Assembly (NCBI GenBank): GCA_051530055.1
Contig: CM121341.1
Span: 2,718,151 to 2,782,150, forward strand
Direction of reading: 5' to 3'
Source of the DNA: Neoechinorhynchus agilis
Taxonomy: Eukaryota; Animalia; Acanthocephala
Length of the DNA: 64,000 bases
Shown here: one piece after another, positions 1-64,000 of the stretch
Layout: each line of letters starts with the position of its first letter
Numbering within the stretch: position 1 is the first letter of the stretch
Program-made: the position numbers and the translations under genes
The notes under the pieces: model-generated
Databases searched by the model: none
The model's input: only the letters and a program-made list of their open reading frames with translations
What the model was told of the DNA's origin: nothing

Positions 1-429
1 TCTTGGGCGTTTCAGGTGCATCTACACTCGTCGTCGGATGTTTAAAGTGGAGCACTGGAGTTCTTTTATTCGGTGCTCTAAGTGGCTTCGTTTATTTTGG
101 ACTAAAATGATTATTCAAGGTATTTTTAGAAAGTTATTAGGATGTTGAAAAGATCGATCTTCTTATTTTGTCGCTTCACTTATCATGGCATTGAATTTTT
201 CAAATTTATTTCAATTTTTTTTAAAAATTTGATGTTCGGTCAATTGGCGAAGTGAACGCAATACTTCGATTACTGATTTAGCGCCAGCGGAGTGATTTTG
301 AGCTGAAAGGCCGCGTCGACGGACATTGCAGTTCAAGTTTTGCAATTTATCAGATTTTTCATCTTATATTTGACCAGGATGAAATTGCACTTGTCAAATG
401 GTCTGATGTGATTGCTTCCAAAATTAGGT

Positions 430-950
430 GACTTCAGGGCTTAGAATTTAAGAAATGCTGTAATAAGGTGACTTTGTTCACAAATGCCGCAAAGCAAAAT
501 GGTAAGCGGTTTAAGGAAATAGTTTCGCTAAAGCCCTTTTACATTAATCGGAACTGTTCAAGTTCAACAGAAGTGTTACAAGGATCCATTAACAACCGCT
601 GATCACGGGTTAACGAGATACCAATAGGAACGCAATTCGATACGGGAGCAGATGTCAGTTATACTCTGCAGATCGATTTGGAAATCTACCGGGAAGCCTA
701 AATTAAGAAAGAGAACGATTTTAACCAGCTTCGGTGGATCCAAATTATTGGTATAAAAGAATGCCATGGGTTTCTTACAGTGGCATTAACGCAATCGAAT
801 CCCACTGGCGGATGATGCTTAAACGAATAATACAGCTCCCCACTTTTTTAACAATGGCGCAATCTTGCGGTTTTATCAAAAGGGGCCTCGGATTTCGCTC
901 GATAAAACATTCAGTTGTAAACTTCCGCCGCCTCGCTGGTTGTAAATTAA
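430..950 (+). mobile_element. Decayed LTR-retrotransposon (Ty3/gypsy-like) gag-protease remnant
   Basis: 636-659 translates as F-D-T-G-A-D-V-S, a retropepsin D-T-G active-site motif. The surrounding frame has stops and no RT or integrase follows. Confidence 0.35.
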
Positions 951-1998
951 TCTAATCAACAGTTAATTAACTATGTTTATCAGGCTCTGGAGAAGCAAAA
1001 CTCCGAAATATTAGTCAATAATAACTTTGTTTCAGCCGTTTTAATTGCTTAAATAAGAACAATCGAAAAGATAACATGCGGTTGAGAAGTAAATTCACAA
1101 TCCACGAACTCACTAAGACGAGTATCAAATCTCGGAAAATATGTCGGGAGCACTTCGAGTTCAAGGAAACTGTGGATCACATTCCATCTCATGTGTTTGG
1201 TTATCTGTTAGATACCAAACAAGTCTTTATGGACGAATTAGAACACGGTTGAAAAGCGGCTCCAATTCAAGCGCTGGGAATTGATGCTGTTCCCTCAGGT
1301 GTGATAGAGATGTCAACGTTTTCACTTTCACGATTGCCATTTTCATTAAGAAAATTTTCGCGATTCAATTAAATGTCGAAGACCCTATTCTTTCATAAAC
1401 TGTGAATTTTCAACTAGAGCTACCCGTTTTCTATTTTTTTACGATAGCCAAAAATTAAATGATAGGCACATTTCTGTCATTTTTACCTTCATTAGAGTTT
1501 GAAATCGGCAATACAAGTAGTTGAGATATCTTTCTTAAAATAAGAGTTCCCTTGTAATAGTTCAAAATTCAAAACGTTTTGCCGAAATTTATTTCAAGTT
1601 TTAAAGAGTGACAGAAAGCACAAAAATTAGCTACGAACAGCGACTTTACAAAAAGAACTTAAACGGGTAGGATCAGGCAGAAAGCTGGGCGAAATTCAAT
1701 CTTGGGAATGCAGCAAGCCAAAATAGTGGAGACCTGTAGATGGATTAAAAAAGTAAAAAATTAAAAAAGGGGAAACCAAAAAGGCCGCAAACAATTCAAA
1801 ACGTGAGAGTACCGCTTGCGTAACTTACAAGCAGAAAGCCATTGGACGGACGCTCAGTGATCGCAGTGAAAAAACTTGCAAATAACGAAAGGCAATAAAC
1901 TGAATTGTCAACCCCGAAAGCAAAACTTACAAGCAATTATTCAACCCAAAACAATCCATAGGACACACACACAAACTCACTAACGCTCGTACTGGAGA

Positions 1999-4930
1999 AT
2001 GTCTTTTTGCGAACCTACTTCTTCCGGCATCGATGCTACGTCCGCCTCCAAGGTTTCCACAGGTTTGTGTAAGATCTGCTTAAAAAAAGTCAGAGTCACG
2101 AAATTGGGTCTCCTCCATGTTCACGGTCCCCGTTCTTCACGCTGCGAAGGGTCGGGCACGTCCCCTGAAGATATCAGCTCTTCCCCCCAAATTGTGAACT
2201 TGACTTTGATTCACAAAATCTTCCTCTAATTGTGAAGCTTTTTCGTGTCCTTCCCAATCACGTCCTCAAACGAATTCCTAAAGGCGCTCGGTACCAAGTA
2301 GGTTCCGCATTTGCGGACCTTTTAGATGAATGTGTCGTTAATAATAGCGCAATATCCTGGATGCGTTTGTTCGCCTTCCCTCGACTCGTATTATTCGCCG
2401 GTGAGTCCTCAGAGGAATCCTTGACATCAATGGCAAGTCCAGAGTCGTCAACTTCCCTGATAATTTCCTCGCTGTGCTCAAATCTGCCGAGGATCCAACA
2501 TCCCTTTCGACGAAATCTGAAGGTCCTCGTCGTTTTTCATCTAGACGCTTAGGAGAACGCGTATCGGCCAAGTTGTCCGACGGCGACATCCGTGGAGCCG
2601 TGCGCCTTCTCTCATCAACGGATACTTTTGCGGGGGACACAATTACCACTTTGAACGCTTTGCGGGAAAAACACCCACCTTCAGCCGTACCACCACTTCC
2701 TAGCTCACATTCCCCTTCACCGATAGATCTCAAACCGATAGATGTGGTCGAAATGAAAAGGGCCCTCTCCTCATTCGCCGGCGGTTCAAGTCACGGTCTA
2801 GACGGGCTCAGACCCCAACATCTAAAGGACTTAATCTCGGGGGGAGCGCATTGCGCTGCGGAAAAAGTCGCCAAGGCTTTGACCACTATAGTGAACCTCA
2901 TCGCTCGAGGCGACACGAATGCCACTGGAATACATTTCATGTTTTCGGCTTCCCTGTGTGCCCTTAATAAGAAGGACGGTGGGATTCGTCCCATAGCAAT
3001 CGGAACTACCCTTCGCCGTCTCACCGGAAAGATTCTGTCAAAAAGGGTCGCGGAAAAAGCAGGCCAGATCCTTAGGCCCGTCCAGCTCGGATGTTGCTCT
3101 CCTTGTGGAGCAGAGGCTATAGTCCACGCGCTGCGTTCTTTTATTAATTCTGGTAGGGGCGTTCAGGTAATCCTGAAGTGCGATTTCGCAAATGCCTTCA
3201 ACGCTATCGATCGAGGCATCTTAATCTCAGCAGTCGGAAACACTATTCCAGAGCTTCTCCCCTACTTTCAGTCAGCATATTGCTCTCACACCCCGCTCGT
3301 ATATAATAATGAACTAATCTGGTCTCAATCGGGTGTGCAGCAAGGGGACCCTCTGGGGCCTTTAGGTTTTGCTCTGACGACAAACAATCTGGCGCAATCT
3401 CTTCGATCACCATTCAACGCCTGGTATCTGGATGACGCTACTCTAGGAGGTTCCCCGTCTGAAGTCCTACAAGATATAACGGTTCTTTTAGAAGAATGTA
3501 AAAAAATTGGCCTCAAACTGAACCCAAGCAAGTGCGAAATTTTGGTTTTGAATTGTGGGGACGAGGAACGCGCACAAATTTTGAGAGAGTTTGAAAAGGC
3601 CGCACCTAATATCCGACTTATCTCCAAGTCCAGCTTAGAACTGCTGGGAAGCTGCGTTCTCGAGGAGAATATGCAGGCTGATATCAGGAAAATCAGACCT
3701 TCCATTGATATCATCTGATCAAGGGCCTCTGAACTTTTCCTCACGATGGTCTCTTCCTTTTAAAAAATTGCATCTTCATTCCACGCATCCTCCATAAACT
3801 GCGGTCAACCCCTTCCTTTCAATGTCAGCCCGAATTGAGAGAGATTGATGGTTCTTTAAGCGATGGTCTATGCAAGATCCTTAATATTAAGCTCCCCGAC
3901 ACTGGCTGGACCCAGGCATCTTTGCCCACAAGCCACGGAGGGATCGGTATTCGTGCCAGCTCAGCCATTGCGCTTCCAGCCTTTCTATCGTCTCTTAGTA
4001 GGTCCAAGCGCCTTTCCAGATTGATTTTGAAACATAATTTTGAGGAGGACATCAGCCTGGAGCCCGCTCTTCATCTTTGGATGTCCCTGTCTAACCTCGA
4101 CAAGATTCCAGACCTCCCGGAAAAACAGAAATCGTGGGACATTCCGTTAGTGGAGCGTGTTCACACCTCACTTTTTGACTCGCTCTCCGACGTGGATAGA
4201 ACGCGATTAACTGCAGTTTCCTGCAAAGAGTCCGGCGCCTGGTTGAAAGCTGTACCATCAGCAAATATCGGTTCGAGATTAGACGGCGAGGCTCTCAGAA
4301 TTGCAGTGTCCCTAAGGCTCGGGCTCCCGGTTTGTATCCCTCACACCTGCCGATGCGGGACGGAAGTCGACCCCTCGGGCAGGCACGGTTTAGCCTGTAA
4401 ACGCTCAAGTGGCCGTTTTGCTAGACACACCGAAATAAACGCATTGCTGAGCCGCGCTTTGAAAACGGCTAACTCTCCGAATATCCTCGAGCCTAGCAAC
4501 ATCTGCAGGATCGATGGCCGTAGGCCGGATGGAGTTACCGTTTTTCCTTGGAGCAGGGGCAGATGTCTAATATGGGACGCAACATGCGTCGACTCCCTTG
4601 CAGCCAGCAATCTGCGAGATGCATCCTCCGGGGCTGGGGGAGCCGCATCAGCAGCTGAGCTTCGTAAGGTTGCAAAATACGCCGATTTTACAAATTCTTA
4701 TCATTTTGTCCCCTTCGCAGTAGAAACCTTAGGAGCTTTCGGACGTGCGGCGAGGAGTTTTGTTCTCGAACTGGGGCATCGCCTGATCAACTCGACCAAT
4801 GACAGGAGGGCTCGCTCGTTCCTAGTACAGAACATATCCTTGGCTATCCAGCGAGGAAACGCAGCGAGTGTCTTGGGGACGGTGAAGGACAATTCAGAAT
4901 AATATAAGTTAACTTTTATAAAAAAAAATA
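1999..4930 (+). mobile_element. CRE-clade non-LTR retrotransposon, near full length, with 2-3 lesions (CRE copy 1)
   Basis: N-terminal Zn finger (CKIC...HVH) and KRIPKGAR; RT motifs GGIRPIAIG, DFANAFN, GVQQGDPLGP, WYLDD; C-terminal CRC...H...C knuckle and REL nuclease (RPDG, WDATC, FVPFAVETLG, IQRGNA). A-rich tail after the stop at 4902. Split over ORFs 1999-2229, 2232-2552, 2474-3718 and 3835-4902. Confidence 0.85.
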
Positions 4931-5149
4931 AATGCTTATTATTTTAAAAGGCCAAAAAAACTTAGGCGAAATCAAATCTTGAGAGAGACGTTTTGCTCAA
5001 TGGGCTAAGACAACATTCAATAAAGTACAAAGCTTCGATTGGATCCTACAAAGCAGAGTTGTATGCAAGGTCTGTCCGATTTTAATGGCTCTTGCAAATT
5101 TAGTGATCTTTCACTGTTATGACTTTTGACGAAATATAACAGTGAGATT

Positions 5150-5820
5150 TCCGACGTTAATAATATAGCTGTCGTTTATCGATTATATTCATTTAGTTCA
5201 TCTCAACGCGCTGCCCATCTCAGCATCCTCATTTCGTTCGTTTCTAATCTTATGAGGTCATTTCGCTTGATCGTCCACGTTTCGGCTTCATATGACATGG
5301 CTGGTCGCAGAACGCTGTCGGACACCCACTCTTTCAGTTTCGGTGAGACCCTATTGTCGCATAGTACACTAGTCATCTTTCACCAGTTATTTCGGGTTCG
5401 ACGGAATTTGTCATATTTACTTCGCTGCCGAGATATTTCACTGTTCTTCTCATCGTCAAATTCACACCTTCTAACTTTAACGTTTCCGGTCCCATGCATA
5501 TGGTCTTCAACCAGTTTACCTTAACATCGTTAGTTCCCAAAACCTTAAGTCACCCTTCCAGACTTCGCTGAGCCTCTTCACGTGCTTCAGCTGTCACAAT
5601 CAAGTCACCCGCGAACAATAGCGCCCATGGAGGCTTTCGGGCGATTTGCTCAGTATTCAAGACATCCGTGGTCATGACGAATATCAACGGGCTGAGGGCT
5701 GATCCCTGATGCAATCCAACTATAACCTCAAAATAGTTCTGGCACAAGTGCAGGATCTTTCGGCACGCCCATATTAGGTCTCTCGGCACTGTATCATAGG
5801 CTTTCTCGAGGTCCACGGAT
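5150..5820 (-). mobile_element. RTE-clade LINE reverse-transcriptase fragment
   Basis: DLEKAYDTVPRDLIW, VGLHQGSALSPLIF and PPWALLFAGD, then thumb-region VLCDNRVSPKLK...RPAMSYEAETW...EMRMLRW. Confidence 0.8.
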
Positions 5821-6024
5821 GTTGGACTACAACGATTTCAATGTCCAGCCATCCGCCCTAACAACGTTTTATAAATGCCAAAATTATTATGTTAAAGCTT
5901 TAGATTGGTGTTCTAAGGCCACAGGAAACAATTAAATGGTTGAATTCCTTTCTTAACAATCGATTACAATTTATGAAAATAGGCAGCTTCGCCTAGAGCA
6001 TCTTGGCAATCAACATGGGTTCCC
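5384..6024. repeat. Duplicated block A (RTE/L2 junction), second copy 33875-34515
   Basis: Near-identical 641-bp segments that share the same RTE-to-L2 junction. Confidence 0.95.
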
Positions 6025-6695
6025 TAAGGAGCTGTTCTCTCCCTCATTCCTTTCAACATTTTTTTCCTGAATGATCCTTTCCCATCCTCTTCTAATTCTA
6101 AATACTTCTTGTGTGCTGATGATCCTACAATCATTACGAATGCACCGGCTCCCTTGTCACTCTCAATTACTCCTAACGAGATTTCTAGCGTACATGCCTT
6201 TTGCTCCTCTAAATGTCTAAAGCTTAACCTCAATTAGCCCTTCCGATCAATCACTTCTTCCTTCTGTTCGTATCAATTTTCAAGAAAATCCAAAGTGAAA
6301 CAAGCACATATCAGTTTTGTTGCATAAAGGTTCTATTAAACTCTATATACTTAAACGCCGTCAACGCTCACCTACTGACAACCCACCTTTTGCAACTTTT
6401 CTTACTACCTTTTCCAAAAACTTAATACCTTTAACCAGAGATGCGCTCTAGTCTTCACTGAATTCATAGAAAAACACCTCTCTCTAAACCGTCAAAAGCA
6501 CTCAAGGCGCCTTCATTTTCCTCCGCCTCAACTTTTACAACACATTTCTCCTTTTACTCACACTTACAACATTCGCCCAATAATATTTTCTATCCTTAAG
6601 TTCCTCGCACAAATCTCTACCTCTGCTCTGTCTTCCCCACTGCTCAATCTTCCAAATGCGAATTGATTCGGAGGAAAGAACGGAAGGCAACAAAT
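5830..6695 (+). mobile_element. L2/CR1-like LINE RT 3' fragment
   Basis: Frameshifted WLNSFLNNRLQFMKIG...GAVLSP...YFLCADD...LKLN. 6095-6690 is similar to 61310-61735. Confidence 0.6.
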
Positions 6696-6699
6696 AACA

Positions 6700-6975
6700 A
6701 TTAACCAACCAAAATCAAATAAACCAAAATCAACCGACATACCAAAAACAATTTTTACCAACCATTGGCCAAGAAAAAATTCTTCGGATCTCTCAACGAA
6801 TCCTAAAGTAGTCCGAAATCAATCCATTGCAAAAAGGGCTCACGAGGACCCAAATATACATGGATCCTTTTCTTTGTTAATTATAAAATTAACAAATAAA
6901 CATTTTATTTTAAGGTGGCTTCAGGATTAAAATTTGAAGCAACTAATAGCCGATATATTGATCGAAATTACGGTT
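6700..6975. repeat. Duplicated block B, second copy about 13083-13390
   Basis: Shared sequence from aattaaccaaccaaaatcaaataaacc to gatcgaaattacggtt, with indels. Confidence 0.9.
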
Positions 6976-7467
6976 AGTTTGAATTGCCAATCTGGTGAAC
7001 TCGTTTTATCCTTTACCCATTCGCTCTAACAGGTCACTACATCAGTCTACTTTGAAACTTTATCGAGCTTTTAGATGGAATTCGTATAGATGATTTCGCC
7101 TAAGCCGAACGTCGGCTTCTTTGGTAACTCCTGATCTGGTCTGCGGAGGGAATACCCCTGGCTTTCAGATGCCTAACAAAGAAGCTTCCTTTAACGAAAA
7201 GACAAACTCCAGCCTTTTATAATGCTGCAACGATGGCTCAGACAACTCTGAAACTATAAAAGTACCAGCAACCTGACAATGTACTCTGGCGTCCATCAAA
7301 GTTGCAAGGAGCGCTCCCGAAGATTAAATGGACTACATCGAGGCGTAAACTTTTTGAGATTTATACAACGAAGTTGAAGAGTCAAAATCTGTCAGGTTTG
7401 CACCAAAAAATGACGATCGACGTATAAAAATTATAAGCGCGTTTCTTTCGTTTTTCATGGTTTTTCG
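6976..7467. repeat. Duplicated block C plus start of block D, second copy 34808-35300
   Basis: Near-identical from gtttgaattgccaatctggtg to gtttttcgct. Confidence 0.95.
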
Positions 7468-7662
7468 CTCGATTAATTTTCCGATTTACAAAGAAATTTT
7501 AGTTGAAAAGGCGAGTTTGTTCTTCAATGAAATTTTATTAGAAATCATAGATACGTTCTTTATTATCAAAAGACGTCTTAATCCTTAACTTGAACTCCCT
7601 GGTGGCTTCCATTTATCCATCTGATTTAAGTTTCTAGATCACCATTTCCGATCAACGGAAAC

Positions 7663-8118
7663 TCATACTGATTCTCGGTGGCCGTTTGCCATCACTTGAT
7701 TCTCCTGTTCGTAGATTCTTGAATTGTTCCGTTGAACTACTTCAGATACATTTCCATTTAGATGAGGACGCTGAATCCTTAATTCCTCGACAATTTGTTG
7801 TCGTCCTTTTGGTCGCCACAGTGGACCACTCGTAATGCTATCACTGATCGCCCAAAACGATTTCCTCGGTCTTCCTCGAACAGGAATTTTCCTGAATCTT
7901 CGACAAAAAGACAGTGTATTCCTGATTGCTCCTTTCCATGACTTGCTATCTGTCCCTTGTTTGAAATATGGGAAATTCTCCTGAATCCATACGTAGATTT
8001 CATTGACCCGCAATCTTCCGGTCAAACTGTTCTCGATCGCTGCTTCTATTAAATCCGCATAACTTGCGTGGTCCCATTCGCTGATTGCGCCGTTAACTAT
8101 TTCTGCAGGGGAATGCAT
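7663..8118 (-). CDS. 151-aa forkhead-domain protein, FoxO-like, copy 1
   Basis: SYADLIEAAIENS...IYVWIQENFPYFKQGTDSKSWKGAIRNTLSF...KSFW aligns with the FoxO winged helix (SYADLITKAIESS...[24 protein letters not shown]). ATG start, intronless. Confidence 0.85.
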   Translation of the reverse strand: MHSPAEIVNGAISEWDHASYADLIEAAIENSLTGRLRVNEIYVWIQENFPYFKQGTDSKSWKGAIRNTLSFCRRFRKIPVRGRPRKSFWAISDSITSGPLWRPKGRQQIVEELRIQRPHLNGNVSEVVQRNNSRIYEQENQVMANGHRESV

Positions 8119-9179
8119 TTGATCGGGGTCAGAACAACACCAAGAGAGAGTTCACTTTGAACATATCCGAATCGTTCGGCTTTATCCGTAAATCGCTGTG
8201 AACAAACAATGGTAAATAAATGGACAAATATTTATCAGCATCGAGGTTGGTGTTTTAGATACCATTTTGTTGGAGTTCTTTGCTTTGTTGACTTAAAATG
8301 TGCTTATTAAACTTCGTTTCTTGGCAGATCGCCGAAGATCAACTGATTAATCAGCGTTCTAACTTTTTTGGCATTAAATAATGATTCTTATTAATCGATT
8401 ATTTAATCAAATCAATATTTAATTTTGTGTTTATTATCGGTCTCGGTCAATGGATGCGCCGGCGCTTCGTTAAGATTATAAAAATTGACGAAGGAAAGGA
8501 CAACAAGTAAATAAAACTTTTCGAAGTGTTCTTTTCTTAATCGCGTTTTTATTGCTCTTTCTGTCTCCACAAAATTTTGGATCGATTTTAGGTGCCATTT
8601 TCAACGATAAACATTCTTTTATTGTGTGCTCGCTGCTGTGAAGGAAATCAATATATTCGATGAAAGGTATTCAAAATCAATTTTATATAATACTTTTCTA
8701 AAAAATCTTTCTCCTAAAAAACTTTTAAGAGTCATTGGTATAGTAAAGAATTAAAAATTGTCTTATGCTTTGTTTTGTGATATAAGAAAAACCGCATCGA
8801 AGGTAAAGCCGCAAAATTCAGGTCGAAATAATTTTTGGGCCTTTAAACTATAGCGACCAATAACTGAATTCCGATTGTGTTTTCTTGTCTGTTGTATCAA
8901 ATAATCAATATACTAAAATGCTTATTAAATCTTAATTTATAACAATAAAAACAACGGCATTCTTTTGGTCTTTTGATCTTAAGCAGAATTAGTGCTTAAA
9001 AAGTTTGTTAATTCATTGAATTTAAGTTTTAAATTCTCCTAAGAACGTCAATAAATCACTCTTTTTCTACATTTGAAGGAGGAATCAGGGTATCGACGAA
9101 CGGCAATTAGGAGCGCGGACCATGTTCTCGCAACTGAGTACACGCTAATCTCTCTCGCACTCAAGCACATTCAATCGTC

Positions 9180-9989
9180 TTAAGAATTCCTCATTCTGGG
9201 GCAATGAGCGATTCTGTGTCCATACTCCCCGCAATTATAACAATTTCCGCGAAAAAATCTCGGTGGTGATCCGTATCGATGTGGTAGTTGTTGCCTTGGC
9301 AGTCGCGTATTTCTGCGAGGTACGCTGGGATTCCCTCTTGTTCTCTGGCCATTTGCCGCCTGCCTTGGTGGTGGCGACGACGCTGGATGATTGACGTTTG
9401 CAGTGGTCCTACCGATTCCAACAACCGATGGATACTCTTCACCGCCCGAACCGTATGACCGATTAAGCTCTCCCTCAATTTGTGAATTTTGCGTTGGCGA
9501 TGCATACCGGGCACCCGATATATTCGATAAATTTTCCACCATTTCCCCAATTGATCTTAAGTCGTCGGATTCAAGATGCCGATTATATTCAAAATGTGAA
9601 GACGATTCACTAAACTCTCCATCGTCTTCATTCGATGAGTCCTCGTCCACTACTTGAAATAGTGCGAGAATATCTCTAGGAACTTGTCCTTCAGGATCTG
9701 CTGGTGACGACCTTGATCGTATACATAGTTCTCGTTCCCATTTTTGTTCAATGGATAAAGTTTCCAAGATGTGATCGATTGCATGGATGAGGCCGATGTT
9801 TCTCGCAAGGCATTTGATAGGAGATCGACAATTCGGGCAAGTTGCCGATATTTCCTGGATACTTCTGGTCACACACCAGTGGCAAAACGAGTGGCCGCAA
9901 GGTTGTACAACCACAGGAGAGATGAAATAGTTAGTACAAATCGGACATTCCAAGGAAGAAGCTATTTTATCCAAAACGCCTTTACTCAT
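9180..9989 (-). CDS. RING-finger (C3HC4, RNF8/CHFR-like) protein with C-terminal CCHC zinc knuckle, 269 aa
   Basis: CPIC...PCGHSFCHWC...CPNC followed by a helix (LIHAIDHILETLSIEQKWERE), and C-terminal CYNCGEYGHRIAHC. Likely start is the ATG at 9989 (MSKGV); the longer track ORF is read-through into CRE sequence. Confidence 0.8.
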   Translation of the reverse strand: MSKGVLDKIASSLECPICTNYFISPVVVQPCGHSFCHWCVTRSIQEISATCPNCRSPIKCLARNIGLIHAIDHILETLSIEQKWERELCIRSRSSPADPEGQVPRDILALFQVVDEDSSNEDDGEFSESSSHFEYNRHLESDDLRSIGEMVENLSNISGARYASPTQNSQIEGELNRSYGSGGEEYPSVVGIGRTTANVNHPASSPPPRQAANGQRTRGNPSVPRRNTRLPRQQLPHRYGSPPRFFRGNCYNCGEYGHRIAHCPRMRNS

Positions 9990-10162
9990 GCATGAACCCG
10001 AACAGCGCAAAAACTTACGAGCAATCGAAAAACTTACAATACCCCATACAAGCAATACAAAGATTGTGGAGTAATTGCAAACAATCATAAAGCAAATAAC
10101 AAAATATATCTTGATACCCGAGCAAACAAACGAAAAGGAGGAATTTGTGAACGAAACATTCA

Positions 10163-13082
10163 ATGACGTCTTTACCGAATCACAAGCACGGAAGAATAGT
10201 AACACACAGGTTTCTGAGCTCGGATCCCTCCATGGACCCGAGCAGTAAGGACTGTTCCAATTTGGCTGGTTGTATCGCTGCACAAGATGATGATGCACAC
10301 AAACCTACAGGACACTGTTCAGTATGCGGTCGTAAATTCGGATTGACCTCGATGGATTTAATTAGGAAACACGGTCCATTGAAAACGAGATGTCTTGGCT
10401 CTTCCACCTTCACCTCCACAATCCTTCAGTGGTGGTCAACCTGACTCAGTATCTCCAATCGTCTCCCTGATCGGCACCTTGCCACAAAACATATTAAAAA
10501 GGATCCCAAAAGGCGCGAGATACCAATGTGCGAGGTTCTATTCGACACTGCTCTCGAAGTGCGGCTCTGAGCCGATCAAAGCTAACTACTTGCGGTTATT
10601 CGCCTTTCCTCGAATAATCTTGAACACAAACCGCGACTCGGACAGTAATCTCACCTGTACGATCAAAAAGCGACTCACGGATTATGACAATTTATTTGGG
10701 ATAAGCTTGAGTAGATCTATGGAGTCGCCTTCAATCGAAGCTAAACGCCCAAAATGCTCAAACCAACGTTCTCTCCTTGCCAAGAGAGTCTCTGCAAAAC
10801 TGGTGCAGTTCGGTTGCTAAGTTCGACGGGCTCATTTGCTAGAAGTGATCAGTGCACACTTGATGCACTTAGGGGTAAACACCCCGTCGGCAATCCCCCT
10901 TCCTTACCTGAAGTCCCTACTGAGGCCAGTTTCCAATGCGATATCTCAGAGTTAAGAAAAGCAATCGCCTCCTTCCCGAACGGCTCTGGACATAGTCCCG
11001 ATGGTCTTCGCCCTCAACATTAGAAAGACATGCTCAGTTTAGGAGCAGCAGCTGCTGGATCAACTCTTGAAGCATCCCTAAGGGATTTCACGGAACAAAT
11101 CATCAACGGTATCCCACCTCCCGAGGCGACAAGCTTCCTCTTTTCAGCCACACTATGCGCCTTATCCAAAACGAATGGTGACATTCGTCCGATTGCTGTG
11201 GGATGTACAATACGACGTTTGGCTGCTAAATTATTGTCCAAAAGATTTTACGATGACGTTGGACGTCAACTCCGTCCCTATTGACTTGGGTGCTGCACTC
11301 CATGTGGAGCTGAATCGATCGTCCATGCGACAAGATCTTTCATCAGACAATCGAGCACATTGAACGCAGTGCTTAAGGTGGATTTCAGCAACGCCTTTAA
11401 TTCAGTCGATCGCTCGGCCCTACTGAAAACAGTTGCTGTTAGCCCTCCTGGAGCATATCGTTATTTTCAGATCGCATATGGCACCAAGACCCCTTTATTC
11501 TTCGACCACCACACCATTTGGTCAGAAACCGGTGTACAACAGGGAGATCATCTGAGTCCGATTGGGTTTGCTTTGATAACGAACGATATCATCCGGATGC
11601 TTAACTCAAAACTAAACGTGTGGTATCTAGACGACGCGACAATTGGTGGAGATCCGGCAGTAGTCCTAGATGATTTGAAGAGGCTGATCATCGCCACATC
11701 GAAAATCGGATTAACTGTGAACTCGTCGAAATGTGAGCTAATGCTAATCAATGCAAACCAATCGGATAGAGATGCAATTTACAGCTCCTTTCTTGATATC
11801 GCTCCGGGAATACGACTCATTGAACGGGATCGTTTCTCTCTTCTTGGTAGCTGTGTCCTTAGTTCGAACGTTGAGAGGGAAATCGATGAAGTATTGCCTG
11901 ATTTGGAACGCTTGTGCAGTCGAACATGTGAGCTTGGCTCTCATGAAGCCCTATTCCTTTTGAGGAATTGTTTATGCATGCCAAAAATGCTGTATAAGTT
12001 AAGAGCGGCCCCATACTTCGAGCACTAACATAAGCTTCGACAGATTGATTCAATGCTGAGGAGACAACTACAACGCATCACGAACTCCCAGCTTTCAAAT
12101 GAGGCATGGCAACAAGCAATACTGCTTATAGAATACGGTGGATTGGGCCTTCGGAGCGTAGTCGAATTAGCACTTCCAGCTTTCCTCGCATCGGTCACCA
12201 AAACAAAAAATATAACCAATGTTATATTGCAGCAGACCGATATCTCGACGGATGATGTCGAACGTCGTGGAGTTTCCTCGTGGCTCATCAAGACCGATCT
12301 TGATCAAGTTCCAGAAAATGGTCACAAACAGCCTGTTTGGGATAAACCCTCGTAGAGAGAGCCTATAATTCCTTGAAAGGGCATCTCGACTCGGTGCCTC
12401 AAACACGGCTAGTGACGAGCTCTTCTAAGGAGTCTGGAGCTTGGTTAAATGCGCTGCCAATCAGACCTTTAGGCACACACCTTGACGACGAGTCGGTGAG
12501 GGTGGCTGTCGGGTTGAGGCTTGGCATACCTCTATGCATACCCCACAAATGTCGATGTGGTTCAGTAGTTGAAGAGTCAGGTAGACATGGCCTTCAGGAC
12601 GCTCCACTCAAACCGAACCACCTGTGTCGCTCAGATGGCAAACGTCCCGATGGGATGACCATATTCCCGTGGAAAGAGGGAAATGCCTTATCTGGGACGC
12701 CACATGCGTCGATTCGTTAGCACCCTCCAACCGAAGTGATGCAATATCAGGACCGGGAGGAGCTGCGACGGCGGCCGAAAGGAGGAAGACAGCGAAATAC
12801 GCTGAGCTGGAAAAGACTCACCTATTCCTTCCTTTCGGTGTGGAGACAAATGGGGCGTTTGGAGTTTCGGCAAAGAAATTTTGCGCGGAGATAGGCCGAC
12901 TACTCATAAAAGCCAGCGGAGATCACAGACAAAGGAACTACCTCATCCAACGCTTGGGTGTGGCTATTCAACGGGGCAACACGGCGAGCGTGATAACAAC
13001 GGCCCAATGGAGTTGCGCGGAATGAGGGATATAATGAAAACTAAAAGATTGAATTATAATAAAAATTGGGATAAGAAAAAAA
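10163..13082 (+). mobile_element. CRE-clade non-LTR retrotransposon, degenerate (CRE copy 2)
   Basis: CSVCGRKF Zn finger, KRIPKGAR, DIRPIAVG, DFSNAFN, GVQQGD, WYLDD, CRCG...H, RPDG, ETNG, IQRGN. Many stops and frameshifts; A-rich end near 13080. Confidence 0.85.
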
Positions 13083-13640
13083 AATTAACCAACCAAAATC
13101 AAATAAACCAAAATCAACCGACATACCAAAAACAATTTCTACCAACCATTGGCCATAGTCAACTTACCTAAGAAAAAATTCTTCGGACCTCTCAACGAAT
13201 CCTAACGTAGTCCGAAATCAATCTATTGCAACATTGGGTAGTTCATGAGGACTCCTTCTGCGAACTTCGAGTGCTCACGAGGACCCAAAGATACACGGAT
13301 CCTTTTCTTTGTTAATTATCAAATTTAGTTGGCTTCAGGATTAAAATTTGAAGCAACTAATAGCCGATATATTGATCGAAATTACGGTTGGGATTCACAA
13401 CAAGAAAATGTCTGTTATCAAACGCGGCCAGCAGCGTAAACTAAAGAGAAATTCGAAAAGTAATAAAAGTCGTTTGGGAAATAAGCTAAAATCTAAATAG
13501 ATCAAAGTACGCCCGAGCTCGTTTAAAATCATTCGGAAAAAGAGCTCAGAGACGCGGTTTTCAAATTTTCGAAACAAAGTGCGCTGTGGATTCAACGCTT
13601 AGAGCGAAAAACCGTGTTAAAACGAAGCGCGCTTGCTCTG

Positions 13641-14510
13641 ATGGACTACATCGAGGCGTAAACTTTTTGAGATTTATACAACGAAGTTGAAGAGTCAAAA
13701 TCTGTCAAGTTTGCACCAAAAAATGACGATCGACGTTAAAAAATTATAAGCGCGTTTCTTTCGTTTTTTCATGGTTTTTCGCTTTCAGCGTCGAATCGAC
13801 GGCGCACGTTGTTTCGGAATTTTGGAGATGCGTCTTCGTGCTCTTCTCGTGAATGATTTCAAACGAGCTCGGGCTAATCGATTTCTCAAGCTAAGGATGT
13901 AAGTAAATTCATAAAAGTTCAATTGGATTTTCACTAACGTTTTGATGATTCTCCTTAACTGAGCGGATATTAACGCTTAATATTTTTAATTTTATAATTT
14001 TTCAGAATTACGATACTTTATGAACGAGAAGTCCTTTTGACATTGCAATCGTGGACCATTTGGACTTTGGCTTATAATAGCAGACTTTTTCTTGTTGTAA
14101 TGAATCTCAACTGTAATTTCGGTTACTATCGCAGCGCTTAGTTGCTCCAAATTTTAATCCTAAATCAACCTTAAGTTACACATTAAACCTTGGATCAAAT
14201 GTTGATAGCCAAACTTCAGCATTCGCCGATCCAAGTTGATTCAACTGCCGGCGATTTATAAATCCCGCACCTCGAAGACCGGAAAATAAGCTTTGCTCAT
14301 CGCTAAGATACTGATCAAGGCGGGACATTCAAACGTAACTGAATTCCCTTGAAAGCTTTCTAATGCAACAGCAGTATTTTGCAATATTCCCCATGGTATC
14401 AACAAACTTTGCATCGTTCGTCTTTATTATACAGACCAATTGAAACTGGTCCCTTATTTGCGGGAACTTGAAATGATGTCAGAATTAAAAGCAGGCCTGC
14501 CATGGACTGC
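13641..14510. repeat. Duplicated block D, second copy 35161-36030
   Basis: Near-identical over about 870 bp. In the 36 kb copy it is joined by deletion to sequence matching 14737-14760. Confidence 0.95.
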
Positions 14511-14769
14511 TTTCAAAGGTATCTGTATGACCAATGGTAATTTTGGCGCCGCCTGTATCACCGACCAGCTGAAACTAGTTGATTCCCCATGAAAACGAAG
14601 TTTTTAAAATGTTGAATCTTAGAAGACAACCTCAAATGTGCCCAAAATGTTAATTTCAAGAAATTTAACATCCATTGTCCTTAATTAAATCTATGCTTGC
14701 ATTCAAGGATTTCCTTCCTTGTCGTTAGTTTTTTCCTCCAACTTTTAGGCTTCCATGATAACAACAACA

Positions 14770-15270
14770 ATTTATTCGGAAAGGCGTACCAAAAATCCTA
14801 CGCTGTCACATTAGCTTTGGCAAATTATAGGCCTATCCACTGGTTGGATTGTTTGACCCGGTCAGTTAAGAGAATGCACTCAAAGGGCAGTCTTGACAGA
14901 ATATTCAAGAATACACAACGGAATTTCAGGCGTTGTTCTAGGGCCTTCCTCTGGAATAAGACTTGGCCTGATATGGCCCAACAGCACTATGTGACTTTGG
15001 ATATCTTGTCGCTAAGCCCAATTCGAGCGGCGCAACTGGCTTTAGCTCTGGCTGTTATCAAAAGTTTTTTCATTTTAGTTATATCGGAGGCGGACGAGAG
15101 GTTATTTTTGATAGTATAACCCAGGCAAAAATTATAATGGATTTTTCTTGAGCGCTGTCATGGTTTTCTGCCAGGGAAATCTGTGCATACGGCGATTGCC
15201 CAAATAATAGCTAATTTTTTCAATTACCCAATGTCAACTAACATTCTTATAGCTTTCGACATTTAAAAAT
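14770..15270 (+). mobile_element. APE-RT LINE family X, RT-region fragment
   Basis: ERCHGFLPGKSVHTAIAQIIANFFNYPMSTNILIAFDI matches 32820-32950 (RCHGFLPERSVHTAFKEILDNF) and 44570-44670. Confidence 0.75.
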
Positions 15271-15299
15271 TTAGTCTTCTTCGCACGTGCTCGCACATA

Positions 15300-15880
15300 A
15301 TTAGATTCTTTGATGACCACTGAAAGGTCGTCGGCTTAAATAGTTATGCCACGGCAAATCGGCAGTTCGAGCAGTACCGTTTCCCTTTGTCGCATTTGGT
15401 GCTGTAGTGGTCCTAACCCCAATATGCGCATATCATAACTTTAGAAGGGCACTTTTTCTCCCAATGACCCCAACATTGGCACAAACTGCAACAAGGGGAA
15501 TTTTAGTCGTCGAGATGTGATATCTCGTTTGTGGCGAACTTAATCTCCATGGATTTAAAAAACACCGTTCATTGCATAGCGCGTTCCTCCATTCGACCGC
15601 AGTTTTGACTATCGCCTAGGGGATAAATTTACCTCTTCTCGTCGATTAGAGGAAAAAAAATAGCTTGACGCCGAATTTGTCATCAAAGGCCTTGTCCGAA
15701 TCATCGATGTCTGGGGAGAGACCGGCGACCATGAAGGTCCCATCCAAGGTCGCAATTTTTCTTGACGAAAGCTTGGTAAGCCTTCGCATTATCCGCTGCA
15801 ATAAATATGATCTTTAATTTTTCTCCGTAATAGATGATGGACCATACCCGATGAAAGACTGTAGTGACAGCAACTACAGC
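15300..15880 (-). mobile_element. APE-RT LINE family X, ORF1 fragment with three CCHC knuckles
   Basis: IIYYGEKLKI and, in a shifted frame, FMVAGLSPDIDDSDKAFDDKFGVKLF match the ORF1s at 38929-39567 and 42103-42381. Followed by CSLCQCWGHWEKKC, CAYxGxDHYSTKC and CSNC. Confidence 0.75.
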
Positions 15881-16867
15881 TACATTGCTCTGGCTCATTG
15901 GCGCTGTCAAATCCAGATACTGATCGAGGTCAGTTCTTGTAAAACTTGACCGGAACTGCGAAAATAGACTTTCGATCGAAACATCTTCTAAATTCAAGTT
16001 CAAAGTAACGCCCCATCCGTCATGGCGGGAGCATCCGAATAAGGTCATGACTTCGACAATTGCTTGCTTGTCTTTCGTACGAATGGGTGGAATCTGAAGA
16101 AAGTCAGGTACATTTCCCATTTCCACATTGTTTACTGTCGCCGGTAAATCTGGTAACTTAGCGCGAACTCTCGACAGAATAGCTGTATGTAACTGGTCCA
16201 ACGTCGAGTGTTGGTAACATGCGCTTATCATTCCCAACATTAGTGGGTCGTTTACCATAGTTTAGGATACCTTTCTAACCTCAATGTTGTGGCATTATCT
16301 CGATAGAGCCACTCAATATTAACCGGTTTTTGTTTCTTGACAATAACATAATCATTCGTTTTGACGGGTCTCAGTGCCGAGATCATTGAATACACGTTTG
16401 GAGTAGCGATTTTCGACGTTTTCGACTAAACCGTGTTCATTCTCGGAAACTGTCTGGACGTAAAGTCCGATTGCAAGCGATTCGATTATTCTGGCAGCAG
16501 GAAGGTTCACTGCTGAATTGTCGATTCCGTTTGGCGCAATGTAAGGGAGGAAGGTAGGCGCACCGGACAGATAATCGAGACTGACATATGTTGCACCGAA
16601 GCGTTCAATGACCGATAGCTCTCTACTGGTATTTTCAAGCTTCTTTGAAATGGAGTGGGTGGCTTTTTTACTGACATTTAATGCTTGAATGTTTTGTGAC
16701 GTTCTGCTAAGTACTCTTCGTCGGAAACTGCTTCTTGCTCGTCCTGGAGATGGACCGTAATATTCTGGAGGTCCGAATGAACTTTTGTATTCATCGCTAT
16801 TTAGGACTTGAGCATTTCTCATCTCACGATAGTTGTCTTGCAGTAACTGGCGCTTTTCATTAACCAT
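15880..16867 (-). pseudogene. Unidentified intronless coding remnant (about 330 codons, two frameshifts) fused to LINE X ORF1
   Basis: ORFs 16352-16867 and 15701-16258 are bridged by an open frame (KTNDYVIVKKQKPVNIEWLYRDNATTLRLERYPKL). No recognised domain. Confidence 0.4.
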
Positions 16868-17039
16868 GTTGTAATGAAAAGAAAGTAGTCAATCAATATG
16901 TGTAGGAGCACAATATAACTGATGACTGGTTACAAATTGGTTAGAGCGAAGCTCTTCTCTGGGTTGTACAGGATTCGCTTGAATCGTTATCATATTGAGC
17001 CATCTTTTAGAAGACACCTCCACGAAATGCTTAGTTTAT

Positions 17040-20010
17040 TAGATATAAACATGTTTTATTTATGTAAGAAATGCACGATCCACACACTTGCCAGCATCTA
17101 TCTTTGCTGAAGGTGTCTGGATGTCGGATGTTGACGGCAAGGGAGGTGGGACTTGTTTTTGAAGGTGTGTTAATGTGCGATCCGAGGCTTTGTACAGGAG
17201 ATGACCCATTGGGAGTCTTTCTTTGTGGTCGAAGTAAATTGTGGAGGGGGTTCAAGAAGACGTAGGGCGTTTTTGGAGAAAATGGAGTGGAGGTGGGCGT
17301 CGAGGGGAGGGGAGTGAAGTCCCGCATATTTTAGCTGCTCTCTTGTGGAAGGTTGGCCTTCCGCAATAATAAAAGTAACAATTTCTTAAGAGGTTTTGAT
17401 GTATTCCAATTGAGTCCACTATACTTCCTCTGCGCATCATTAGAGTTTCGACGGTTGGTGATAACTGGCAGATATGATCTGACTCCGGCCTGAAGACTAC
17501 TGTTAGACTTTGATGTGTAACAGATCTTTCCCGTGCAAGACGCATCTCTTTCCCAAGGAATGATTATAACCCCATGCTCTAAGTCGTATGGTAGTCTAAT
17601 ATCAGTTGATTTTATTGATTCAGTGATGTTTTCCTTTGTTCTCATGTAAGCACAATCAGGCTCCGGCCATGATTTGTCATAAATATTGGGGTCTACTCTC
17701 CCATTTATAAGTTCAAACACTTCCCTGAGAATACTCTCTGTGGATTAGATTGATATGATATCGTCTTAATTTCTAATAAATTTACCTTACATGTGGTTGT
17801 CAGTGTGAACTTCTTGATAACTTTCGCATTTTCAGAATGGATACAAAAGCCTTTGGCATACATTGAAACATTCACATATCCACCGTCTATTCGGCCTTTT
17901 GTAATTCTAGGTTGACCTCCGAAACAACTAATCATAGATGGGGGATAATAGCCCATGGCTCGATGATGTCGGTAGGGATAAAAACTCTTGTGATAGCCAT
18001 GGTAGATGAAAACATTGCAATTAAAACCAGGCAAGACAAATTCATTGATGCGAGGAAAGTGGGGAAAGCTTATGTGAGGATAGGAAGGATGGCAGAAAGA
18101 TAAAAGTGGGCAAGGTGTTTAGGGGATACGCCGAGACGCCGGAGGAGTTTGAGAAGGTAAAGACGATGGTTTGTTTTAGAGAGTGTAAATGAAATGTGGG
18201 CATCCCATTTAAGGTTTTCTTGTAAAATCACGCCCAGAATTCGGAGAGAAGAGGAGCGTTGGATGGGGATAGGGAGAGGTTTGGAAATGTGGGGGACAAG
18301 CTCAAAAGATTTGGATAAATTTAGGGAGAGGTTTAGGGTGGAGGGCGAGGAAATGAGATGGTTGAGCTCGTCCATGGTAGTGGAGAGGGAGAGAGACGGA
18401 GATGCGATGATAATGACTGTGAGGTCATCTGCATAAAGAAAATTTTTGATAGAGGGAGCGAGGGGGTGGAAGTCATTTAGAAAAATGTCAAAGGGAGAAG
18501 GGAAAGTACGGTGCCTTGGGGAACCCCTTTAAATATGGGCAGAGGAGGAACAAGAAGTTCCATATTGGATATATTGTTCGCGGTTGGAGAGGAAAGAGGA
18601 AATCCAAGCGAGTTGCCAGGTTTGGAGGCCAAATGAAGCACATGATTGGAAGAGAAGGGAGTAATCGACAGACTCGAACGCCCTGGAAATATCCAGTTGC
18701 ACGAGACGGACGGTTCATGCTGCTTTTTGTCAGTGTGGAGTGGAGGGAGGGGTAAGCAGGATTACCTGACCGGAAAGCTTTGGTGACCTGCATTTGAAGG
18801 GTTTTTAGAAAAGGCGAGAACCATGGAGGGTCGCGGTTCGAGATTCGTATTGTTTTGCGAGGAAAGGAGGCCTTCATCGCAGATTCTATTAGATTTGACA
18901 AAAAGCCCGTCGCAATCGAGGAGTCGGTGCCAAAGATGGTAGAGCGGTCTTGTGTGATAAGAGAATCGACACATACAGCAAAGGCGTGGGTATGATGATA
19001 ACGTTTACCCAGACCACGTAGGGATCGGAAAAGGAACGTTTTTGAGGTAATGAGGGGGAGAGAAGGATAGAACAATGGTCAGACAAGGCGATCGGGGGAG
19101 TTTGGTGGTGTAGGAGTATTGCCTGATGTTTGAGAAAATTTTATCAGGGCGGGAGGAGAAGCGTGTGGGGAAAGTAACGATTTGGGAGAGATGAGAGAGC
19201 GAGGGCGTGATCGGCAGTTTGTTAAAATCGCCCAATATGATGAAGTGATCTGAGGAAGTGGAAAGTATGTCAGTAAATAGGTGGTCTATTTGTTGAAGTC
19301 TGTTGGGGATGATTGAGGATGGAGGGCGATAAAGGCCAGCAATGGAGATCTCACGTTGGCCATTGCGGAGGGGGAGATGAAGTTGGATGTGTTGCCATTC
19401 AAGATCGTCTGAGATGAAAAGGTAGGTGAACAGCAATGGTATGGGAGAGAGGCGCGGATGAAGATCGATATGCCTCCCCCGTTTCGGAAGTCCTTCGTGA
19501 GGTGAAAAGCTTGAAAGTTTGGAAGGAAGGCAGATAATTTGCTATGGGGTGAGAGTCATGTTTCCGTAATTACAAGGATGTCGGCGTTGCAAGAAGAGGC
19601 AACTACATGGAGCTCATCCAGTTTGGGGAGGAGGCTGCGGATGCTACAATAAAAGATTATTGGAAAGGGATGTTTAGAAGGGACAGGAGGAATGGACACT
19701 GACGGAGAGGGTTGAAGCTGCGCAGTGAGAGAAGGGATGGGAGTTGACTGATGGGGTAGTTCGGGGGCTAATGGATTCGCGGGTAATGGATTCGTGGGTG
19801 GACACTGTAGTAAGGGGTGATTTGAGTGTAGAGACCATAGGGGTGGGAACTGTGCATGCGGGATGAACTCGGGGGGAAGGAGGATATTGGGAGTTGAAGA
19901 GGTGGTGGTAAGAGGTGAGGTAGTGTGAGCATCCAAGGTATTTTTCTGAGAAAGTGACTCCGGATGTCAGGAGGCACAGGGATTCACAGGACATTGGATG
20001 GCCGTATGCC
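17040..20010 (-). mobile_element. L2/CR1-like LINE (APE + RT, degenerate), interrupted at 17354-18045
   Basis: APE motifs SIRSLLPKLDEL...VITET, GLYRPP, ILGDFN, SDH; RT thumb LRILGVILQENLKWDAHI...YLLKLLRRLG...ILPILTxAFPTFLAS; resumes with FHKRAAKICGTSLPS after the insert. Confidence 0.85.
17354..18045 (-). pseudogene. Endogenous viral element: N-terminal ~230 codons of a rhabdovirus-like glycoprotein (G), three frameshifts
   Basis: Reconstructed: MNLSCLVLIAMFSSTMA (signal peptide)-ITRVFIPTDIIEPWAIIPPSMISC...TLTTTCKVNLLEIKTISY...GKC...SWPEPDCAYM...YDLEHGVIIIPWERDASCTGKICYT/HQSLTV...HIC...RNCYFYYCGRP. The Cys spacing follows the vesiculovirus G pattern (W..VP....CP; TTC; FPPQSCGY; DEYTG..C....C.T; ACKMQYC). 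Confidence 0.8.
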
Positions 20011-20013
20011 ATG

Positions 20014-20560
20014 AATCTTTAACCGGGATTATATTCAAAAACCATTCAATTTATGAGCTTAAGCCGTAAGACTGCCAAAGCTCGGAAACAATGAAGAGTT
20101 TTTGAGCGTCTCTTTAGATATAGAAGAATATACGACGAGATATCAATATTAGATTTGATACAGAGCTATTGATGGACACGAATTAACATATTTAAAAACT
20201 TAGGGTAGGTTTCCTCTTTCGAAATATTTCATAATAAAGGAATCTTTAACCGGGATTATGTTAAAAAACCATTCAATTTATGAGCGTAAACCGTAGGGCG
20301 GCGAAAACTCGGAAATAAAGATGAATTTTTTGACCGATAAAGTCTTTTTTATTTGATGCAGAGCTGTTGATGAACCCGAACTCACATATTTAAAAATTTA
20401 CAAGAAATGATTGATGAGGCGAAGTTTCTTCTTTCGAAAAATTTCATACTAATAAAGGAATCTTTAACCGGGTGATTATGTTCACAAACCATTCAATATT
20501 TACCATACCGAAGGATTCAAGACAACTAAACAAATCCCGAAAAAGCCGTAAAGCGGCGAA
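20014..20560 (+). repeat. Degenerate tandem repeat (~225 bp, about 2.5 units) related to Penelope pseudo-LTR / hammerhead motif
   Basis: aatctttaaccggg at about 20014, 20241 and 20459. The third unit is preceded by TTGATGAG-gc-GAAG-ttt-CTTC-ttt-CGAAA at 20411-20439. Confidence 0.7.
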
Positions 20561-21061
20561 ATCTCGCGAATTAAGATTTTCTTTACACGTTTAAAAACCT
20601 TTGTTCAATACTCTTTCGGTCGGTTCAGGTGGCAAGGACCGAAAACTTGCCTTTTTATGTTTCAAACATACCATTTATAATAGTTTTAATTTCATGAGAT
20701 TATTTTAATTTTAACCAAAAAATTAATCATTTTGGAGACATGAGATCGTTCATAAAAAAAGCTAAATGGATCTGTTCAAAAAGGGCGGTAGCACAGGAAC
20801 GGTATCAAATTGATTTTTGATCAATAAAGATCTTTAAATGGTATTTTTCATGAATTCGTGCTACCTAGCGCCGAAACGCGTCATGCCCAATTGGTGATCA
20901 ATCATCCGCACATAATTGAAACTCGTGATTGCGATATCGAGACACGTGACAATCGATGATCCACTCGGCTAATCCCATATTGCGATCAAGAAATCAAGAG
21001 ATGTTTCTCATTCGCGAAATATTTCAATGCCTTCTATTCGGAGGATTATAATCGTTCTTCT

Positions 21062-21572
21062 GTCCAAGATTATTGATAACTCTCAGGCCCGCTCGGTTCT
21101 CGAAACTGGTGACTTGACTAACGTCGCCATTTTCTATTTTGGTGCAAAAGACGATTTAAATATCGCCACTTCATTTCTTCATCACTTTATGGCCTTTATT
21201 GAGTGTTCAATCTCTTATTTTTGAGGTTAAAGATGACCCTTAGGCCCGCTCGGTTCTCGAAACTGATGACTCGCTAACGTCGCCATTTTCTATTTTGGAG
21301 CAAAAGACGATTTAAATATTGCCACTTCATTTCTTCATCACTTTATGGCCTTCATTTAATGTTCAATCTCCTGTTTTTGAAATTAATGATAACTCTCAGG
21401 CCCGCTCGGTTCTCGAAACTGGTGACTCGGCTAATGTCGTCATTTTCTATTTTGGTGCAAAAGACAATTTTAATATCGCCACTTCATTTTATTATCACTT
21501 TAAGGCATTGATTGAGCGTTCGATCTCTTTTTTTCAGATTAATGATTACTCCCAGACCCGCTCGATTCTCGA
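21062..21572 (+). repeat. 156-bp tandem repeat (about 3.2 units) overlapping the kinesin start codon
   Basis: gat(a/g/t)ac.c.cag(g/a)cccgctcg recurs at 21075, 21232, 21388 and 21544. Confidence 0.95.
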
Positions 21573-23785
21573 TCTTTTGTGGACTAAGGCCACTTCCGAA
21601 TGGAGAGACTCAATCGTGTTGCACCGTTATTTCTCCGGTCTGTGTGGCACTGCATGCGCCCAACGATGTCACAGCAAAGAAGCCGCCGAAAAAGGAAATC
21701 CTTGGTTCATTTCGGAACGTCTATAAACCCGAAGACTCACAGTCTCATCGATTCAAAGACCTTTGTATTCCACTGGTTGTAGGCTTTCTTCAAGGATCCA
21801 GCTCTCTTTTATTTGCTTATGGTGTAAGCGGATCCGGAAAGACGTACACAATGGTCGGCGCTGAAAGCGATCCGGGTATTATCCCAAGATGCCTTGATGT
21901 GATATTTAATAGCATCGGCGATCGATTGAACGAGCCGTACACTATCGTCTTTAACTCACATTCAGGAGAATTCATTCGACTGACAGACGCTGAACGTATG
22001 TTGGAGCGACAAAGGAGAGAGATTTTGCCATCCATCATGAATTCCGCTAAGACTCAGCCATCAACTACAGGTCAAGGTAACAGGATCCGTGATCCGAGCC
22101 GGTTTTTTTGTGCCGGTGGAATGGAGCAGAGTCGCTTCACCCTAATTGTTTCCTATGTCGAGGTATACAACAAAAACATTCATGATCTTCTGGACGATTC
22201 GGCGTGGAGTCATCGATTGGAAGGACAATTTAAAAAGGCTTTGAGACGAGACACTCAGGGGGATGTGTTTGTAGGTGAATGCACTCACGTCGAAGTTCGA
22301 TCTTCCGATGATGCCTACGAAGTGTTTATGAAAGGAAATCAGCGACGAAAACTGTCCGAGACGATGGCCAATAGTGGTTCCACTCGTGGACATGGAGTTT
22401 TCACGGTCCACCTCGTCCGTCTCGATGATCCCGCCTATAACCATGCCGATAGAACGACGGTTGCTATCATCAGTAAGCTTTGTCTTGTTGATCTTGCAGG
22501 ATGTGAACGTCAATGCAAAGCCAAAACTACAGGACATCGATTACAAGAAGCTGGACACATAAATACGAGCTTACTTGTTCTTAGAAAATGTATTGAAGTC
22601 ATGCGGACAAATCAGAAGCAATGCGATCAAAAGCTCGTGGTTCCATACAGGGACTCGAAACTCACAATGCTTCTAAAGTACTTCTTCGAAGGACACGGAC
22701 GTACTTTTATGCTTCTTTGCATGAATCCGTCCTGTCGCGATTACGAAGAAAATGTTAGAGCTCTACAATTCGCAGAAATCACTCAGGATCTTGAGAATGT
22801 GACTGCTTCGGGCGCAACAATTGCCAAGCATGTAAATATCAAGACAAAAGATGATCCGAAGATCAATGGTGAAATGGCACCTACATCTTCATCAAGCGAA
22901 GATACATACTCGGTAAGTCAAATGGGAAATTCCATAATCAAGCGAATGGACCAGAACCTGAGGGCGTATACAAAAATTATAGATAAACTGCACTTAATTG
23001 AGCCTGAATGGAAGGCGATGTCCAAAAAAGTAAATGTATTTAGTAGAAGATTGAAAGAAAAGGAGAAAGTGGAAGCTCGACTAGCAACAGAGAATCATGT
23101 CTTGCTCAATGAGAACAGAAATCTTAAAACTAGAATTGATGAATTGCTTGTTGATTTGGACGTTCATAAGCGAAAACAGGAGTTTGTAAGCCACGAAGAT
23201 GTCACTCGAATGTGCAATGCAAATGATACAACAACCACTACTACATACAGAACAGAATACATTGTGACTCCTTGGAACTTAGAAAGTGGGATCGACAGAA
23301 CCATTACACACACTCCAAAATCAATATCTCGAATACGTGGACTACATTACAGGCATCGCAGATCAAGTTCAGGCCATGAAACTTGGATAAATCATAAGCC
23401 ACGAGACATACAAATAAAAGACCAGATCCTGCAGCCGAGGTTTAATCGACGATCAAAATCACACGATGTTTGTTCATCCCGGATGCTGGACGACCTCACT
23501 GGTCCTCATGCAGCCAATCGATATGCATTGATACATCAAGAAAAAAGTGGACGAGGAGATTTGAAAACCGAAATTCTGAAGGCCGACGTGTATCCTACCA
23601 CTACAGGCGGTGCTAAAGTAGTCTTTAAGGAAGTAGAACGTGTTCAAAGCAGCCAAAGTCTGTCGCGAAAGCGTGTTTTTTTCGATTTGTACAAGGAAAC
23701 GGAGTCTGATGATCATGTGTTGAGCACTATCACAAATGACCCGAAGATTACAAGGACTACGGGGTATGGTCACAATTTCAAATAA
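21542..23785 (+). CDS. KIF23: Kinesin-6 (MKLP1/Pavarotti-like), intronless, 747 aa
   Basis: P-loop GVSGSGKT, kinesin-6 loop-6 insertion, NSGSTRGH, DLAGCER, VPYRDSKLT, coiled coil, and an MKLP1-type tail (HRRSSSG..W.NHKP...YALIHQE...TGGAKVVF). Confidence 0.9.
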   Translation: MITPRPARFSIFCGLRPLPNGETQSCCTVISPVCVALHAPNDVTAKKPPKKEILGSFRNVYKPEDSQSHRFKDLCIPLVVGFLQGSSSLLFAYGVSGSGKTYTMVGAESDPGIIPRCLDVIFNSIGDRLNEPYTIVFNSHSGEFIRLTDAERMLERQRREILPSIMNSAKTQPSTTGQGNRIRDPSRFFCAGGMEQSRFTLIVSYVEVYNKNIHDLLDDSAWSHRLEGQFKKALRRDTQGDVFVGECTHVEVRSSDDAYEVFMKGNQRRKLSETMANSGSTRGHGVFTVHLVRLDDPAYNHADRTTVAIISKLCLVDLAGCERQCKAKTTGHRLQEAGHINTSLLVLRKCIEVMRTNQKQCDQKLVVPYRDSKLTMLLKYFFEGHGRTFMLLCMNPSCRDYEENVRALQFAEITQDLENVTASGATIAKHVNIKTKDDPKINGEMAPTSSSSEDTYSVSQMGNSIIKRMDQNLRAYTKIIDKLHLIEPEWKAMSKKVNVFSRRLKEKEKVEARLATENHVLLNENRNLKTRIDELLVDLDVHKRKQEFVSHEDVTRMCNANDTTTTTTYRTEYIVTPWNLESGIDRTITHTPKSISRIRGLHYRHRRSSSGHETWINHKPRDIQIKDQILQPRFNRRSKSHDVCSSRMLDDLTGPHAANRYALIHQEKSGRGDLKTEILKADVYPTTTGGAKVVFKEVERVQSSQSLSRKRVFFDLYKETESDDHVLSTITNDPKITRTTGYGHNFK

Positions 23786-24556
23786 ACCAACTTTGGAACT
23801 TTATTTCAAGTCCAATAAAAAAGATAAATATGAAAATTGTTTCATTGATTTGTCAGTCGATTCTAATCTTCTATTTTTTCCCGAAGAAAATACATCATCT
23901 ATTGAGCGTTTTTATTAGGGTTCACTTAATCTCGGAGCAGAAATCATTCACACTACCGCTCTTAATTACTAAGCTGCCTTCCTGGTGTAACGGTCGAAAG
24001 GACGAATGCAGCGCCCCCCGTGTTGCACAGCCAGACTAATGTTTTGTAGGAGCAATGCTCCTGCTCTCGGATCGCCAGTGAATTGTCTCAATCTCTTCGA
24101 CTATTGATTGGCCATGTTCTCTGCGGCGGTACCAAACGATCCGAGTGTAATCACCATCTTAAAAACGATTAAAAAATCCAGCAAACCAACGATGTCACTA
24201 AAGTGTTGAAGTGAGCATCCTTACTCGGTTTTTCCTTTAGGCATACAGCTCACCGATCTGTGTCATACAATACTCTGACGCATGCTGTTGTGAGTTTTGT
24301 ACATCCCTCCGGGTAGTTTCCTCTATTCAGTGAGGTATTTCGTCCCCTTTTTTGAACTTCTTAACCCACTTAAACAGGGATTTGGGGCTACACAACTACG
24401 GAATGTACAAACTCTGCCAGTTTTATACCTTAGGGTAAGCGTTCAATTTTTTAGTGTTTTCTGGGAAACCGGTTATATTAATTAAGTGTTTTTGTAGAAC
24501 ATTTCTTAATGCGCTTTTTCCTTTAGGCACACAGCCCACGGATCTGTGTCATGGGA

Positions 24557-25031
24557 GAGTGTCTGCGCTGATTAAAGTCGCTGTCAATCAATCTCACAAC
24601 TGAAGAAGATACGGCACATGAAATAAGGAGTGCTAAATTCGTTGGGATCGCTGAGACGAACAAGGCTATAATCTAAAGCAAACCAGAGGTCCAAGTATTA
24701 ATATCAGTTGAAAATGAAGGTTGTGGCGATGGCGAATATCCCATATTCCTCTACCGTTGAAATAGGCTTCTTAACCGAATTTAACACGATATTAGCCTTT
24801 GAGACCTTGGCTTCATCATGTACGTGGCTTTGGCGTCGATGCTTGCGGCGACAGTGCCTGTAGATTTGGCTTACTTCGTGTATTCAGAGATAGCAACCTA
24901 TTAGAATACATTATCGCATTTCCAAAATACGAGCTTGACCAATGTAAAAGATGCTGTTTAGATTGCCTCTGTCTGTACCATGAATTATGGTGTCCGAAGT
25001 TAGAGAATTTCTCCAAGAAGAATTGCAACTT
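24557..25031 (-). pseudogene. Duplicated block (second copy 39897-40390) with a possible decayed aminergic/muscarinic GPCR TM1-TM3 fragment
   Basis: The duplication is clear. The minus strand gives NIVLNSVKKPISTVEEYGIFAIA...DLWFALDY, and VAILDGIL in the 40 kb copy, resembling muscarinic GNILV..S.K..LxTVNNYFLxSLA...DLWLALDY. Stops are present. Confidence 0.35.
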
Positions 25032-25374
25032 GCGAAAGTACAAAGAAATTCATCAAATTGTGACTTTCAAAAGGCGAGATAGAAGGATGGCTTTAAATGA
25101 GCAAAATGAAGTTCAGAAAATAAAGATTGAATAGGACGCTATTGAAACAAACGCTGTGAACGAATACAAAAATTTTGATTTCAGTAATTATAAAGATTTT
25201 ATTAACACCTTATCATCAAGGAAATGCTATTATCCTTAAAAAAATGGGATAGTTGTTAACTTTTTTGGTCGTAGTAACTGCTACCTTACTAAGAAAGTTA
25301 CGGTCCAACAAAAGGTCTAAGTAACACCTGAACGAGTAGAAACAGGAGCAAACGGAGGAACTCCATCAAAATTA

Positions 25375-26660
25375 ATGAACCCTCCGATTCATTTCTGTAA
25401 TGATACGCCTTCTCCAAACCCGTCTTCTCCAACCCCGCCCATCATCCCTCGCCGCTTTGAGTTCGCATCATGCACTCCTCCATCGAGGATAGATATCGCA
25501 CCATATTCATTTCTGGAATGCCGGAAGTCCCTATTGCAGATCCTGTTGCCGCCCATGCACACTACCGCCACCAAATCCTTCGAATCGGTCAACTCCTTTT
25601 CCTCAACATTCACTCTACTATTCTTCCCCATCAACAGTTATACGAATTCCCTCCAAAAATCCCTTTAACCCGAGACCACGCCTCCTCAAAATAACTTTTA
25701 TTTCACCATTCGTAGCCTCCCTCTTTCTTAACAAGAGATTCAAACTCCTTACTTCTCAATTTTCTTTTCGTATCTATCTACATAAGAACTCATCGCAAAA
25801 TCTTTCCATCGTCCCTCCAAACTCAACCCAGATCTCATCTTTCCAATGTAACCCGTCATTTTTATCTAGCACCCCCGAACATCCCCCCCCAATCCAAAAA
25901 ATCGAAGAATAAGCGACTTCCCAGTCTCTTTGATTACGTGCAACTCCAGCGGCGCCCGAATAACCACAAAGGTAAACTTCCCAGTCCTTCATAATTAAAT
26001 ACTCTCTTTTTTCCGAATCAAGTAAATAATTATCGCTCTACCTCTAATCAAAATGACCGTAGCTGATAAATACAAAGTTCCAACCTAAACTCATTTCTAT
26101 CATTACCAATCACTCATCCCAACTCAAATTTTCAAGTGGCCCCCGGACTTCTCTCTTTGGGATAATCAATCGTTCTTTATCGGCATCCCGTAACGATTCC
26201 TCCCTTAACCCATCACCCGCAACGAACAACGCAACCCCAATCTCCCTCACTTTCGCTCCCCCCTTTTGCCGAAATCCAAAATTTGCTTACCCACCGTTTT
26301 TTACTCCAATACTCGTAGCCTCCTTCCTAAACTTGATGAAATTTCACTCAGTTCATCTATCTAAAAAGCCGACGTAGTCAACTTAACAGAAACGTGGCTT
26401 ACCTCCTTCAACAGCAACTCAGCCATCCTTTCCGGGTACTCTTCCTTCCATACCGCGAGGACCGCCCAGGAGGGGGGTTTCAATTTACATACGGCAATCG
26501 CTACCTTACTCTTTATCTCTCACAGGCTCTCTACAAAACCCTGATCTAGAATTCATCACAGTCGATCTATTAGCTCCTCTGAGAAGCGGCCTTAGAGAAT
26601 TCACCATTGCTGGCGTCTATCGCCCTCTTACCTCTCATAAATTACCTTTTTCTATCAATT
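25375..26660 (+). mobile_element. L2/CR1-like LINE 5' fragment (ORF1 end + APE start)
   Basis: IFISGMPEVP ORF1 motif; FYSNTRSLLPKLDEI...VNLTETWL and IAGVYRP, matching the APE at 19000-19700. Confidence 0.7.
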
Positions 26661-26689
26661 ACCTTTTTCACAGTTAAATCCTTGAATTT

Positions 26690-27060
26690 TCGAACTTACA
26701 AGTTCAATTTTAAGTAACTGGTGACATGAAGTTGTATTTTCATTAACCGATAACGTAACTTCAACTTTATCGAATTGCTTTAACGATATTGAAGGGCATG
26801 CTTTTACGGTATGGCACTTATCGTTATCGTCTTGCTCGAACCACTCATCGACGTTCACTGTTGTCTCAATACTATTTGGGGAGATAATCTTCTTCGTCAA
26901 ATAGAGCATAGCTTCCAGGCCAAATCGTGACACCCACACTTTCAAAGCGGTCGGAAAAAACGGCAAAATGAAGGCATCTTCTTGAACAACATTCTTTTTG
27001 AAGAAAATCAAAGTGCTAAGGTTTACACTAGCAGTTTTCAACCTTTTTTGTGGTCACGAC
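26690..27060 (-). mobile_element. Possible Tc1/mariner DDE transposase remnant
   Basis: LKVWVSRFGLEAM...WFEQDDNDKCHT resembles VW(G)..S..G and FQQDNDPKHT. No TIRs seen. Confidence 0.35.
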
Positions 27061-27106
27061 CAATACTTGGTTTGTCATTAATGTTTTTAGTACAATTCAT
27101 GTGATG

Positions 27107-27710
27107 TTGACTTGTGGTGAAGATACTCCCGGTTAAAAATCATTTTATTATTAGGAAATATTTCGAAAGAGGAAGCCTCACCTTCTCAATCATCAAGAAA
27201 GGTTTTTGATTATTCTCTTCCTATGTTTTATTTAGTAGGCTCGGGTTGACAGGTTCGCTACTTGCAATGTTCGTGGTCTGTGTGCCCGCTCGTAAACCCT
27301 GCACTGTATCGTGTGTCCTATTGATTTTAGCTAGGTCACTGGCAGATAGTTTAACGCTAAAATTCGCCCTATTGCCTTCCATTGTATTGGCCGCAGAGAT
27401 GTGTGTAAGGCCTTAAGGACAAGACGCCTTCGAAGATTTGGCTTCTCTATTCAGTGCCATCAAAATCTATACGATGTTGCATAGTTTCTTGATGGTTTGA
27501 AATCGCAGATGAGCGGTCGAACCGTCGACAGGCTTGTTTATGTTGGGTAACTCTTTTCAGAATGCTCTGCATTGTTTGGACGGTGTATACCTTGTCACAT
27601 TGAGTGCACTCTATTTTATAAACACCCTGCAAGTCGGATCATTGTGTACCTCCCTCTTGAAGGTGTTAGTGAGAGTGCTGCCTACCGGGAGTATCTTCAC
27701 CACAAGTCAA
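27107..27710 (-). mobile_element. 5'-truncated Penelope-like element: GIY-YIG endonuclease + pseudo-LTR with inverted tail
   Basis: GVYKIECTQCDKVY.VQT...R..QH...SAI..H...H.IDF and RRRLVLKALH. Perfect 27-bp inverted repeat at 27107-27133 / 27684-27710. Degenerate hammerhead motif at about 27145-27190. Confidence 0.75.
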
Positions 27711-28239
27711 AATTTAACACCCCGATGGATTTTCTCGATATGATTAATGTGATGGTTCAAGATCATATTATAAGAAAGGCACCTCCTCAGCCAATACATT
27801 ACATTTTCAAAATTGAAAAGTTTCCATTAGTACACTTTTGATACCGTGCTTAATTTCATTACTTGGGTATCTTATTTTTGTTCTACAATATTGAATCTAC
27901 TTTTAAAATTCAGTAAAGTGGTAGTGAGATTTTTGGCGTACAAAAAAGATGCCCTTGACCTTAATGATGGGGAGCCAAACGCCTCCAAAGTTGAAAATCA
28001 CTGGTTTACACTATCCCTGGACGCATATTGAGTCTGCCTGTGTCGTTCATTCAGAGCAACGCATTGTCTATCAACACTCGCGGGACCAAGCATAGCTAGG
28101 CTTGAGTCTTCTAAATGATGGTTGGCTACAAGCAGTCAATGGACAATTATATCGGCGTGTACCGACGGATTAGTGAAGTGAAATGCGTGTATATATCACT
28201 CGCAAGTCGTAGTGTTTAAAGTTAAGGGCAATGTCATGA

Positions 28240-28756
28240 TAACCGAAGCTACAAAATAAGAAGATCGATCGTTTTAACATAGGATCCAATATTTGAAAGG
28301 TCTATCATTGAGATCCGAAAGGAGGTCTTTAAGAGAAAGCAGCATATAGTCGACATGAAGACCTGGAATTCGAAGGTTTATCCAAAGACAACAATCGCTT
28401 CTGGATGCTGATTTATTCACACAAAAAAGATTAAATACCGAATCGAGTCAAGTATCTTCTAAAGGAACAACGGCAAAAAACGCAAATACTGAAATGTCTT
28501 CGTCGATATTTTGGTCTGCATCGTCGTCGTCCGCGTCAATTATCAAACTACCAATTGGATGCTGTTCGATCACCAAATCCGTAAGCTTTCCTGCCACATC
28601 CTCACTTTCGTTCTGAAGCGATTTTTTGAACTCGAATTGCCTAACAAGAAATTGAATTCCGTTACGAAATCGTTCAGATGGAGGATATTGGTCGAACTCA
28701 ATGACAATCAATTCGCTAGAATTCACTTCGTCCTCTACTTTTGCGTTCTTAGGCAT
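28240..28756 (-). pseudogene. BCCIP: BCCIP/Bcp1-like pseudogene fragment
   Basis: IVIEFDQYPPSERFRNGIQFLVRQ...KLTDLVIEQHPIGSLI...DEDISVFAFFAVVPL matches the BCCIP N-terminal half. In-frame TGA at 28448-28450 and frame-disrupted downstream remnants (IQKRLL; LLSLKDLLSDLNDRPFKYW). Confidence 0.75.
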
Positions 28757-29301
28757 CTTAAAGGAAAAGCTCTGCGTTCTTCGCTGATTGGTCAAACGGA
28801 AATTTTGGCGTTTGGGCCTAAAGTATTAAGAGCTTCAGCAAACAAGCGATAAAAATGAAAAACTTGGAATTTATTCAAATGACCATGGATATTTCTACTG
28901 AAGTGCGGGACTAATATCAAAGAACTCATGTACTTTTCATCCTAAACAACTCTGGAGTCCTATGGGCAAGAAAATAACTACAAAAATTGATAATTGCAAT
29001 GAAGGTGAATATCATCGGCATGTCCCTGAAGGAAATTCTTCGTAAAATTGCTTTCTAATTTTATCTAAAGCAATTAATTTTGGTTCGAAACAATAGATTC
29101 TGTTTTTGCTAATAATTTGCCGATTTACGAAGAAATTTTAGTTGAAAAGGCGAGTTTGTTCTTCAATGAAATTTTATTAGAAATTATAGACACGTTCTTT
29201 ATTATCAAAAGACGTCTTAATCCTTAACTTGAACTCCCTGATGGCTTCCATTTATCCATCTGATTTAAGTTTCTAGATCACCATTTCCGATCAACGGAAA
29301 C

Positions 29302-29757
29302 TCATACTGATTCTCGGTGGCCGTTTGCCATCACTTGATTCTCCTGTTCGTAGATTCTTGAATTGTTCCGTTGAACTACTTCAGATACATTTCCATTTAG
29401 ATGAGGACGCTGAATCCTTAATTCCTCGACAATTTGTTGTCGTCCTTTTGGTCGCCACAGTGGACCACTCGTAATGCTATCACTGATCGCCCAAAACGAT
29501 TTCCTCGGTCTTCCTCGAACAGGAATTTTCCTGAATCTTCGACAAAAAGACAGTGTATTCCTGATTGCTCCTTTCCATGACTTGCTATCTGTTCCTTGTT
29601 TGAAATATGGGAAATTCTCCTGAATCCATACGTAGATTTCATTGACCCGCAATCTTCCTGTCAAACTGTTCTCGATCGCTGCTTCTATTAAATCCGCATA
29701 ACTTGCGTGGTCCCATTCGCTGATTGCGCCGTTAACTATTTCTGCAGGGGAATGCAT
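29302..29757 (-). CDS. 151-aa forkhead-domain protein, FoxO-like, copy 2 (in duplicated block 28924-30193)
   Basis: Protein identical to copy 1; two synonymous nucleotide differences. Confidence 0.85.
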   Translation of the reverse strand: MHSPAEIVNGAISEWDHASYADLIEAAIENSLTGRLRVNEIYVWIQENFPYFKQGTDSKSWKGAIRNTLSFCRRFRKIPVRGRPRKSFWAISDSITSGPLWRPKGRQQIVEELRIQRPHLNGNVSEVVQRNNSRIYEQENQVMANGHRESV

Positions 29758-30193
29758 TTGATCGGGGTCAGAACAACACCAAGAGAGAGTTCACATTGAA
29801 CAGGTCCGAATCGTTTGGCTTTATCCGTAAATCGCTGTGAACAAATAATGGTAAATAAATGGACAAATATTTATCAGCATCGAGGTTGGTGTTTTGGATA
29901 CCATTTTGTTAGAGTTCTTTGCTTTGTTGACTTAAAATGTGCTTATTAAACTTCGTTTCTTGGCAGATCGCCGAAGATCAACTGATTAATCAGCGTTCTA
30001 ACTTTTTTGACATTAAATAATGATTCTTATTAATCGATTATTTAATAAAATCAATATTTAATTTTGTTTTTATTATCGGTCTCGGTCAATGGATGCGCCG
30101 GCGCCTCGTTAAGATTATAAAAGTGGACGAAGGAAAGGAGAACAAGTAAATAAAACTTTTCGAAGTGTTCTTTTCTTAATCGCTCTTTCAGTC

Positions 30194-33100
30194 AGGTTGC
30201 GGTGGGCGGTGGCGAACGGCCACCTAAAACACAGCAAGCATTGATTGATCAAGCTATTAGTCAAGCAGCGCAAGCTCATCTAAAAAGCAAGGATACTGTT
30301 CAGTACCCTTCCATCCAATCCAATTCGAATTGCAACTCCGAGACCTATCTGGATCTTCCAGTCAAAAGTTGGCCGCATGTGATCACAATTTCGTCTTCTC
30401 CTTGCGATAACTCCGGCGTTACTATTTCTACTGGCAACTATGACTCCACATTTCAAGTTTCTGGTCAGTCTTCGGATATTGGTTTGTCCGATAGAGAGGA
30501 GTTCGAAGCAAGGTTTCGGTGCCAGATTCTTTTTTTCTTGAAGTCAACAAAAAGCGGCAAATCTATACCGAGAGCAGTTCTTAAGGCCAACGTGGACACA
30601 AGAAATGAACTTGCAGCTCAACGATGTTTTTTCAAGAAATGGAAGTTAAATTCCTTTCCAATGATATATCTAATCAGGACGATTTTCATTTCCCGCGATG
30701 CAGCGGATGTCAAAAGTGAGGCCGCTGGTCACAGAAATGTCCGAACAAATCTATCGTTTGTCCGTACTGTGCTTAAAATCAGTGTAGCGAAAAATGCCCC
30801 AAATCGGCGGAATTATGTGCCAACTGCGGTCAAGCAAGTCATTGCGTTTTTGCAAGGTAATGTCCGGAATTCAAGAAGTATGTAATATGGTCGGAACACC
30901 AAATTTTAAAAAAGACAACCCCCGACACCGCCTGTCACCAACGACCTTCAGCCTCTTTTCAACGTCCTGCTCCGTTTCGGGAAATCATTCGTCCGGATCC
31001 GTCTCCATCAAACAGCACCAACAAGGAAGTTGCTTCGCCATTAGAAGCGCAATTTTCTGAATTCACAGCCAAAGTTATAAAAATTGTAGATCTGCGGATC
31101 AATACAGCCATTCAGCATCTTAAAACACGGCTTTCTAAGGACTTCGAGTCTATGATTTCTGCAAATAAATGTGGTTTAAATCGTGCCGAATCACATAGTC
31201 CACCTTGTTCCATTGTACCAAAGAAGAGAGAAAAAAGCGCACACAGCGGACACTGCAATCGATTCCTCTACGGATAGCGACATTGCGGATAACGAGATGT
31301 TCGTCAAAAGGATAATCGCTGAACAAGCGAAGATACCAAATGATCAAATACTAGTTGGTGCCGAAGCAAAACGTTATTCGGCCAGCAAACAAAAGGGCAG
31401 ACCCCGATGAACGTGCGAGGTAAGTTGAGCAACAGTGGAATTCAGGTGGGCGAGTGGGAATTCCCAGATTACAATCCGAAATTATAAATAGCGACATCAT
31501 TTTATTACAAGAGACAAAATCGCTTTATTCCTCAAACTTTTTAGCAGTTAATCTTCCCGTGGATTATTTACCCTTTTTAACTCCTCCTATTTCCAATCAC
31601 TCCCAAGGGTTACGTTACGTTTTTAAAGCTTCTCTTTATCCGCTCAAGCTTTCAGAATTCACTTCGCCTGACCTGTCTTATTCCATCTTTTTTATACGCT
31701 ACGCGGGAACGAAAATTTTAATCTGTAATATATATGTTAGGCCCCGGAAAATTCACTTGCATAGGACTAAACAAATTCTTAAAAATCTGCTCGATTCCAG
31801 AGTGGACATGCTCTTCGGAGATTTTAACGACCCTTCTCATAAATGGGTCAAAGCTATTAGCCGATCAACCGAATTCCACGACCTTATTTTTCTACCACCT
31901 CGCACTTTTGCAGCCAATTTGGATATTTGTTTCTTCAAGAGAACCTGTCCCTTCAAGCCATCAATCGTCTCGTAATCTTCCCTTTTCCCGCTTTCGGGGC
32001 ACGACCTAATTGTTTGGAGCTTCGATAAAAACGTGCTACTCAACAAAAGATTTAAATTATCGGTTCTCAACATCAATCCTTTTAACTACTGGTTCGAATT
32101 TTACAGCAGTTACTGCAGAATTTCTATCTATCACCAGTATTTCGTTTCTTACCACAGTCCAACGTTCGTATCCTGGATTCCAGAAACCTAAACTTTTGTC
32201 TCTATACGGAAAAGAGCTCCATGGGGCCAAGGCGTGTGACGACAAGGCATCGGTTAAATTCTGGGCATCTCTATATTGGCCTTGTAGGACCCGTTATCAG
32301 CTAAGTCAAGACACCAAAAGACTTTCCTCGCTTAAGTCTTATTCGTCGCCCTGGTGAAAGATCATTTCCCAGAAACGGTGTCGTCCGTGGTGAACGACCT
32401 CTGGTTCATGTATTAAAAGAACGGGGTTCGATAAAGTAATTGAATCCCTTATCTCGGAGCACTCCCAAGGGTGTGTCCTCTACGTCAACGCTCGATTTTA
32501 TCCCTTTATTAAGTAGGAGATTGGATCTAAAGTCAAGCGATATCGTTAATTGTTGGCTATCAAAAAACCTACCTTGCAACAACGGCTTGCCTTTCAAAGC
32601 TACTAATGTTTTACATCAACGCAATATAGTTTATCTGGCTCAACGTATGATTTGGTCTTCTCCCGAGCAATGGACATTTTCCTTATAAAGAATCGACGTA
32701 AATCCGTTACCTCGCCGAGCAATGCCAGGCCTATTTCCATTCAAAACTCCCTCGTTTGGATTTACGAGCGAGCTCTCTCTCGTTTCATTTTAAAATTCTC
32801 CCTGGAGCACATTTGCATAGACAATCGCTGTCACGGCTTTCTACCAGAAAGATCCGTACACACGGCATTCAAGGAAATCTTAGACAACTTCTCCTATAAC
32901 CCTCATTCGATGAATATTCTTCTAACTTTTAACATTCATAAAGCATTCGATAGCATAAATATCGAGTTTGTGATACACATTTTAAGATCTTTTAACTTCC
33001 CCGTCAACATAATCGCCCGTGTAAATAATATCCTTATTTCTAAATCGTTTTATTTTCAGCTCTGTTATTTCGAAACGCGTGGGTCTTCCCCAGGGATCTC

Positions 33101-33570
33101 CATTATCGCCAATTTTATTTTGTCTAGCGTCCCAATATCGTATTCAGAATTGTTCTGTCTGCGGTTCACTTACAATTAACGCCGATGATCTTACAGCTGT
33201 ACAATTTTTCTAAAAATAACAATTCAACGAGGGAATATTTAATAGATCCCACGATGTTTTTTAAAATTTAATTTCTTTACTTGATTGATTGGAATTACCG
33301 TGTTCTCTAAGATTTCCGGTATCTTCTTCGAGTTATGAAGCAAAAAACTGGAATTCGTTTCCTCGGATACATTTTAAAGAAGAAGAGGCACACTGATCCG
33401 ATTCACGAGCTATACACAATTAAGTGCTTTCTGTCTAACAGAGAGCATTTCGGACATCGATACAGGACACCAAGAAGTGAATCGTTCAAAATAAGACAGT
33501 CTGTCACCGACTTGAACACTTCTCCGTTTGCAATAAAGCACGAGAGCTTCTGCAAGAATAAATGTTGATC
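30194..33570 (+). mobile_element. APE-RT LINE family X, near full length, degenerate
   Basis: ORF1 (KSWPHVITI, FEARFRCQILFFLKS). ORF2 APE: QWNSGGRVGIP...LLQETK, CNIYVRP, FGDFND, LDICF. RT: RPISIQNSLVWIYERAL, CHGFLP, NIHKAFD. Confidence 0.8.
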
Positions 33571-33656
33571 TCTTTTATGTAAGAAGGATTTATACCACGA
33601 GTAATTCAGAATGCAAACTCACTTTCGAAGAACATTTAAGCTAAAAGTTTGTAAAT

Positions 33657-34310
33657 TTATTCTGCTGATTCTATAAAAATGCTGAACCTTTCAATTTTTC
33701 TACAATTTAAATCTTTGAAGACTTTAAAATTTTTTGTTACCGGGATTTCGTGGTGGCGGTTGAGGAACGGTGCCAGCAGACAGGCGCTAACCATGTTCCC
33801 GTGAATGGCCTCAGACAGTCGATCTGGGAAGGACCTCTTGTCCCACCAGTTGAGCCACCAGCTTTGTATACGAGCAGTTATTTCGGGTTCGACGGAATTT
33901 GTCATATTTACTTCGCTGCCGAGATATTTCACTGTTCTTCTCATCGTCAAATTCACAACTTCTAACTTTAACGCTTCCGGTCCCATGCATATGGTCTTCA
34001 ACCAGTTTACCTTAAGATCGTTAGTTCCCAAAACCTTAAGTCACCCTTCCAGACTTCGCTGAGCCTCTTCACATGTTTCAGCTGTCACAATCAAGTCATC
34101 AGCGGACAATAGCGCCCATGGAGGCTTTCGGGCGATTTGTTCAGTACTCAAGACATCCGTGGTCATGACGAATATCAACGGGCTGAGGGCTGATCCCTGA
34201 TGCAATCCAACTATAACCTCAAAATAGTTCTGGCACAAGTGCAGGATCTTTCGGCACGCCCATATTAGGTCTCTCGGCACTGTATCATATGCCTTCTCGA
34301 GGTCCACGGA
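33657..34310 (-). mobile_element. RTE-clade LINE RT fragment (overlaps block A copy 2)
   Basis: DLEKAYDTVPRD, HQGSALSP, ALLSADD, KYLGS. Confidence 0.8.
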
Positions 34311-36419
34311 TGTTGGACTACAACGATTTCAATGTCCAGCCATCCGCCCTAACAACGTTTTATAAAAGCCAAAATTATTATGTTAAAGCTTTAGATTGGT
34401 GTTCTAAGGCCACAGGAAACAATTAAATGGTTGAATTCCTTTCTTAACAATCGATTACAATTTATGGAAATAGGCAGCTTCGCCTCGAGCATCTTGGCAA
34501 TCAACATGGGTTCCCACTAAAGAAGAAATGGTCGCATACCAATGTTTTAGAAGTATAAAGTAAACCGAAAACGTACAAATTGGAAGTAAAAGCAGAAATC
34601 GTATAAAAAGGTAGAGGACCATAAAATTAAACGAATATGTGAAGAAGCGATCCCAAACCGCGATTAGAGCTCAGCTGAAACATCGCGTTTAAGTAGTGGG
34701 TTCATTAGAGTAGAGGATACTGTATCAAAACCAATTAATATTGAAGAAATAAGTGCTTTACCCGGAATTTTAGGATGTATTAAGAAAGTACTCCAGTCCT
34801 TAAGTCCCAGTTTGAATTGCCAATCTGGTGATCTCGTTTTATCCCTTACCCATTCGCTCTAACAGGTCACTACATCAGTCTACTTTGAAACTTTATCAAG
34901 CTTTTAGATGGAATTCGTATGGATGAGGTCGCCTAAGCCGAACGTCGGCTTCTTTGGTAACTCCTGATCTGGTCTGCGGAGGGAAAACCCCTGGCTTTCA
35001 GATGCCTAACAAAGAAGCTTCCTTTAATGAAAAGACCAACTCCAGCCTTTTATAATGCTGCAACGATGGCTCAGACAACTCTGAAACTATAAAAGTACCA
35101 GCAACCTGACAATGTACTCTGGCGTCCATCAAAGTTGCAAGGAGCGCTCCCGAAGATTAAATGGACTACATCGAGGCGTAAACTTTTTGAGATTTATACA
35201 ACGAAGTTGAAGAGTCAAAATCTGTCAGGTTTGCACCAAAAAATGACGATCGACGTATAAAAATTATAAGCGCGTTTCTTTCGTTTTTTCGTGGTTTTTC
35301 GCTTTCAGCGTCGAAACGACGGCGCACGTTGTTTCGGAATTTTGGAGATGCGTCTTCGTGCTCTTCTCGTGAATGATTTCAAACGAGCTCGGGCGAATCG
35401 GTTTCTCAAGCTAAAGATGTAAGTAAATTCATAAAAGTTCAATTGGATTTTCATTAACGTTTTGGTAATTCTCCTTAACTGAGCGGATATTAACGCTTAA
35501 TATTTTTAATTTTATAATTTTTCAGAATTACGATACTTTATGAACGAGAAGTCCTTTTGACATTGCAATCGTGGACCATTTGGACTTTGGCTTATAATAG
35601 CAGACTTTTTCTTGTTGTAATGAATCTCAACTGTAATTTCGGTTACTATCGCAGCGCTTAGTTGCTCCAAATTTTAATCCTAAATCAACCTTAAGTTACA
35701 CATTAAACCTTGGATCAAATGTTGATAGCCAAACTTCAGCATTCGCCGATCCAAGTTGATTCAACTGCTGGCGATTTATAAATCCCGCACCTCGAAGACC
35801 GGAAAATAAGCTTTGCTCATCGCTAAGATACTGATCAAGGCGGGACATTCAAACGTAACTGAATTCCCTTGAAAGCTTTCTAATGCAACAGCAGTATTTT
35901 GCAATATCCCCCATGGTATCAACAAACTTTGCAGCGTTCGTCTTTATTATACAGACCAATTGAAACTGGTCTCTTATTTGCGGGAACTTGAAATGATGTC
36001 AGAATTAAAAGCAGTCGTGCCATGGACTGCTTCCAACTTTTAGGCTTCCATGATAATGTTTTTCCCGTGCAACACCTTCGCTATTTAATCTCGATCGTCG
36101 AACGGCTTTCCAACGTCACTAGTGAACTCTAATCGACATCTTCAACTCGTTCACGCAAACGAGTGATTTTCCTCGTCCATTCTTTTTTCCCGATATAGGA
36201 AAGTTTTCGATTGACAACTGCGTTGCATCGTTCACACGAGATTTCATAAACGGCGTTTTTTTTAAGTTTTACTGGCAAGCCGGTATTGTTATCATCATTA
36301 AATTTTAGTCTATCCCTTTCTTGTCCGGCTTAGTTTTTAGGCATAAAGCCAAACAATAACATCAGAGAAGTGATATAACCACGTAGTCTCTAATGCACGG
36401 TTAAGAGTTTGTACATTCC

Positions 36420-37030
36420 TCCGGATCCTCAGATACCTAGAAACTCACTTTTCACCGCCTCCGGCAGGTGCTCAAGAGTACGCAGTATGCGCAGCCAGGC
36501 CTCTGGCGCCAGCCTGCAGTTGTGCTTTCTCCTTTCCGCTCTTGCTATTGCTGCACGAGTCCTTGCCCCCGCCCAGTTCGGATGCCCTTCTTTGCGTTTG
36601 TCGCCAAACACAAACAACCCCGGAGACAACACGCTTTTTATTGTTTCTCCGCAACAGCTGGGTCTACGACTCATGACCCTCCTCGCTTCCGCGAAGCCTT
36701 CTTTGAGGGTCCTATGTTTAGCGTAGATGAACTGGAGGCTGCATCCGCACCCTCCGCAGTACGTTCTTCGCTGAGCCCCGTCATCGCCGGCGCCGTTGGT
36801 GGACTCGCAGCCGTCTGTCTGGCTTTATGCCTAAAAAAATAAGCCGGACAAGAAAGGGATAGACTAAAATTTAATGATAAACGGCGTTGCTACGGCCACA
36901 GAGAGATATTTTCCCTCGTTCTCCCTTCGTGTCCCTGCATGTGCCCGGCGAATACCTGCACATAATGTATTATTTTGGACATTCGCTAGGCGATTTATGA
37001 TGTCCTGTCCTCGTCTGTATTCAGCGCAGG
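36420..37030 (+). mobile_element. Probable RTE-like LINE C-terminal remnant (GC-richer island)
   Basis: Across frames LRYL...LFTASGRCSRVRSMRSQASGAS...QFGC and RCYGH...RRIPAHNVLFW, resembling the FKYLGS...DG.C..EI..RI...LLYGC...LRW.GH thumb motifs. Confidence 0.4.
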
Positions 37031-38040
37031 TGCATTTCTGTCTACTAAGCATACATCCATTCCCGATTTTTGCAGCCATCGTTTAACATCGCTCATCCAA
37101 CACTTCCTTGTGACGCTGCACCTTGGCACCACTTGCCCGTGGTTCATAACCTGGAGGTTGGTATCCAGCAGCCTCACACTCTCTCTGAACGACCCAATGG
37201 AAGCGAATTCCATATGATAACAGACGCATCATCCACTGTCTCTTGTAAGCAGCTTGGCGCATCAACAACTTCCAAAAATCTCTCTTGCCTGAGGTGGTGC
37301 TTCAGTCAAAGAAGTAAAGGAAATTTCCATTTTATCGTCATCTACTAGCCACGCGAACCCTGGCCCGTCTTTGATATGATGGCGCCATAAGCCTCGCTGA
37401 TATATGACCGACGTCCAAGACAAGTTCACCACTTCATCCAATTTCTTGAAAATTTCCAGCCTAGGAATCTGAAACGCCACTGTCTGTAAGATATGCAGCA
37501 TTAAAACATATTCCTGCTGACGATCGGACTGGTTAGAAAACACCTCATCAAAGTTGTTCCAAAGAATCTTGTATTTTGATTTTTTTGTCACACTCCCAGG
37601 CGGACAAAGTACATGATAAATGTCATCAAACGTGAAATTCCAGCACGGCTGGAGCTCTGAAACCTCTTCTTTCTTGGAGTCGTCCCATGTCATCCCGTGC
37701 TTGTCGGCCAATCTACGGAGATACTTCTCATGCTTCTGGAGTTTCCACTTTGCGCACTCTCCGCAATCCTTAACTCCACAAGTGACATATAGGTCCTGGT
37801 AGTATTTCTGATACGTCCTCGGATCGACTATCTCCTAACCAATTCGCCAACCGGCAGCACCCTTGTGCTCTTCACTATAATCTGAACACCCTTCACAAGG
37901 CAATCTTTTTGTCTCACATAGAGCATACCGAACTTGAGCGTCCCTTAAATTTTGGCTCTTCGTACGAAAACTCCTCGTCATCTATTAAGTATTCCTCATC
38001 AAAGTATAATTTTATGAGTACTTTTCCAGCCTAGGATTTA
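37030..38040 (-). pseudogene. Unidentified intronless Cys/Trp-rich coding remnant fused downstream of a LINE X ORF2
   Basis: A mostly open frame of about 300 codons with a few stops (LPCEGC..., VTCGVKDCGECAKW..., ORF 37262-37711, ORF 36995-37213). No recognised domain. Confidence 0.4.
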
Positions 38041-39800
38041 TCGTCACATTTCTCCACATGCGAAAAGAGCGACTTTCATACGGACGAGAGAAAATCCTCA
38101 CCCGAATTAAGGGTATTGTTAATATACGGTAAGATGTATGGCGGATTATTACGGGAAGAGGCCAACGATAACAGATTTTTGCTGAATAAACGGAAATAGG
38201 CAACGTTGAGTGAGAGATGTGATAAGTTTTTCGGATTGCAAAGTTGTGACTGATTGACCATATAAAGATATCATGACCTAAAGTGTCAAAAAAGGCACCT
38301 GACAGTCGAATTGAATCAAAAAGTTCAGATATTTCTTATATATGATCAGATCCAGGAACGAATGTGTATTGGAAACGAGATTATGGAATGCAGGGAAAGT
38401 TAAGGAGTAATAAGGTTTAACTGCATTAACGATGGCTCTGGATCATTTCAAAGACGGATCGTTATAATCTCCCACAATAAAATCAATATTAGCCATGAGA
38501 AGCCATTTGAATCTGTTTTTAACGAACGTCCGATGGATGAAACCCGGTCTAATGTACAAAATAATGAGGGTAAGAAATTTCCGATTCACTAAGAGTTTGA
38601 AAAGGGCGTAGGAAATTTCCGCCCTTTGCGAGAAGTGAAAAATTGATATAAGACCTTGTGAGGCAGGACTGAATGGAGCAGTAATGAAAGAGTTAAACTC
38701 TGAACAGTTCAACTGAGGTAGAAAGTTATATAGTTGGTCCAGGGTATAAATTCTTTTCGTTTCCGGCAGAAAGATGATAGAAACACCAGGTACGAAACGA
38801 GCTGGCTTAGCAAGATTAGTCTCCCCCCCCACAGTTCCACTGTAACACCCGGAAGTCCCCGACCATAACCTGAGCCTTCGAATAATCAGATTTTTCTAGC
38901 GGTTGCATCTGATAAGAAAGCCGCTGTTTCATTGTTGATAAGCGAGCCTCTCGCATAGATCATCTCTTACTTGCCTGGAACTTTCCACCATGGCTATTGA
39001 AATCGGGCTGCCTGTGTTGCGTGAATTTAGAAAAAACTTAATTTTCACACTGAAGGGTTTCTCAAACTCTTTTTTATCTTCACGAGCTAAATCCGGTTGA
39101 AGTCCGTTTGCCAAGAATTGCACCTTTTGAGTGGCAGATTCGACCGAATATACTTCATGCTGAAGATTGAAGCTAGAGAATTCCTTTAGACTGGATAGCC
39201 AATCGTGGTTCATCGAGCAGACTCTTAAGATTCCTCCATAGTAGGTAACATGATCGATTCTTTTGACATCGTAGTTTTTGAATGAACGCGCCCATGGAAC
39301 AACGCTATGCTTGTAAATCACGTCTTTAGGCATTATCGGGCTCGATTTAATAGTGAGGATGTGAGGCCATCTTTTGATTGGATAAACTAAGTGTCCATGG
39401 TGAGATCCGATTGAAGTTGTCGACTGTTGAGGAATTCTTTGTTTTTGAGAATCCTCCAACAGGAGCTGAGAGCTAGGGGTTGTCCCTGAGTCAAAGAGCA
39501 GTTGCTCTCGGGGCTCTGAGGATAAAGAAACCCTCAGAGAATTGGATAGCCATTTGCCACCCTCCATCGCAACAGCTTATTGCACAAACATGAGCCAACG
39601 ATATACCGACGACCTAGCGAACCTCAACCGCAACTCCGTGATATTTCCCATCGGAATGGGATTGCTCGATTCAATTCTTGACGCTTATGGTGGCCGTGTT
39701 AAGGTGGCGTCTCACTGCCGCAGCTAAGAAGAATGTTGGAGGTGCTACATATCTTAGGGGCTAACACGAGCTCCGATCTGGTTACCCTGGACCCTAATGT
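38040..39800 (-). mobile_element. APE-RT LINE family X, 5' half (ORF1 + APE)
   Basis: KRWPHILTIKSSP, VTYYGGILRV, FLANGLQPD...FEKPFSVKIKFFLNS; APE motifs FLPETK, ILYIRP, VGDYND, LDL...GHD. Confidence 0.8.
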
Positions 39801-40783
39801 CTGCTTTGGGCGTATAGACATTTAACGAGAGCAAACTATTAAAGTGATAGCAAACTGTTTAAACCAACAGGAGATTCTATTGTACAGTAAAGGTTGGAGT
39901 GTCTGCGCTGATTATAGTCGCTTCACAACTGAAGAAGATACGGCATATGAAATAAGGAGTGCTAAATTCGTTGGGATCGCTGAGACGAACAAGGCTATAA
40001 TCTAAAGCAAACCAGAGGTCCAAGTATTAATATCAGTTGAAAATGAAGATTGTGGCGATGGCGAATAGCCCATATTCCTCTACCGTTGAAATAGGCTTCT
40101 TAACCGAATTTAACACGATATAAGCCTTTGAGATCTTGGCTTTACCATTTACGTGGCTTTGGCGTCGATGGTTATAATGCTGTATTCTAAGATGCCATCC
40201 AAGATGGCGACAGTGCCTGTAGATTTGGCCTACTTCGTGTATTCAGAGATAGCAATCTATTAGAATACATTATCGCATTTCCAAAATACGAGCTTGACCG
40301 ATGTCAGATATGCTGTTTAGATTGCCTCTGTCTGTACCATGAATTATGGTGTCCGAAATTAGAGAATTTCTCCAAGAAGAATTGCAACTTCTATGCAAAA
40401 CTGTTACTCATGTATTTTTAATCCTAAACAACTCTGGAGTCCCATGGACAAGAAATCAACCGCTAAAATTGATAATTGCAATGAAGGTGAATATCATCGT
40501 CATGTCCCTGAAGGAAATTCTTCGTAAAATTGCTTTCTAATTTTATTTAAAGCAATTAATTTTGGTTCGAAACAATAGATTCTGTTTTTGCTAATAATTT
40601 TCCGATTTACAAAGAAATTTTAGTTGAAAAGGCGAGTTTGTTCTTCAATGAAATTTTATTAGAAATCATAGATACGTTCTTTATTATCAAAAGACGTCTT
40701 AATCCTTAACTTGAACTCCCTGGTGGCTTCCATTTATCCATCTGATTTAGGTTTCTAGATCACCATTTCCGATCAACGGAAAC

Positions 40784-41239
40784 TCATACTGATTCTCGGT
40801 GGCCGTTTGCCATCACTTGATTCTCCTGTTCGTAGATTCTTGAATTGTTCCGTTGAACTACTTCAGATACATTTCCATTTAGATGAGGACGCTGAATCCT
40901 TAATTCCTCGACAATTTGTTGTCGTCCTTTTGGTCGCCACAGTGGACCACTCGTAATGCTATCACTGATCGCCCAAAACGATTTCCTCGGTCTTCCTCGA
41001 ACAGGAATTTTCCTGAATCTTCGACAAAAAGACAGTGTATTCCTGATTGCTCCTTTCCATGACTTGCTATCTGTCCCTTGTTTGAAATATGGGAAATTCT
41101 CCTGAATCCATACGTAGATTTCATTGACCCGCAATCTTCCGGTCAAACTGTTCTCGATCGCTGCTTCTATTAAATCCGCATAACTTGCGTGGTCCCATTC
41201 GCTGATTGCGCCGTTAACTATTTCTGCAGGGGAATGCAT
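40784..41239 (-). CDS. 151-aa forkhead-domain protein, FoxO-like, copy 3 (in duplicated block 40406-41676)
   Basis: CDS appears identical to copy 1. Confidence 0.85.
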   Translation of the reverse strand: MHSPAEIVNGAISEWDHASYADLIEAAIENSLTGRLRVNEIYVWIQENFPYFKQGTDSKSWKGAIRNTLSFCRRFRKIPVRGRPRKSFWAISDSITSGPLWRPKGRQQIVEELRIQRPHLNGNVSEVVQRNNSRIYEQENQVMANGHRESV

Positions 41240-41670
41240 TTGATCGGGGTCAGAACAACACCAAGAGAGAGTTCACATTGAACAGGTCCGAATCGTTTGG
41301 CTTTATCCGTAAATCGCTGTGAACAAACAATGGTAAATAAATGGACAAATATTTATCAGCATCGAGGTTGGTGTTTTAGATACCATTTTGTTAGAGTTCT
41401 TTGCTTTGTTGACTTAAAATGTGCTTATTAAACTTCGTTTCTTGGCAGATCGCCGAAGATCAACTGATTAATCAGCGTTCTAACTTTTTTGGCATTGAAA
41501 TAATGATTCTTATTAATCGATTATTTAATCAAATCAATATTTAATTTTGTGTTTATTATCGGTCTCGGTCAATGGATGCGCCGGCGCTTCGTTAAGATTA
41601 TAAAAATTGACGAAGGAAAGGACAACAAGTAAATAAAACTTTTCGAAGTGTTCTTTTCTTAATCGCTCTT

Positions 41671-44600
41671 TCAGTCTCCGACAATCACACCAATCGATTT
41701 GAGCTGCCATTTTCAATGATAAAGTTCCACACTATATCATGTTCCGTTTCAATGTTTTCGCAACCGAACGTTGCGGCAGAGGGTGGCATACGACCACCCA
41801 ACTTTCTGAAGACCCCTTTGTCTTCGGAACAAAAAAATCAAATTCTTCCCATCGATAAAGCAGACAGCATACAATCCGTCACTCCAGATTTTCTGTAGAG
41901 TCCGATAAAGAGATGGCCATATTCCATCTCTATATCATCCAATCCAATTCAACCAAGGGAAACCTTGTATAAAAAATTTCTCATTCCATGGCTCCGATCG
42001 TTCAATGACGACATCCAACGTATTCTATAGGTCACATACTTCAGTGGCAATCTCAAGGTTTACCTTACAAATGAATCGAACAGACGTCTCTATCAAACTT
42101 TCTTGGATTCGTTCAACGAGCAGGGTGTTGTCTTCGAGAAATCTTTATACATGTCGACTTTTATTGTGTCGGGTCTTTCTCCGGGCATCGAATCGGATGA
42201 CAAAAGGTTATTTGAATCCAAATTCGGATGCAAAATTCTATCTTTTTTGAAGTCCCGAAACAACGGTAAACCAATTCCTAGGGCAACCCTGAAAGCCGAT
42301 ATAGAGACGAAAAATTCCCTGATTTCCAAGAGGTGTTTTTCAGTCAATGGAAATCTCTTTTGTTGCCAACGAAATCTCTAGAATGGACGATTTCACTTTT
42401 CCTCGATGCGCAGGTTGTCAGCAGTGGGGTCATTGGATTCAACGTTGCCATCTAAGATAACCAAATTCGCGTATTGTGGCGAACAACACTGTAGCTCAAA
42501 TTGTTCAAAATGAATTAAAAACTGTGCAAACTGTGGACTAATTGGTCATTGCGCTTTCGCGAAAAATTGCTGTCTTCAAACAATATGTTGCTTGGGCTCA
42601 AAATAAAGCCCCACCGATCCAACAAAGAAGAACTTGGAGTCTCGGTTATCTTTCTTGAGAAATAATTCGAATACAGACCAACTCCATTCTCGCATTCACT
42701 TGGAGGCCGTCTCAAGCTGTAACGAGGGGAAAAATATAGACAAGATCCCGAGCGACTCTCCAACAAACATTTTGAGAATGGTGGACTTTAGAATCGCTTC
42801 CGCGATACAGCATATGGAAAAACGATTGGAGAGGCTTCTTGAGGCTTTTACTACCTCTATTTCTAATAGCCTCAGTCGAGTGATTCCGTCAGCAGTTGCT
42901 CAGGCTCCCGTTAAAAGGTCGTTTCTCCATAGCAAGGACGAACCAATAGAAATTGATGCTTCGGACACAGAAATGATGGATGAAGAAGTCTTCGTTCGGC
43001 AGATAATCGAAGAACAGAAACAAATGTGCTCCGAGGGTGTAGTGGATCTTATTAAAAGGAGAAAGGCCGGCTCATGAACGAGTTAAGGTTAGTCCAGTGG
43101 AACTCGGGTGGTCGCTTAGGAATTCCAGATATTTTAACCGAAGTAGAGAATTGCGAGGTGGTTTTTATCCAAGAAACGAAAAGCATTCACACGTTTTATG
43201 ACTTACCCGAAGGTATCAAAAAACTTAACCAATTCTCATCTATATTTATTACTCCTCTAGTTAGCTCAAATTCTCAGGGTCTACTATCCATCTTTAATTC
43301 TAACCTCTTACCTTGTCTTATCTCCAATTTTATTTCATCAGACCTCTAATACGCCATATTCTCCATCGGTTATGATGATAAGAAATTCTTATTAGGTAAT
43401 ATATAAGTTCGCCCTAAGAAGGTTCATCTGAAGAATAACAAAACAATCATCAAGAGTTTACTATTTGCTGGAATTGATTTTCTATTCGGGGACTTCAATG
43501 ACCCCTCGGGAAAATGGATTCGCGCGATATCTCGTGCATCGAACTCACACGAAATTATCTACCCTCCCTTCCCGACGTTCACTGCTCCAAACTACAATTC
43601 AGCATTAGACCTGTGTCTAACAAGGAAATTGTCTTCTATCAAACCAAGAGTTAGCTCCCAATCGGCGTTTTTTCGAACGTCTGGTCACGACACTCTTATT
43701 TGGCATCTCTCAAGAAACATCCTTTTAAATCGAAAATTCATCTTATCCTCCTTCAATATCCAACTTTTTAATAACTCCACGTCACTCTTCTTCGAGTGCA
43801 GCAGTAAGCCGTCTCTTAAGGAAATCAACGAATTTCTGGCAAATTCAAGCGATTCCTTTCTATCGACGGTCACTAAGTAAACATGGGGCAGGTGCAAATC
43901 CAATCTTATTTCCCTTTACGGTAGAGAACTCTTTAGAGCCAATAATGAAGGAAACTCTGAACTTGCCAAGTTATGGTCAGCATTGTACTGGCCATGCCGA
44001 GCTCGCCTTCAAATGAATTGTGATAAAAAGCATATCAGCTCGCTTCTCCCCAACTCGTCGTCTTAGTGGAATATCGTTACCAAAAAGAAGTTTATTCCCT
44101 GGCGCAGTGCCGCTGCTGCATGGATTAAAGAAGATGGGCTAAATGCAGTGGTCACTTCCCTATGTCTTGACCACTCCTCAGGATGCTCTTTGTCCTCTAC
44201 TAACCTCACCTTTTTACCCATTAAGCGACACAGATTTGATTTATTGGTCAGTGATGTTATTACGCACTGGGGTTCCAAGAATAAGGTCTCATCTAACGAC
44301 TCCTCTGCTTCCTTCAAGGCCACCAATGTTTTATCCAGTATCAACATTGGTCTTCTGGCAAAAGCTATAATTCGTGAACCTCCACATGAACGAGTATCTA
44401 TTAACACAGCCAAGCGGATTTTTCTGGTCAAAAACAAGCGCCGTAAGATTAGACCATCGAACGACGTTAGACCAATTGCAATCCAAAACTCTCGGGTCTC
44501 CATCTACGAGAGGGCATTAGCTCGTTCTATTTTGCAATTTGCATTGAAACACAATTGCATTGATACGCGCTGCCATGGTTTCTTACCCAACTGCAATCCG

Positions 44601-45530
44601 AGAAATAATGGATAATTTCTACAGGCACCCCAACAAATGTCCTACCTTCTTTGGACATTTCAAAGGCATTCGATAACATCGATATCGATTTTATAATTAA
44701 GATAATGAAATTTTTTAACTATCCGCACAACATAATCGCCCGGGTCAATAACACACTCGTTTCAAAGTCCTTCTTTTTCCAAAACGACCCTCTTCGAAGA
44801 ACATTTTATCAGACCAAGGGCCTGCCTCAAGGCTCACCACTGTCTCCAATTCTTTTTTGCTTGGCAACACAATATATTGTTCAAAATTGTAATGTTTGCA
44901 AAGCTATTACCCTCTACGCTGATAATAAAAGAATGCAACAATTTGAGGGCGAGAAAGAAAATGGTTTCTCTCCTATCCTTTCTATCAAACGTTTTACCTC
45001 ACGTGGACCTAGAGCTGAATCCACTCAGAGCCCAGTTATCAATAAAATCTAGATCTAGAATCGGTAAAATTGCGCTGAGGAATGCATTTTATGAAATTTT
45101 CAATCAGGAGGCGAGCCCCGCCCGATTATCAATCAACATTTTAGGATATACCTTCACCTAATATTGCTCACCCACCCGCAACCTCTTAAAGCTTAAACGC
45201 CTGCTAAAGATCGCTGGCGTGAAGGCAAAACGAGCCAATCGTCTCGGTCTGAACGATAAGTCCACTCGGGTTGTTTGGAATTTCTGGGCAATCGCTGGCC
45301 TAGTTTTTTTCTCACGTGGTCGACCATCCGAATAGCGACTAACCTTTCAACGCCTTTTCTTATCGAACCTTGATAACCTTCCTTACCCTTGGGCACACTC
45401 CTCTAACTGGGCAAAAAGGAGCTTTAAATGGATCGACTTGACTCACTGATCTAAGTAATCTCATGCTCACAGGATTTAGGTTGATAAGTTGCTCAATTAT
45501 CTAAAAATGGACTCTTGACGAATAAATCTT
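41671..45530 (+). mobile_element. APE-RT LINE family X, near full length, degenerate
   Basis: ORF1 (FIVSGLSPG...FESKFGCKILSFLKS). APE: LVQWNSGGRLGIP, FIQETK, GDFNDP, LDLCL, SGHD. RT: RPIAIQNS, CHGFLP, DISKAFD, GLPQGSPLSPILF, LYADN. AATAAA near 45521. Confidence 0.8.
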
Positions 45531-45579
45531 GTTGTTGTTATATCAAGTTCAATGGCAACAATGTTTTCGCAACCTAACA

Positions 45580-47800
45580 ACCGTCAGCTGTCTTTACGGC
45601 GGACCTTGTGTTTTTATATAATGCCATAACGGATGTGACAATGATCGACGGCACTCGACACTCCTTTAAGATACCGCCAATCACCGTTCAATTTACCGGA
45701 TCGAAAGCTCGACGGAAATCAACAAATACCAGCGTCACATCCGCTTGATGAATTCGTGCCTCCTCGAGGATTCTCCTCAAAGCCAATATGTGCTCTGTGG
45801 TGCCTCGACCTTTCCTGAAGCCGTTCTGTTCAATTCTTAGAAACGGTTCGAGGATTGGCTGAATTCGGCGTCTCAAAATGCTGCTGAAAAGTTTTGCCGT
45901 GTTGGACACCACCTTTGTCGAGCAGCATTTCTTGGGGATCATTGTCAAATGCGCCGTTTGCCAGATTTGAGGTGCTGAGCCACCATTCATTATGCCATTC
46001 ATTATCGGTATGGTTTTTCTGGCAATAGATTCAAACCTCAGAACCTCTGCCATTATCCCATCTGGGCATGATGCACGTCCCGCACGCATCATTTTCGCCG
46101 CAGCGATCGCTTCCTTCACGGCAATCGGTCCAGTGAAGAATGCCTATGTGCTTGAGACGATTGTGCCTTTTGGAAGTGCAGGATTCACTTCCAAAGACGA
46201 TAATGGCGAATTGAGAATTTCCGCAAAATAATTTGCGATTCTCTTTTTTCTGATTTCCAAGGAGGAACCTTCAATCAAAGTTGGCTGTCTTTGGGATCGT
46301 CCTGTGAGAGTGTTTATCGCTCTCCATGCTAAGGAGCTACGGACAAAGCCTTCCTTATATGCGATCCCGCGAACTGTATCCTCTATCGAAGCCTTTTGCT
46401 TTTCATTATAGAGGTTGGCAAGTTCAAGACTTGCAATGCGAGCCTCAGATCGTTTTTCTCTTTTTCTTAGAGTTTTTATCTGTTCAGCCATTGGCATAAA
46501 TTCACAGTCCTCCTGCCATATAACCTTTGCAGCTTTTATACGCCTCATTTTTGCAGGGTTTTCTCGGCCGCTTCGGTCACTGCGTCGCAGATTGACTTGT
46601 AATAAAAATCAATATTTGTTTCAGCAGCTGGCATCGAGCTCAGTTGATTCTCTAGTTCGATATCGAACTCTTTCCTCTTCTCCTCGTTAGCGAGGGCGCC
46701 ATAGAACAGACGTGGAGGATGCTGAGGCGTACGTAACAACGAGTCACTCATGCTCAACTGACACATCACCAACTTGTGGTCGGTTGGCAGCCCATCAACT
46801 GTGAATGTGTCAGCGTTTTTACCCGACATTTTTCCCTACGTCTCAACAATATATGGTCAAGCTAAGCGTCTCTTGGGATTTTTCCCATGACATGTTTGGA
46901 CGGATTCTTTTGACCCATAAACGTCGTCAAACGCCACCGGAATAAAGTGTTAGCAGACACGAGAGCATGATGTTCCAGCGCCTCAACCAAGTACCGGCTG
47001 TTCCGATTCTCGCCTTTCAACACACATAGCGATCTTTCGGAATGCGGTAAAATCGCGTTGAAGTCACAGGCTATTAGGAGGGTGTCTCTGTTCGGTACAT
47101 CATCTAATGCTCCGGCTAGATTTCCATAAAATCCTTCAACCGCTTCTTCATCCGACGAGGAGGTCGGTGAATATACACCAAAAGCATAGAGATTTCTCAA
47201 CCGAAGTTTATTGCTGACACGAAGGATTCGGTCAGTTATAGCACTGCATAGTGCTGAGTTTCGGAGGCGGGGTGATGAACAAACGCCTGCACATCCATTT
47301 CCTCGACTGTCCGCAGATAGGTAAGATAGTCTGTGTCTGACTGGCCTTTTATGCGCAATTCTTGTAAAAACACAAGATCCATTCTGGCACCCCTTGCCAA
47401 TTTGGTCAGGGTTCCCCTACGCCATTGCGCTCGCAGACTCCTACAATTCAAGGATCCGATTCGTAGTCCTCTTCTATTTGAAATAGCTGGGACAAAGGGC
47501 TCACGGCTGTCAGCGCCACCTGAAAAGTCCGTACCCACCACGGTGATGAGCTTCCGCTCATTTCGACGCTCAAGTCGTCGGCGAGAGCTACGACGCCCTC
47601 GCGTTTTCCCGTTGCGCTGGTAGATTTTGTTGTTCCTGTTCGCTACCGCATCACCAAGTGGAGCGGCACACCGGCCCCGCGTTGACAGGCTACTATCAGT
47701 AGCTGTCTGGCCGCCGGAGCTGCTTGTTTTACGTGACCGACAAGAATCAGTAACATCGAGTCCGATCATCGTAAAAGAAAGTTAGGGACTGAAAGAAGGT
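45580..47800 (-). mobile_element. RTE-clade LINE, 5' two-thirds (APE + RT domains 0-3)
   Basis: RIGSLNCRSL...FLQE, VYSPT, ACDFNA, TDHKLV; PDGIMAE, EQNGFRKGRGTTEHILALRRILE, FVDFRRAFD. Confidence 0.85.
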
Positions 47801-48253
47801 TAGGGACATAAAGAAAGTTCCTCATAAACAATAAGAAGAAAAATTTCGTTTAAAAGATACACTTGAAGTGCTGATCGTCTTATAAAAAAAACCGTTGTTG
47901 CTCAAATTTATTTTGCAGATTCATCTTAAGTTTTTAAAATTTATTGTCCGTATATAACTTCTGACCTTTAAGTTACTAAAGAACAGAGTCTTAACCCCAT
48001 AAAATCCTTAGGAAAAATACAACTCTTTTCAATCATTTTGAGCGAGTATAATTTTACCTCGTTTCTGCTCGGATCGATATCGCAAATTCACTTTATTTGT
48101 ACACTTTCACGTTTTCATCTACAAATGAAGCACCGAAAAGAGTATTAATAAAAAAATACATCCCCTTCGAATAATTTTTAAGAAACCTATGATCTTTAAA
48201 TTTCTAAATTAAAACAATTTTCCTCGATTTTACGCATACTTTCCTTCTAACAG

Positions 48254-48941
48254 CGTTAATTACCTAATATCTCTAGCAATGTCCAATCTCACCTGCATGG
48301 ACAGATTCACGGGTTCAACCGATCTAAACCTTACAAGCCTATGTGAAGCCATGTCTTCACATTCTCCTTTAAACTTTCTAATACCGACTTTTAGTCCATT
48401 AAGTGGCTGTGTTCCAAACCTCGACACCAATCATTACCACTACAGTCCACCCGAAAGTGTAACTTTGGAACTATTTAACAGACGAGCAATGATGACTTAT
48501 GTAGATAACTTCTTGTATCCAAGTGATTCTTTAGCAAGTGCTTTCATTTTAAGAGGCAATATTTCCACCAACGAGTTTTTGCGATCCATTAATCGAATGG
48601 ATTCCAATATTGCGCAATGCATTGATAGTAGTGCGATCGTTAGGTGTAATGTACCACCTTCTGGATTCGCCCAATCCGCTCTTTTGTTATCAAATGAAAC
48701 AGGAATCGTTGATGTTTTTATGCGCTTTATGTTCGCTATGAGGACTTTGTTGAGAAACCGAGCGCATTTGTGGTCTTTTGTGAATGAAGGAATGCATGAG
48801 GATTTCTTTCAAGAGGTCATAGATTCTTGTGAGGATCTGGTCAGTCAGTATCGAGCAGCAGCCGATATTGACGATGATAATATTTATGGTGATCCAGATA
48901 GAACAATTGTGCCCGAACCAGGAATGAATTCTTCTCAATGA
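48254..48941 (+). CDS. Terminal exon of a highly divergent beta-like tubulin (C-terminal half only)
   Basis: After the acceptor ttctaacag: VNYLISLAMSNLTCMDRFTGSTDLNL..LNFLIPTFSPL...FNRRAMM...CNVPPSG..SALLLSNETGI...RAHLWSFVNEGMHEDFF...DLVSQY plus an acidic tail. Collinear with beta-tubulin LNHLVSATMSGVT..RFPG..LHFFMPGFAPL...CDIPPRG...KAFLHWYTGEGMDE...DLVSEY. Confidence 0.8.
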
Positions 48942-49939
48942 ACTGCTAATCTCTATTTGATTAAAACTCACTTTGACCATTAGAAATACCATGGTATCAC
49001 CTTTAGCAATTAATGTTCATTGTGGATGATCAATACTTTAACAGCCAATATCAAAATGCCAATATTTTAGAGAATTATTGTTTAGAAGTCTTCACCCAAT
49101 CTTCGTCTTTTAATAACTAACGACAAAACGAATCATACGCTAGTACTTTCGAAAATTCTTGACAAAACCAAAACGTTAGATCACCGCAGTTGGTACGGCG
49201 CTTGGCGAACTCGCGGATCCACGTCTAGAGTTCAATTTTGACTTTAGCATAATTTGTAGATATAACTGAAGAGGTAAGCAAAAAGCTTACGAAATATTTT
49301 AAAGTAAATGATCAACAACAATCCGAGGGAAATACATCGCCAAACTCGAATCAAATTTACCCCGACGACAATTCTCTGTAATTATTATTTATATCAGCCT
49401 GAGATTATCCATTAATGATATTGGTATCTTAAGGAAGTTCGCCTAATCAACATTAAAATGCTCACCCAGCTGATTCATTAAACTTATAAAACCGAGAATA
49501 ATGCTATTTGACCTCAAATTGAACGTAAACTTAAAAGAGCTTTAAAAAACAAAGAATTCTCGAGTAAAAAAAGAACTTTAAAGTGAACTAAGTCGGGTGC
49601 ACGTGGAACGAACTCGGGAAACTTCATTTGCCTTAGTCTTTGAAAATTGTTCAACTATTCATTGAACGCAAAAACGTTAGACGAAAAAAATGAACCTGCC
49701 AAAAAGAATGAGTCAAGAAATTCGAACAAGGAATTAGGAAAACTAATATCAGAGCAGGATTTTTTGCCAGGAACTTAATCCGTATGAAAATTATTTTTCT
49801 CTATATTTAGTAACCCTAAATTTGTGATTAAAAGATAACAAAATCTCTATGACAAAACCGTTCGTTTGCCTGTGCATTTAAGTCTACTGACAGTGTTTTA
49901 AGAATTTTATAAATTGAAAAATATCGAAATTAGAGATAG

Positions 49940-52800
49940 CGCTCTTACTCGTCATAAAATTCGTTGTCTTCAAATGTTATGTTTGTTTGGCAGCTTCCTT
50001 GATGGCCGCGGCATTGCCGCGTTGGATCGCCGCGCTGATTCGCTGCAACAGGAAGCTGCTGGATCGCATATCGCCGGTGGCATGTTTTAGCATCCCTCCC
50101 AGTCGTGAGAGGAAATAATCGGCTTTTTTTCCGAGACATCCCAGTGTTTCCACCGCAACCGGGATGAAAATATATTGATGTCCATCGAGCGAGTACTTCT
50201 GCCGCTTCTTTTCCTCGCTGAAGCTGGCGACTGCTCCCGCCTTTGAGGTGGCATCCCGTAAGTGGGATGCTGCGAGCGTGTTGTAGCAGGTAAAATCCCA
50301 AACCAGTATTTTCCCGGGGCACCATGGGAGGAGAGTCGCTCCATCAGGGCGTTTACCGTCGTTCCGGGAGAGTCCAACTGGTTCGAGTCGTGCTGGAAAA
50401 CCGGCCGTTGAGAGAGCTTCCTTGATTATGCAGTTGACTGCTGAGTGCCGTGCGTGGCGAGCAGTTGAACGCTTGCAGTCAAGGCCGTGAGTTCCCGATC
50501 CGTTCACTGTCTCACCGCACCGACACGTACATGGGGGCCTGAGAATTCGATGCCCAACCGAAGTCCACCAGCGACGGTGATGGCCTGATCATCCAGCCTC
50601 GTGCCAACAGATGTGATTGGGAAAGCCTTCAAGAAGTCGCTGGAGTGTGGAGCTGAGACTGCCAGGAGACGAGCTCTATCGTTGGGAGATGAGATTGAGT
50701 TAAGAAGCTGCTGATAATACGCAGTGTGGAGCAAGGCAGTCCAACGTTTTTGGGAGTTTGTTTCCGTTGGAACGACCTGCCCGAACACTGACGTCCATTG
50801 AGCGTGTGCTTCGATCAGTTCAGGCGGTGGATCGAATGTGTGGTGGGATGATTCTCAGCACCAGGTCTGAAGAGACCGAGATCGACGACGAAAAGGCAGG
50901 AATTGCTACTTCGGTGGCACTCTGGATGCCAAGACCGCCGAATCGAATGGGAAGGATCGCCTGTTTCCATGCTGTGTCGCCAGGAAAAGTTTTAATGCTT
51001 AAAACAACGTAATTTTGAACAATATTTTAAACAAAAAGACGCAGTTGTCGAAATCCCTGGTGAGCACTGACTTGAAGCATGGAGAAGTCCTCAGAAGGTA
51101 CGCAATCTTCGGTAGCGACAGACATCGTGATAATATGAACAGAGCGTCGTGTCGCGCGATGTGCAAGAGCCTGGAGGCAGTGAGCCGCAATTGATCGATG
51201 GCTTTTGAAAGGAACGTTTCCAGGTTACCGATTGGAGACCCGAGAATGTCAGCTTAGTCGGCTGTAGTTGTCTTTGCTCTGGGCAGTACGGTGAGCAGTC
51301 TCGATGCACCCTCTTGGTCGTCCGAAATTATTTCGCATTTGTCCGTTCTCAGGAATAGTCCGATATCGGCACCCATTTCGAAGATGTTTTTGATGTCTCG
51401 AATGAGCTGGTCGATCTCCCCTCCGATGCAACAGTCGTCGAGGTACCAGATCGACAAATCTGACGAAGAGCTGTGGGCGAGATGATTGATCGTCAATGCG
51501 AACAGCAGAGGACCTAGAGGATCACCTTGTTGAACACCCTCTGCTGATTCGACCTGGAACTCGCCAAACAACAGCATGCTGGACCGGTCTTAGCACAAGG
51601 ACACATACTGGTAGATTTCTGGTATGTGCTGGTGGACAACCTCTGTCATCGCGGTGCGGCATATTGAATTGAACGCATTCTCCATGTCAAGCTTGACCAT
51701 AGCCGTTCCCTTATTGATACCATTTCGACTGTACGCTCGTGCTGAGTGTACAGCCGCCTCGGCTCCAGCAGGAACTCCGACTCCTAATTGAACCGGCAAG
51801 AGTTGATCGATCAATCGATCGGTGGCGAACTGACACGCGACTTGGGATGCCAGTCGACGGAAGGTACAACCAACGGCAATGGGACGAACCCCTCCACCTT
51901 TTTTGTGAAAACGATCAGCTTGGCACCGCAGAGTAGACGCGCGACTGGAGGAGGTACGGAACCGCGGACGATTACGCGTGTGAGCTCGGTGATTGCGTTC
52001 AGCAATCGTGTACCTTGAGCTCCAGAAGATAAACAGGTCAAATCCCGTAAGTGTCGAGGGCTTAAACCATCATGCCCTCCAGCTGACGATGGCGGAAAGG
52101 ACATCAGAGCGTAAGTGACGGTGGAGACTGTAATGGGGAGGAGGGTGTCGCGATCGGACTCTGTGAACAACGGATCATAATTTGGCTTGAAACAACTCCG
52201 TCTGCGTGGAGGGTGCTTCAATTTTAAAGAGTCCAGGATGTCCTTGTTCGGCGCAAGTAGGCGGTCCGTTCCGCTTACAAGTCGAACGGCACCCCTCAGG
52301 TCGCCGTCCTCCAGCTTCTCGGAGCATTTCGCACGTAGTTGAGAGTCCGGGTCGTGAGGAAAATTACGACGATGGCTATGCCATCAAAGATGCTCGACTT
52401 GTTCAAAAGACTCGAAAGCATTGGACCTGTTGCGAATCTTTTGACTGAGCGATTGGTTCTCGTTGGCTTCAGCAGTTTGTGTGGGAACACGTAAGACGGC
52501 TTTGGGAAACGCGAGGAGGTTGAACCAGTCAGATGGTACGGTTGGATCTCGTATGATACGCTCGATCAGGCATGCTAATTTCGAGGCTGCGGAGGACCTG
52601 GCGCCCTGCGGGATTCGTCTAATCATGCGGGTACCGTGTGAAAGCATCTCGATCAGTGCTGGCGGTGGGGCATTCGTGTCTGTGACCACAGTTGTGAGTT
52701 CGGTTAAATTGGATGGATTGGATGAAGACGGAGAAGCAGGCTGAGTTGTAAAAGATGACGTCATTGTCGAGTTGGTACGATCGCTATTCTTTCGTGTCTT
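49940..52800 (-). mobile_element. CRE-clade non-LTR retrotransposon, degenerate (CRE copy 3)
   Basis: RRIPQGAR, GHDGLSPRHL, QLGVG..AGAEA, DMENAFN, GVQQGDPLGP, WYLDD, HGLDC...RHARH, KRPDG, WDFTC, AVETLG, IQRGNA. Confidence 0.85.
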
Positions 52801-53212
52801 TGCAAAACTTTACCTCCGACTTCGTCTCTTGCTTCGGGATATCTACAACGCGCAGGATTTTCGGGTGGATGGCGGATTTTAGATCTAAGTTTTTGTTGCG
52901 AACTTTGACAAGATCGAAATGATGATACAATGCGGTTTCTCTTTCTGAAAAACGAAGATGTTATCGTTTGTGCTGATCGATCTGTAATCTTTCTCTTTGA
53001 ACGGTGAAATGATGAATTTAAGAATTCGGATTCCCCTTATGAAAAAGTGATAAGAAAAATCCCGGTGGTGTAGTTCTGTGCGTTAACCATCGATACAAGC
53101 AGTGAGCCTAAAGTTGCCTTCATTCTGGACTCATCAATCTCGCCTATGGTTCGCCAAGACCTTGCGGCCCTCGATCAGGACGCCGTCAAGCGATTGATTG
53201 ATCATCAGTATA

Positions 53213-54010
53213 AACCTGTTGAAGCTTTAACATCCTTCAAAATAAATATTTTCTTGCGAGAAACCAAAGAGAATTTACTGGTTTTAAATTAATTAAAAGA
53301 CGAATTATACAAACGCATCGATGAAGAAATCGTTGGTATTTCTCAAGGGTAAAATCTCCTTTCGAGGAGAACAGAATCCAAAGTGTTCACGGGTATTAAC
53401 CTGTTGAAATTTTTATAATCTGTAAAATTGAAAATTGTTTTCCCGCGAGAAAACAAAGAGAATTTACTAGTTTTAAATTAATTAAAAGACGAATTGAATA
53501 AACGCATCAATGAAAAAATCGTTGGTCTTTCTCAAGGGCAAAATCTCCTTTCGAAGAGATTAGAATATAAAATACTCACCGGTATTAACCTGTTGAAATT
53601 TTAATAGCCTTTAAATTTAATAAATGTTGTCTGGCAAGAAAACAGAGAATTTACTAGTTTTAAATTAATTAAAAGACGAATTGAGTAAACGCATCGACGA
53701 AGAAATCGTTGGTTTTTCTAGAGTAAAAATTGCTTGCGAGGGGATCGGAATCCAAAGTGTTCACTGGTATTAACCTGTTGAAATTTTAATGGTCTGTAAA
53801 ATTGAGAATTGTTTTCTCGCGAGAAAACAAAGAGAATTTACTAGTTTTAAATTAATTAAAAGACGAATTGAGTAAACGCGTCGACGAAGAAATTGTTGGT
53901 TTTTCTCAATAGTAAAAAAATCATTTCAAGGAGAACACAATCTAAAGTGTTTACCATTATTAATGTGTTAAAATTTTAATGGTCTTTTGAATGGTTTTTT
54001 CGTGAGATCT
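53213..54010. repeat. Satellite-like tandem repeat, 185-190 bp, about 4.2 units
   Basis: aacctgttgaa-like unit starts at 53213, 53398, 53587, 53772 and about 53962; conserved core gagaatttactagttttaaattaattaaaagacgaatt. Confidence 0.95.
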
Positions 54011-54143
54011 TAAAGAAATTACAAAGGCGAATTACGCATACGCAACCCTACAAAACATTGGAATGAAATGATCTGTGTGTGTTTAATTCTCGACTTGAGT
54101 TCGTCCAAATGACCTCCCCAGAAAACCAAAAACGATCGTGTTC

Positions 54144-55273
54144 TTAACTGTCGTTTGTGTCAGACTTGTAAAATTCACTGACGACTTTTTCGGCGCCACT
54201 TAGCCTGGCGAACTGACGGACCATGCAGTGATTTTGCTCAAGAAACGAATAAACATTAAGTTGCGTATTGTGTAGGTATTTCTGGAATAAAAGGCGATTT
54301 TCTTCCTTCAAATCCTCAACTTTCTTTGGCTCCTCTTCATGGTCATCGTCGTGTTCATCGTCCGTTTCAAATCCAAAATCTTCTTCTAATACTGGATACT
54401 CATTGGTCTACTCGTGCGCCCACGCTTAAGAGAAAGAGTATCCAGCAATGGATACATCCTCGAGTATTGGTGGAAGTTCAGTCCCGTCTCCAATTATAAA
54501 ACTCGGTCTAAGACCCACAATATGTTGCGCAATCAGATTCGCCACTGATCGAGCGTGATCATTTCGAATACTTTTCGTTGAGTCAGAGAGCAGTACAACT
54601 GCTGCTTGGCTTCCCACGGATCCTTTTTTGTAAGCATTGTACGAATGAACTAAATCACAAATGAAACGTAAAAGAATCAGATTTTCGAAGCTTACCTTCA
54701 CCGTGAACGTAATGACCAATCACGACTGGATATTTCGTATTTTGTGGACTTCTTAAAACAACAGCATCCGATATTGAAAATGTTTCTTTAAACTTTCCAG
54801 ATTCTACGGACAAAAGATCCATGAGTGGAGCATAGCGTTTGTCGGATGCAATCTTCTCTCCCGAAACAATCACGTCGGAACTTTCACTTAAATGTTCACT
54901 AAGAAAAGAAGTCACCGATGATGTAAGCGATTTGAATTCGGTTGAGTTAGCGACGAAATCCGTTTGACAATTTACCTACAGGAGACTAAAGACGAATATC
55001 ATTCAAAAAAACAACCAACTCGTGCCATCACTGCTTCTCTGTTGCTGATTTTCAAACCGACAGCACCATGAACGGATGTTTTTAGAGCCAATTTCATTCT
55101 TGCGGCACCTTCACGCTTGTTCATCTCCAATAGCCAATGTTCAGCCTAGAGACGAATATAAAAATTTTAATCGAAAAAAGAACTTGTACCTCGTCAATAG
55201 TGTCAAACATCTTTGACGCTTCGCGGCATTTCGATAATCCACAACCTGTTCGTCTTCGAAGTTCCGATAACAT
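54144..55273 (-). CDS. TSFM: Mitochondrial elongation factor Ts (spliced; 5' end may extend to the ATG at 55436)
   Basis: MLSELRRRTGCGLSKCREA / AEHWL...EG / VNCQTDFVA / IAQHIVGLRP / LLFQKYL...VRQFARL. GT-AG introns at 55146-55189, 54976-55019, about 54650-54690 and 54408-54455. Confidence 0.85.
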
Positions 55274-55490
55274 TGAACTAAGTTAGTCAGCCAATGATGT
55301 TAAGGGACAAGAGGTTTTAAGTATATTTTTTTAATTATATTAGGAAAAAATGTGGTTTATTTAAAACCCCTCTACCGAAATTCATCGACTGCTTGTTTCT
55401 AAATCGAACTTGAGGCCGAACTAATGCGATGATCATATCTACAAATATTACATAAAAGTAGAATCCTAAGATAATCATGCCACTTCACCT

Positions 55491-57507
55491 TTACTCAAAC
55501 TCAATATCTTCAAATTTTCCTCCACTCAACAAACCCGTCTTCATTTTCTGCAATCTAATCACACTTTCCCCGCTGCTCGTCTTCGTCGTGGTCACCTTTA
55601 CCTGCTGCCCGGACGCAATTTTGTCCATTTCATGTGCTTTAGCTATGAGAGATACAACTGCTCTATCAACTTCATGCTTCAGAGAGCGAGCACCGTAGGT
55701 TCGATCGAATCGATCAGCTAAAAGATTCACAACATTGTCATCCCATTCTATCTTTATCGAATGTTTCTTCGATGCTAAATCGGCCCAAAACTCAAGTTCC
55801 CGCACAACAAGGTCAATCACTTGTTTCCGAGAAAATGGGAGGAAATAAACGATTTCATTAACACGGCCCAGAAACTCGTCTCGTTTGAAATGCCGTTTTA
55901 AAATCGGTTTGATAACTTTTTCTTTGAAATCGTCGGAAATTCGGACGTCATCCTGTTGACTTTCATTTCTTAACCTAGCAGCAAAATCGCCAATCTCACT
56001 ATTGGCTAAATTAGACGTCATAACATAGATCGCTTTTCGCCCATCGACTGTTTTTCCTTGTCCGTCGGTCAATCTTCCCTCGTCGAATAATTGGAGAAGG
56101 ATAGTTAAAACATCGGTATCAGCCTTATCGATTTCGTCCAACAAAACAACGGCATTAGGGTTTTTCGATAATGCTTCTGTCAATTGTCCACCTTCCTGGT
56201 ACCCAACATATCCAGGCGGTGCACCAATAAACTTCGAAACTTCATGCTTTTGCTGATACTCACTCATATCGATTCGAACAAACGATGAATGATCTTTTGG
56301 ATTAGCCGAACTGGCCACTTCTCCGCTTTCAATATATTTAGCCACTTGTTTCGCTAGTTCAGTCTTTCCAACTCCAGACGAACCAAGGAAAAGAAATACT
56401 AAAGGTTTTTCTTCACTACACCAGCCACTTTCTTTTCTCCTTATAGCACCAGATACGGCATCGATGGCTTCACGCTGACCAACGATGGATTCCTTAAGGA
56501 CACTATCAATTGGCTTTAGTTTTCTCAATTGCCTAGCACGTTGATGGCGAGTTTCTTCGGCATTTAACTCATACTCTACGAATCTCTTCTTTAGATTAGG
56601 CAGAGCGTATTCACTCGGACGATGACCACTCTGATTATTGAGCAATGGATCCGCGCCGGCATTAATGAGAATATCCACAAGATCGATATCATCCGCTAGA
56701 ACTGCATAATGTAACGCTGTTTGGGACATTGATTCATTTTCTACAACCTATCTTTCATGAACCAATGACCTTTAAATCCAAGAAAACTATTGGTCATACT
56801 TAAACTCTCGTGGAATTCATCCTGGCGAGCTTTGTACACTATTAATGTTTTTGAAAAGTTTTAACGAAAGTTTCTAAAGGTCTTACCGTTCATTGGATGA
56901 ACTTGTTGTTGGTGAGTGACCGTCGCTACGTTCGAGAACTGATCACCAGCGTTCACATCAGCACCTGATTTAAGAAGCAGTTGAACAGCTCTAAATTCAC
57001 ATAAAAATGCCTGGATTAAGGCTAAAAACAAAATTACCTCTTGTTTCTATTGATAGCAGCAGCTTGTAGAAGTGTCCAACCGAACTCATGTCTCTGATTG
57101 GCTGCTTCTTCAAGAGTCAACTGATGTTCAGATGAATTTAAGAGTCTAAAAAAATTAAATAAAAACTCACAATAAACGATAAACTTACCCGTCAAGACGA
57201 TCAATCTGACCGTACCGTATGGAAAGAAACATGTCTTTTACTTAAAAACAATAACTTAAGAGAAATCCGGAAGCCTTAACCTACCCCATCTATCTCTCCC
57301 GACGGTCTTAGCGTTCAATTGAGTTAATAAAGGACTGCTATTTAGGTTGAAAAATCTCTTTTGAATTTCGTATATTCCAACTATTGTCAAACTAGGGTAT
57401 ATCAATTTTCGGGCTGCTGGCGATCGAATGATGCGAAATGGCTGCAAATTATTTGGCCTATAGAATTTCGGCCTAAGGAGAGATATGTACCGAAAAAATG
57501 GTCTCAT
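55491..57507 (-). CDS. CLPB: Mitochondrial ankyrin-AAA+ disaggregase (Skd3/CLPB), spliced
   Basis: Arg-rich presequence; ankyrin exons (FGWTLLQAAAINRN, LLKSGADVNAGD, TALHYAVLADD); Walker A GSSGVGKT, RIDMSEYQQKHEV, GAPPGYVG, Walker B LLDEIDKA, FLGRVNE, YGARS. Introns about 40-60 nt. Confidence 0.92.
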
Positions 57508-57844
57508 CTGAATGAACACAGAATTTTAGAGTTGGGTGGCTTTTTCAAAAGTTGTTTTTTTAGCAAAAAGAAGTCTTAGGCGACGAATATGTACATTATT
57601 GGTTTTTGTGGTAAGAATTTCGTTAGTACTCAAAAATCACGTATGTATAGTTGTGTTCGATAAAAAATCAATATTTGTAAACTTTTCATTCATATCGAAA
57701 TGGAAAAGCATCCAAGTTATCTACTTTGTATACGCAAAAACCATTTTAGAAGTCCGAAATGGGCATCTATATTTTAAACTAAAACTCAACCCACCTTGAG
57801 AATTGGCAATTGTAAAGAAGTTGTTCGTGGATTATTGATTTATC

Positions 57845-57922
57845 ATTCTCAATATTTTGTCCGTTTCGTCGGACTTCTAACAACCTGTAGAAGTCCGACG
57901 AAACGGATGAAATATTGAGAAT
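57845..57922. other. Long hairpin: 35-bp stem, 8-nt loop
   Basis: 57845-57879 is the reverse complement of 57888-57922 except at two positions, both G-U compatible on the + strand. Confidence 0.9.
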
Positions 57923-58142
57923 AATAAATTAATCTCTATTTTTCTTATCACAATAAAATTAATATGTCTGATTAGTTGTAGTTGTGGTGAATTTATCACC
58001 GATATTCTACGTCGAAATCTAGTGTAATATATAAGCTCAAACAATGGATACGCCAAACCCACGTTCCAGGACTGTCACAATTTTTCAATGACAATTTCAA
58101 AAATTATACTTGTGTTCGTCGACTTGACGGAATTTCGATCTT

Positions 58143-58460
58143 TCCGTGGCGGGATGGCAAGTGCCTTCTCTGGGACGCCACGTCCCTCGCAGTAAGCAAA
58201 ATTCCCAACTCGCTAGAAATCGCTGGAGCTGCAGAGGAAGGGAGGAATTTACGAAAATATAGAGAATTAGCAAGGTTCCACTATTTTATCCCCTTCGGAG
58301 TTGAGACGTATGGAGCGCTTGTCAGCTCGGCACTCTGCTCGAGGATCTCTCGAAGAAATTGAGAGAAACGATCGGCGACGCTTAAGAAGGTGTATTCCTG
58401 CGACAAAATATATCGCTCGCAGTACAACGAGGCAATGCTGCTAGGGTGATAGCGACAGCC
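58143..58460 (+). mobile_element. CRE-clade 3' (REL nuclease) fragment
   Basis: PWRDGKCLLWDAT, YFIPFGVETYG and, frameshifted, ISLAVQRGNAARV. Confidence 0.8.
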
Positions 58461-59398
58461 GAGGAAGGAGAGAAGTTAAGATTTTGCGTGGAATGTATAA
58501 ATTTCAGTACAATAAAATGATTTCTAATTGGTTGAATTGAACAACCAATATCGATAGTTTTCATTGCCAAGCGATTTCGTAAATGTGGTTGTACGCTCGG
58601 CATCCCATTGCCCGAGCTTATTTACTTTATCAGGATAACACTATAACGTTTTGAGTGTTTGAGATGACAAACCTCGGGGAAATGTCGGAATTATCCGGGA
58701 CGTGAAATACATAAGTGAATATTTGAATCCGACCGATGGTATACCTTTTTTCTCCGAAGAAAATAATATTAGAAATTTTTTAATTAAATAAAATATGTAT
58801 TTAATCCGGGGTGAGGGAAATTATAATGACCACAACTTTACGGCCCCGAAGGATTTTCTCTCTAGATGATATGACTAAATCAAACGAATAACCCAGAATG
58901 TACAGACCAATGCTTTTATCCCGGAAATTCTACGATTTCCAGTATCGATTCAATTATCGTTCTTAAGAAAAATCGATTCGAGTGATTAGATTTAAAGAAT
59001 CTTATCGATCGTGGAGACTTGATTGTTTCACGAGAAACGGATCAGTCCAATGATAACGCGATTTCAACTCAGACTCATTCAAAGTGCCACCTACGAACAT
59101 AAAATACAGAATGATTGCTCTACGAGCGTTTCTTTCGTTTGGAATTTCCTAAAAACCATTGCGAAGAATGAGGAGCTCGGTTGCGTTTATGCCGGTTTTA
59201 TTTTAATTCAGCATCCATCGTTTTCAACCCTGGTCCTTACCTACCACTTTCAAACATCAAATATTAAAAAATTTCGTAGGCTGAAAATTGTACAGAATCT
59301 CGTTTAAGAATTGTATATTTTTACAAACTACGAACGCAAATTAAGATTATGAAAACTTTAAAATAAATCCATTTTAAAAATTAGCACAATCTTTAATA

Positions 59399-60196
59399 TA
59401 CTTTTGGTGAAAATAATCAACCGGTCATAACCTATTTGATTGATTTGAAATATTTCGAAGGAGGTAATCTCGCCTCATCAGTCATCTAAAAATGAGTTTT
59501 ACACATTAAGGTTTTATGCTCGGGTGCGCGTGATCGCCAAACCCGAAGTTCGGTGACCAATTTTCTATGATTTTAGTGATGAATTTTAACACGTCTCTGG
59601 GGGAAGTTTCAAGCTAAAATTAGCTTTATTTCCTTCCATTGTGTTGGACACAGCGAGCCGCCTTTTTAGGTTTTGCTCTATTTCTATAAAGTTGGTGCCA
59701 CCAAAATCCGCTCGATGCTTGCATGTCTCTCGATGATTAGAGATTGCTGACGAATGCTCAGATCAACTGCATAAGCGACTCTCTTCTCGATGACTTGTAT
59801 CGTTTGTCCGATATAGACTTTCTCACACTGTTCACAGCGCATTCGGTGGATCCCATGAGTCGGCTCAATTCTACCCTTCCTCTTGAATGTGCTTCTGAGA
59901 GCGATTCCTTTAGTATTGTATAGACGAATTCCAACCTTCTTATTCATAATGGAGTAAATCATTTGATTCGCATCATCATCAATGAAGTGCACTCGTTCGA
60001 AGCACGATTTTTGTTGTTATTCGGATAGTTGTTACTGCCTCTAATTCCTCGGTCTGTAATCCATTTGGGATATCCCCTCCTTTTGTAGCTCCTGGACTAT
60101 CCTCGCCCTTTAATCCATGCAAGTCGAGTAGATGAGATAAGAAAGCTCTTCGGAAGTCCCATTATCTTATGACCGAAATTATTTTCACCAAAAGTA
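59399..60196 (-). mobile_element. 5'-truncated Penelope-like element with pseudo-LTR and inverted tail
   Basis: RT C-terminal remnant (GYPKWIT) and GIY-YIG (HGIHRMRCEQCEKVYIGQT). Imperfect ~30-bp inverted repeat at 59399-59430 / 60167-60196. Confidence 0.75.
59442..59487 (-). ncRNA. Putative minimal type I hammerhead ribozyme
   Basis: Minus strand reads agaUGA-CUGAUGA-G-gcGAGauuacCUCcuu-C-GAAA-UA-UU-UCA. This gives both conserved core segments, a short stem II, palindromic helix III (AUAU) and helix I pairing UGA/UCA. It lies 3' of a Penelope endonuclease. Confidence 0.6.
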
Positions 60197-60410
60197 CACT
60201 TTAGTTAACCCGAAGGATTTTCTCCGTTGATGAACAATCTTTAGTGTTTCTTGCATTTATTATAAAGACGACATATGAATGCAAGGAACGCGTTGAAAAT
60301 GAATTAGAGCGTTAAGGAGATAAAAATGAAATAAATCGAGTTTTATAGATTAGATTTTAAAAATCGATCAATCACAAAATATTGCCAAAATCTCTTAAAA
60401 TACCTTTATT

Positions 60411-61270
60411 CAATAAAATGTTTTATCCGGGAGGGATCACGATTACCGCATTGAAGACTCCGTAAGGATTTTCACGTTCAGGTTTAAGAAAGTAAACAAT
60501 TATAAAGAGTTTGAACTCTGGTGACCTTAAATTACCCGGATTAAACATATTTTATTGAAATATTTCGCGAGGAAGCCGCGCCCAACCTGTCGCTGTTTTT
60601 CAATAAAATATGCGTTTAATCCGAGAGGATTGTGATTACCACATTTAAGACTCCGTAACGATTTTCAAATTCAATTTTAAGAAAGTTAACAATTATAAGG
60701 AGTTTGAATTCTGGTGACCTTAAACATCTCGGATTAAACACATTTTATTGAAATATTTCGCGAGGAAGCCGCGCCCAACCTGTCGCTGTTTTTCAATAAA
60801 ATATGCGTTTAATCCGGGAGGAATTATGATTACCACATTGAAGACTCAGTAACGATTTTCACGTTCAGATTTAAGAAAGCAAACAATTATAAGGAGTTTG
60901 AACTCTGGTGACCTTAAACTACTCGGATTAAACATATTTTATTGAAATATTTCGCGAGGAAGCCGCGCCCAATCTTTCGCTGTTTTTCAATAAAATATGC
61001 GTTTAATCCGAGAGGATTGTGATTACCACATTTAAGACTCCGTAACGATTTTCAAATTCAATTTTAAGAAAGTAAGCAATTATAAGGAGTTTGAATTCTG
61101 GTGACCATGAATTTTCCGGATTAAACATATTTTATTCTGGTAATTTCACCAAGAAGTATCGGTTCATGAGTAATTCTTTTTCAATTCAATAAAATATGTT
61201 TTATCCTGGGCATTATGATCGCATCACCCCGAAGGATTTTCCCTCGATGATGAACAAAGATGTTCAATGT
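60411..61270. repeat. Tandem array of 190-199-bp units with internal inverted repeats; A-B-A-B higher-order pattern
   Basis: Units start with caataaaat at 60411, 60601, 60794, 60988 and 61187. Each full unit has a ~23-bp inverted pair (caataaaatatgcgtttaatccg / cggattaaacatattttattg) and a ~45-bp spacer containing gaaatatttcg. Confidence 0.95.
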
Positions 61271-61309
61271 AAAAGTATTAAGAAGAATATAAAAAAGATT
61301 TTCAATTGT

Positions 61310-61735
61310 ATAAATACTTCTTGTATGCTGATGATCTTACAATCTTTGCTCATGCACCGGCTCCCTTGTCACTCTCAATTACTCCTAACGAGATTTCTAG
61401 CGTACATGCCTTTTTGCTCCTCTAAATGTCTAAAGCTTAACTTAACCAAGTGCTTCAAAGTTGTCCCTACCTTTTCCAAAAACTTAACACCTTTCACAAG
61501 AGATGCGCTCTACACTTCTCTCTAATCTTTCAAAAGCACTCAAGGCGCATTCATTCTCTTCCTCCGCCTCAATTTTTACCACACATTTCTCCTTTTACTC
61601 ACACTTACAACATTCGCCCCCCGCCCAATATTTTAGATACTTCAGTTCCTCGCACTGCGCTCTATCTTAACTCCTTCTTCCCCACCACTAAATCCTCCAA
61701 ATGCGAATCCAATCTTGAGAATGAACGGAAAAGAA
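61310..61735 (+). mobile_element. L2/CR1-like RT 3' fragment (similar to 6095-6690)
   Basis: KYFLYADDLTI...KCLKLN, with nucleotide similarity to the 6.1-6.7 kb copy. Confidence 0.7.
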
Positions 61736-61936
61736 CATCCTAATAACTTGACGCTTTGTAGCTGCAAAGATGGAACAATAGAAAGACGCCCAAAGCTTTC
61801 AAGTTACAGGTTTCGCTATGTGTTTTCCCAAATAAAAAGCGTTAATATCAAACGAAAATTGATTTTTCTTCAAAACTTCAACACTCCGTGAGCACACAAT
61901 CGTTTTTTTCCGGTTATTTATATGGAAATGCTTGCT

Positions 61937-62711
61937 CTAGAATAAGCAGCATCCCACAGAGGACGATCTACGACTACCTTTCCACTGTCCACTCTTCTTT
62001 CTATAATTTTGGTTAGTTGTACAGTCGATGGCTACATCAAATACAAGTCTGAGATTCTGTTTGGTAAGCGCTGAGCACTCGATATACGCATGGGCGCATA
62101 TCTTCTTGGCTAAATTTTGTCCTTGCTCTCGAGTAATGATTTTCCCTGTTTCTCTCCTATTAGTAGTTCGGTCGGAGTCTCTAAGATCTACTTTAGTTCC
62201 GACAAGTATGAATGGCGTCTTGGGGCAATATCTTTTAATCTCCGGAAGCCACTTCATTGTAATGTTCGTGAATGAAGCTACATTTGTCAGTGAGAAACAC
62301 AGGAGAAAAACATCGGTTTGTGGATATGAAAGTGGTCTTTTATAGAACGTAACGGTTAAATTACACTATAAAACAAAGATCCAACCTTAGTCTATCATAA
62401 TCTTCTTGTCCAGCAGTATCCCAGAGACTAAGACAAACTGGAGTATTACTTCAGTCAATTTGTTTTCGGTCTATGTCTCCACGATAGTTAGAAAACAAAT
62501 CGACTGTTTATTATGCATCAAATTAGCACTGTAGTTATCGAACCTTTTTTTTCAGGCGATAAATCGTATTAAGTAAATTTTTTTAAAATACTAACACTGT
62601 TGGTACGTATTCTCCTGGAAAAGCATCGGAACTGTAGCTCATAAGAAGACATGTTTTTCCGACGGCACCATCTCCAACAGCGACACATTTGACTGACTTG
62701 CAGACGCTCAT
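61937..62711 (-). CDS. Rho-family small GTPase, Rac/Cdc42 group, spliced
   Basis: [17 protein letters not shown]...FPGEYVPTV / FDNY / [14 protein letters not shown] / [10 protein letters not shown]...VGTKVDLR...YIECSA, and a C-terminal CAAX (CCLF). Confidence 0.92.
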
Positions 62712-62927
62712 GATCTAAATCTCAAAATGGACAGAGTTGAGTTTGTGGAGAAGGTCAAGAACAACCGAATGATGCCAATCTTCTATCTAGACATAAAGGA
62801 AGATGTTATACGTATGTGCATATTTGCGGCTCGGTGCTGATGGCCTAGAATTCTTAGATGACGAGGCGACGACATTTAGACAAGTAATTGTGACTCTTTT
62901 AGTTAAGAAAAAAATGAAATTTCTTGA

Positions 62928-63513
62928 TTAATGAATCGATGAAGCAGCCTGGAGTCTATCATTGATTCGCTGTTCCCAAGCTTCGTTATTCATTGCCTTT
63001 CTCTTTTGGATATACGCAAAAAAAACACCGACAAATATCCATGATGCAAGTGAAAATATAATAAAGGACCGAGTAAATCGAGGATTTGGTCTGAGAACCG
63101 AATCATTTTGTCCGGTGTTCGTCCCGTTCTTGCCGTGACCAGTAGTCTCCCAATGGTAGAACCATTCGAATCTTGCGCTTGCAAACACTACAAATAATAT
63201 TATTATCAGGATAACGGGAAGGATTTTGTAGTGACGATTCGCATAATTCTAAGTCTTGTCTAACCGGAATCTTAATATGCGTAAATCGGAGACAAGAATG
63301 GACGGTATCTTGTTTTTCTAAACGACGAGAAACTTAATCAGACGTGAAACAGAGGAAATGAAATCGAGTTTTTAGATCGAAATATTGATCACCAAGAATT
63401 TTTTACTAATGTGGACAAAGATGCCTTTTATGAATACTCGTTCTCTCTATCGAATTATATATCGAGGTGTATTGATCGAAAGACTGAGAAGATTTTGACT
63501 TCTTAATCCCATC
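62928..63513 (-). CDS. Putative small single-pass membrane protein (about 110 aa, two exons)
   Basis: Exon after the acceptor ttatttgtag carries a hydrophobic stretch (FIIFSLASWIFVGVFFAYI). An upstream ATG exon (MGLRSQNLLSL...) can splice in frame. No recognised homology. Confidence 0.35.
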
Positions 63514-64000
63514 TTTAAGCAGCTCTTAAAGCTCGTCCAAAAAGGCACTCTTTAAATGAAAAATGGGCGAAAACATTAGAGTGAGAGAAGTGTCCAAGTT
63601 TCCTCCTGTAAATGGGATTCGGAGACTAGTGACAAAAATACTTTCCATTTAAAGTTCGAATACTTGTGAAACTTGCCTGAAGAGCCGCGTAAAAACAAAA
63701 CAGGAGGGGAAATACGCTGAAAAAAAGAACTGAGTTCCTATGGGATTCCATCCCTGGTTTTGCTATCTTCATTTGTGCAGGAGCAAGACCCATCACGTGC
63801 CACGTGAGACTTTCCTGATAATAGATTAGAGTACTGCTCAGATTGCTTCTCACATGGAAGCTCTACGATTTTCCGACGCGTATTTAGAAGACCTTCTCAT
63901 CCGCTAGATAGACAGGTGTACAACCATCACCAAGTAATTTATCTGATCCTTAGCGCAGAAAGCTAAAAATTAATGTCCCAATAAATTTCTTAGAGTATCA

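Follow-up and report, generated by a model that had tools for sequence, protein, structure and literature searches.

Helix 3 of the forkhead domain is among the most conserved DNA-reading surfaces of eukaryotic transcription factors. Within this superfamily FoxO is usually single-copy in invertebrates, and it has a central role in insulin, stress and lifespan control. In FOXO3a, two hydrogen bonds to A4 come from Asn208 and one to T3' from His212, and FoxO proteins carry a five-residue insertion, GDSNS, in the turn between helices H2 and H3 (PMC2175300). A FoxO1 allele mutated at both contact positions, N208A/H212R, is DNA-binding deficient and unable to activate its targets (PMC8970673). Elsewhere among forkheads, FoxQ2 is described as evolving rapidly and undergoing taxon-specific duplications (PMC12828049). 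The family reported here comes from Neoechinorhynchus agilis (Acanthocephala), a fish parasite whose gene repertoire is described as reduced (PMC12690905), and both of the canonical contact residues are replaced in it.

The window, by which we mean the whole 64 kb stretch that was analysed, lies on N. agilis chromosome CM121341.1 at about 2.72-2.78 Mb and contains exactly three forkhead domains as judged by tblastn (Table 1). Translating each of the three ORFs gives the same 151 aa, as the original prediction had stated, and the coding sequences of copies 1 and 2 do differ at only 2 of 456 bases, both changes being synonymous (window 7954 C/T and 8020 G/T, in the third positions of codons 33 and 55). 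The flanks had been estimated by eye to carry about 19 differences in some 615 nt. Alignment of copies 1 and 2 returns 22 substitutions and one 3-bp indel over 626 aligned nt. Fisher tests of CDS versus flank divergence give p = 3e-4 for copies 1-2, 0.007 for copies 1-3 and 0.007 for copies 2-3, and no nonsynonymous change separates copies 1 and 2, versus about 12 expected from the divergence of their flanks. Copy 1 corresponds to an annotated 151-aa gene in GCA_051530055.1, with an in-frame stop 12 codons 5' of the ATG. Copy 3 appears to be annotated as a 360-aa fusion, given the entries in the gene table and the presence of only three forkhead domains in the window.

Table 1. Features of the three forkhead copies and their surroundings, numbered from the first letter of the window.
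Feature	Position	Strand	Detail	Evidence
Copy 1 CDS	7663..8118	-	151-aa forkhead-only protein, single exon	translation, Pfam
Copy 2 CDS	29302..29757	-	identical protein, two private synonymous changes	translation, alignment, annotation
Copy 3 CDS	40784..41239	-	nucleotide-identical to copy 1 CDS	translation, alignment
Copy 1 duplicated unit	7460..8544	-	426 bp upstream, CDS and 203 bp downstream	alignment
Copy 2 duplicated unit	28924..30193	-	1271 bp common to copy 3, 97.7% identity	alignment
Copy 3 duplicated unit	40406..41676	-	flanks mosaic, some variants like copy 1 and others like copy 2	alignment
Forkhead core-consensus cluster, copy 1	8202..8230	+	ACAAACA, GTAAATA, ACAAATA, 11 bp apart	
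Matching forkhead-consensus cluster upstream of copy 2	29841..29869	+		motif scan
Matching forkhead-consensus cluster upstream of copy 3	41323..41351	+		motif scan
Two AATAAA polyadenylation signals	7534..7564	-	99 and 124 nt past the copy 1 stop; also at copies 2 and 3	
BCCIP-like gene fragment	28280..28756	-	directly downstream of copy 2	annotation; Pfam
Downstream ORF	38929-39567		apparently joined to copy 3 in the public 360-aa model	gene table

The three window copies are genuine and arose very recently, by segmental duplication of one family member at the DNA level. The unit common to all of them is about 1085 bp long (7460-8544 = 29102-30183 = 40584-41666). Homology of the copy 1 upstream region to paralogs elsewhere on the chromosome, in the 4.76-5.08 Mb cluster, extends to about 9109, and the junction of copy 1 with a neighboring repeat (repeat B, 7460-7469) shows about 10 bp of microhomology. 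The mosaic arrangement of flank variants implies that the window copies have undergone gene conversion with one another, and part of the identity of their coding sequences may come from this.

The 151-aa protein matches the Pfam forkhead model PF00250 with E = 6e-20 (71.6 bits; cut-off 27) over profile positions 5-83 of 88, and 46 forkhead chains in the PDB match it at E <= 1e-3. Its recognition helix, WKGAIRNTLSF, had been read correctly and occupies residues 61-71 (window 7906-7938 in copy 1). All family members have the pattern WKG[SA]IR[NS]TLS[FY], with Gly63 and Thr68 invariant across all 12 distinct family proteins. Of the canonical helix-3 residues that contact bases of RYAAAYA, the Asn is replaced by Gly63 and the His by Asn67 (Ser in one subfamily), with Arg66 and Ser70 kept. 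This rewiring is real, family-wide and unique to the family, as the nearest non-family relatives have the Asn in 118 of 118 cases and the His in 117 of 118. Because both of the usual site-reading residues are missing in every copy, the family protein probably binds DNA differently from canonical forkheads. Our best guess from the sequence is that the altered binding would occur via the very basic wing, which contains RGRPRK. Wing 1 as a whole is strongly basic (RRFRK...RGRPRK), the pI reaches 12 over residues 58-108, and VRGRPRK is invariant in full-length members; a search of the 151-aa protein with the Pfam AT_hook profile gave no match at E <= 1. The loss of both Asn and His could also mean that DNA binding has been lost altogether.

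The characterization of the protein as a minimal factor is accurate, in that it consists of the forkhead domain and little else. It ends 55 residues past the domain with a tail predicted to be disordered. Akt sites were correctly noted as absent, there being no RxRxx[ST] motif by regular expression and no basic RRR-S region after wing 1, and the long transactivation tail is likewise missing, as judged by the lack of matches to the Pfam FOXO KIX and TAD models (PF16675/PF16676). An AlphaFold model built from a five-sequence family alignment has a mean pLDDT of 54; it places helices H1, H2 and H3 at residues 20-32, 38-48 and 58-75, with pLDDT of 62-81, and leaves the wings unmodelled, with pLDDT below 50 from residue 82. 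The top four matches of a Foldseek search against the PDB are FOXO1/FOXO4, at values that are not significant (E 0.1-0.4).

Among possible sources of the family, the FoxO class is the best supported, and the case for it, built on sequence comparison, is a moderate one. In a ranking of PDB chains, Brugia DAF-16 and FOXO1/3/4 score 58-63 bits, compared with 46 for FOXM1 and 45.7 for FOXN1, a FoxO lead of at least 12 bits. The best named protein matches are also FoxO, with FoxJ3-like and other non-FoxO proteins within a few bits, and labelling of the top matches by the Pfam FOXO-TAD model is informative for only 2 of 10. Three signatures point the same way. The family has an N-terminal E-W-D-H-A-S-Y-A-D-L-I, whose Trp column is common only to FoxO-type sequences. 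Its H2-H3 loop, KQGTD--SKSW, fills three of the five insertion columns, whereas non-FoxO sequences fill none (32 of 42) or one (10 of 42). Lastly, wing 1 is of FoxO length. In the full-data neighbor-joining tree, where the FoxO-type label is assigned by the loop insertion, the family is nested in a clade of 92 of the 93 FoxO-type taxa and no others, with P0109 (ACOME3_000567) as its sister. This last is a divergent N. agilis FoxO-type gene located about 99 kb from copy 3 and showing the same wing-1 pattern. The derivation from FoxO proposed in the original prediction thus agrees with the structural ranking, the named matches, the signatures and the nesting, although bootstrap support in the tree is weak, at 0.37-0.43 for the FoxO-type clade and 0.68-0.75 for a FoxO-type sister.

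The mini-forkhead family comprises at least 16 genes, all on CM121341.1, a count based on annotated proteins and individually examined loci. Those outside the window form tandem arrays at 4.76-5.08 Mb. The earlier count of three is therefore right for the window but falls short of the family total of at least 16, spread over two regions of one chromosome. Members are single-exon genes encoding 151-156 aa, with a forkhead domain and a short disordered tail. The expectation that the family would be recently amplified and lineage-specific is borne out, as 1.84 billion representative proteins include no relative above about 50% identity from any source other than N. agilis. The family proteins were found in the NCBI annotation only; their absence from Logan/ENA is uninformative because other N. 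agilis FoxO-type proteins are NCBI-only as well. At the fragment adjacent to copy 2, the ORF 28448-28795 scores 28.3 bits to Pfam BCCIP, and the same BCCIP-like partner also occurs between forkhead copies in the 4.76-5.08 Mb tandem arrays.

Family-wide conservation extends upstream of the genes, with the proximal 220 bp of the promoter 84-96% conserved. The forkhead-consensus cluster of copy 1 lies within this conserved region, 84-112 bp upstream of the ATG. Together with the equivalent clusters of copies 2 and 3, it makes up the only same-strand three-site clusters in the 64 kb window, where 0.17 would be expected, and the cluster is kept in 10 of 10 paralog promoters.

Purifying selection does act on the family, though modestly. 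The forkhead domain has an omega of about 0.41 (p = 0.001) and helix 3 one of 0.24, compared with 0.98 for the tail and 0.58 family-wide. Most family pairs give pairwise values of 0.6-0.94, and the stem leading to the window clade, with about 4 synonymous versus 14-17 nonsynonymous changes, has an omega of about 1. The original prediction had called the factor selected, which describes the domain well but not the tail, the stem or those members that are truncated or pseudogenes. The same values could be taken to mean that these are young duplicates decaying without function, whose ORFs are intact from recency (dS at most 0.3) and gene conversion and whose odd helix reflects relaxed constraint. 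Consistent with this are the near-neutral tail and stem, the pairwise values, the 5'-truncated copies, another copy with an in-frame TAA, the mosaic variants that point to conversion, and the N. agilis transcriptome paper, which together with one supplement makes no mention of forkhead, FoxO or BCCIP. The low omega of the domain and of helix 3, however, is not what such decay would leave, nor is the invariance of Gly63 and Thr68. Intact full-length ORFs are present at 11 of the 14 loci examined, both of the CDS differences in copy 2 are synonymous versus 22 substitutions in the flank, and the proximal promoter is as strongly conserved as the CDS. We regard decay without function as unlikely, though with some real chance of being correct.

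The reading toward which we lean, with a little more confidence than doubt, is that of a young, N. agilis-specific, FoxO-derived family of mini-forkheads whose reading of DNA has been altered or relaxed and which plays a small repressor, occluder or architectural role. Descent would have run from the FoxO class through divergent acanthocephalan FoxO-type paralogs to the mini family. Along the way, the regions for KIX binding and transactivation would have been lost together with the Akt/14-3-3 sites, the helix-3 base contacts replaced (Asn to Gly63, His to Asn67) and wing 1 turned basic. The product would be a constitutively active, nuclear DNA-binding protein in which helix 3 no longer reads the canonical GTAAACA, with a specificity that is altered or relaxed and probably AT-rich or minor-groove-assisted. 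The suggestion of a repressor, occluder or architectural factor follows from the absence of an activation domain. Growth of the family would have proceeded by local tandem and segmental duplication, with similarity maintained by gene conversion and moderate purifying selection on the domain, while the tail drifts freely and some copies decay.

A bolder proposal, which we consider rather improbable, is that a FoxO-derived winged helix lost the near-universal Asn/His pair that contacts the major groove and acquired, in wing 1, an RGRPRK loop resembling an AT-hook, giving rise to a new class of small AT-rich-binding or architectural forkheads. The class would have been amplified to at least 16 fast-evolving copies, possibly under genetic conflict, and the promoter cluster of forkhead sites would be used by canonical Fox factors or by the family itself.

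Conflict can also be considered in its own right, with the family as a selfish, ampliconic one (germline-expressed, sex-chromosome or meiotic-drive, for example) in which copy number and fast protein change are selected. In its favor, a single chromosome carries two arrays with at least 16 young copies in all and a co-amplified BCCIP fragment, omega is about 1 between subfamilies, yet the window clade has one and the same protein, and birth-and-death turnover has left truncated copies behind. The pattern is equally expected of ordinary tandem gene families, however, and the genome paper (PMC12690905) contains no discussion of sex chromosomes; we give this explanation a small chance.

Smaller still, in our estimation, is the chance that the proteins act as dominant-negative FoxO, a role put forward in the original prediction, in which a DNA-binding domain without an activation domain occupies FoxO sites and blocks canonical FoxO. 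The architecture does resemble that of the engineered dominant-negative FoxO1-delta256, in which the DNA-binding domain is kept and the transactivation domain is missing (PMC8970673), a canonical-looking FoxO (P0115, ACOME3_002151) is present in the same genome, and forkhead-core sites occur in the family promoters. Competition for sites, however, needs canonical recognition, and the base-contacting Asn and His (PMC2175300), which the nearest relatives retain almost without exception, are replaced here. Since Gly and Asn stand in place of the very residues mutated in N208A/H212R, the DNA-binding-deficient FoxO1 allele that cannot activate targets (PMC8970673), a dominant negative acting by site competition is disfavored.

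An assembly artefact (uncollapsed haplotypes or misassembly) and spread by a transposon or retroposition instead of genomic duplication were both rejected as highly improbable: although MaSuRCA combined long and short reads in a hybrid assembly with Hi-C scaffolding and reverse-transcriptase fragments lie nearby (2474-3718 and 11360-12028), the copies are not haplotig duplicates, because homology is restricted to 1.1-1.3 kb islands beyond which the DNA of the copies is unrelated and the window contains no N runs, and purge_dups had been applied, while a processed retrogene or transposon-borne gene is contradicted by the upstream DNA that the unit carries, 426 to about 990 bp including a conserved promoter, by unit ends that differ among copies and fade gradually, lacking terminal repeats, any poly(A) tract and target-site duplications, by the microhomology at the copy 1 junction, and by the absence of flanking repeats A-D from paralog loci.

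If the family of FoxO-derived mini-forkheads is expressed, it would free FoxO-type DNA binding from insulin signalling, or would introduce a further layer of repression, in a species that has several divergent FoxO-type genes alongside a 16-copy mini family without Akt control. If it is not expressed, it would be an ordinary young tandem family, partly decaying. The family also illustrates birth-and-death and concerted evolution on a small scale, a BCCIP fragment having been amplified along with it.

Compared with FoxO proteins (DAF-16, FOXO1/3/4), the family has the same W...SYADLI at the beginning of helix 1, the same length of wing 1, an H2-H3 loop that exceeds that of other Fox classes and keeps part of the G-D-S motif, and the retained Arg and Ser of helix 3 (PMC2175300). 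Unlike FoxO, its members have only 151-156 aa, are devoid of Akt/14-3-3 motifs, the RRR-S region, KIX and TAD, have a loop shorter by three residues, Gly/Asn in place of Asn/His and PVRGRPRK in wing 1, and number at least 16. Nearer relatives are found among the divergent FoxO-type paralogs of the same acanthocephalan lineage, namely N. agilis ACOME3_000567, 010026/010055 and 002151, and Pomphorhynchus laevis GJ496_008680, which have 40-47% domain identity to the mini family. ACOME3_000567, like the family, is a single-exon gene on the same chromosome with a non-canonical helix (WKNAISYNLSI) and the wing pattern P..R.R.SFWAIN. These paralogs differ from the family in being single- or two-copy and 331-674 aa long, with long Q/N-rich tails, a full-length FoxO loop and the Asn kept.

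Lineage-specific amplification, rapid divergence and changed helix-3 contact residues (WQKALSVNLSR and WRANVRNELSK, for example) are also seen in multi-forkhead proteins, as yet uncharacterised, from Schistocerca and Bemisia tabaci. Unlike the N. agilis family, the insect and FoxQ2 expansions, which are unrelated to it in sequence (28-37% identity), are multi-domain or so predicted, are not FoxO-type and do not have the Gly/Asn combination. With AT-hook proteins (HMGA, plant AHL) the resemblance is a hexapeptide match only, RGRPRK of wing 1 being the core of the AHL type II/III motif RGRPRKY (PMC7896510); in the family it lies inside the forkhead beta-hairpin and not in a disordered linker, and as regards homology or function it serves as a lead. 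Two engineered FoxO1 mutants, the dominant-negative delta256 and the DNA-binding-deficient N208A/H212R (PMC8970673), each match one side of the natural protein, which combines truncation to the DNA-binding domain with changes at the same two helix-3 positions. N208A/H212R, however, carries Ala/Arg where the family has Gly/Asn, under constraint (helix 3 omega 0.24) and accompanied by additional basic residues in wing 1. With both base-contact residues replaced and the new helix constrained, the family represents a natural experiment in changing, or losing, the specificity of the fold.

The window carries three copies (copies 1-3) of a mini forkhead gene belonging to a real, lineage-specific and recently amplified family that is probably derived from the FoxO class and has a unique recognition helix. 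As predicted, translation of all three minus-strand open reading frames gives one and the same 151-aa protein, and tblastn finds exactly these three forkhead domains in the window. In a set of 5.8 billion clustered proteins, homologues with words in common with the query come solely from four other N. agilis clusters, at 76-83% identity, in keeping with the claimed lineage specificity. When 1.84 billion representatives were scanned exhaustively with HMMER, one family representative came out below E = 1e-30, followed by ordinary or divergent forkheads at no more than 65 bits per domain. Protein-cluster members and fetched loci together put the family at 16 annotated genes plus an unannotated pseudogene, every one of them on CM121341.1. 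The amplification is indeed recent and real, but a count of three was too low. Members outside the window occupy 4.76-5.08 Mb, frequently as tandem copies that repeat every 2.4-2.8 kb. Full-length members have 156 aa, the window clade carrying a 5-aa deletion, and WKG[SA]IR[NS]TLS[FY] is present in 12 of 12 distinct family proteins. In a 5'-deficient subtype, unrelated sequence stands in place of the first ~25 codons, and helix 1 lacks its beginning. Next to forkhead copies there is a BCCIP-like ORF or fragment, which has multiplied together with them in the tandem arrays and which the annotation in some cases joins to the following forkhead gene (a 333-aa model).

The exact protein is encoded on chromosome CM121341.1 of GCA_051530055.1, where two annotated genes lie 21,639 bp apart, as copies 1 and 2 do, which places the window at about 2,718,151-2,782,150; the public annotation gives both copies as single-exon genes of 151 aa. 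Copy 3 is apparently fused there with an unrelated downstream ORF of 212 aa, which has no Pfam match, into a 360-aa 'forkhead' model. Three over-extended paralog models (182, 174 and 218 aa) each have a stop after codon 156, and the longer models (182, 218, 333 and 360 aa) look like products of faulty gene prediction, in which a stop codon was skipped or neighbouring ORFs were fused. An in-frame stop 12 codons upstream bounds the ORF, and each of the three copies has two AATAAA signals after the stop codon, at +99 and +124. The one significant Pfam domain in the 151 aa is the forkhead domain, at residues 18-95, with 71.6 bits where the cut-off is 27. In the AlphaFold model (mean pLDDT 54) the three core helices are present and the wings absent, with residues 86-151 disordered; the best Foldseek matches of this model, FOXO1 and FOXO4, are below significance.

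The family is probably of FoxO-class ancestry, as the original prediction held. Against the PDB, the Brugia DAF-16 domain and FOXO1/3/4 rank first at 58-63 bits, ahead of FOXM1 (46), FOXN1 (45.7) and FOXA2 (43.6), and FoxO proteins are the best named matches in large protein libraries. Match ranking alone is not decisive, because FoxJ3-like and some other non-FoxO proteins trail by only a few bits. The family also bears three FoxO signatures, namely Trp with SYADLI where helix 1 begins, a wing 1 as long as in FoxO, and an H2-H3 turn with three of five residues of the FoxO-specific insertion (PMC2175300), of which 42 non-FoxO sequences have none or one. In an NJ tree of 141 domains, in which human reference domains serve as class labels only, the family nests inside a clade that holds 92 of the 93 FoxO-type sequences and nothing of another type, whether the signature columns are kept or dropped; bootstrap values were 0.37-0.43 for this clade and 0.68-0.75 for a FoxO-type sister. 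The sister is P0109 (ACOME3_000567), a single-exon N. agilis gene of 331 aa with helix WKNAISYNLSI, which has the wing pattern P..R.R.SFWAIN in common with the mini family. N. agilis carries several divergent FoxO-type genes beyond the mini family, P0109 among them; others are ACOME3_010026/010055 and the more canonical FoxO ACOME3_002151 (P0115), and at least one gene of the kind occurs in Pomphorhynchus laevis (GJ496_008680). P0048 and P0128 belong to the same set of FoxO-type proteins. The class appears to have undergone a radiation among acanthocephalans, and these paralogs share only 40-47% domain identity with the mini family. The uncharacterised locust (Schistocerca), whitefly (Bemisia tabaci) and unnamed-assembly proteins P0013-P0017, P0022 and P0052 contain two to eight forkhead-like domains with non-canonical recognition helices; these may be real arrays or fused tandem genes.

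The copies lie in a common unit of ~1085 bp (97.7-99.0% identity in a window self-comparison, with a 1271-bp stretch shared by copies 2 and 3), beyond which their surroundings do not align. The unit carries 426 bp of upstream DNA, homology to paralogs elsewhere reaches ~990 bp upstream or ~1 kb downstream, the ends differ from copy to copy and decay gradually, and one junction has ~10 bp of microhomology. These features argue for an origin by DNA-level segmental duplication and oppose retroposition or transposon spread. Haplotig duplication is a poor fit, since the homology forms short islands in unrelated flanks; the assembly is a hybrid MaSuRCA build with haplotigs purged and Hi-C scaffolding (PMC12690905), and no N runs were found in the window. 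The neighbourhood is a mosaic of further local duplicates (segments A-D, 97-98% identity), none of which occurs at the paralog loci. On either side of a 6.2 kb segment with copy 1, the RING gene and a reverse-transcriptase fragment stands a 143-bp direct repeat (7328-7469 = 13641-13783); at 34809-36036 both halves around this segment adjoin directly, implying either an insertion or a deletion mediated by the repeat.

Features of the window and of related N. agilis loci (L006-L010, in their own local coordinates)
Feature	Position	Strand	Remark
Forkhead ORF, copy 1	7663-8118	-	unit 7460-8544
Forkhead ORF, copy 2	29302-29757	-	unit 29102-30183
Forkhead ORF, copy 3	40784-41239	-	unit 40584-41666
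ORF fused to copy 3	38929-39567	-	model 38929-41239
Forkhead core-consensus cluster	8202-8230		upstream of copy 1
Forkhead core-consensus cluster	29841-29869		upstream of copy 2
Forkhead core-consensus cluster	41323-41351		upstream of copy 3
5'-deficient subtype	L006 5001-5474; L009 16973-17446; L008 7303-7692		two annotated; third a pseudogene, in-frame TAA
BCCIP-like ORF/fragment	28280-28756	-	window
BCCIP-like ORF/fragment	L007 11017-11647; L008 8245-8877
P0109	CM121341.1:2,857,745-2,858,740 (L010 10001-10996)		~99 kb from copy 3
Local duplicate pair	5384-6024 = 33875-34515		97-98% identity
Local duplicate pair	6976-7469 = 34809-35303		97-98% identity
Local duplicate pair	13641-14516 = 35161-36036		97-98% identity
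Local duplicate pair	24594-25031 = 39923-40390		97-98% identity
RVT_1 reverse-transcriptase ORFs	2474-3718; 11360-12028	+	probably retroelement remnants
RING finger gene	9180-10298
MKLP1 kinesin gene	21512-23785
Tubulin C-terminal fragment	48279-48941
CLPB-like AAA+ protein with ankyrin repeat	55491-56729

Elsewhere in the window, a sharply bounded 2 kb block (18001-20000, GC ~0.48) has a strong excess of G over C on the plus strand (skew 0.3-0.7), its flanks being AT-richer and without skew. Tandem-repeat arrays at 21067-21572, 53249-53985 and 60441-61136 have periods of 156, 189 and 193 bp, and comprise three to four copies apiece; the first array sits close upstream of the MKLP1-type kinesin ORF, whose start it overlaps.

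Copies 1 and 2 differ at two of 456 CDS positions, both third-position and synonymous, exactly as predicted, and the earlier by-eye estimate of about 19 differences in ~615 nt of flank was close to the aligned value of 22 substitutions plus one 3-bp indel in 626 positions. Copies 1 and 3 show nine flank differences and none in the CDS. The contrast between CDS and flank has Fisher p-values of 3e-4 (copies 1-2), 7e-3 (1-3) and 7e-3 (2-3). At the variable flank sites copy 3 is a mosaic: its distal upstream part, its CDS and the greater part of its 3' flank agree with copy 1, its proximal promoter and 3' end with copy 2. This indicates gene conversion or recombination among the window copies. Pairwise Nei-Gojobori omega between paralogs is mostly 0.6-0.94 (dS 0.10-0.30). 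When changes are counted along an NJ tree built from the nine different full-length CDS, omega is 0.58 for the whole CDS (p for omega < 1, 0.004), 0.41 for the forkhead domain (0.001), 0.24 for helix 3 (0.012) and 0.98 for the tail (0.53). Fixed differences between the window clade and the other cluster (4 synonymous, ~14-17 nonsynonymous) give omega ~1 for its stem, and within the clade there is no nonsynonymous change, where ~12 are predicted for copies 1-2 from flank divergence. Selection on the family, as read from these substitution patterns, is real but moderate, and gene conversion adds to the identity of the copies. The original prediction, which named a dN/dS near 1 as evidence against itself, is right about selection on the domain but overestimated it, values near 1 being found in the tail and the stem.

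Over its proximal 220 bp the promoter shows family-wide conservation of 84-96%, on par with the CDS. Each copy has three forkhead core-consensus sites (RYAAAYA) at 11 bp spacing, 84-112 bp ahead of its ATG. No other same-strand cluster of the type occurs in the 64 kb, with 0.17 expected per shuffled window, and the cluster is retained in all ten paralog promoters examined (3-4 core matches, both strands counted), the matches including the near-palindrome ACAAATATTTGT. It may reflect regulation by Fox factors, or autoregulation.

In FOXO3a bound to GTAAACA, two hydrogen bonds link Asn208 to A4 and a single one links His212 to T3', with additional contacts from Arg211 and Ser215 (PMC2175300). 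The family retains this Arg and Ser but has Gly, and Asn or Ser, at the Asn and His positions, where the 118 nearest non-family domains have Asn in every case and His in 117; the recognition helix is altered as claimed. The predicted lack of Akt sites also holds, no Akt motif being found in the protein. The pI over residues 58-108 is 12, RRFRK and RGRPRK lying in and around wing 1. On the best reading the protein would be a small, constitutive nuclear DNA binder with altered or relaxed specificity, acting without an activation domain. Dominant-negative competition at canonical FoxO sites, the other role proposed, is unlikely. Among known systems, the dominant negative FoxO1-delta256 consists of the DNA-binding domain without the activation domain, and the standard DNA-binding-deficient allele is mouse FoxO1 N208A+H212R (PMC8970673). 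Although Pfam calls no AT-hook in the family, its wing-1 RGRPRK is identical to the core of AHL-type AT-hooks (PMC7896510).

Follow-up and report, generated by a model that had tools for sequence, protein, structure and literature searches.

A rhabdovirus-type glycoprotein gene fragment inside a decayed LINE ORF2 of the acanthocephalan Neoechinorhynchus agilis and its possible capture by template switching

The window analysed is a stretch of 64,000 nucleotides (contig CM121341.1, positions 2,718,151 to 2,782,150) from GenBank assembly GCA_051530055.1 of Neoechinorhynchus agilis; PMC12690905 describes a 46.2-Mb assembly. The window contains a decayed LINE copy whose ORF2 is interrupted by a fragment related to the glycoprotein (G) gene of rhabdoviruses (the insert), and an intron of the opposite strand that ends inside this fragment (Table 1).

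Table 1. Positions of the insert, the LINE arms, the junctions and the antisense splice within the window.
Feature	Position	Strand	Description
Viral insert	17355-18049	minus	695 nt, single copy; codes for the first ~230 residues of rhabdovirus-type G, with a putative signal peptide, the fusion domain and the beginning of the PH domain
LINE 5' arm	18050-19960 (5' end approximate)	minus	decayed ORF2: APE endonuclease from ~19655, then RT to ...AFPTFLA
LINE 3' arm	17045-17354 (end approximate)	minus	ORF2 C-terminus FHKRAAK..., 3' end with AATAAA
5' junction microhomology	18043-18049	minus	7 letters, the last three being the G start codon, identical to a 7-mer of one LINE variant
3' junction	17351-17354	minus	3-4 LINE letters, likely also viral Pro-Thr codons (putative microhomology)
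Upstream exon end	13871-13898	plus	GTAAGT donor next; edge of inverted repeat 13511-13874
Intron	13899-17910	plus	4012 nt, GT-AG
Downstream exon	17911-18106 (end not fixed)	plus	antisense to G and LINE; pyrimidine tract and TAG acceptor inside the insert

Six-frame translation resolved the insert into four minus-strand segments lying in three frames and running from an ATG at 18045 to the residues YCGRP. The segments are separated by three frame breaks (near 17944-17941, 17723-17708 and 17502-17497) and contain no in-frame stop, and the insert carries no poly(A). The first break is supported by the G profile only (see below). The paralogue P0002 has an uninterrupted frame over the other two, and it aligns in order to three of the insert segments. 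The LINE reads ...AFPTFLAS directly before the G ATG and continues with FHKRAAK after YCGRP, and the composition shifts at 18049-17355 from 36% C and 12% G in the LINE to 33% A and 19% C in the insert. LINE and virus may share the final letters of the LINE and the G ATG. A preliminary description made from the sequence alone had placed a G fragment inside a LINE ORF2 at 17354..18045. The fragment and its setting are borne out by six-frame translation, G profiles and bridging contigs, and the ATG at 18045 stands, while the limits of the insert had to be moved to 17355-18049.

In run X8, at 88% likeness, reads covered the insert to a depth of 10-19 and the unique flank to one of 14-24. At 18058-19000 the depth rose to about 900-2400, which is about 60-160 times the single-copy level. 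This contrast indicates roughly 100 related LINE copies and an insert present in a single copy. The preliminary description had allowed that the junctions might be absent from reads; both are bridged, with 0 differences, by contigs from two studies, X1 (17314-18105) and X2 (17282-18106), and raw-read depth is continuous across the insert. The assembly may have been made from X1. A chromosome-scale contig together with this confirmation by reads excludes contamination.

The ORF2 of the LINE, which the preliminary description labelled L2/CR1 (a putative assignment), has an APE endonuclease followed by an RT, the domain order of that group. Its 5' arm shows several frameshifts, two stops and internal deletions (e.g. 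18721/2). The Pfam families Exo_endo_phos_2 and RVT_1 match this arm at E 6.6e-4 and 7e-5, both below the gathering cut-offs, and tblastn with the ORF2 proteins P0003 and P0004, 2 relatives among 1675 candidates, gave 36% and 30% identity. The 3' arm was delimited by depth and by loose ends at 17043-17104 and is collinear, by eye, with the C-terminus of P0004. Relative to sister copies, internal deletions or replacements are seen at 18721/18722, 17226-17231 and 18222-18279, with hundreds of loose ends, and much of the RT N-terminus is missing from the window copy. Sister copies have a 100-nt tandem repeat near the 3' end (17165->17066, about 500 reads per run), and one LINE subfamily has a 500-nt deletion (18355->18856). 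LINE-coding DNA makes up 20-25% of the window.

Sequence searches of Pfam, NCBIfam and PDB returned no match for the G pieces or for P0002, fragments at most 20% identical to known G, and neither the insert pieces nor P0001 or P0002 matched Pfam Rhabdo_glycop above its cut-off. Since the library searches gave no match, rhabdovirus genomes were fetched and G profiles were built from 30 and then from 96 sequences. The four references tested against Rhabdo_glycop all match it; the references are of the alpha- and gamma-type only, and alignment A3 has 27 rows, 3 of the 30 G sequences having been omitted. When 1281 sequences were scored with the 30-sequence profile, the top three ranks went to P0002 and two insert ORFs. 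With the 96-sequence profile, the X-read of the insert reached 49.6 bits (best of 1000 shuffles, 5.4), and the unjoined insert ORFs gave E 3e-5 and 3.4e-3 (among 1281), the best unrelated ORF standing at 0.067. In the two profile tests 0 of 2000 and 0 of 1000 shuffles reached the G score of the insert; the first and last pieces taken alone were not significant (150 and 16 of 2000 shuffles). The top 39 ranked matches of the X-read among 586 viral ORFs were all G, and HHalign of the insert with G spanned 181 columns with a probability of 96.8 and an E of 2.1e-10. The check that the preliminary description had proposed, repair of the frames and a profile match to G, gave a positive result with the profile and HHalign, while Pfam and PDB sequence searches stayed without match. 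A flavivirus polyprotein match (E 0.26) was taken as chance.

Identity between the insert and the 30 G proteins is 9.5-20%. The hydrophobic N-terminus aligns from profile position 1, and seven of the ten cysteines conserved in the N-terminal half of G (reference position <=240) align directly, with two more in HHalign. The tenth belongs to the GFC motif of the fusion domain (~17840-17815), which lies 9 residues earlier than in the 30 references; the shift looks like 27 nt added between the GFC and the TTC motif. G72, G118 and H148, invariant in G, are unmatched in the alignment. At the positions that we take to be the fusion loops, loop 1 has L-L where the references have W-Y and loop 2 retains its Tyr. 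The C-terminal half of G is lacking. As judged by these comparisons, the assignment of the insert to rhabdovirus-type G is well supported at that level, and the low identity supports a source virus from an undescribed, very distant lineage, in keeping with what the preliminary description had suggested.

A search of 1.84 billion proteins with the insert protein gave two matches, the protein of the window itself and P0002 (KAL7675704.1), which comes from the same N. agilis assembly, is 48% identical to the insert and has conserved cysteines. P0002 is a frame-open G fragment of 198 residues, annotated as hypothetical and located outside the window; its single-sequence AlphaFold model (pLDDT 34.6) had no usable fold. 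A word-based protein search found a match in none of the 371 longer candidates and, among 183, only in P0001 and P0002, and no relatives of P0002 were found in viral contigs. P0002 probably represents an independent capture from a related virus.

Rhabdovirus N or L had no match within the 64-kb window. On the minus strand at 15350-16888, two single-copy ORFs (178 and 186 aa) are followed by decayed CCHC zinc knuckles (~15350-15480), and this region, with motifs assigned by eye, is probably a patchwork of decayed pieces of retroelements. The possibility of another viral gene next to the insert, at 15701-16888, was considered and rejected, with no match to rhabdovirus N/L profiles, 233 viral ORFs, Pfam, NCBIfam or PDB. 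Elsewhere in the window, a forkhead-like ORF occurs in three near-identical copies (7663-8151, 29302-29790 and 40784-41272) in duplicated blocks that are 97-98% identical, and two long uninterrupted host ORFs encode a KIF23/MKLP1-like kinesin (21512-23785, by Pfam) and a CLPB-like AAA protein (55491-56747, by eye). Another non-LTR family is represented by three copies (2405-4902, 10802-13025 and 49977-52383), one of them near intact, with a C-terminal restriction-like endonuclease motif seen by eye. A minus-strand ORF at 9180-10304 has a C-terminal CCHC knuckle and a RING finger, the latter matching a rad18-like NCBIfam entry at E 1e-10, well short of its cut-off.

The sister copies allowed both junctions to be mapped, as the preliminary description had proposed. 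Reads that join 17354 to 18050 with 30 letters between them numbered 415 in X8 and 496 in X6 (one sample); they represent sister copies without the insert, which shows that the insert replaced LINE sequence. The collinear resumption of the LINE in the same orientation, with about 10 codons missing, had been described correctly: the sister copies carry 30 letters at the insert site. At the 5' junction the microhomology was seen directly. The commonest LINE variant in X8 shares a 6-mer with this junction, positioned 7 letters into the replaced 30, and a match of this kind occurred in 0 of 1880 30-nt stretches of the LINE arm (analytic chance 0.001-0.005). We read this junction as start-codon microhomology: the switch itself would have cost the LINE 16 letters, and a further 7 are missing immediately upstream of it. 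Overall the insert stands in place of 16-30 letters of ORF2. At the 3' junction the LINE variants read E-T-F-H and P0002 carries Pro-Thr where the window passes into LINE sequence; from this paralogue, at 48% identity, we infer that 3-4 letters were shared. No fitting direct repeat was found at the insert edges as a target site duplication (TSD), and none of at least 8 letters around the whole LINE, where the longest direct repeat was 7 nt (16880-17090 against 19850-20100; the copy is old and its 5' end uncertain). Both junctions are in frame with ORF2, for which the chance is 1 in 9. Selection as the cause was set aside, the 5' frame being dependent on the 7-nt loss. The transcript start precedes the G start codon by no more than a few bases in many of the viruses compared, which makes it probable that the insert extends close to the 5' end of the mRNA.

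Rhabdoviruses have no DNA stage, and for this reason an RNA origin of the insert is very likely. We tentatively favour the reading, to which we give slightly less than an even chance, that the insert arose when the LINE RT moved over from the LINE RNA to a viral G mRNA and then returned. After about 310 nt of the LINE 3' end had been copied, the end of the cDNA would have annealed to the middle of the viral mRNA through 3-4 matching letters, and the RT would have extended it by ~690 nt, as far as the start codon close to the 5' end of that mRNA. Through 6-7 matching letters the cDNA would then have annealed once more to the LINE RNA, still close by in an RNA:cDNA hybrid, re-entering it ~16 nt upstream of the exit, after which copying would have continued for ~1.9 kb. 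The loss of 7 nt beside the 5' junction may belong to the same event or to later decay; other internal deletions in the window copy indicate that small losses are common there. The copy would later have decayed as a pseudogene and may now supply a splice acceptor to an antisense transcript.

Template switching would explain the place, the orientation and the similar decay of the insert. A sense orientation inside ORF2 would be met by random capture in ~1 in 8-10 cases (half of the 20-25% cover). The first codon of the insert is the G start codon, at profile position 1, and its 3 breaks in 695 nt resemble the LINE arms (ratio 0.8-1.2 from hand counts of 5-8 breaks, 95% range 0.13-5.6). None of the 5 listed joints skips the insert (98% likeness; 918 and 882 reads from one sample, for an estimated ~4 reads per run if heterozygous). 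Double switches by LINE RT are documented in passages of PMC2104539, where a TSD around the whole chimera is given as the criterion for proving tripartite chimeras. Against switching, every junction feature fits break repair equally well, as far as the account in PMC1920257 goes, the comparison of ages is weak, and with decay of 3-8% one would expect 1.2-3.1 stops in the 227 codons, where there are 0, a slight pointer to a younger insert. The preliminary description had inferred a double template switch, of which the locus would be a direct record. The junctions are real, the orientation is shared and the switch is plausible; no TSD was found around the LINE, and capture at a break predicts the same features.

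A later patch is a serious possibility, which we hold to be only a little less likely than switching. In this reading a double-strand break opened in a LINE copy already in place, and viral G mRNA, or cDNA that some retroelement RT had made from it, closed the gap with microhomology and a small deletion, as in the NCLI type. The missing TSD and poly(A), the 3' truncation, the target deletion and the microhomology are among the NCLI marks listed in passages of PMC1920257, where 18 of 21 NCLI loci have target deletions, and insect EVEs are described in part of PMC2987831 as generally having neither TSD nor poly(A). The share of LINE-coding DNA in the window and the zero stops of the insert also fit a patch, the near-exact resumption of the LINE would need no special step, and break captures are probably commoner events than switching. 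On the other hand, a patch must land in LINE ORF2 in sense orientation (about 0.1), the frame-break densities of insert and LINE are similar, and no empty allele was seen, an observation of low power.

It is unlikely that the donor was an earlier endogenous copy, or an env-like G of another retroelement, moved by DNA-level copying or as a transcript. The presence of P0002 as a second G-like sequence in the same assembly would fit such a donor, as would the class III fusogens carried by some LTR elements, which according to passages of PMC13524379 are gB-type rather than rhabdovirus G. However, the depth of the insert at 88% likeness is that of a single copy, its start at the start codon speaks against such a donor, and the 48% identity and conserved cysteines of P0002 are as expected of divergence within a virus lineage. 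An assembly chimera or a chance resemblance to G is extremely improbable, since the missing Pfam, NCBIfam and PDB sequence matches for the pieces and P0002 and the unmatched G72, G118 and H148 are outweighed by the bridging contigs of two studies, the continuous raw-read depth, the shuffles, the E values of the unjoined ORFs and HHalign, and both were ruled out by the bridging reads and the 96-sequence G profile.

Like NIRVS and rhabdo-like EVEs (rhabdovirus-derived endogenous viral elements), which occur as more than one insertion per genome, the insert is a decayed fragment of a negative-strand virus gene in a germline, free of TSD and poly(A). Invertebrate NIRVS include G-derived ones in ticks and mosquitoes (passages of PMC2987831). 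For the acanthocephalan Pomphorhynchus laevis, passages of PMC12548735 report 18 Mononegavirales-like RdRp sequences near cytorhabdoviruses; these are RdRp, whereas here an acanthocephalan carries a G, and the lineage of this G shares at most 20% identity with the G proteins tested. A further difference is that both breakpoints of the insert are resolved against about 100 empty LINE copies. The LCMV-IAP recombinant cDNA that Geuking reportedly described in 2009 is said to have arisen when a retroelement RT switched onto the RNA of a negative-strand virus; it reportedly involved an LTR element in somatic cells, in contrast to a non-LTR element in a germline here.

LINE chimeric retrogenes (U6-L1 and WEIRD/Mg-SINE/MGL), as described in passages of PMC2104539, likewise show one orientation, direct joins, a LINE 3' part and foreign RNA copied to its 5' end. 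In the tripartite chimeras of the same passages the 3' end of the middle piece is preserved and the RT finally moves to a different RNA, whereas here the middle is viral, was entered internally and is followed by a return to the same LINE, and flanking direct repeats were not found. The endonuclease-independent L1 insertions of PMC1920257, as far as its passages describe them, share with the insert the lack of TSD and tail, the 3' truncation, the short deletion and the microhomology; the insert differs in having a virus as the source of the captured RNA and the ORF2 of a LINE, in sense orientation, as the target. RNA-virus coding sequence also lies within LINE ORFs in TRAS/Jockey elements with viral SF1 helicase domains (passages of PMC5563155), but those domains are of positive-strand origin, intact, amplified and expressed, while the insert is single copy and broken and interrupts ORF2. 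No LINE-virus-LINE chimera and no G-derived EVE of an acanthocephalan appeared in the literature searched, which comprised titles, abstract starts and passages, including PMC9241645; most subscription papers lie outside it, and EVEs or repeats of this species may appear in the supplements to PMC12548735 and PMC12690905.

An X3 contig leaves the window at 17911 with 28 loose letters that match 13871-13898 exactly and differ at three positions from the paralogous repeat at 35391. Its depth is 20.5 over 17911-18106, compared with 3.1 over 17479-17940. The splice was seen in one of three possible-RNA runs (X3), X2 being unbroken there and X4 without cover, and the contigs show neither strand nor level. 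Five molecules of one DNA run likewise end at 17911. The donor at 13898 is supplied by an imperfect, MITE-like inverted repeat (13511-13874) in a duplicated block (13641-14516, copy at 35161-36036). The canonical plus-strand intron makes it likely that the 139 nt at the 5' end of the insert and the adjoining LINE are transcribed antisense, and such a splice suggests that the fossil is possibly used by RNA silencing.

Taken in full, the account would be that a non-LTR RT left its own RNA, copied the mRNA of a negative-strand virus to the start codon and returned to the same LINE RNA, leaving a fossil of an undescribed rhabdovirus-like lineage of acanthocephalans that is now part of a spliced antisense RNA and could feed virus- or LINE-directed small RNAs; we consider it doubtful that all of these parts hold together. 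How RNA-virus fragments that have neither tail nor TSD enter invertebrate germlines is usually guessed, the pre-insertion state being lost. Here that state can be read base by base from the ~100 sister LINE copies, which makes switching versus break repair testable. Within the searches made, the insert and P0002 are the first evidence from a G gene for rhabdovirus-like viruses of thorny-headed worms, and they provide a probe for such viruses in transcriptomes.
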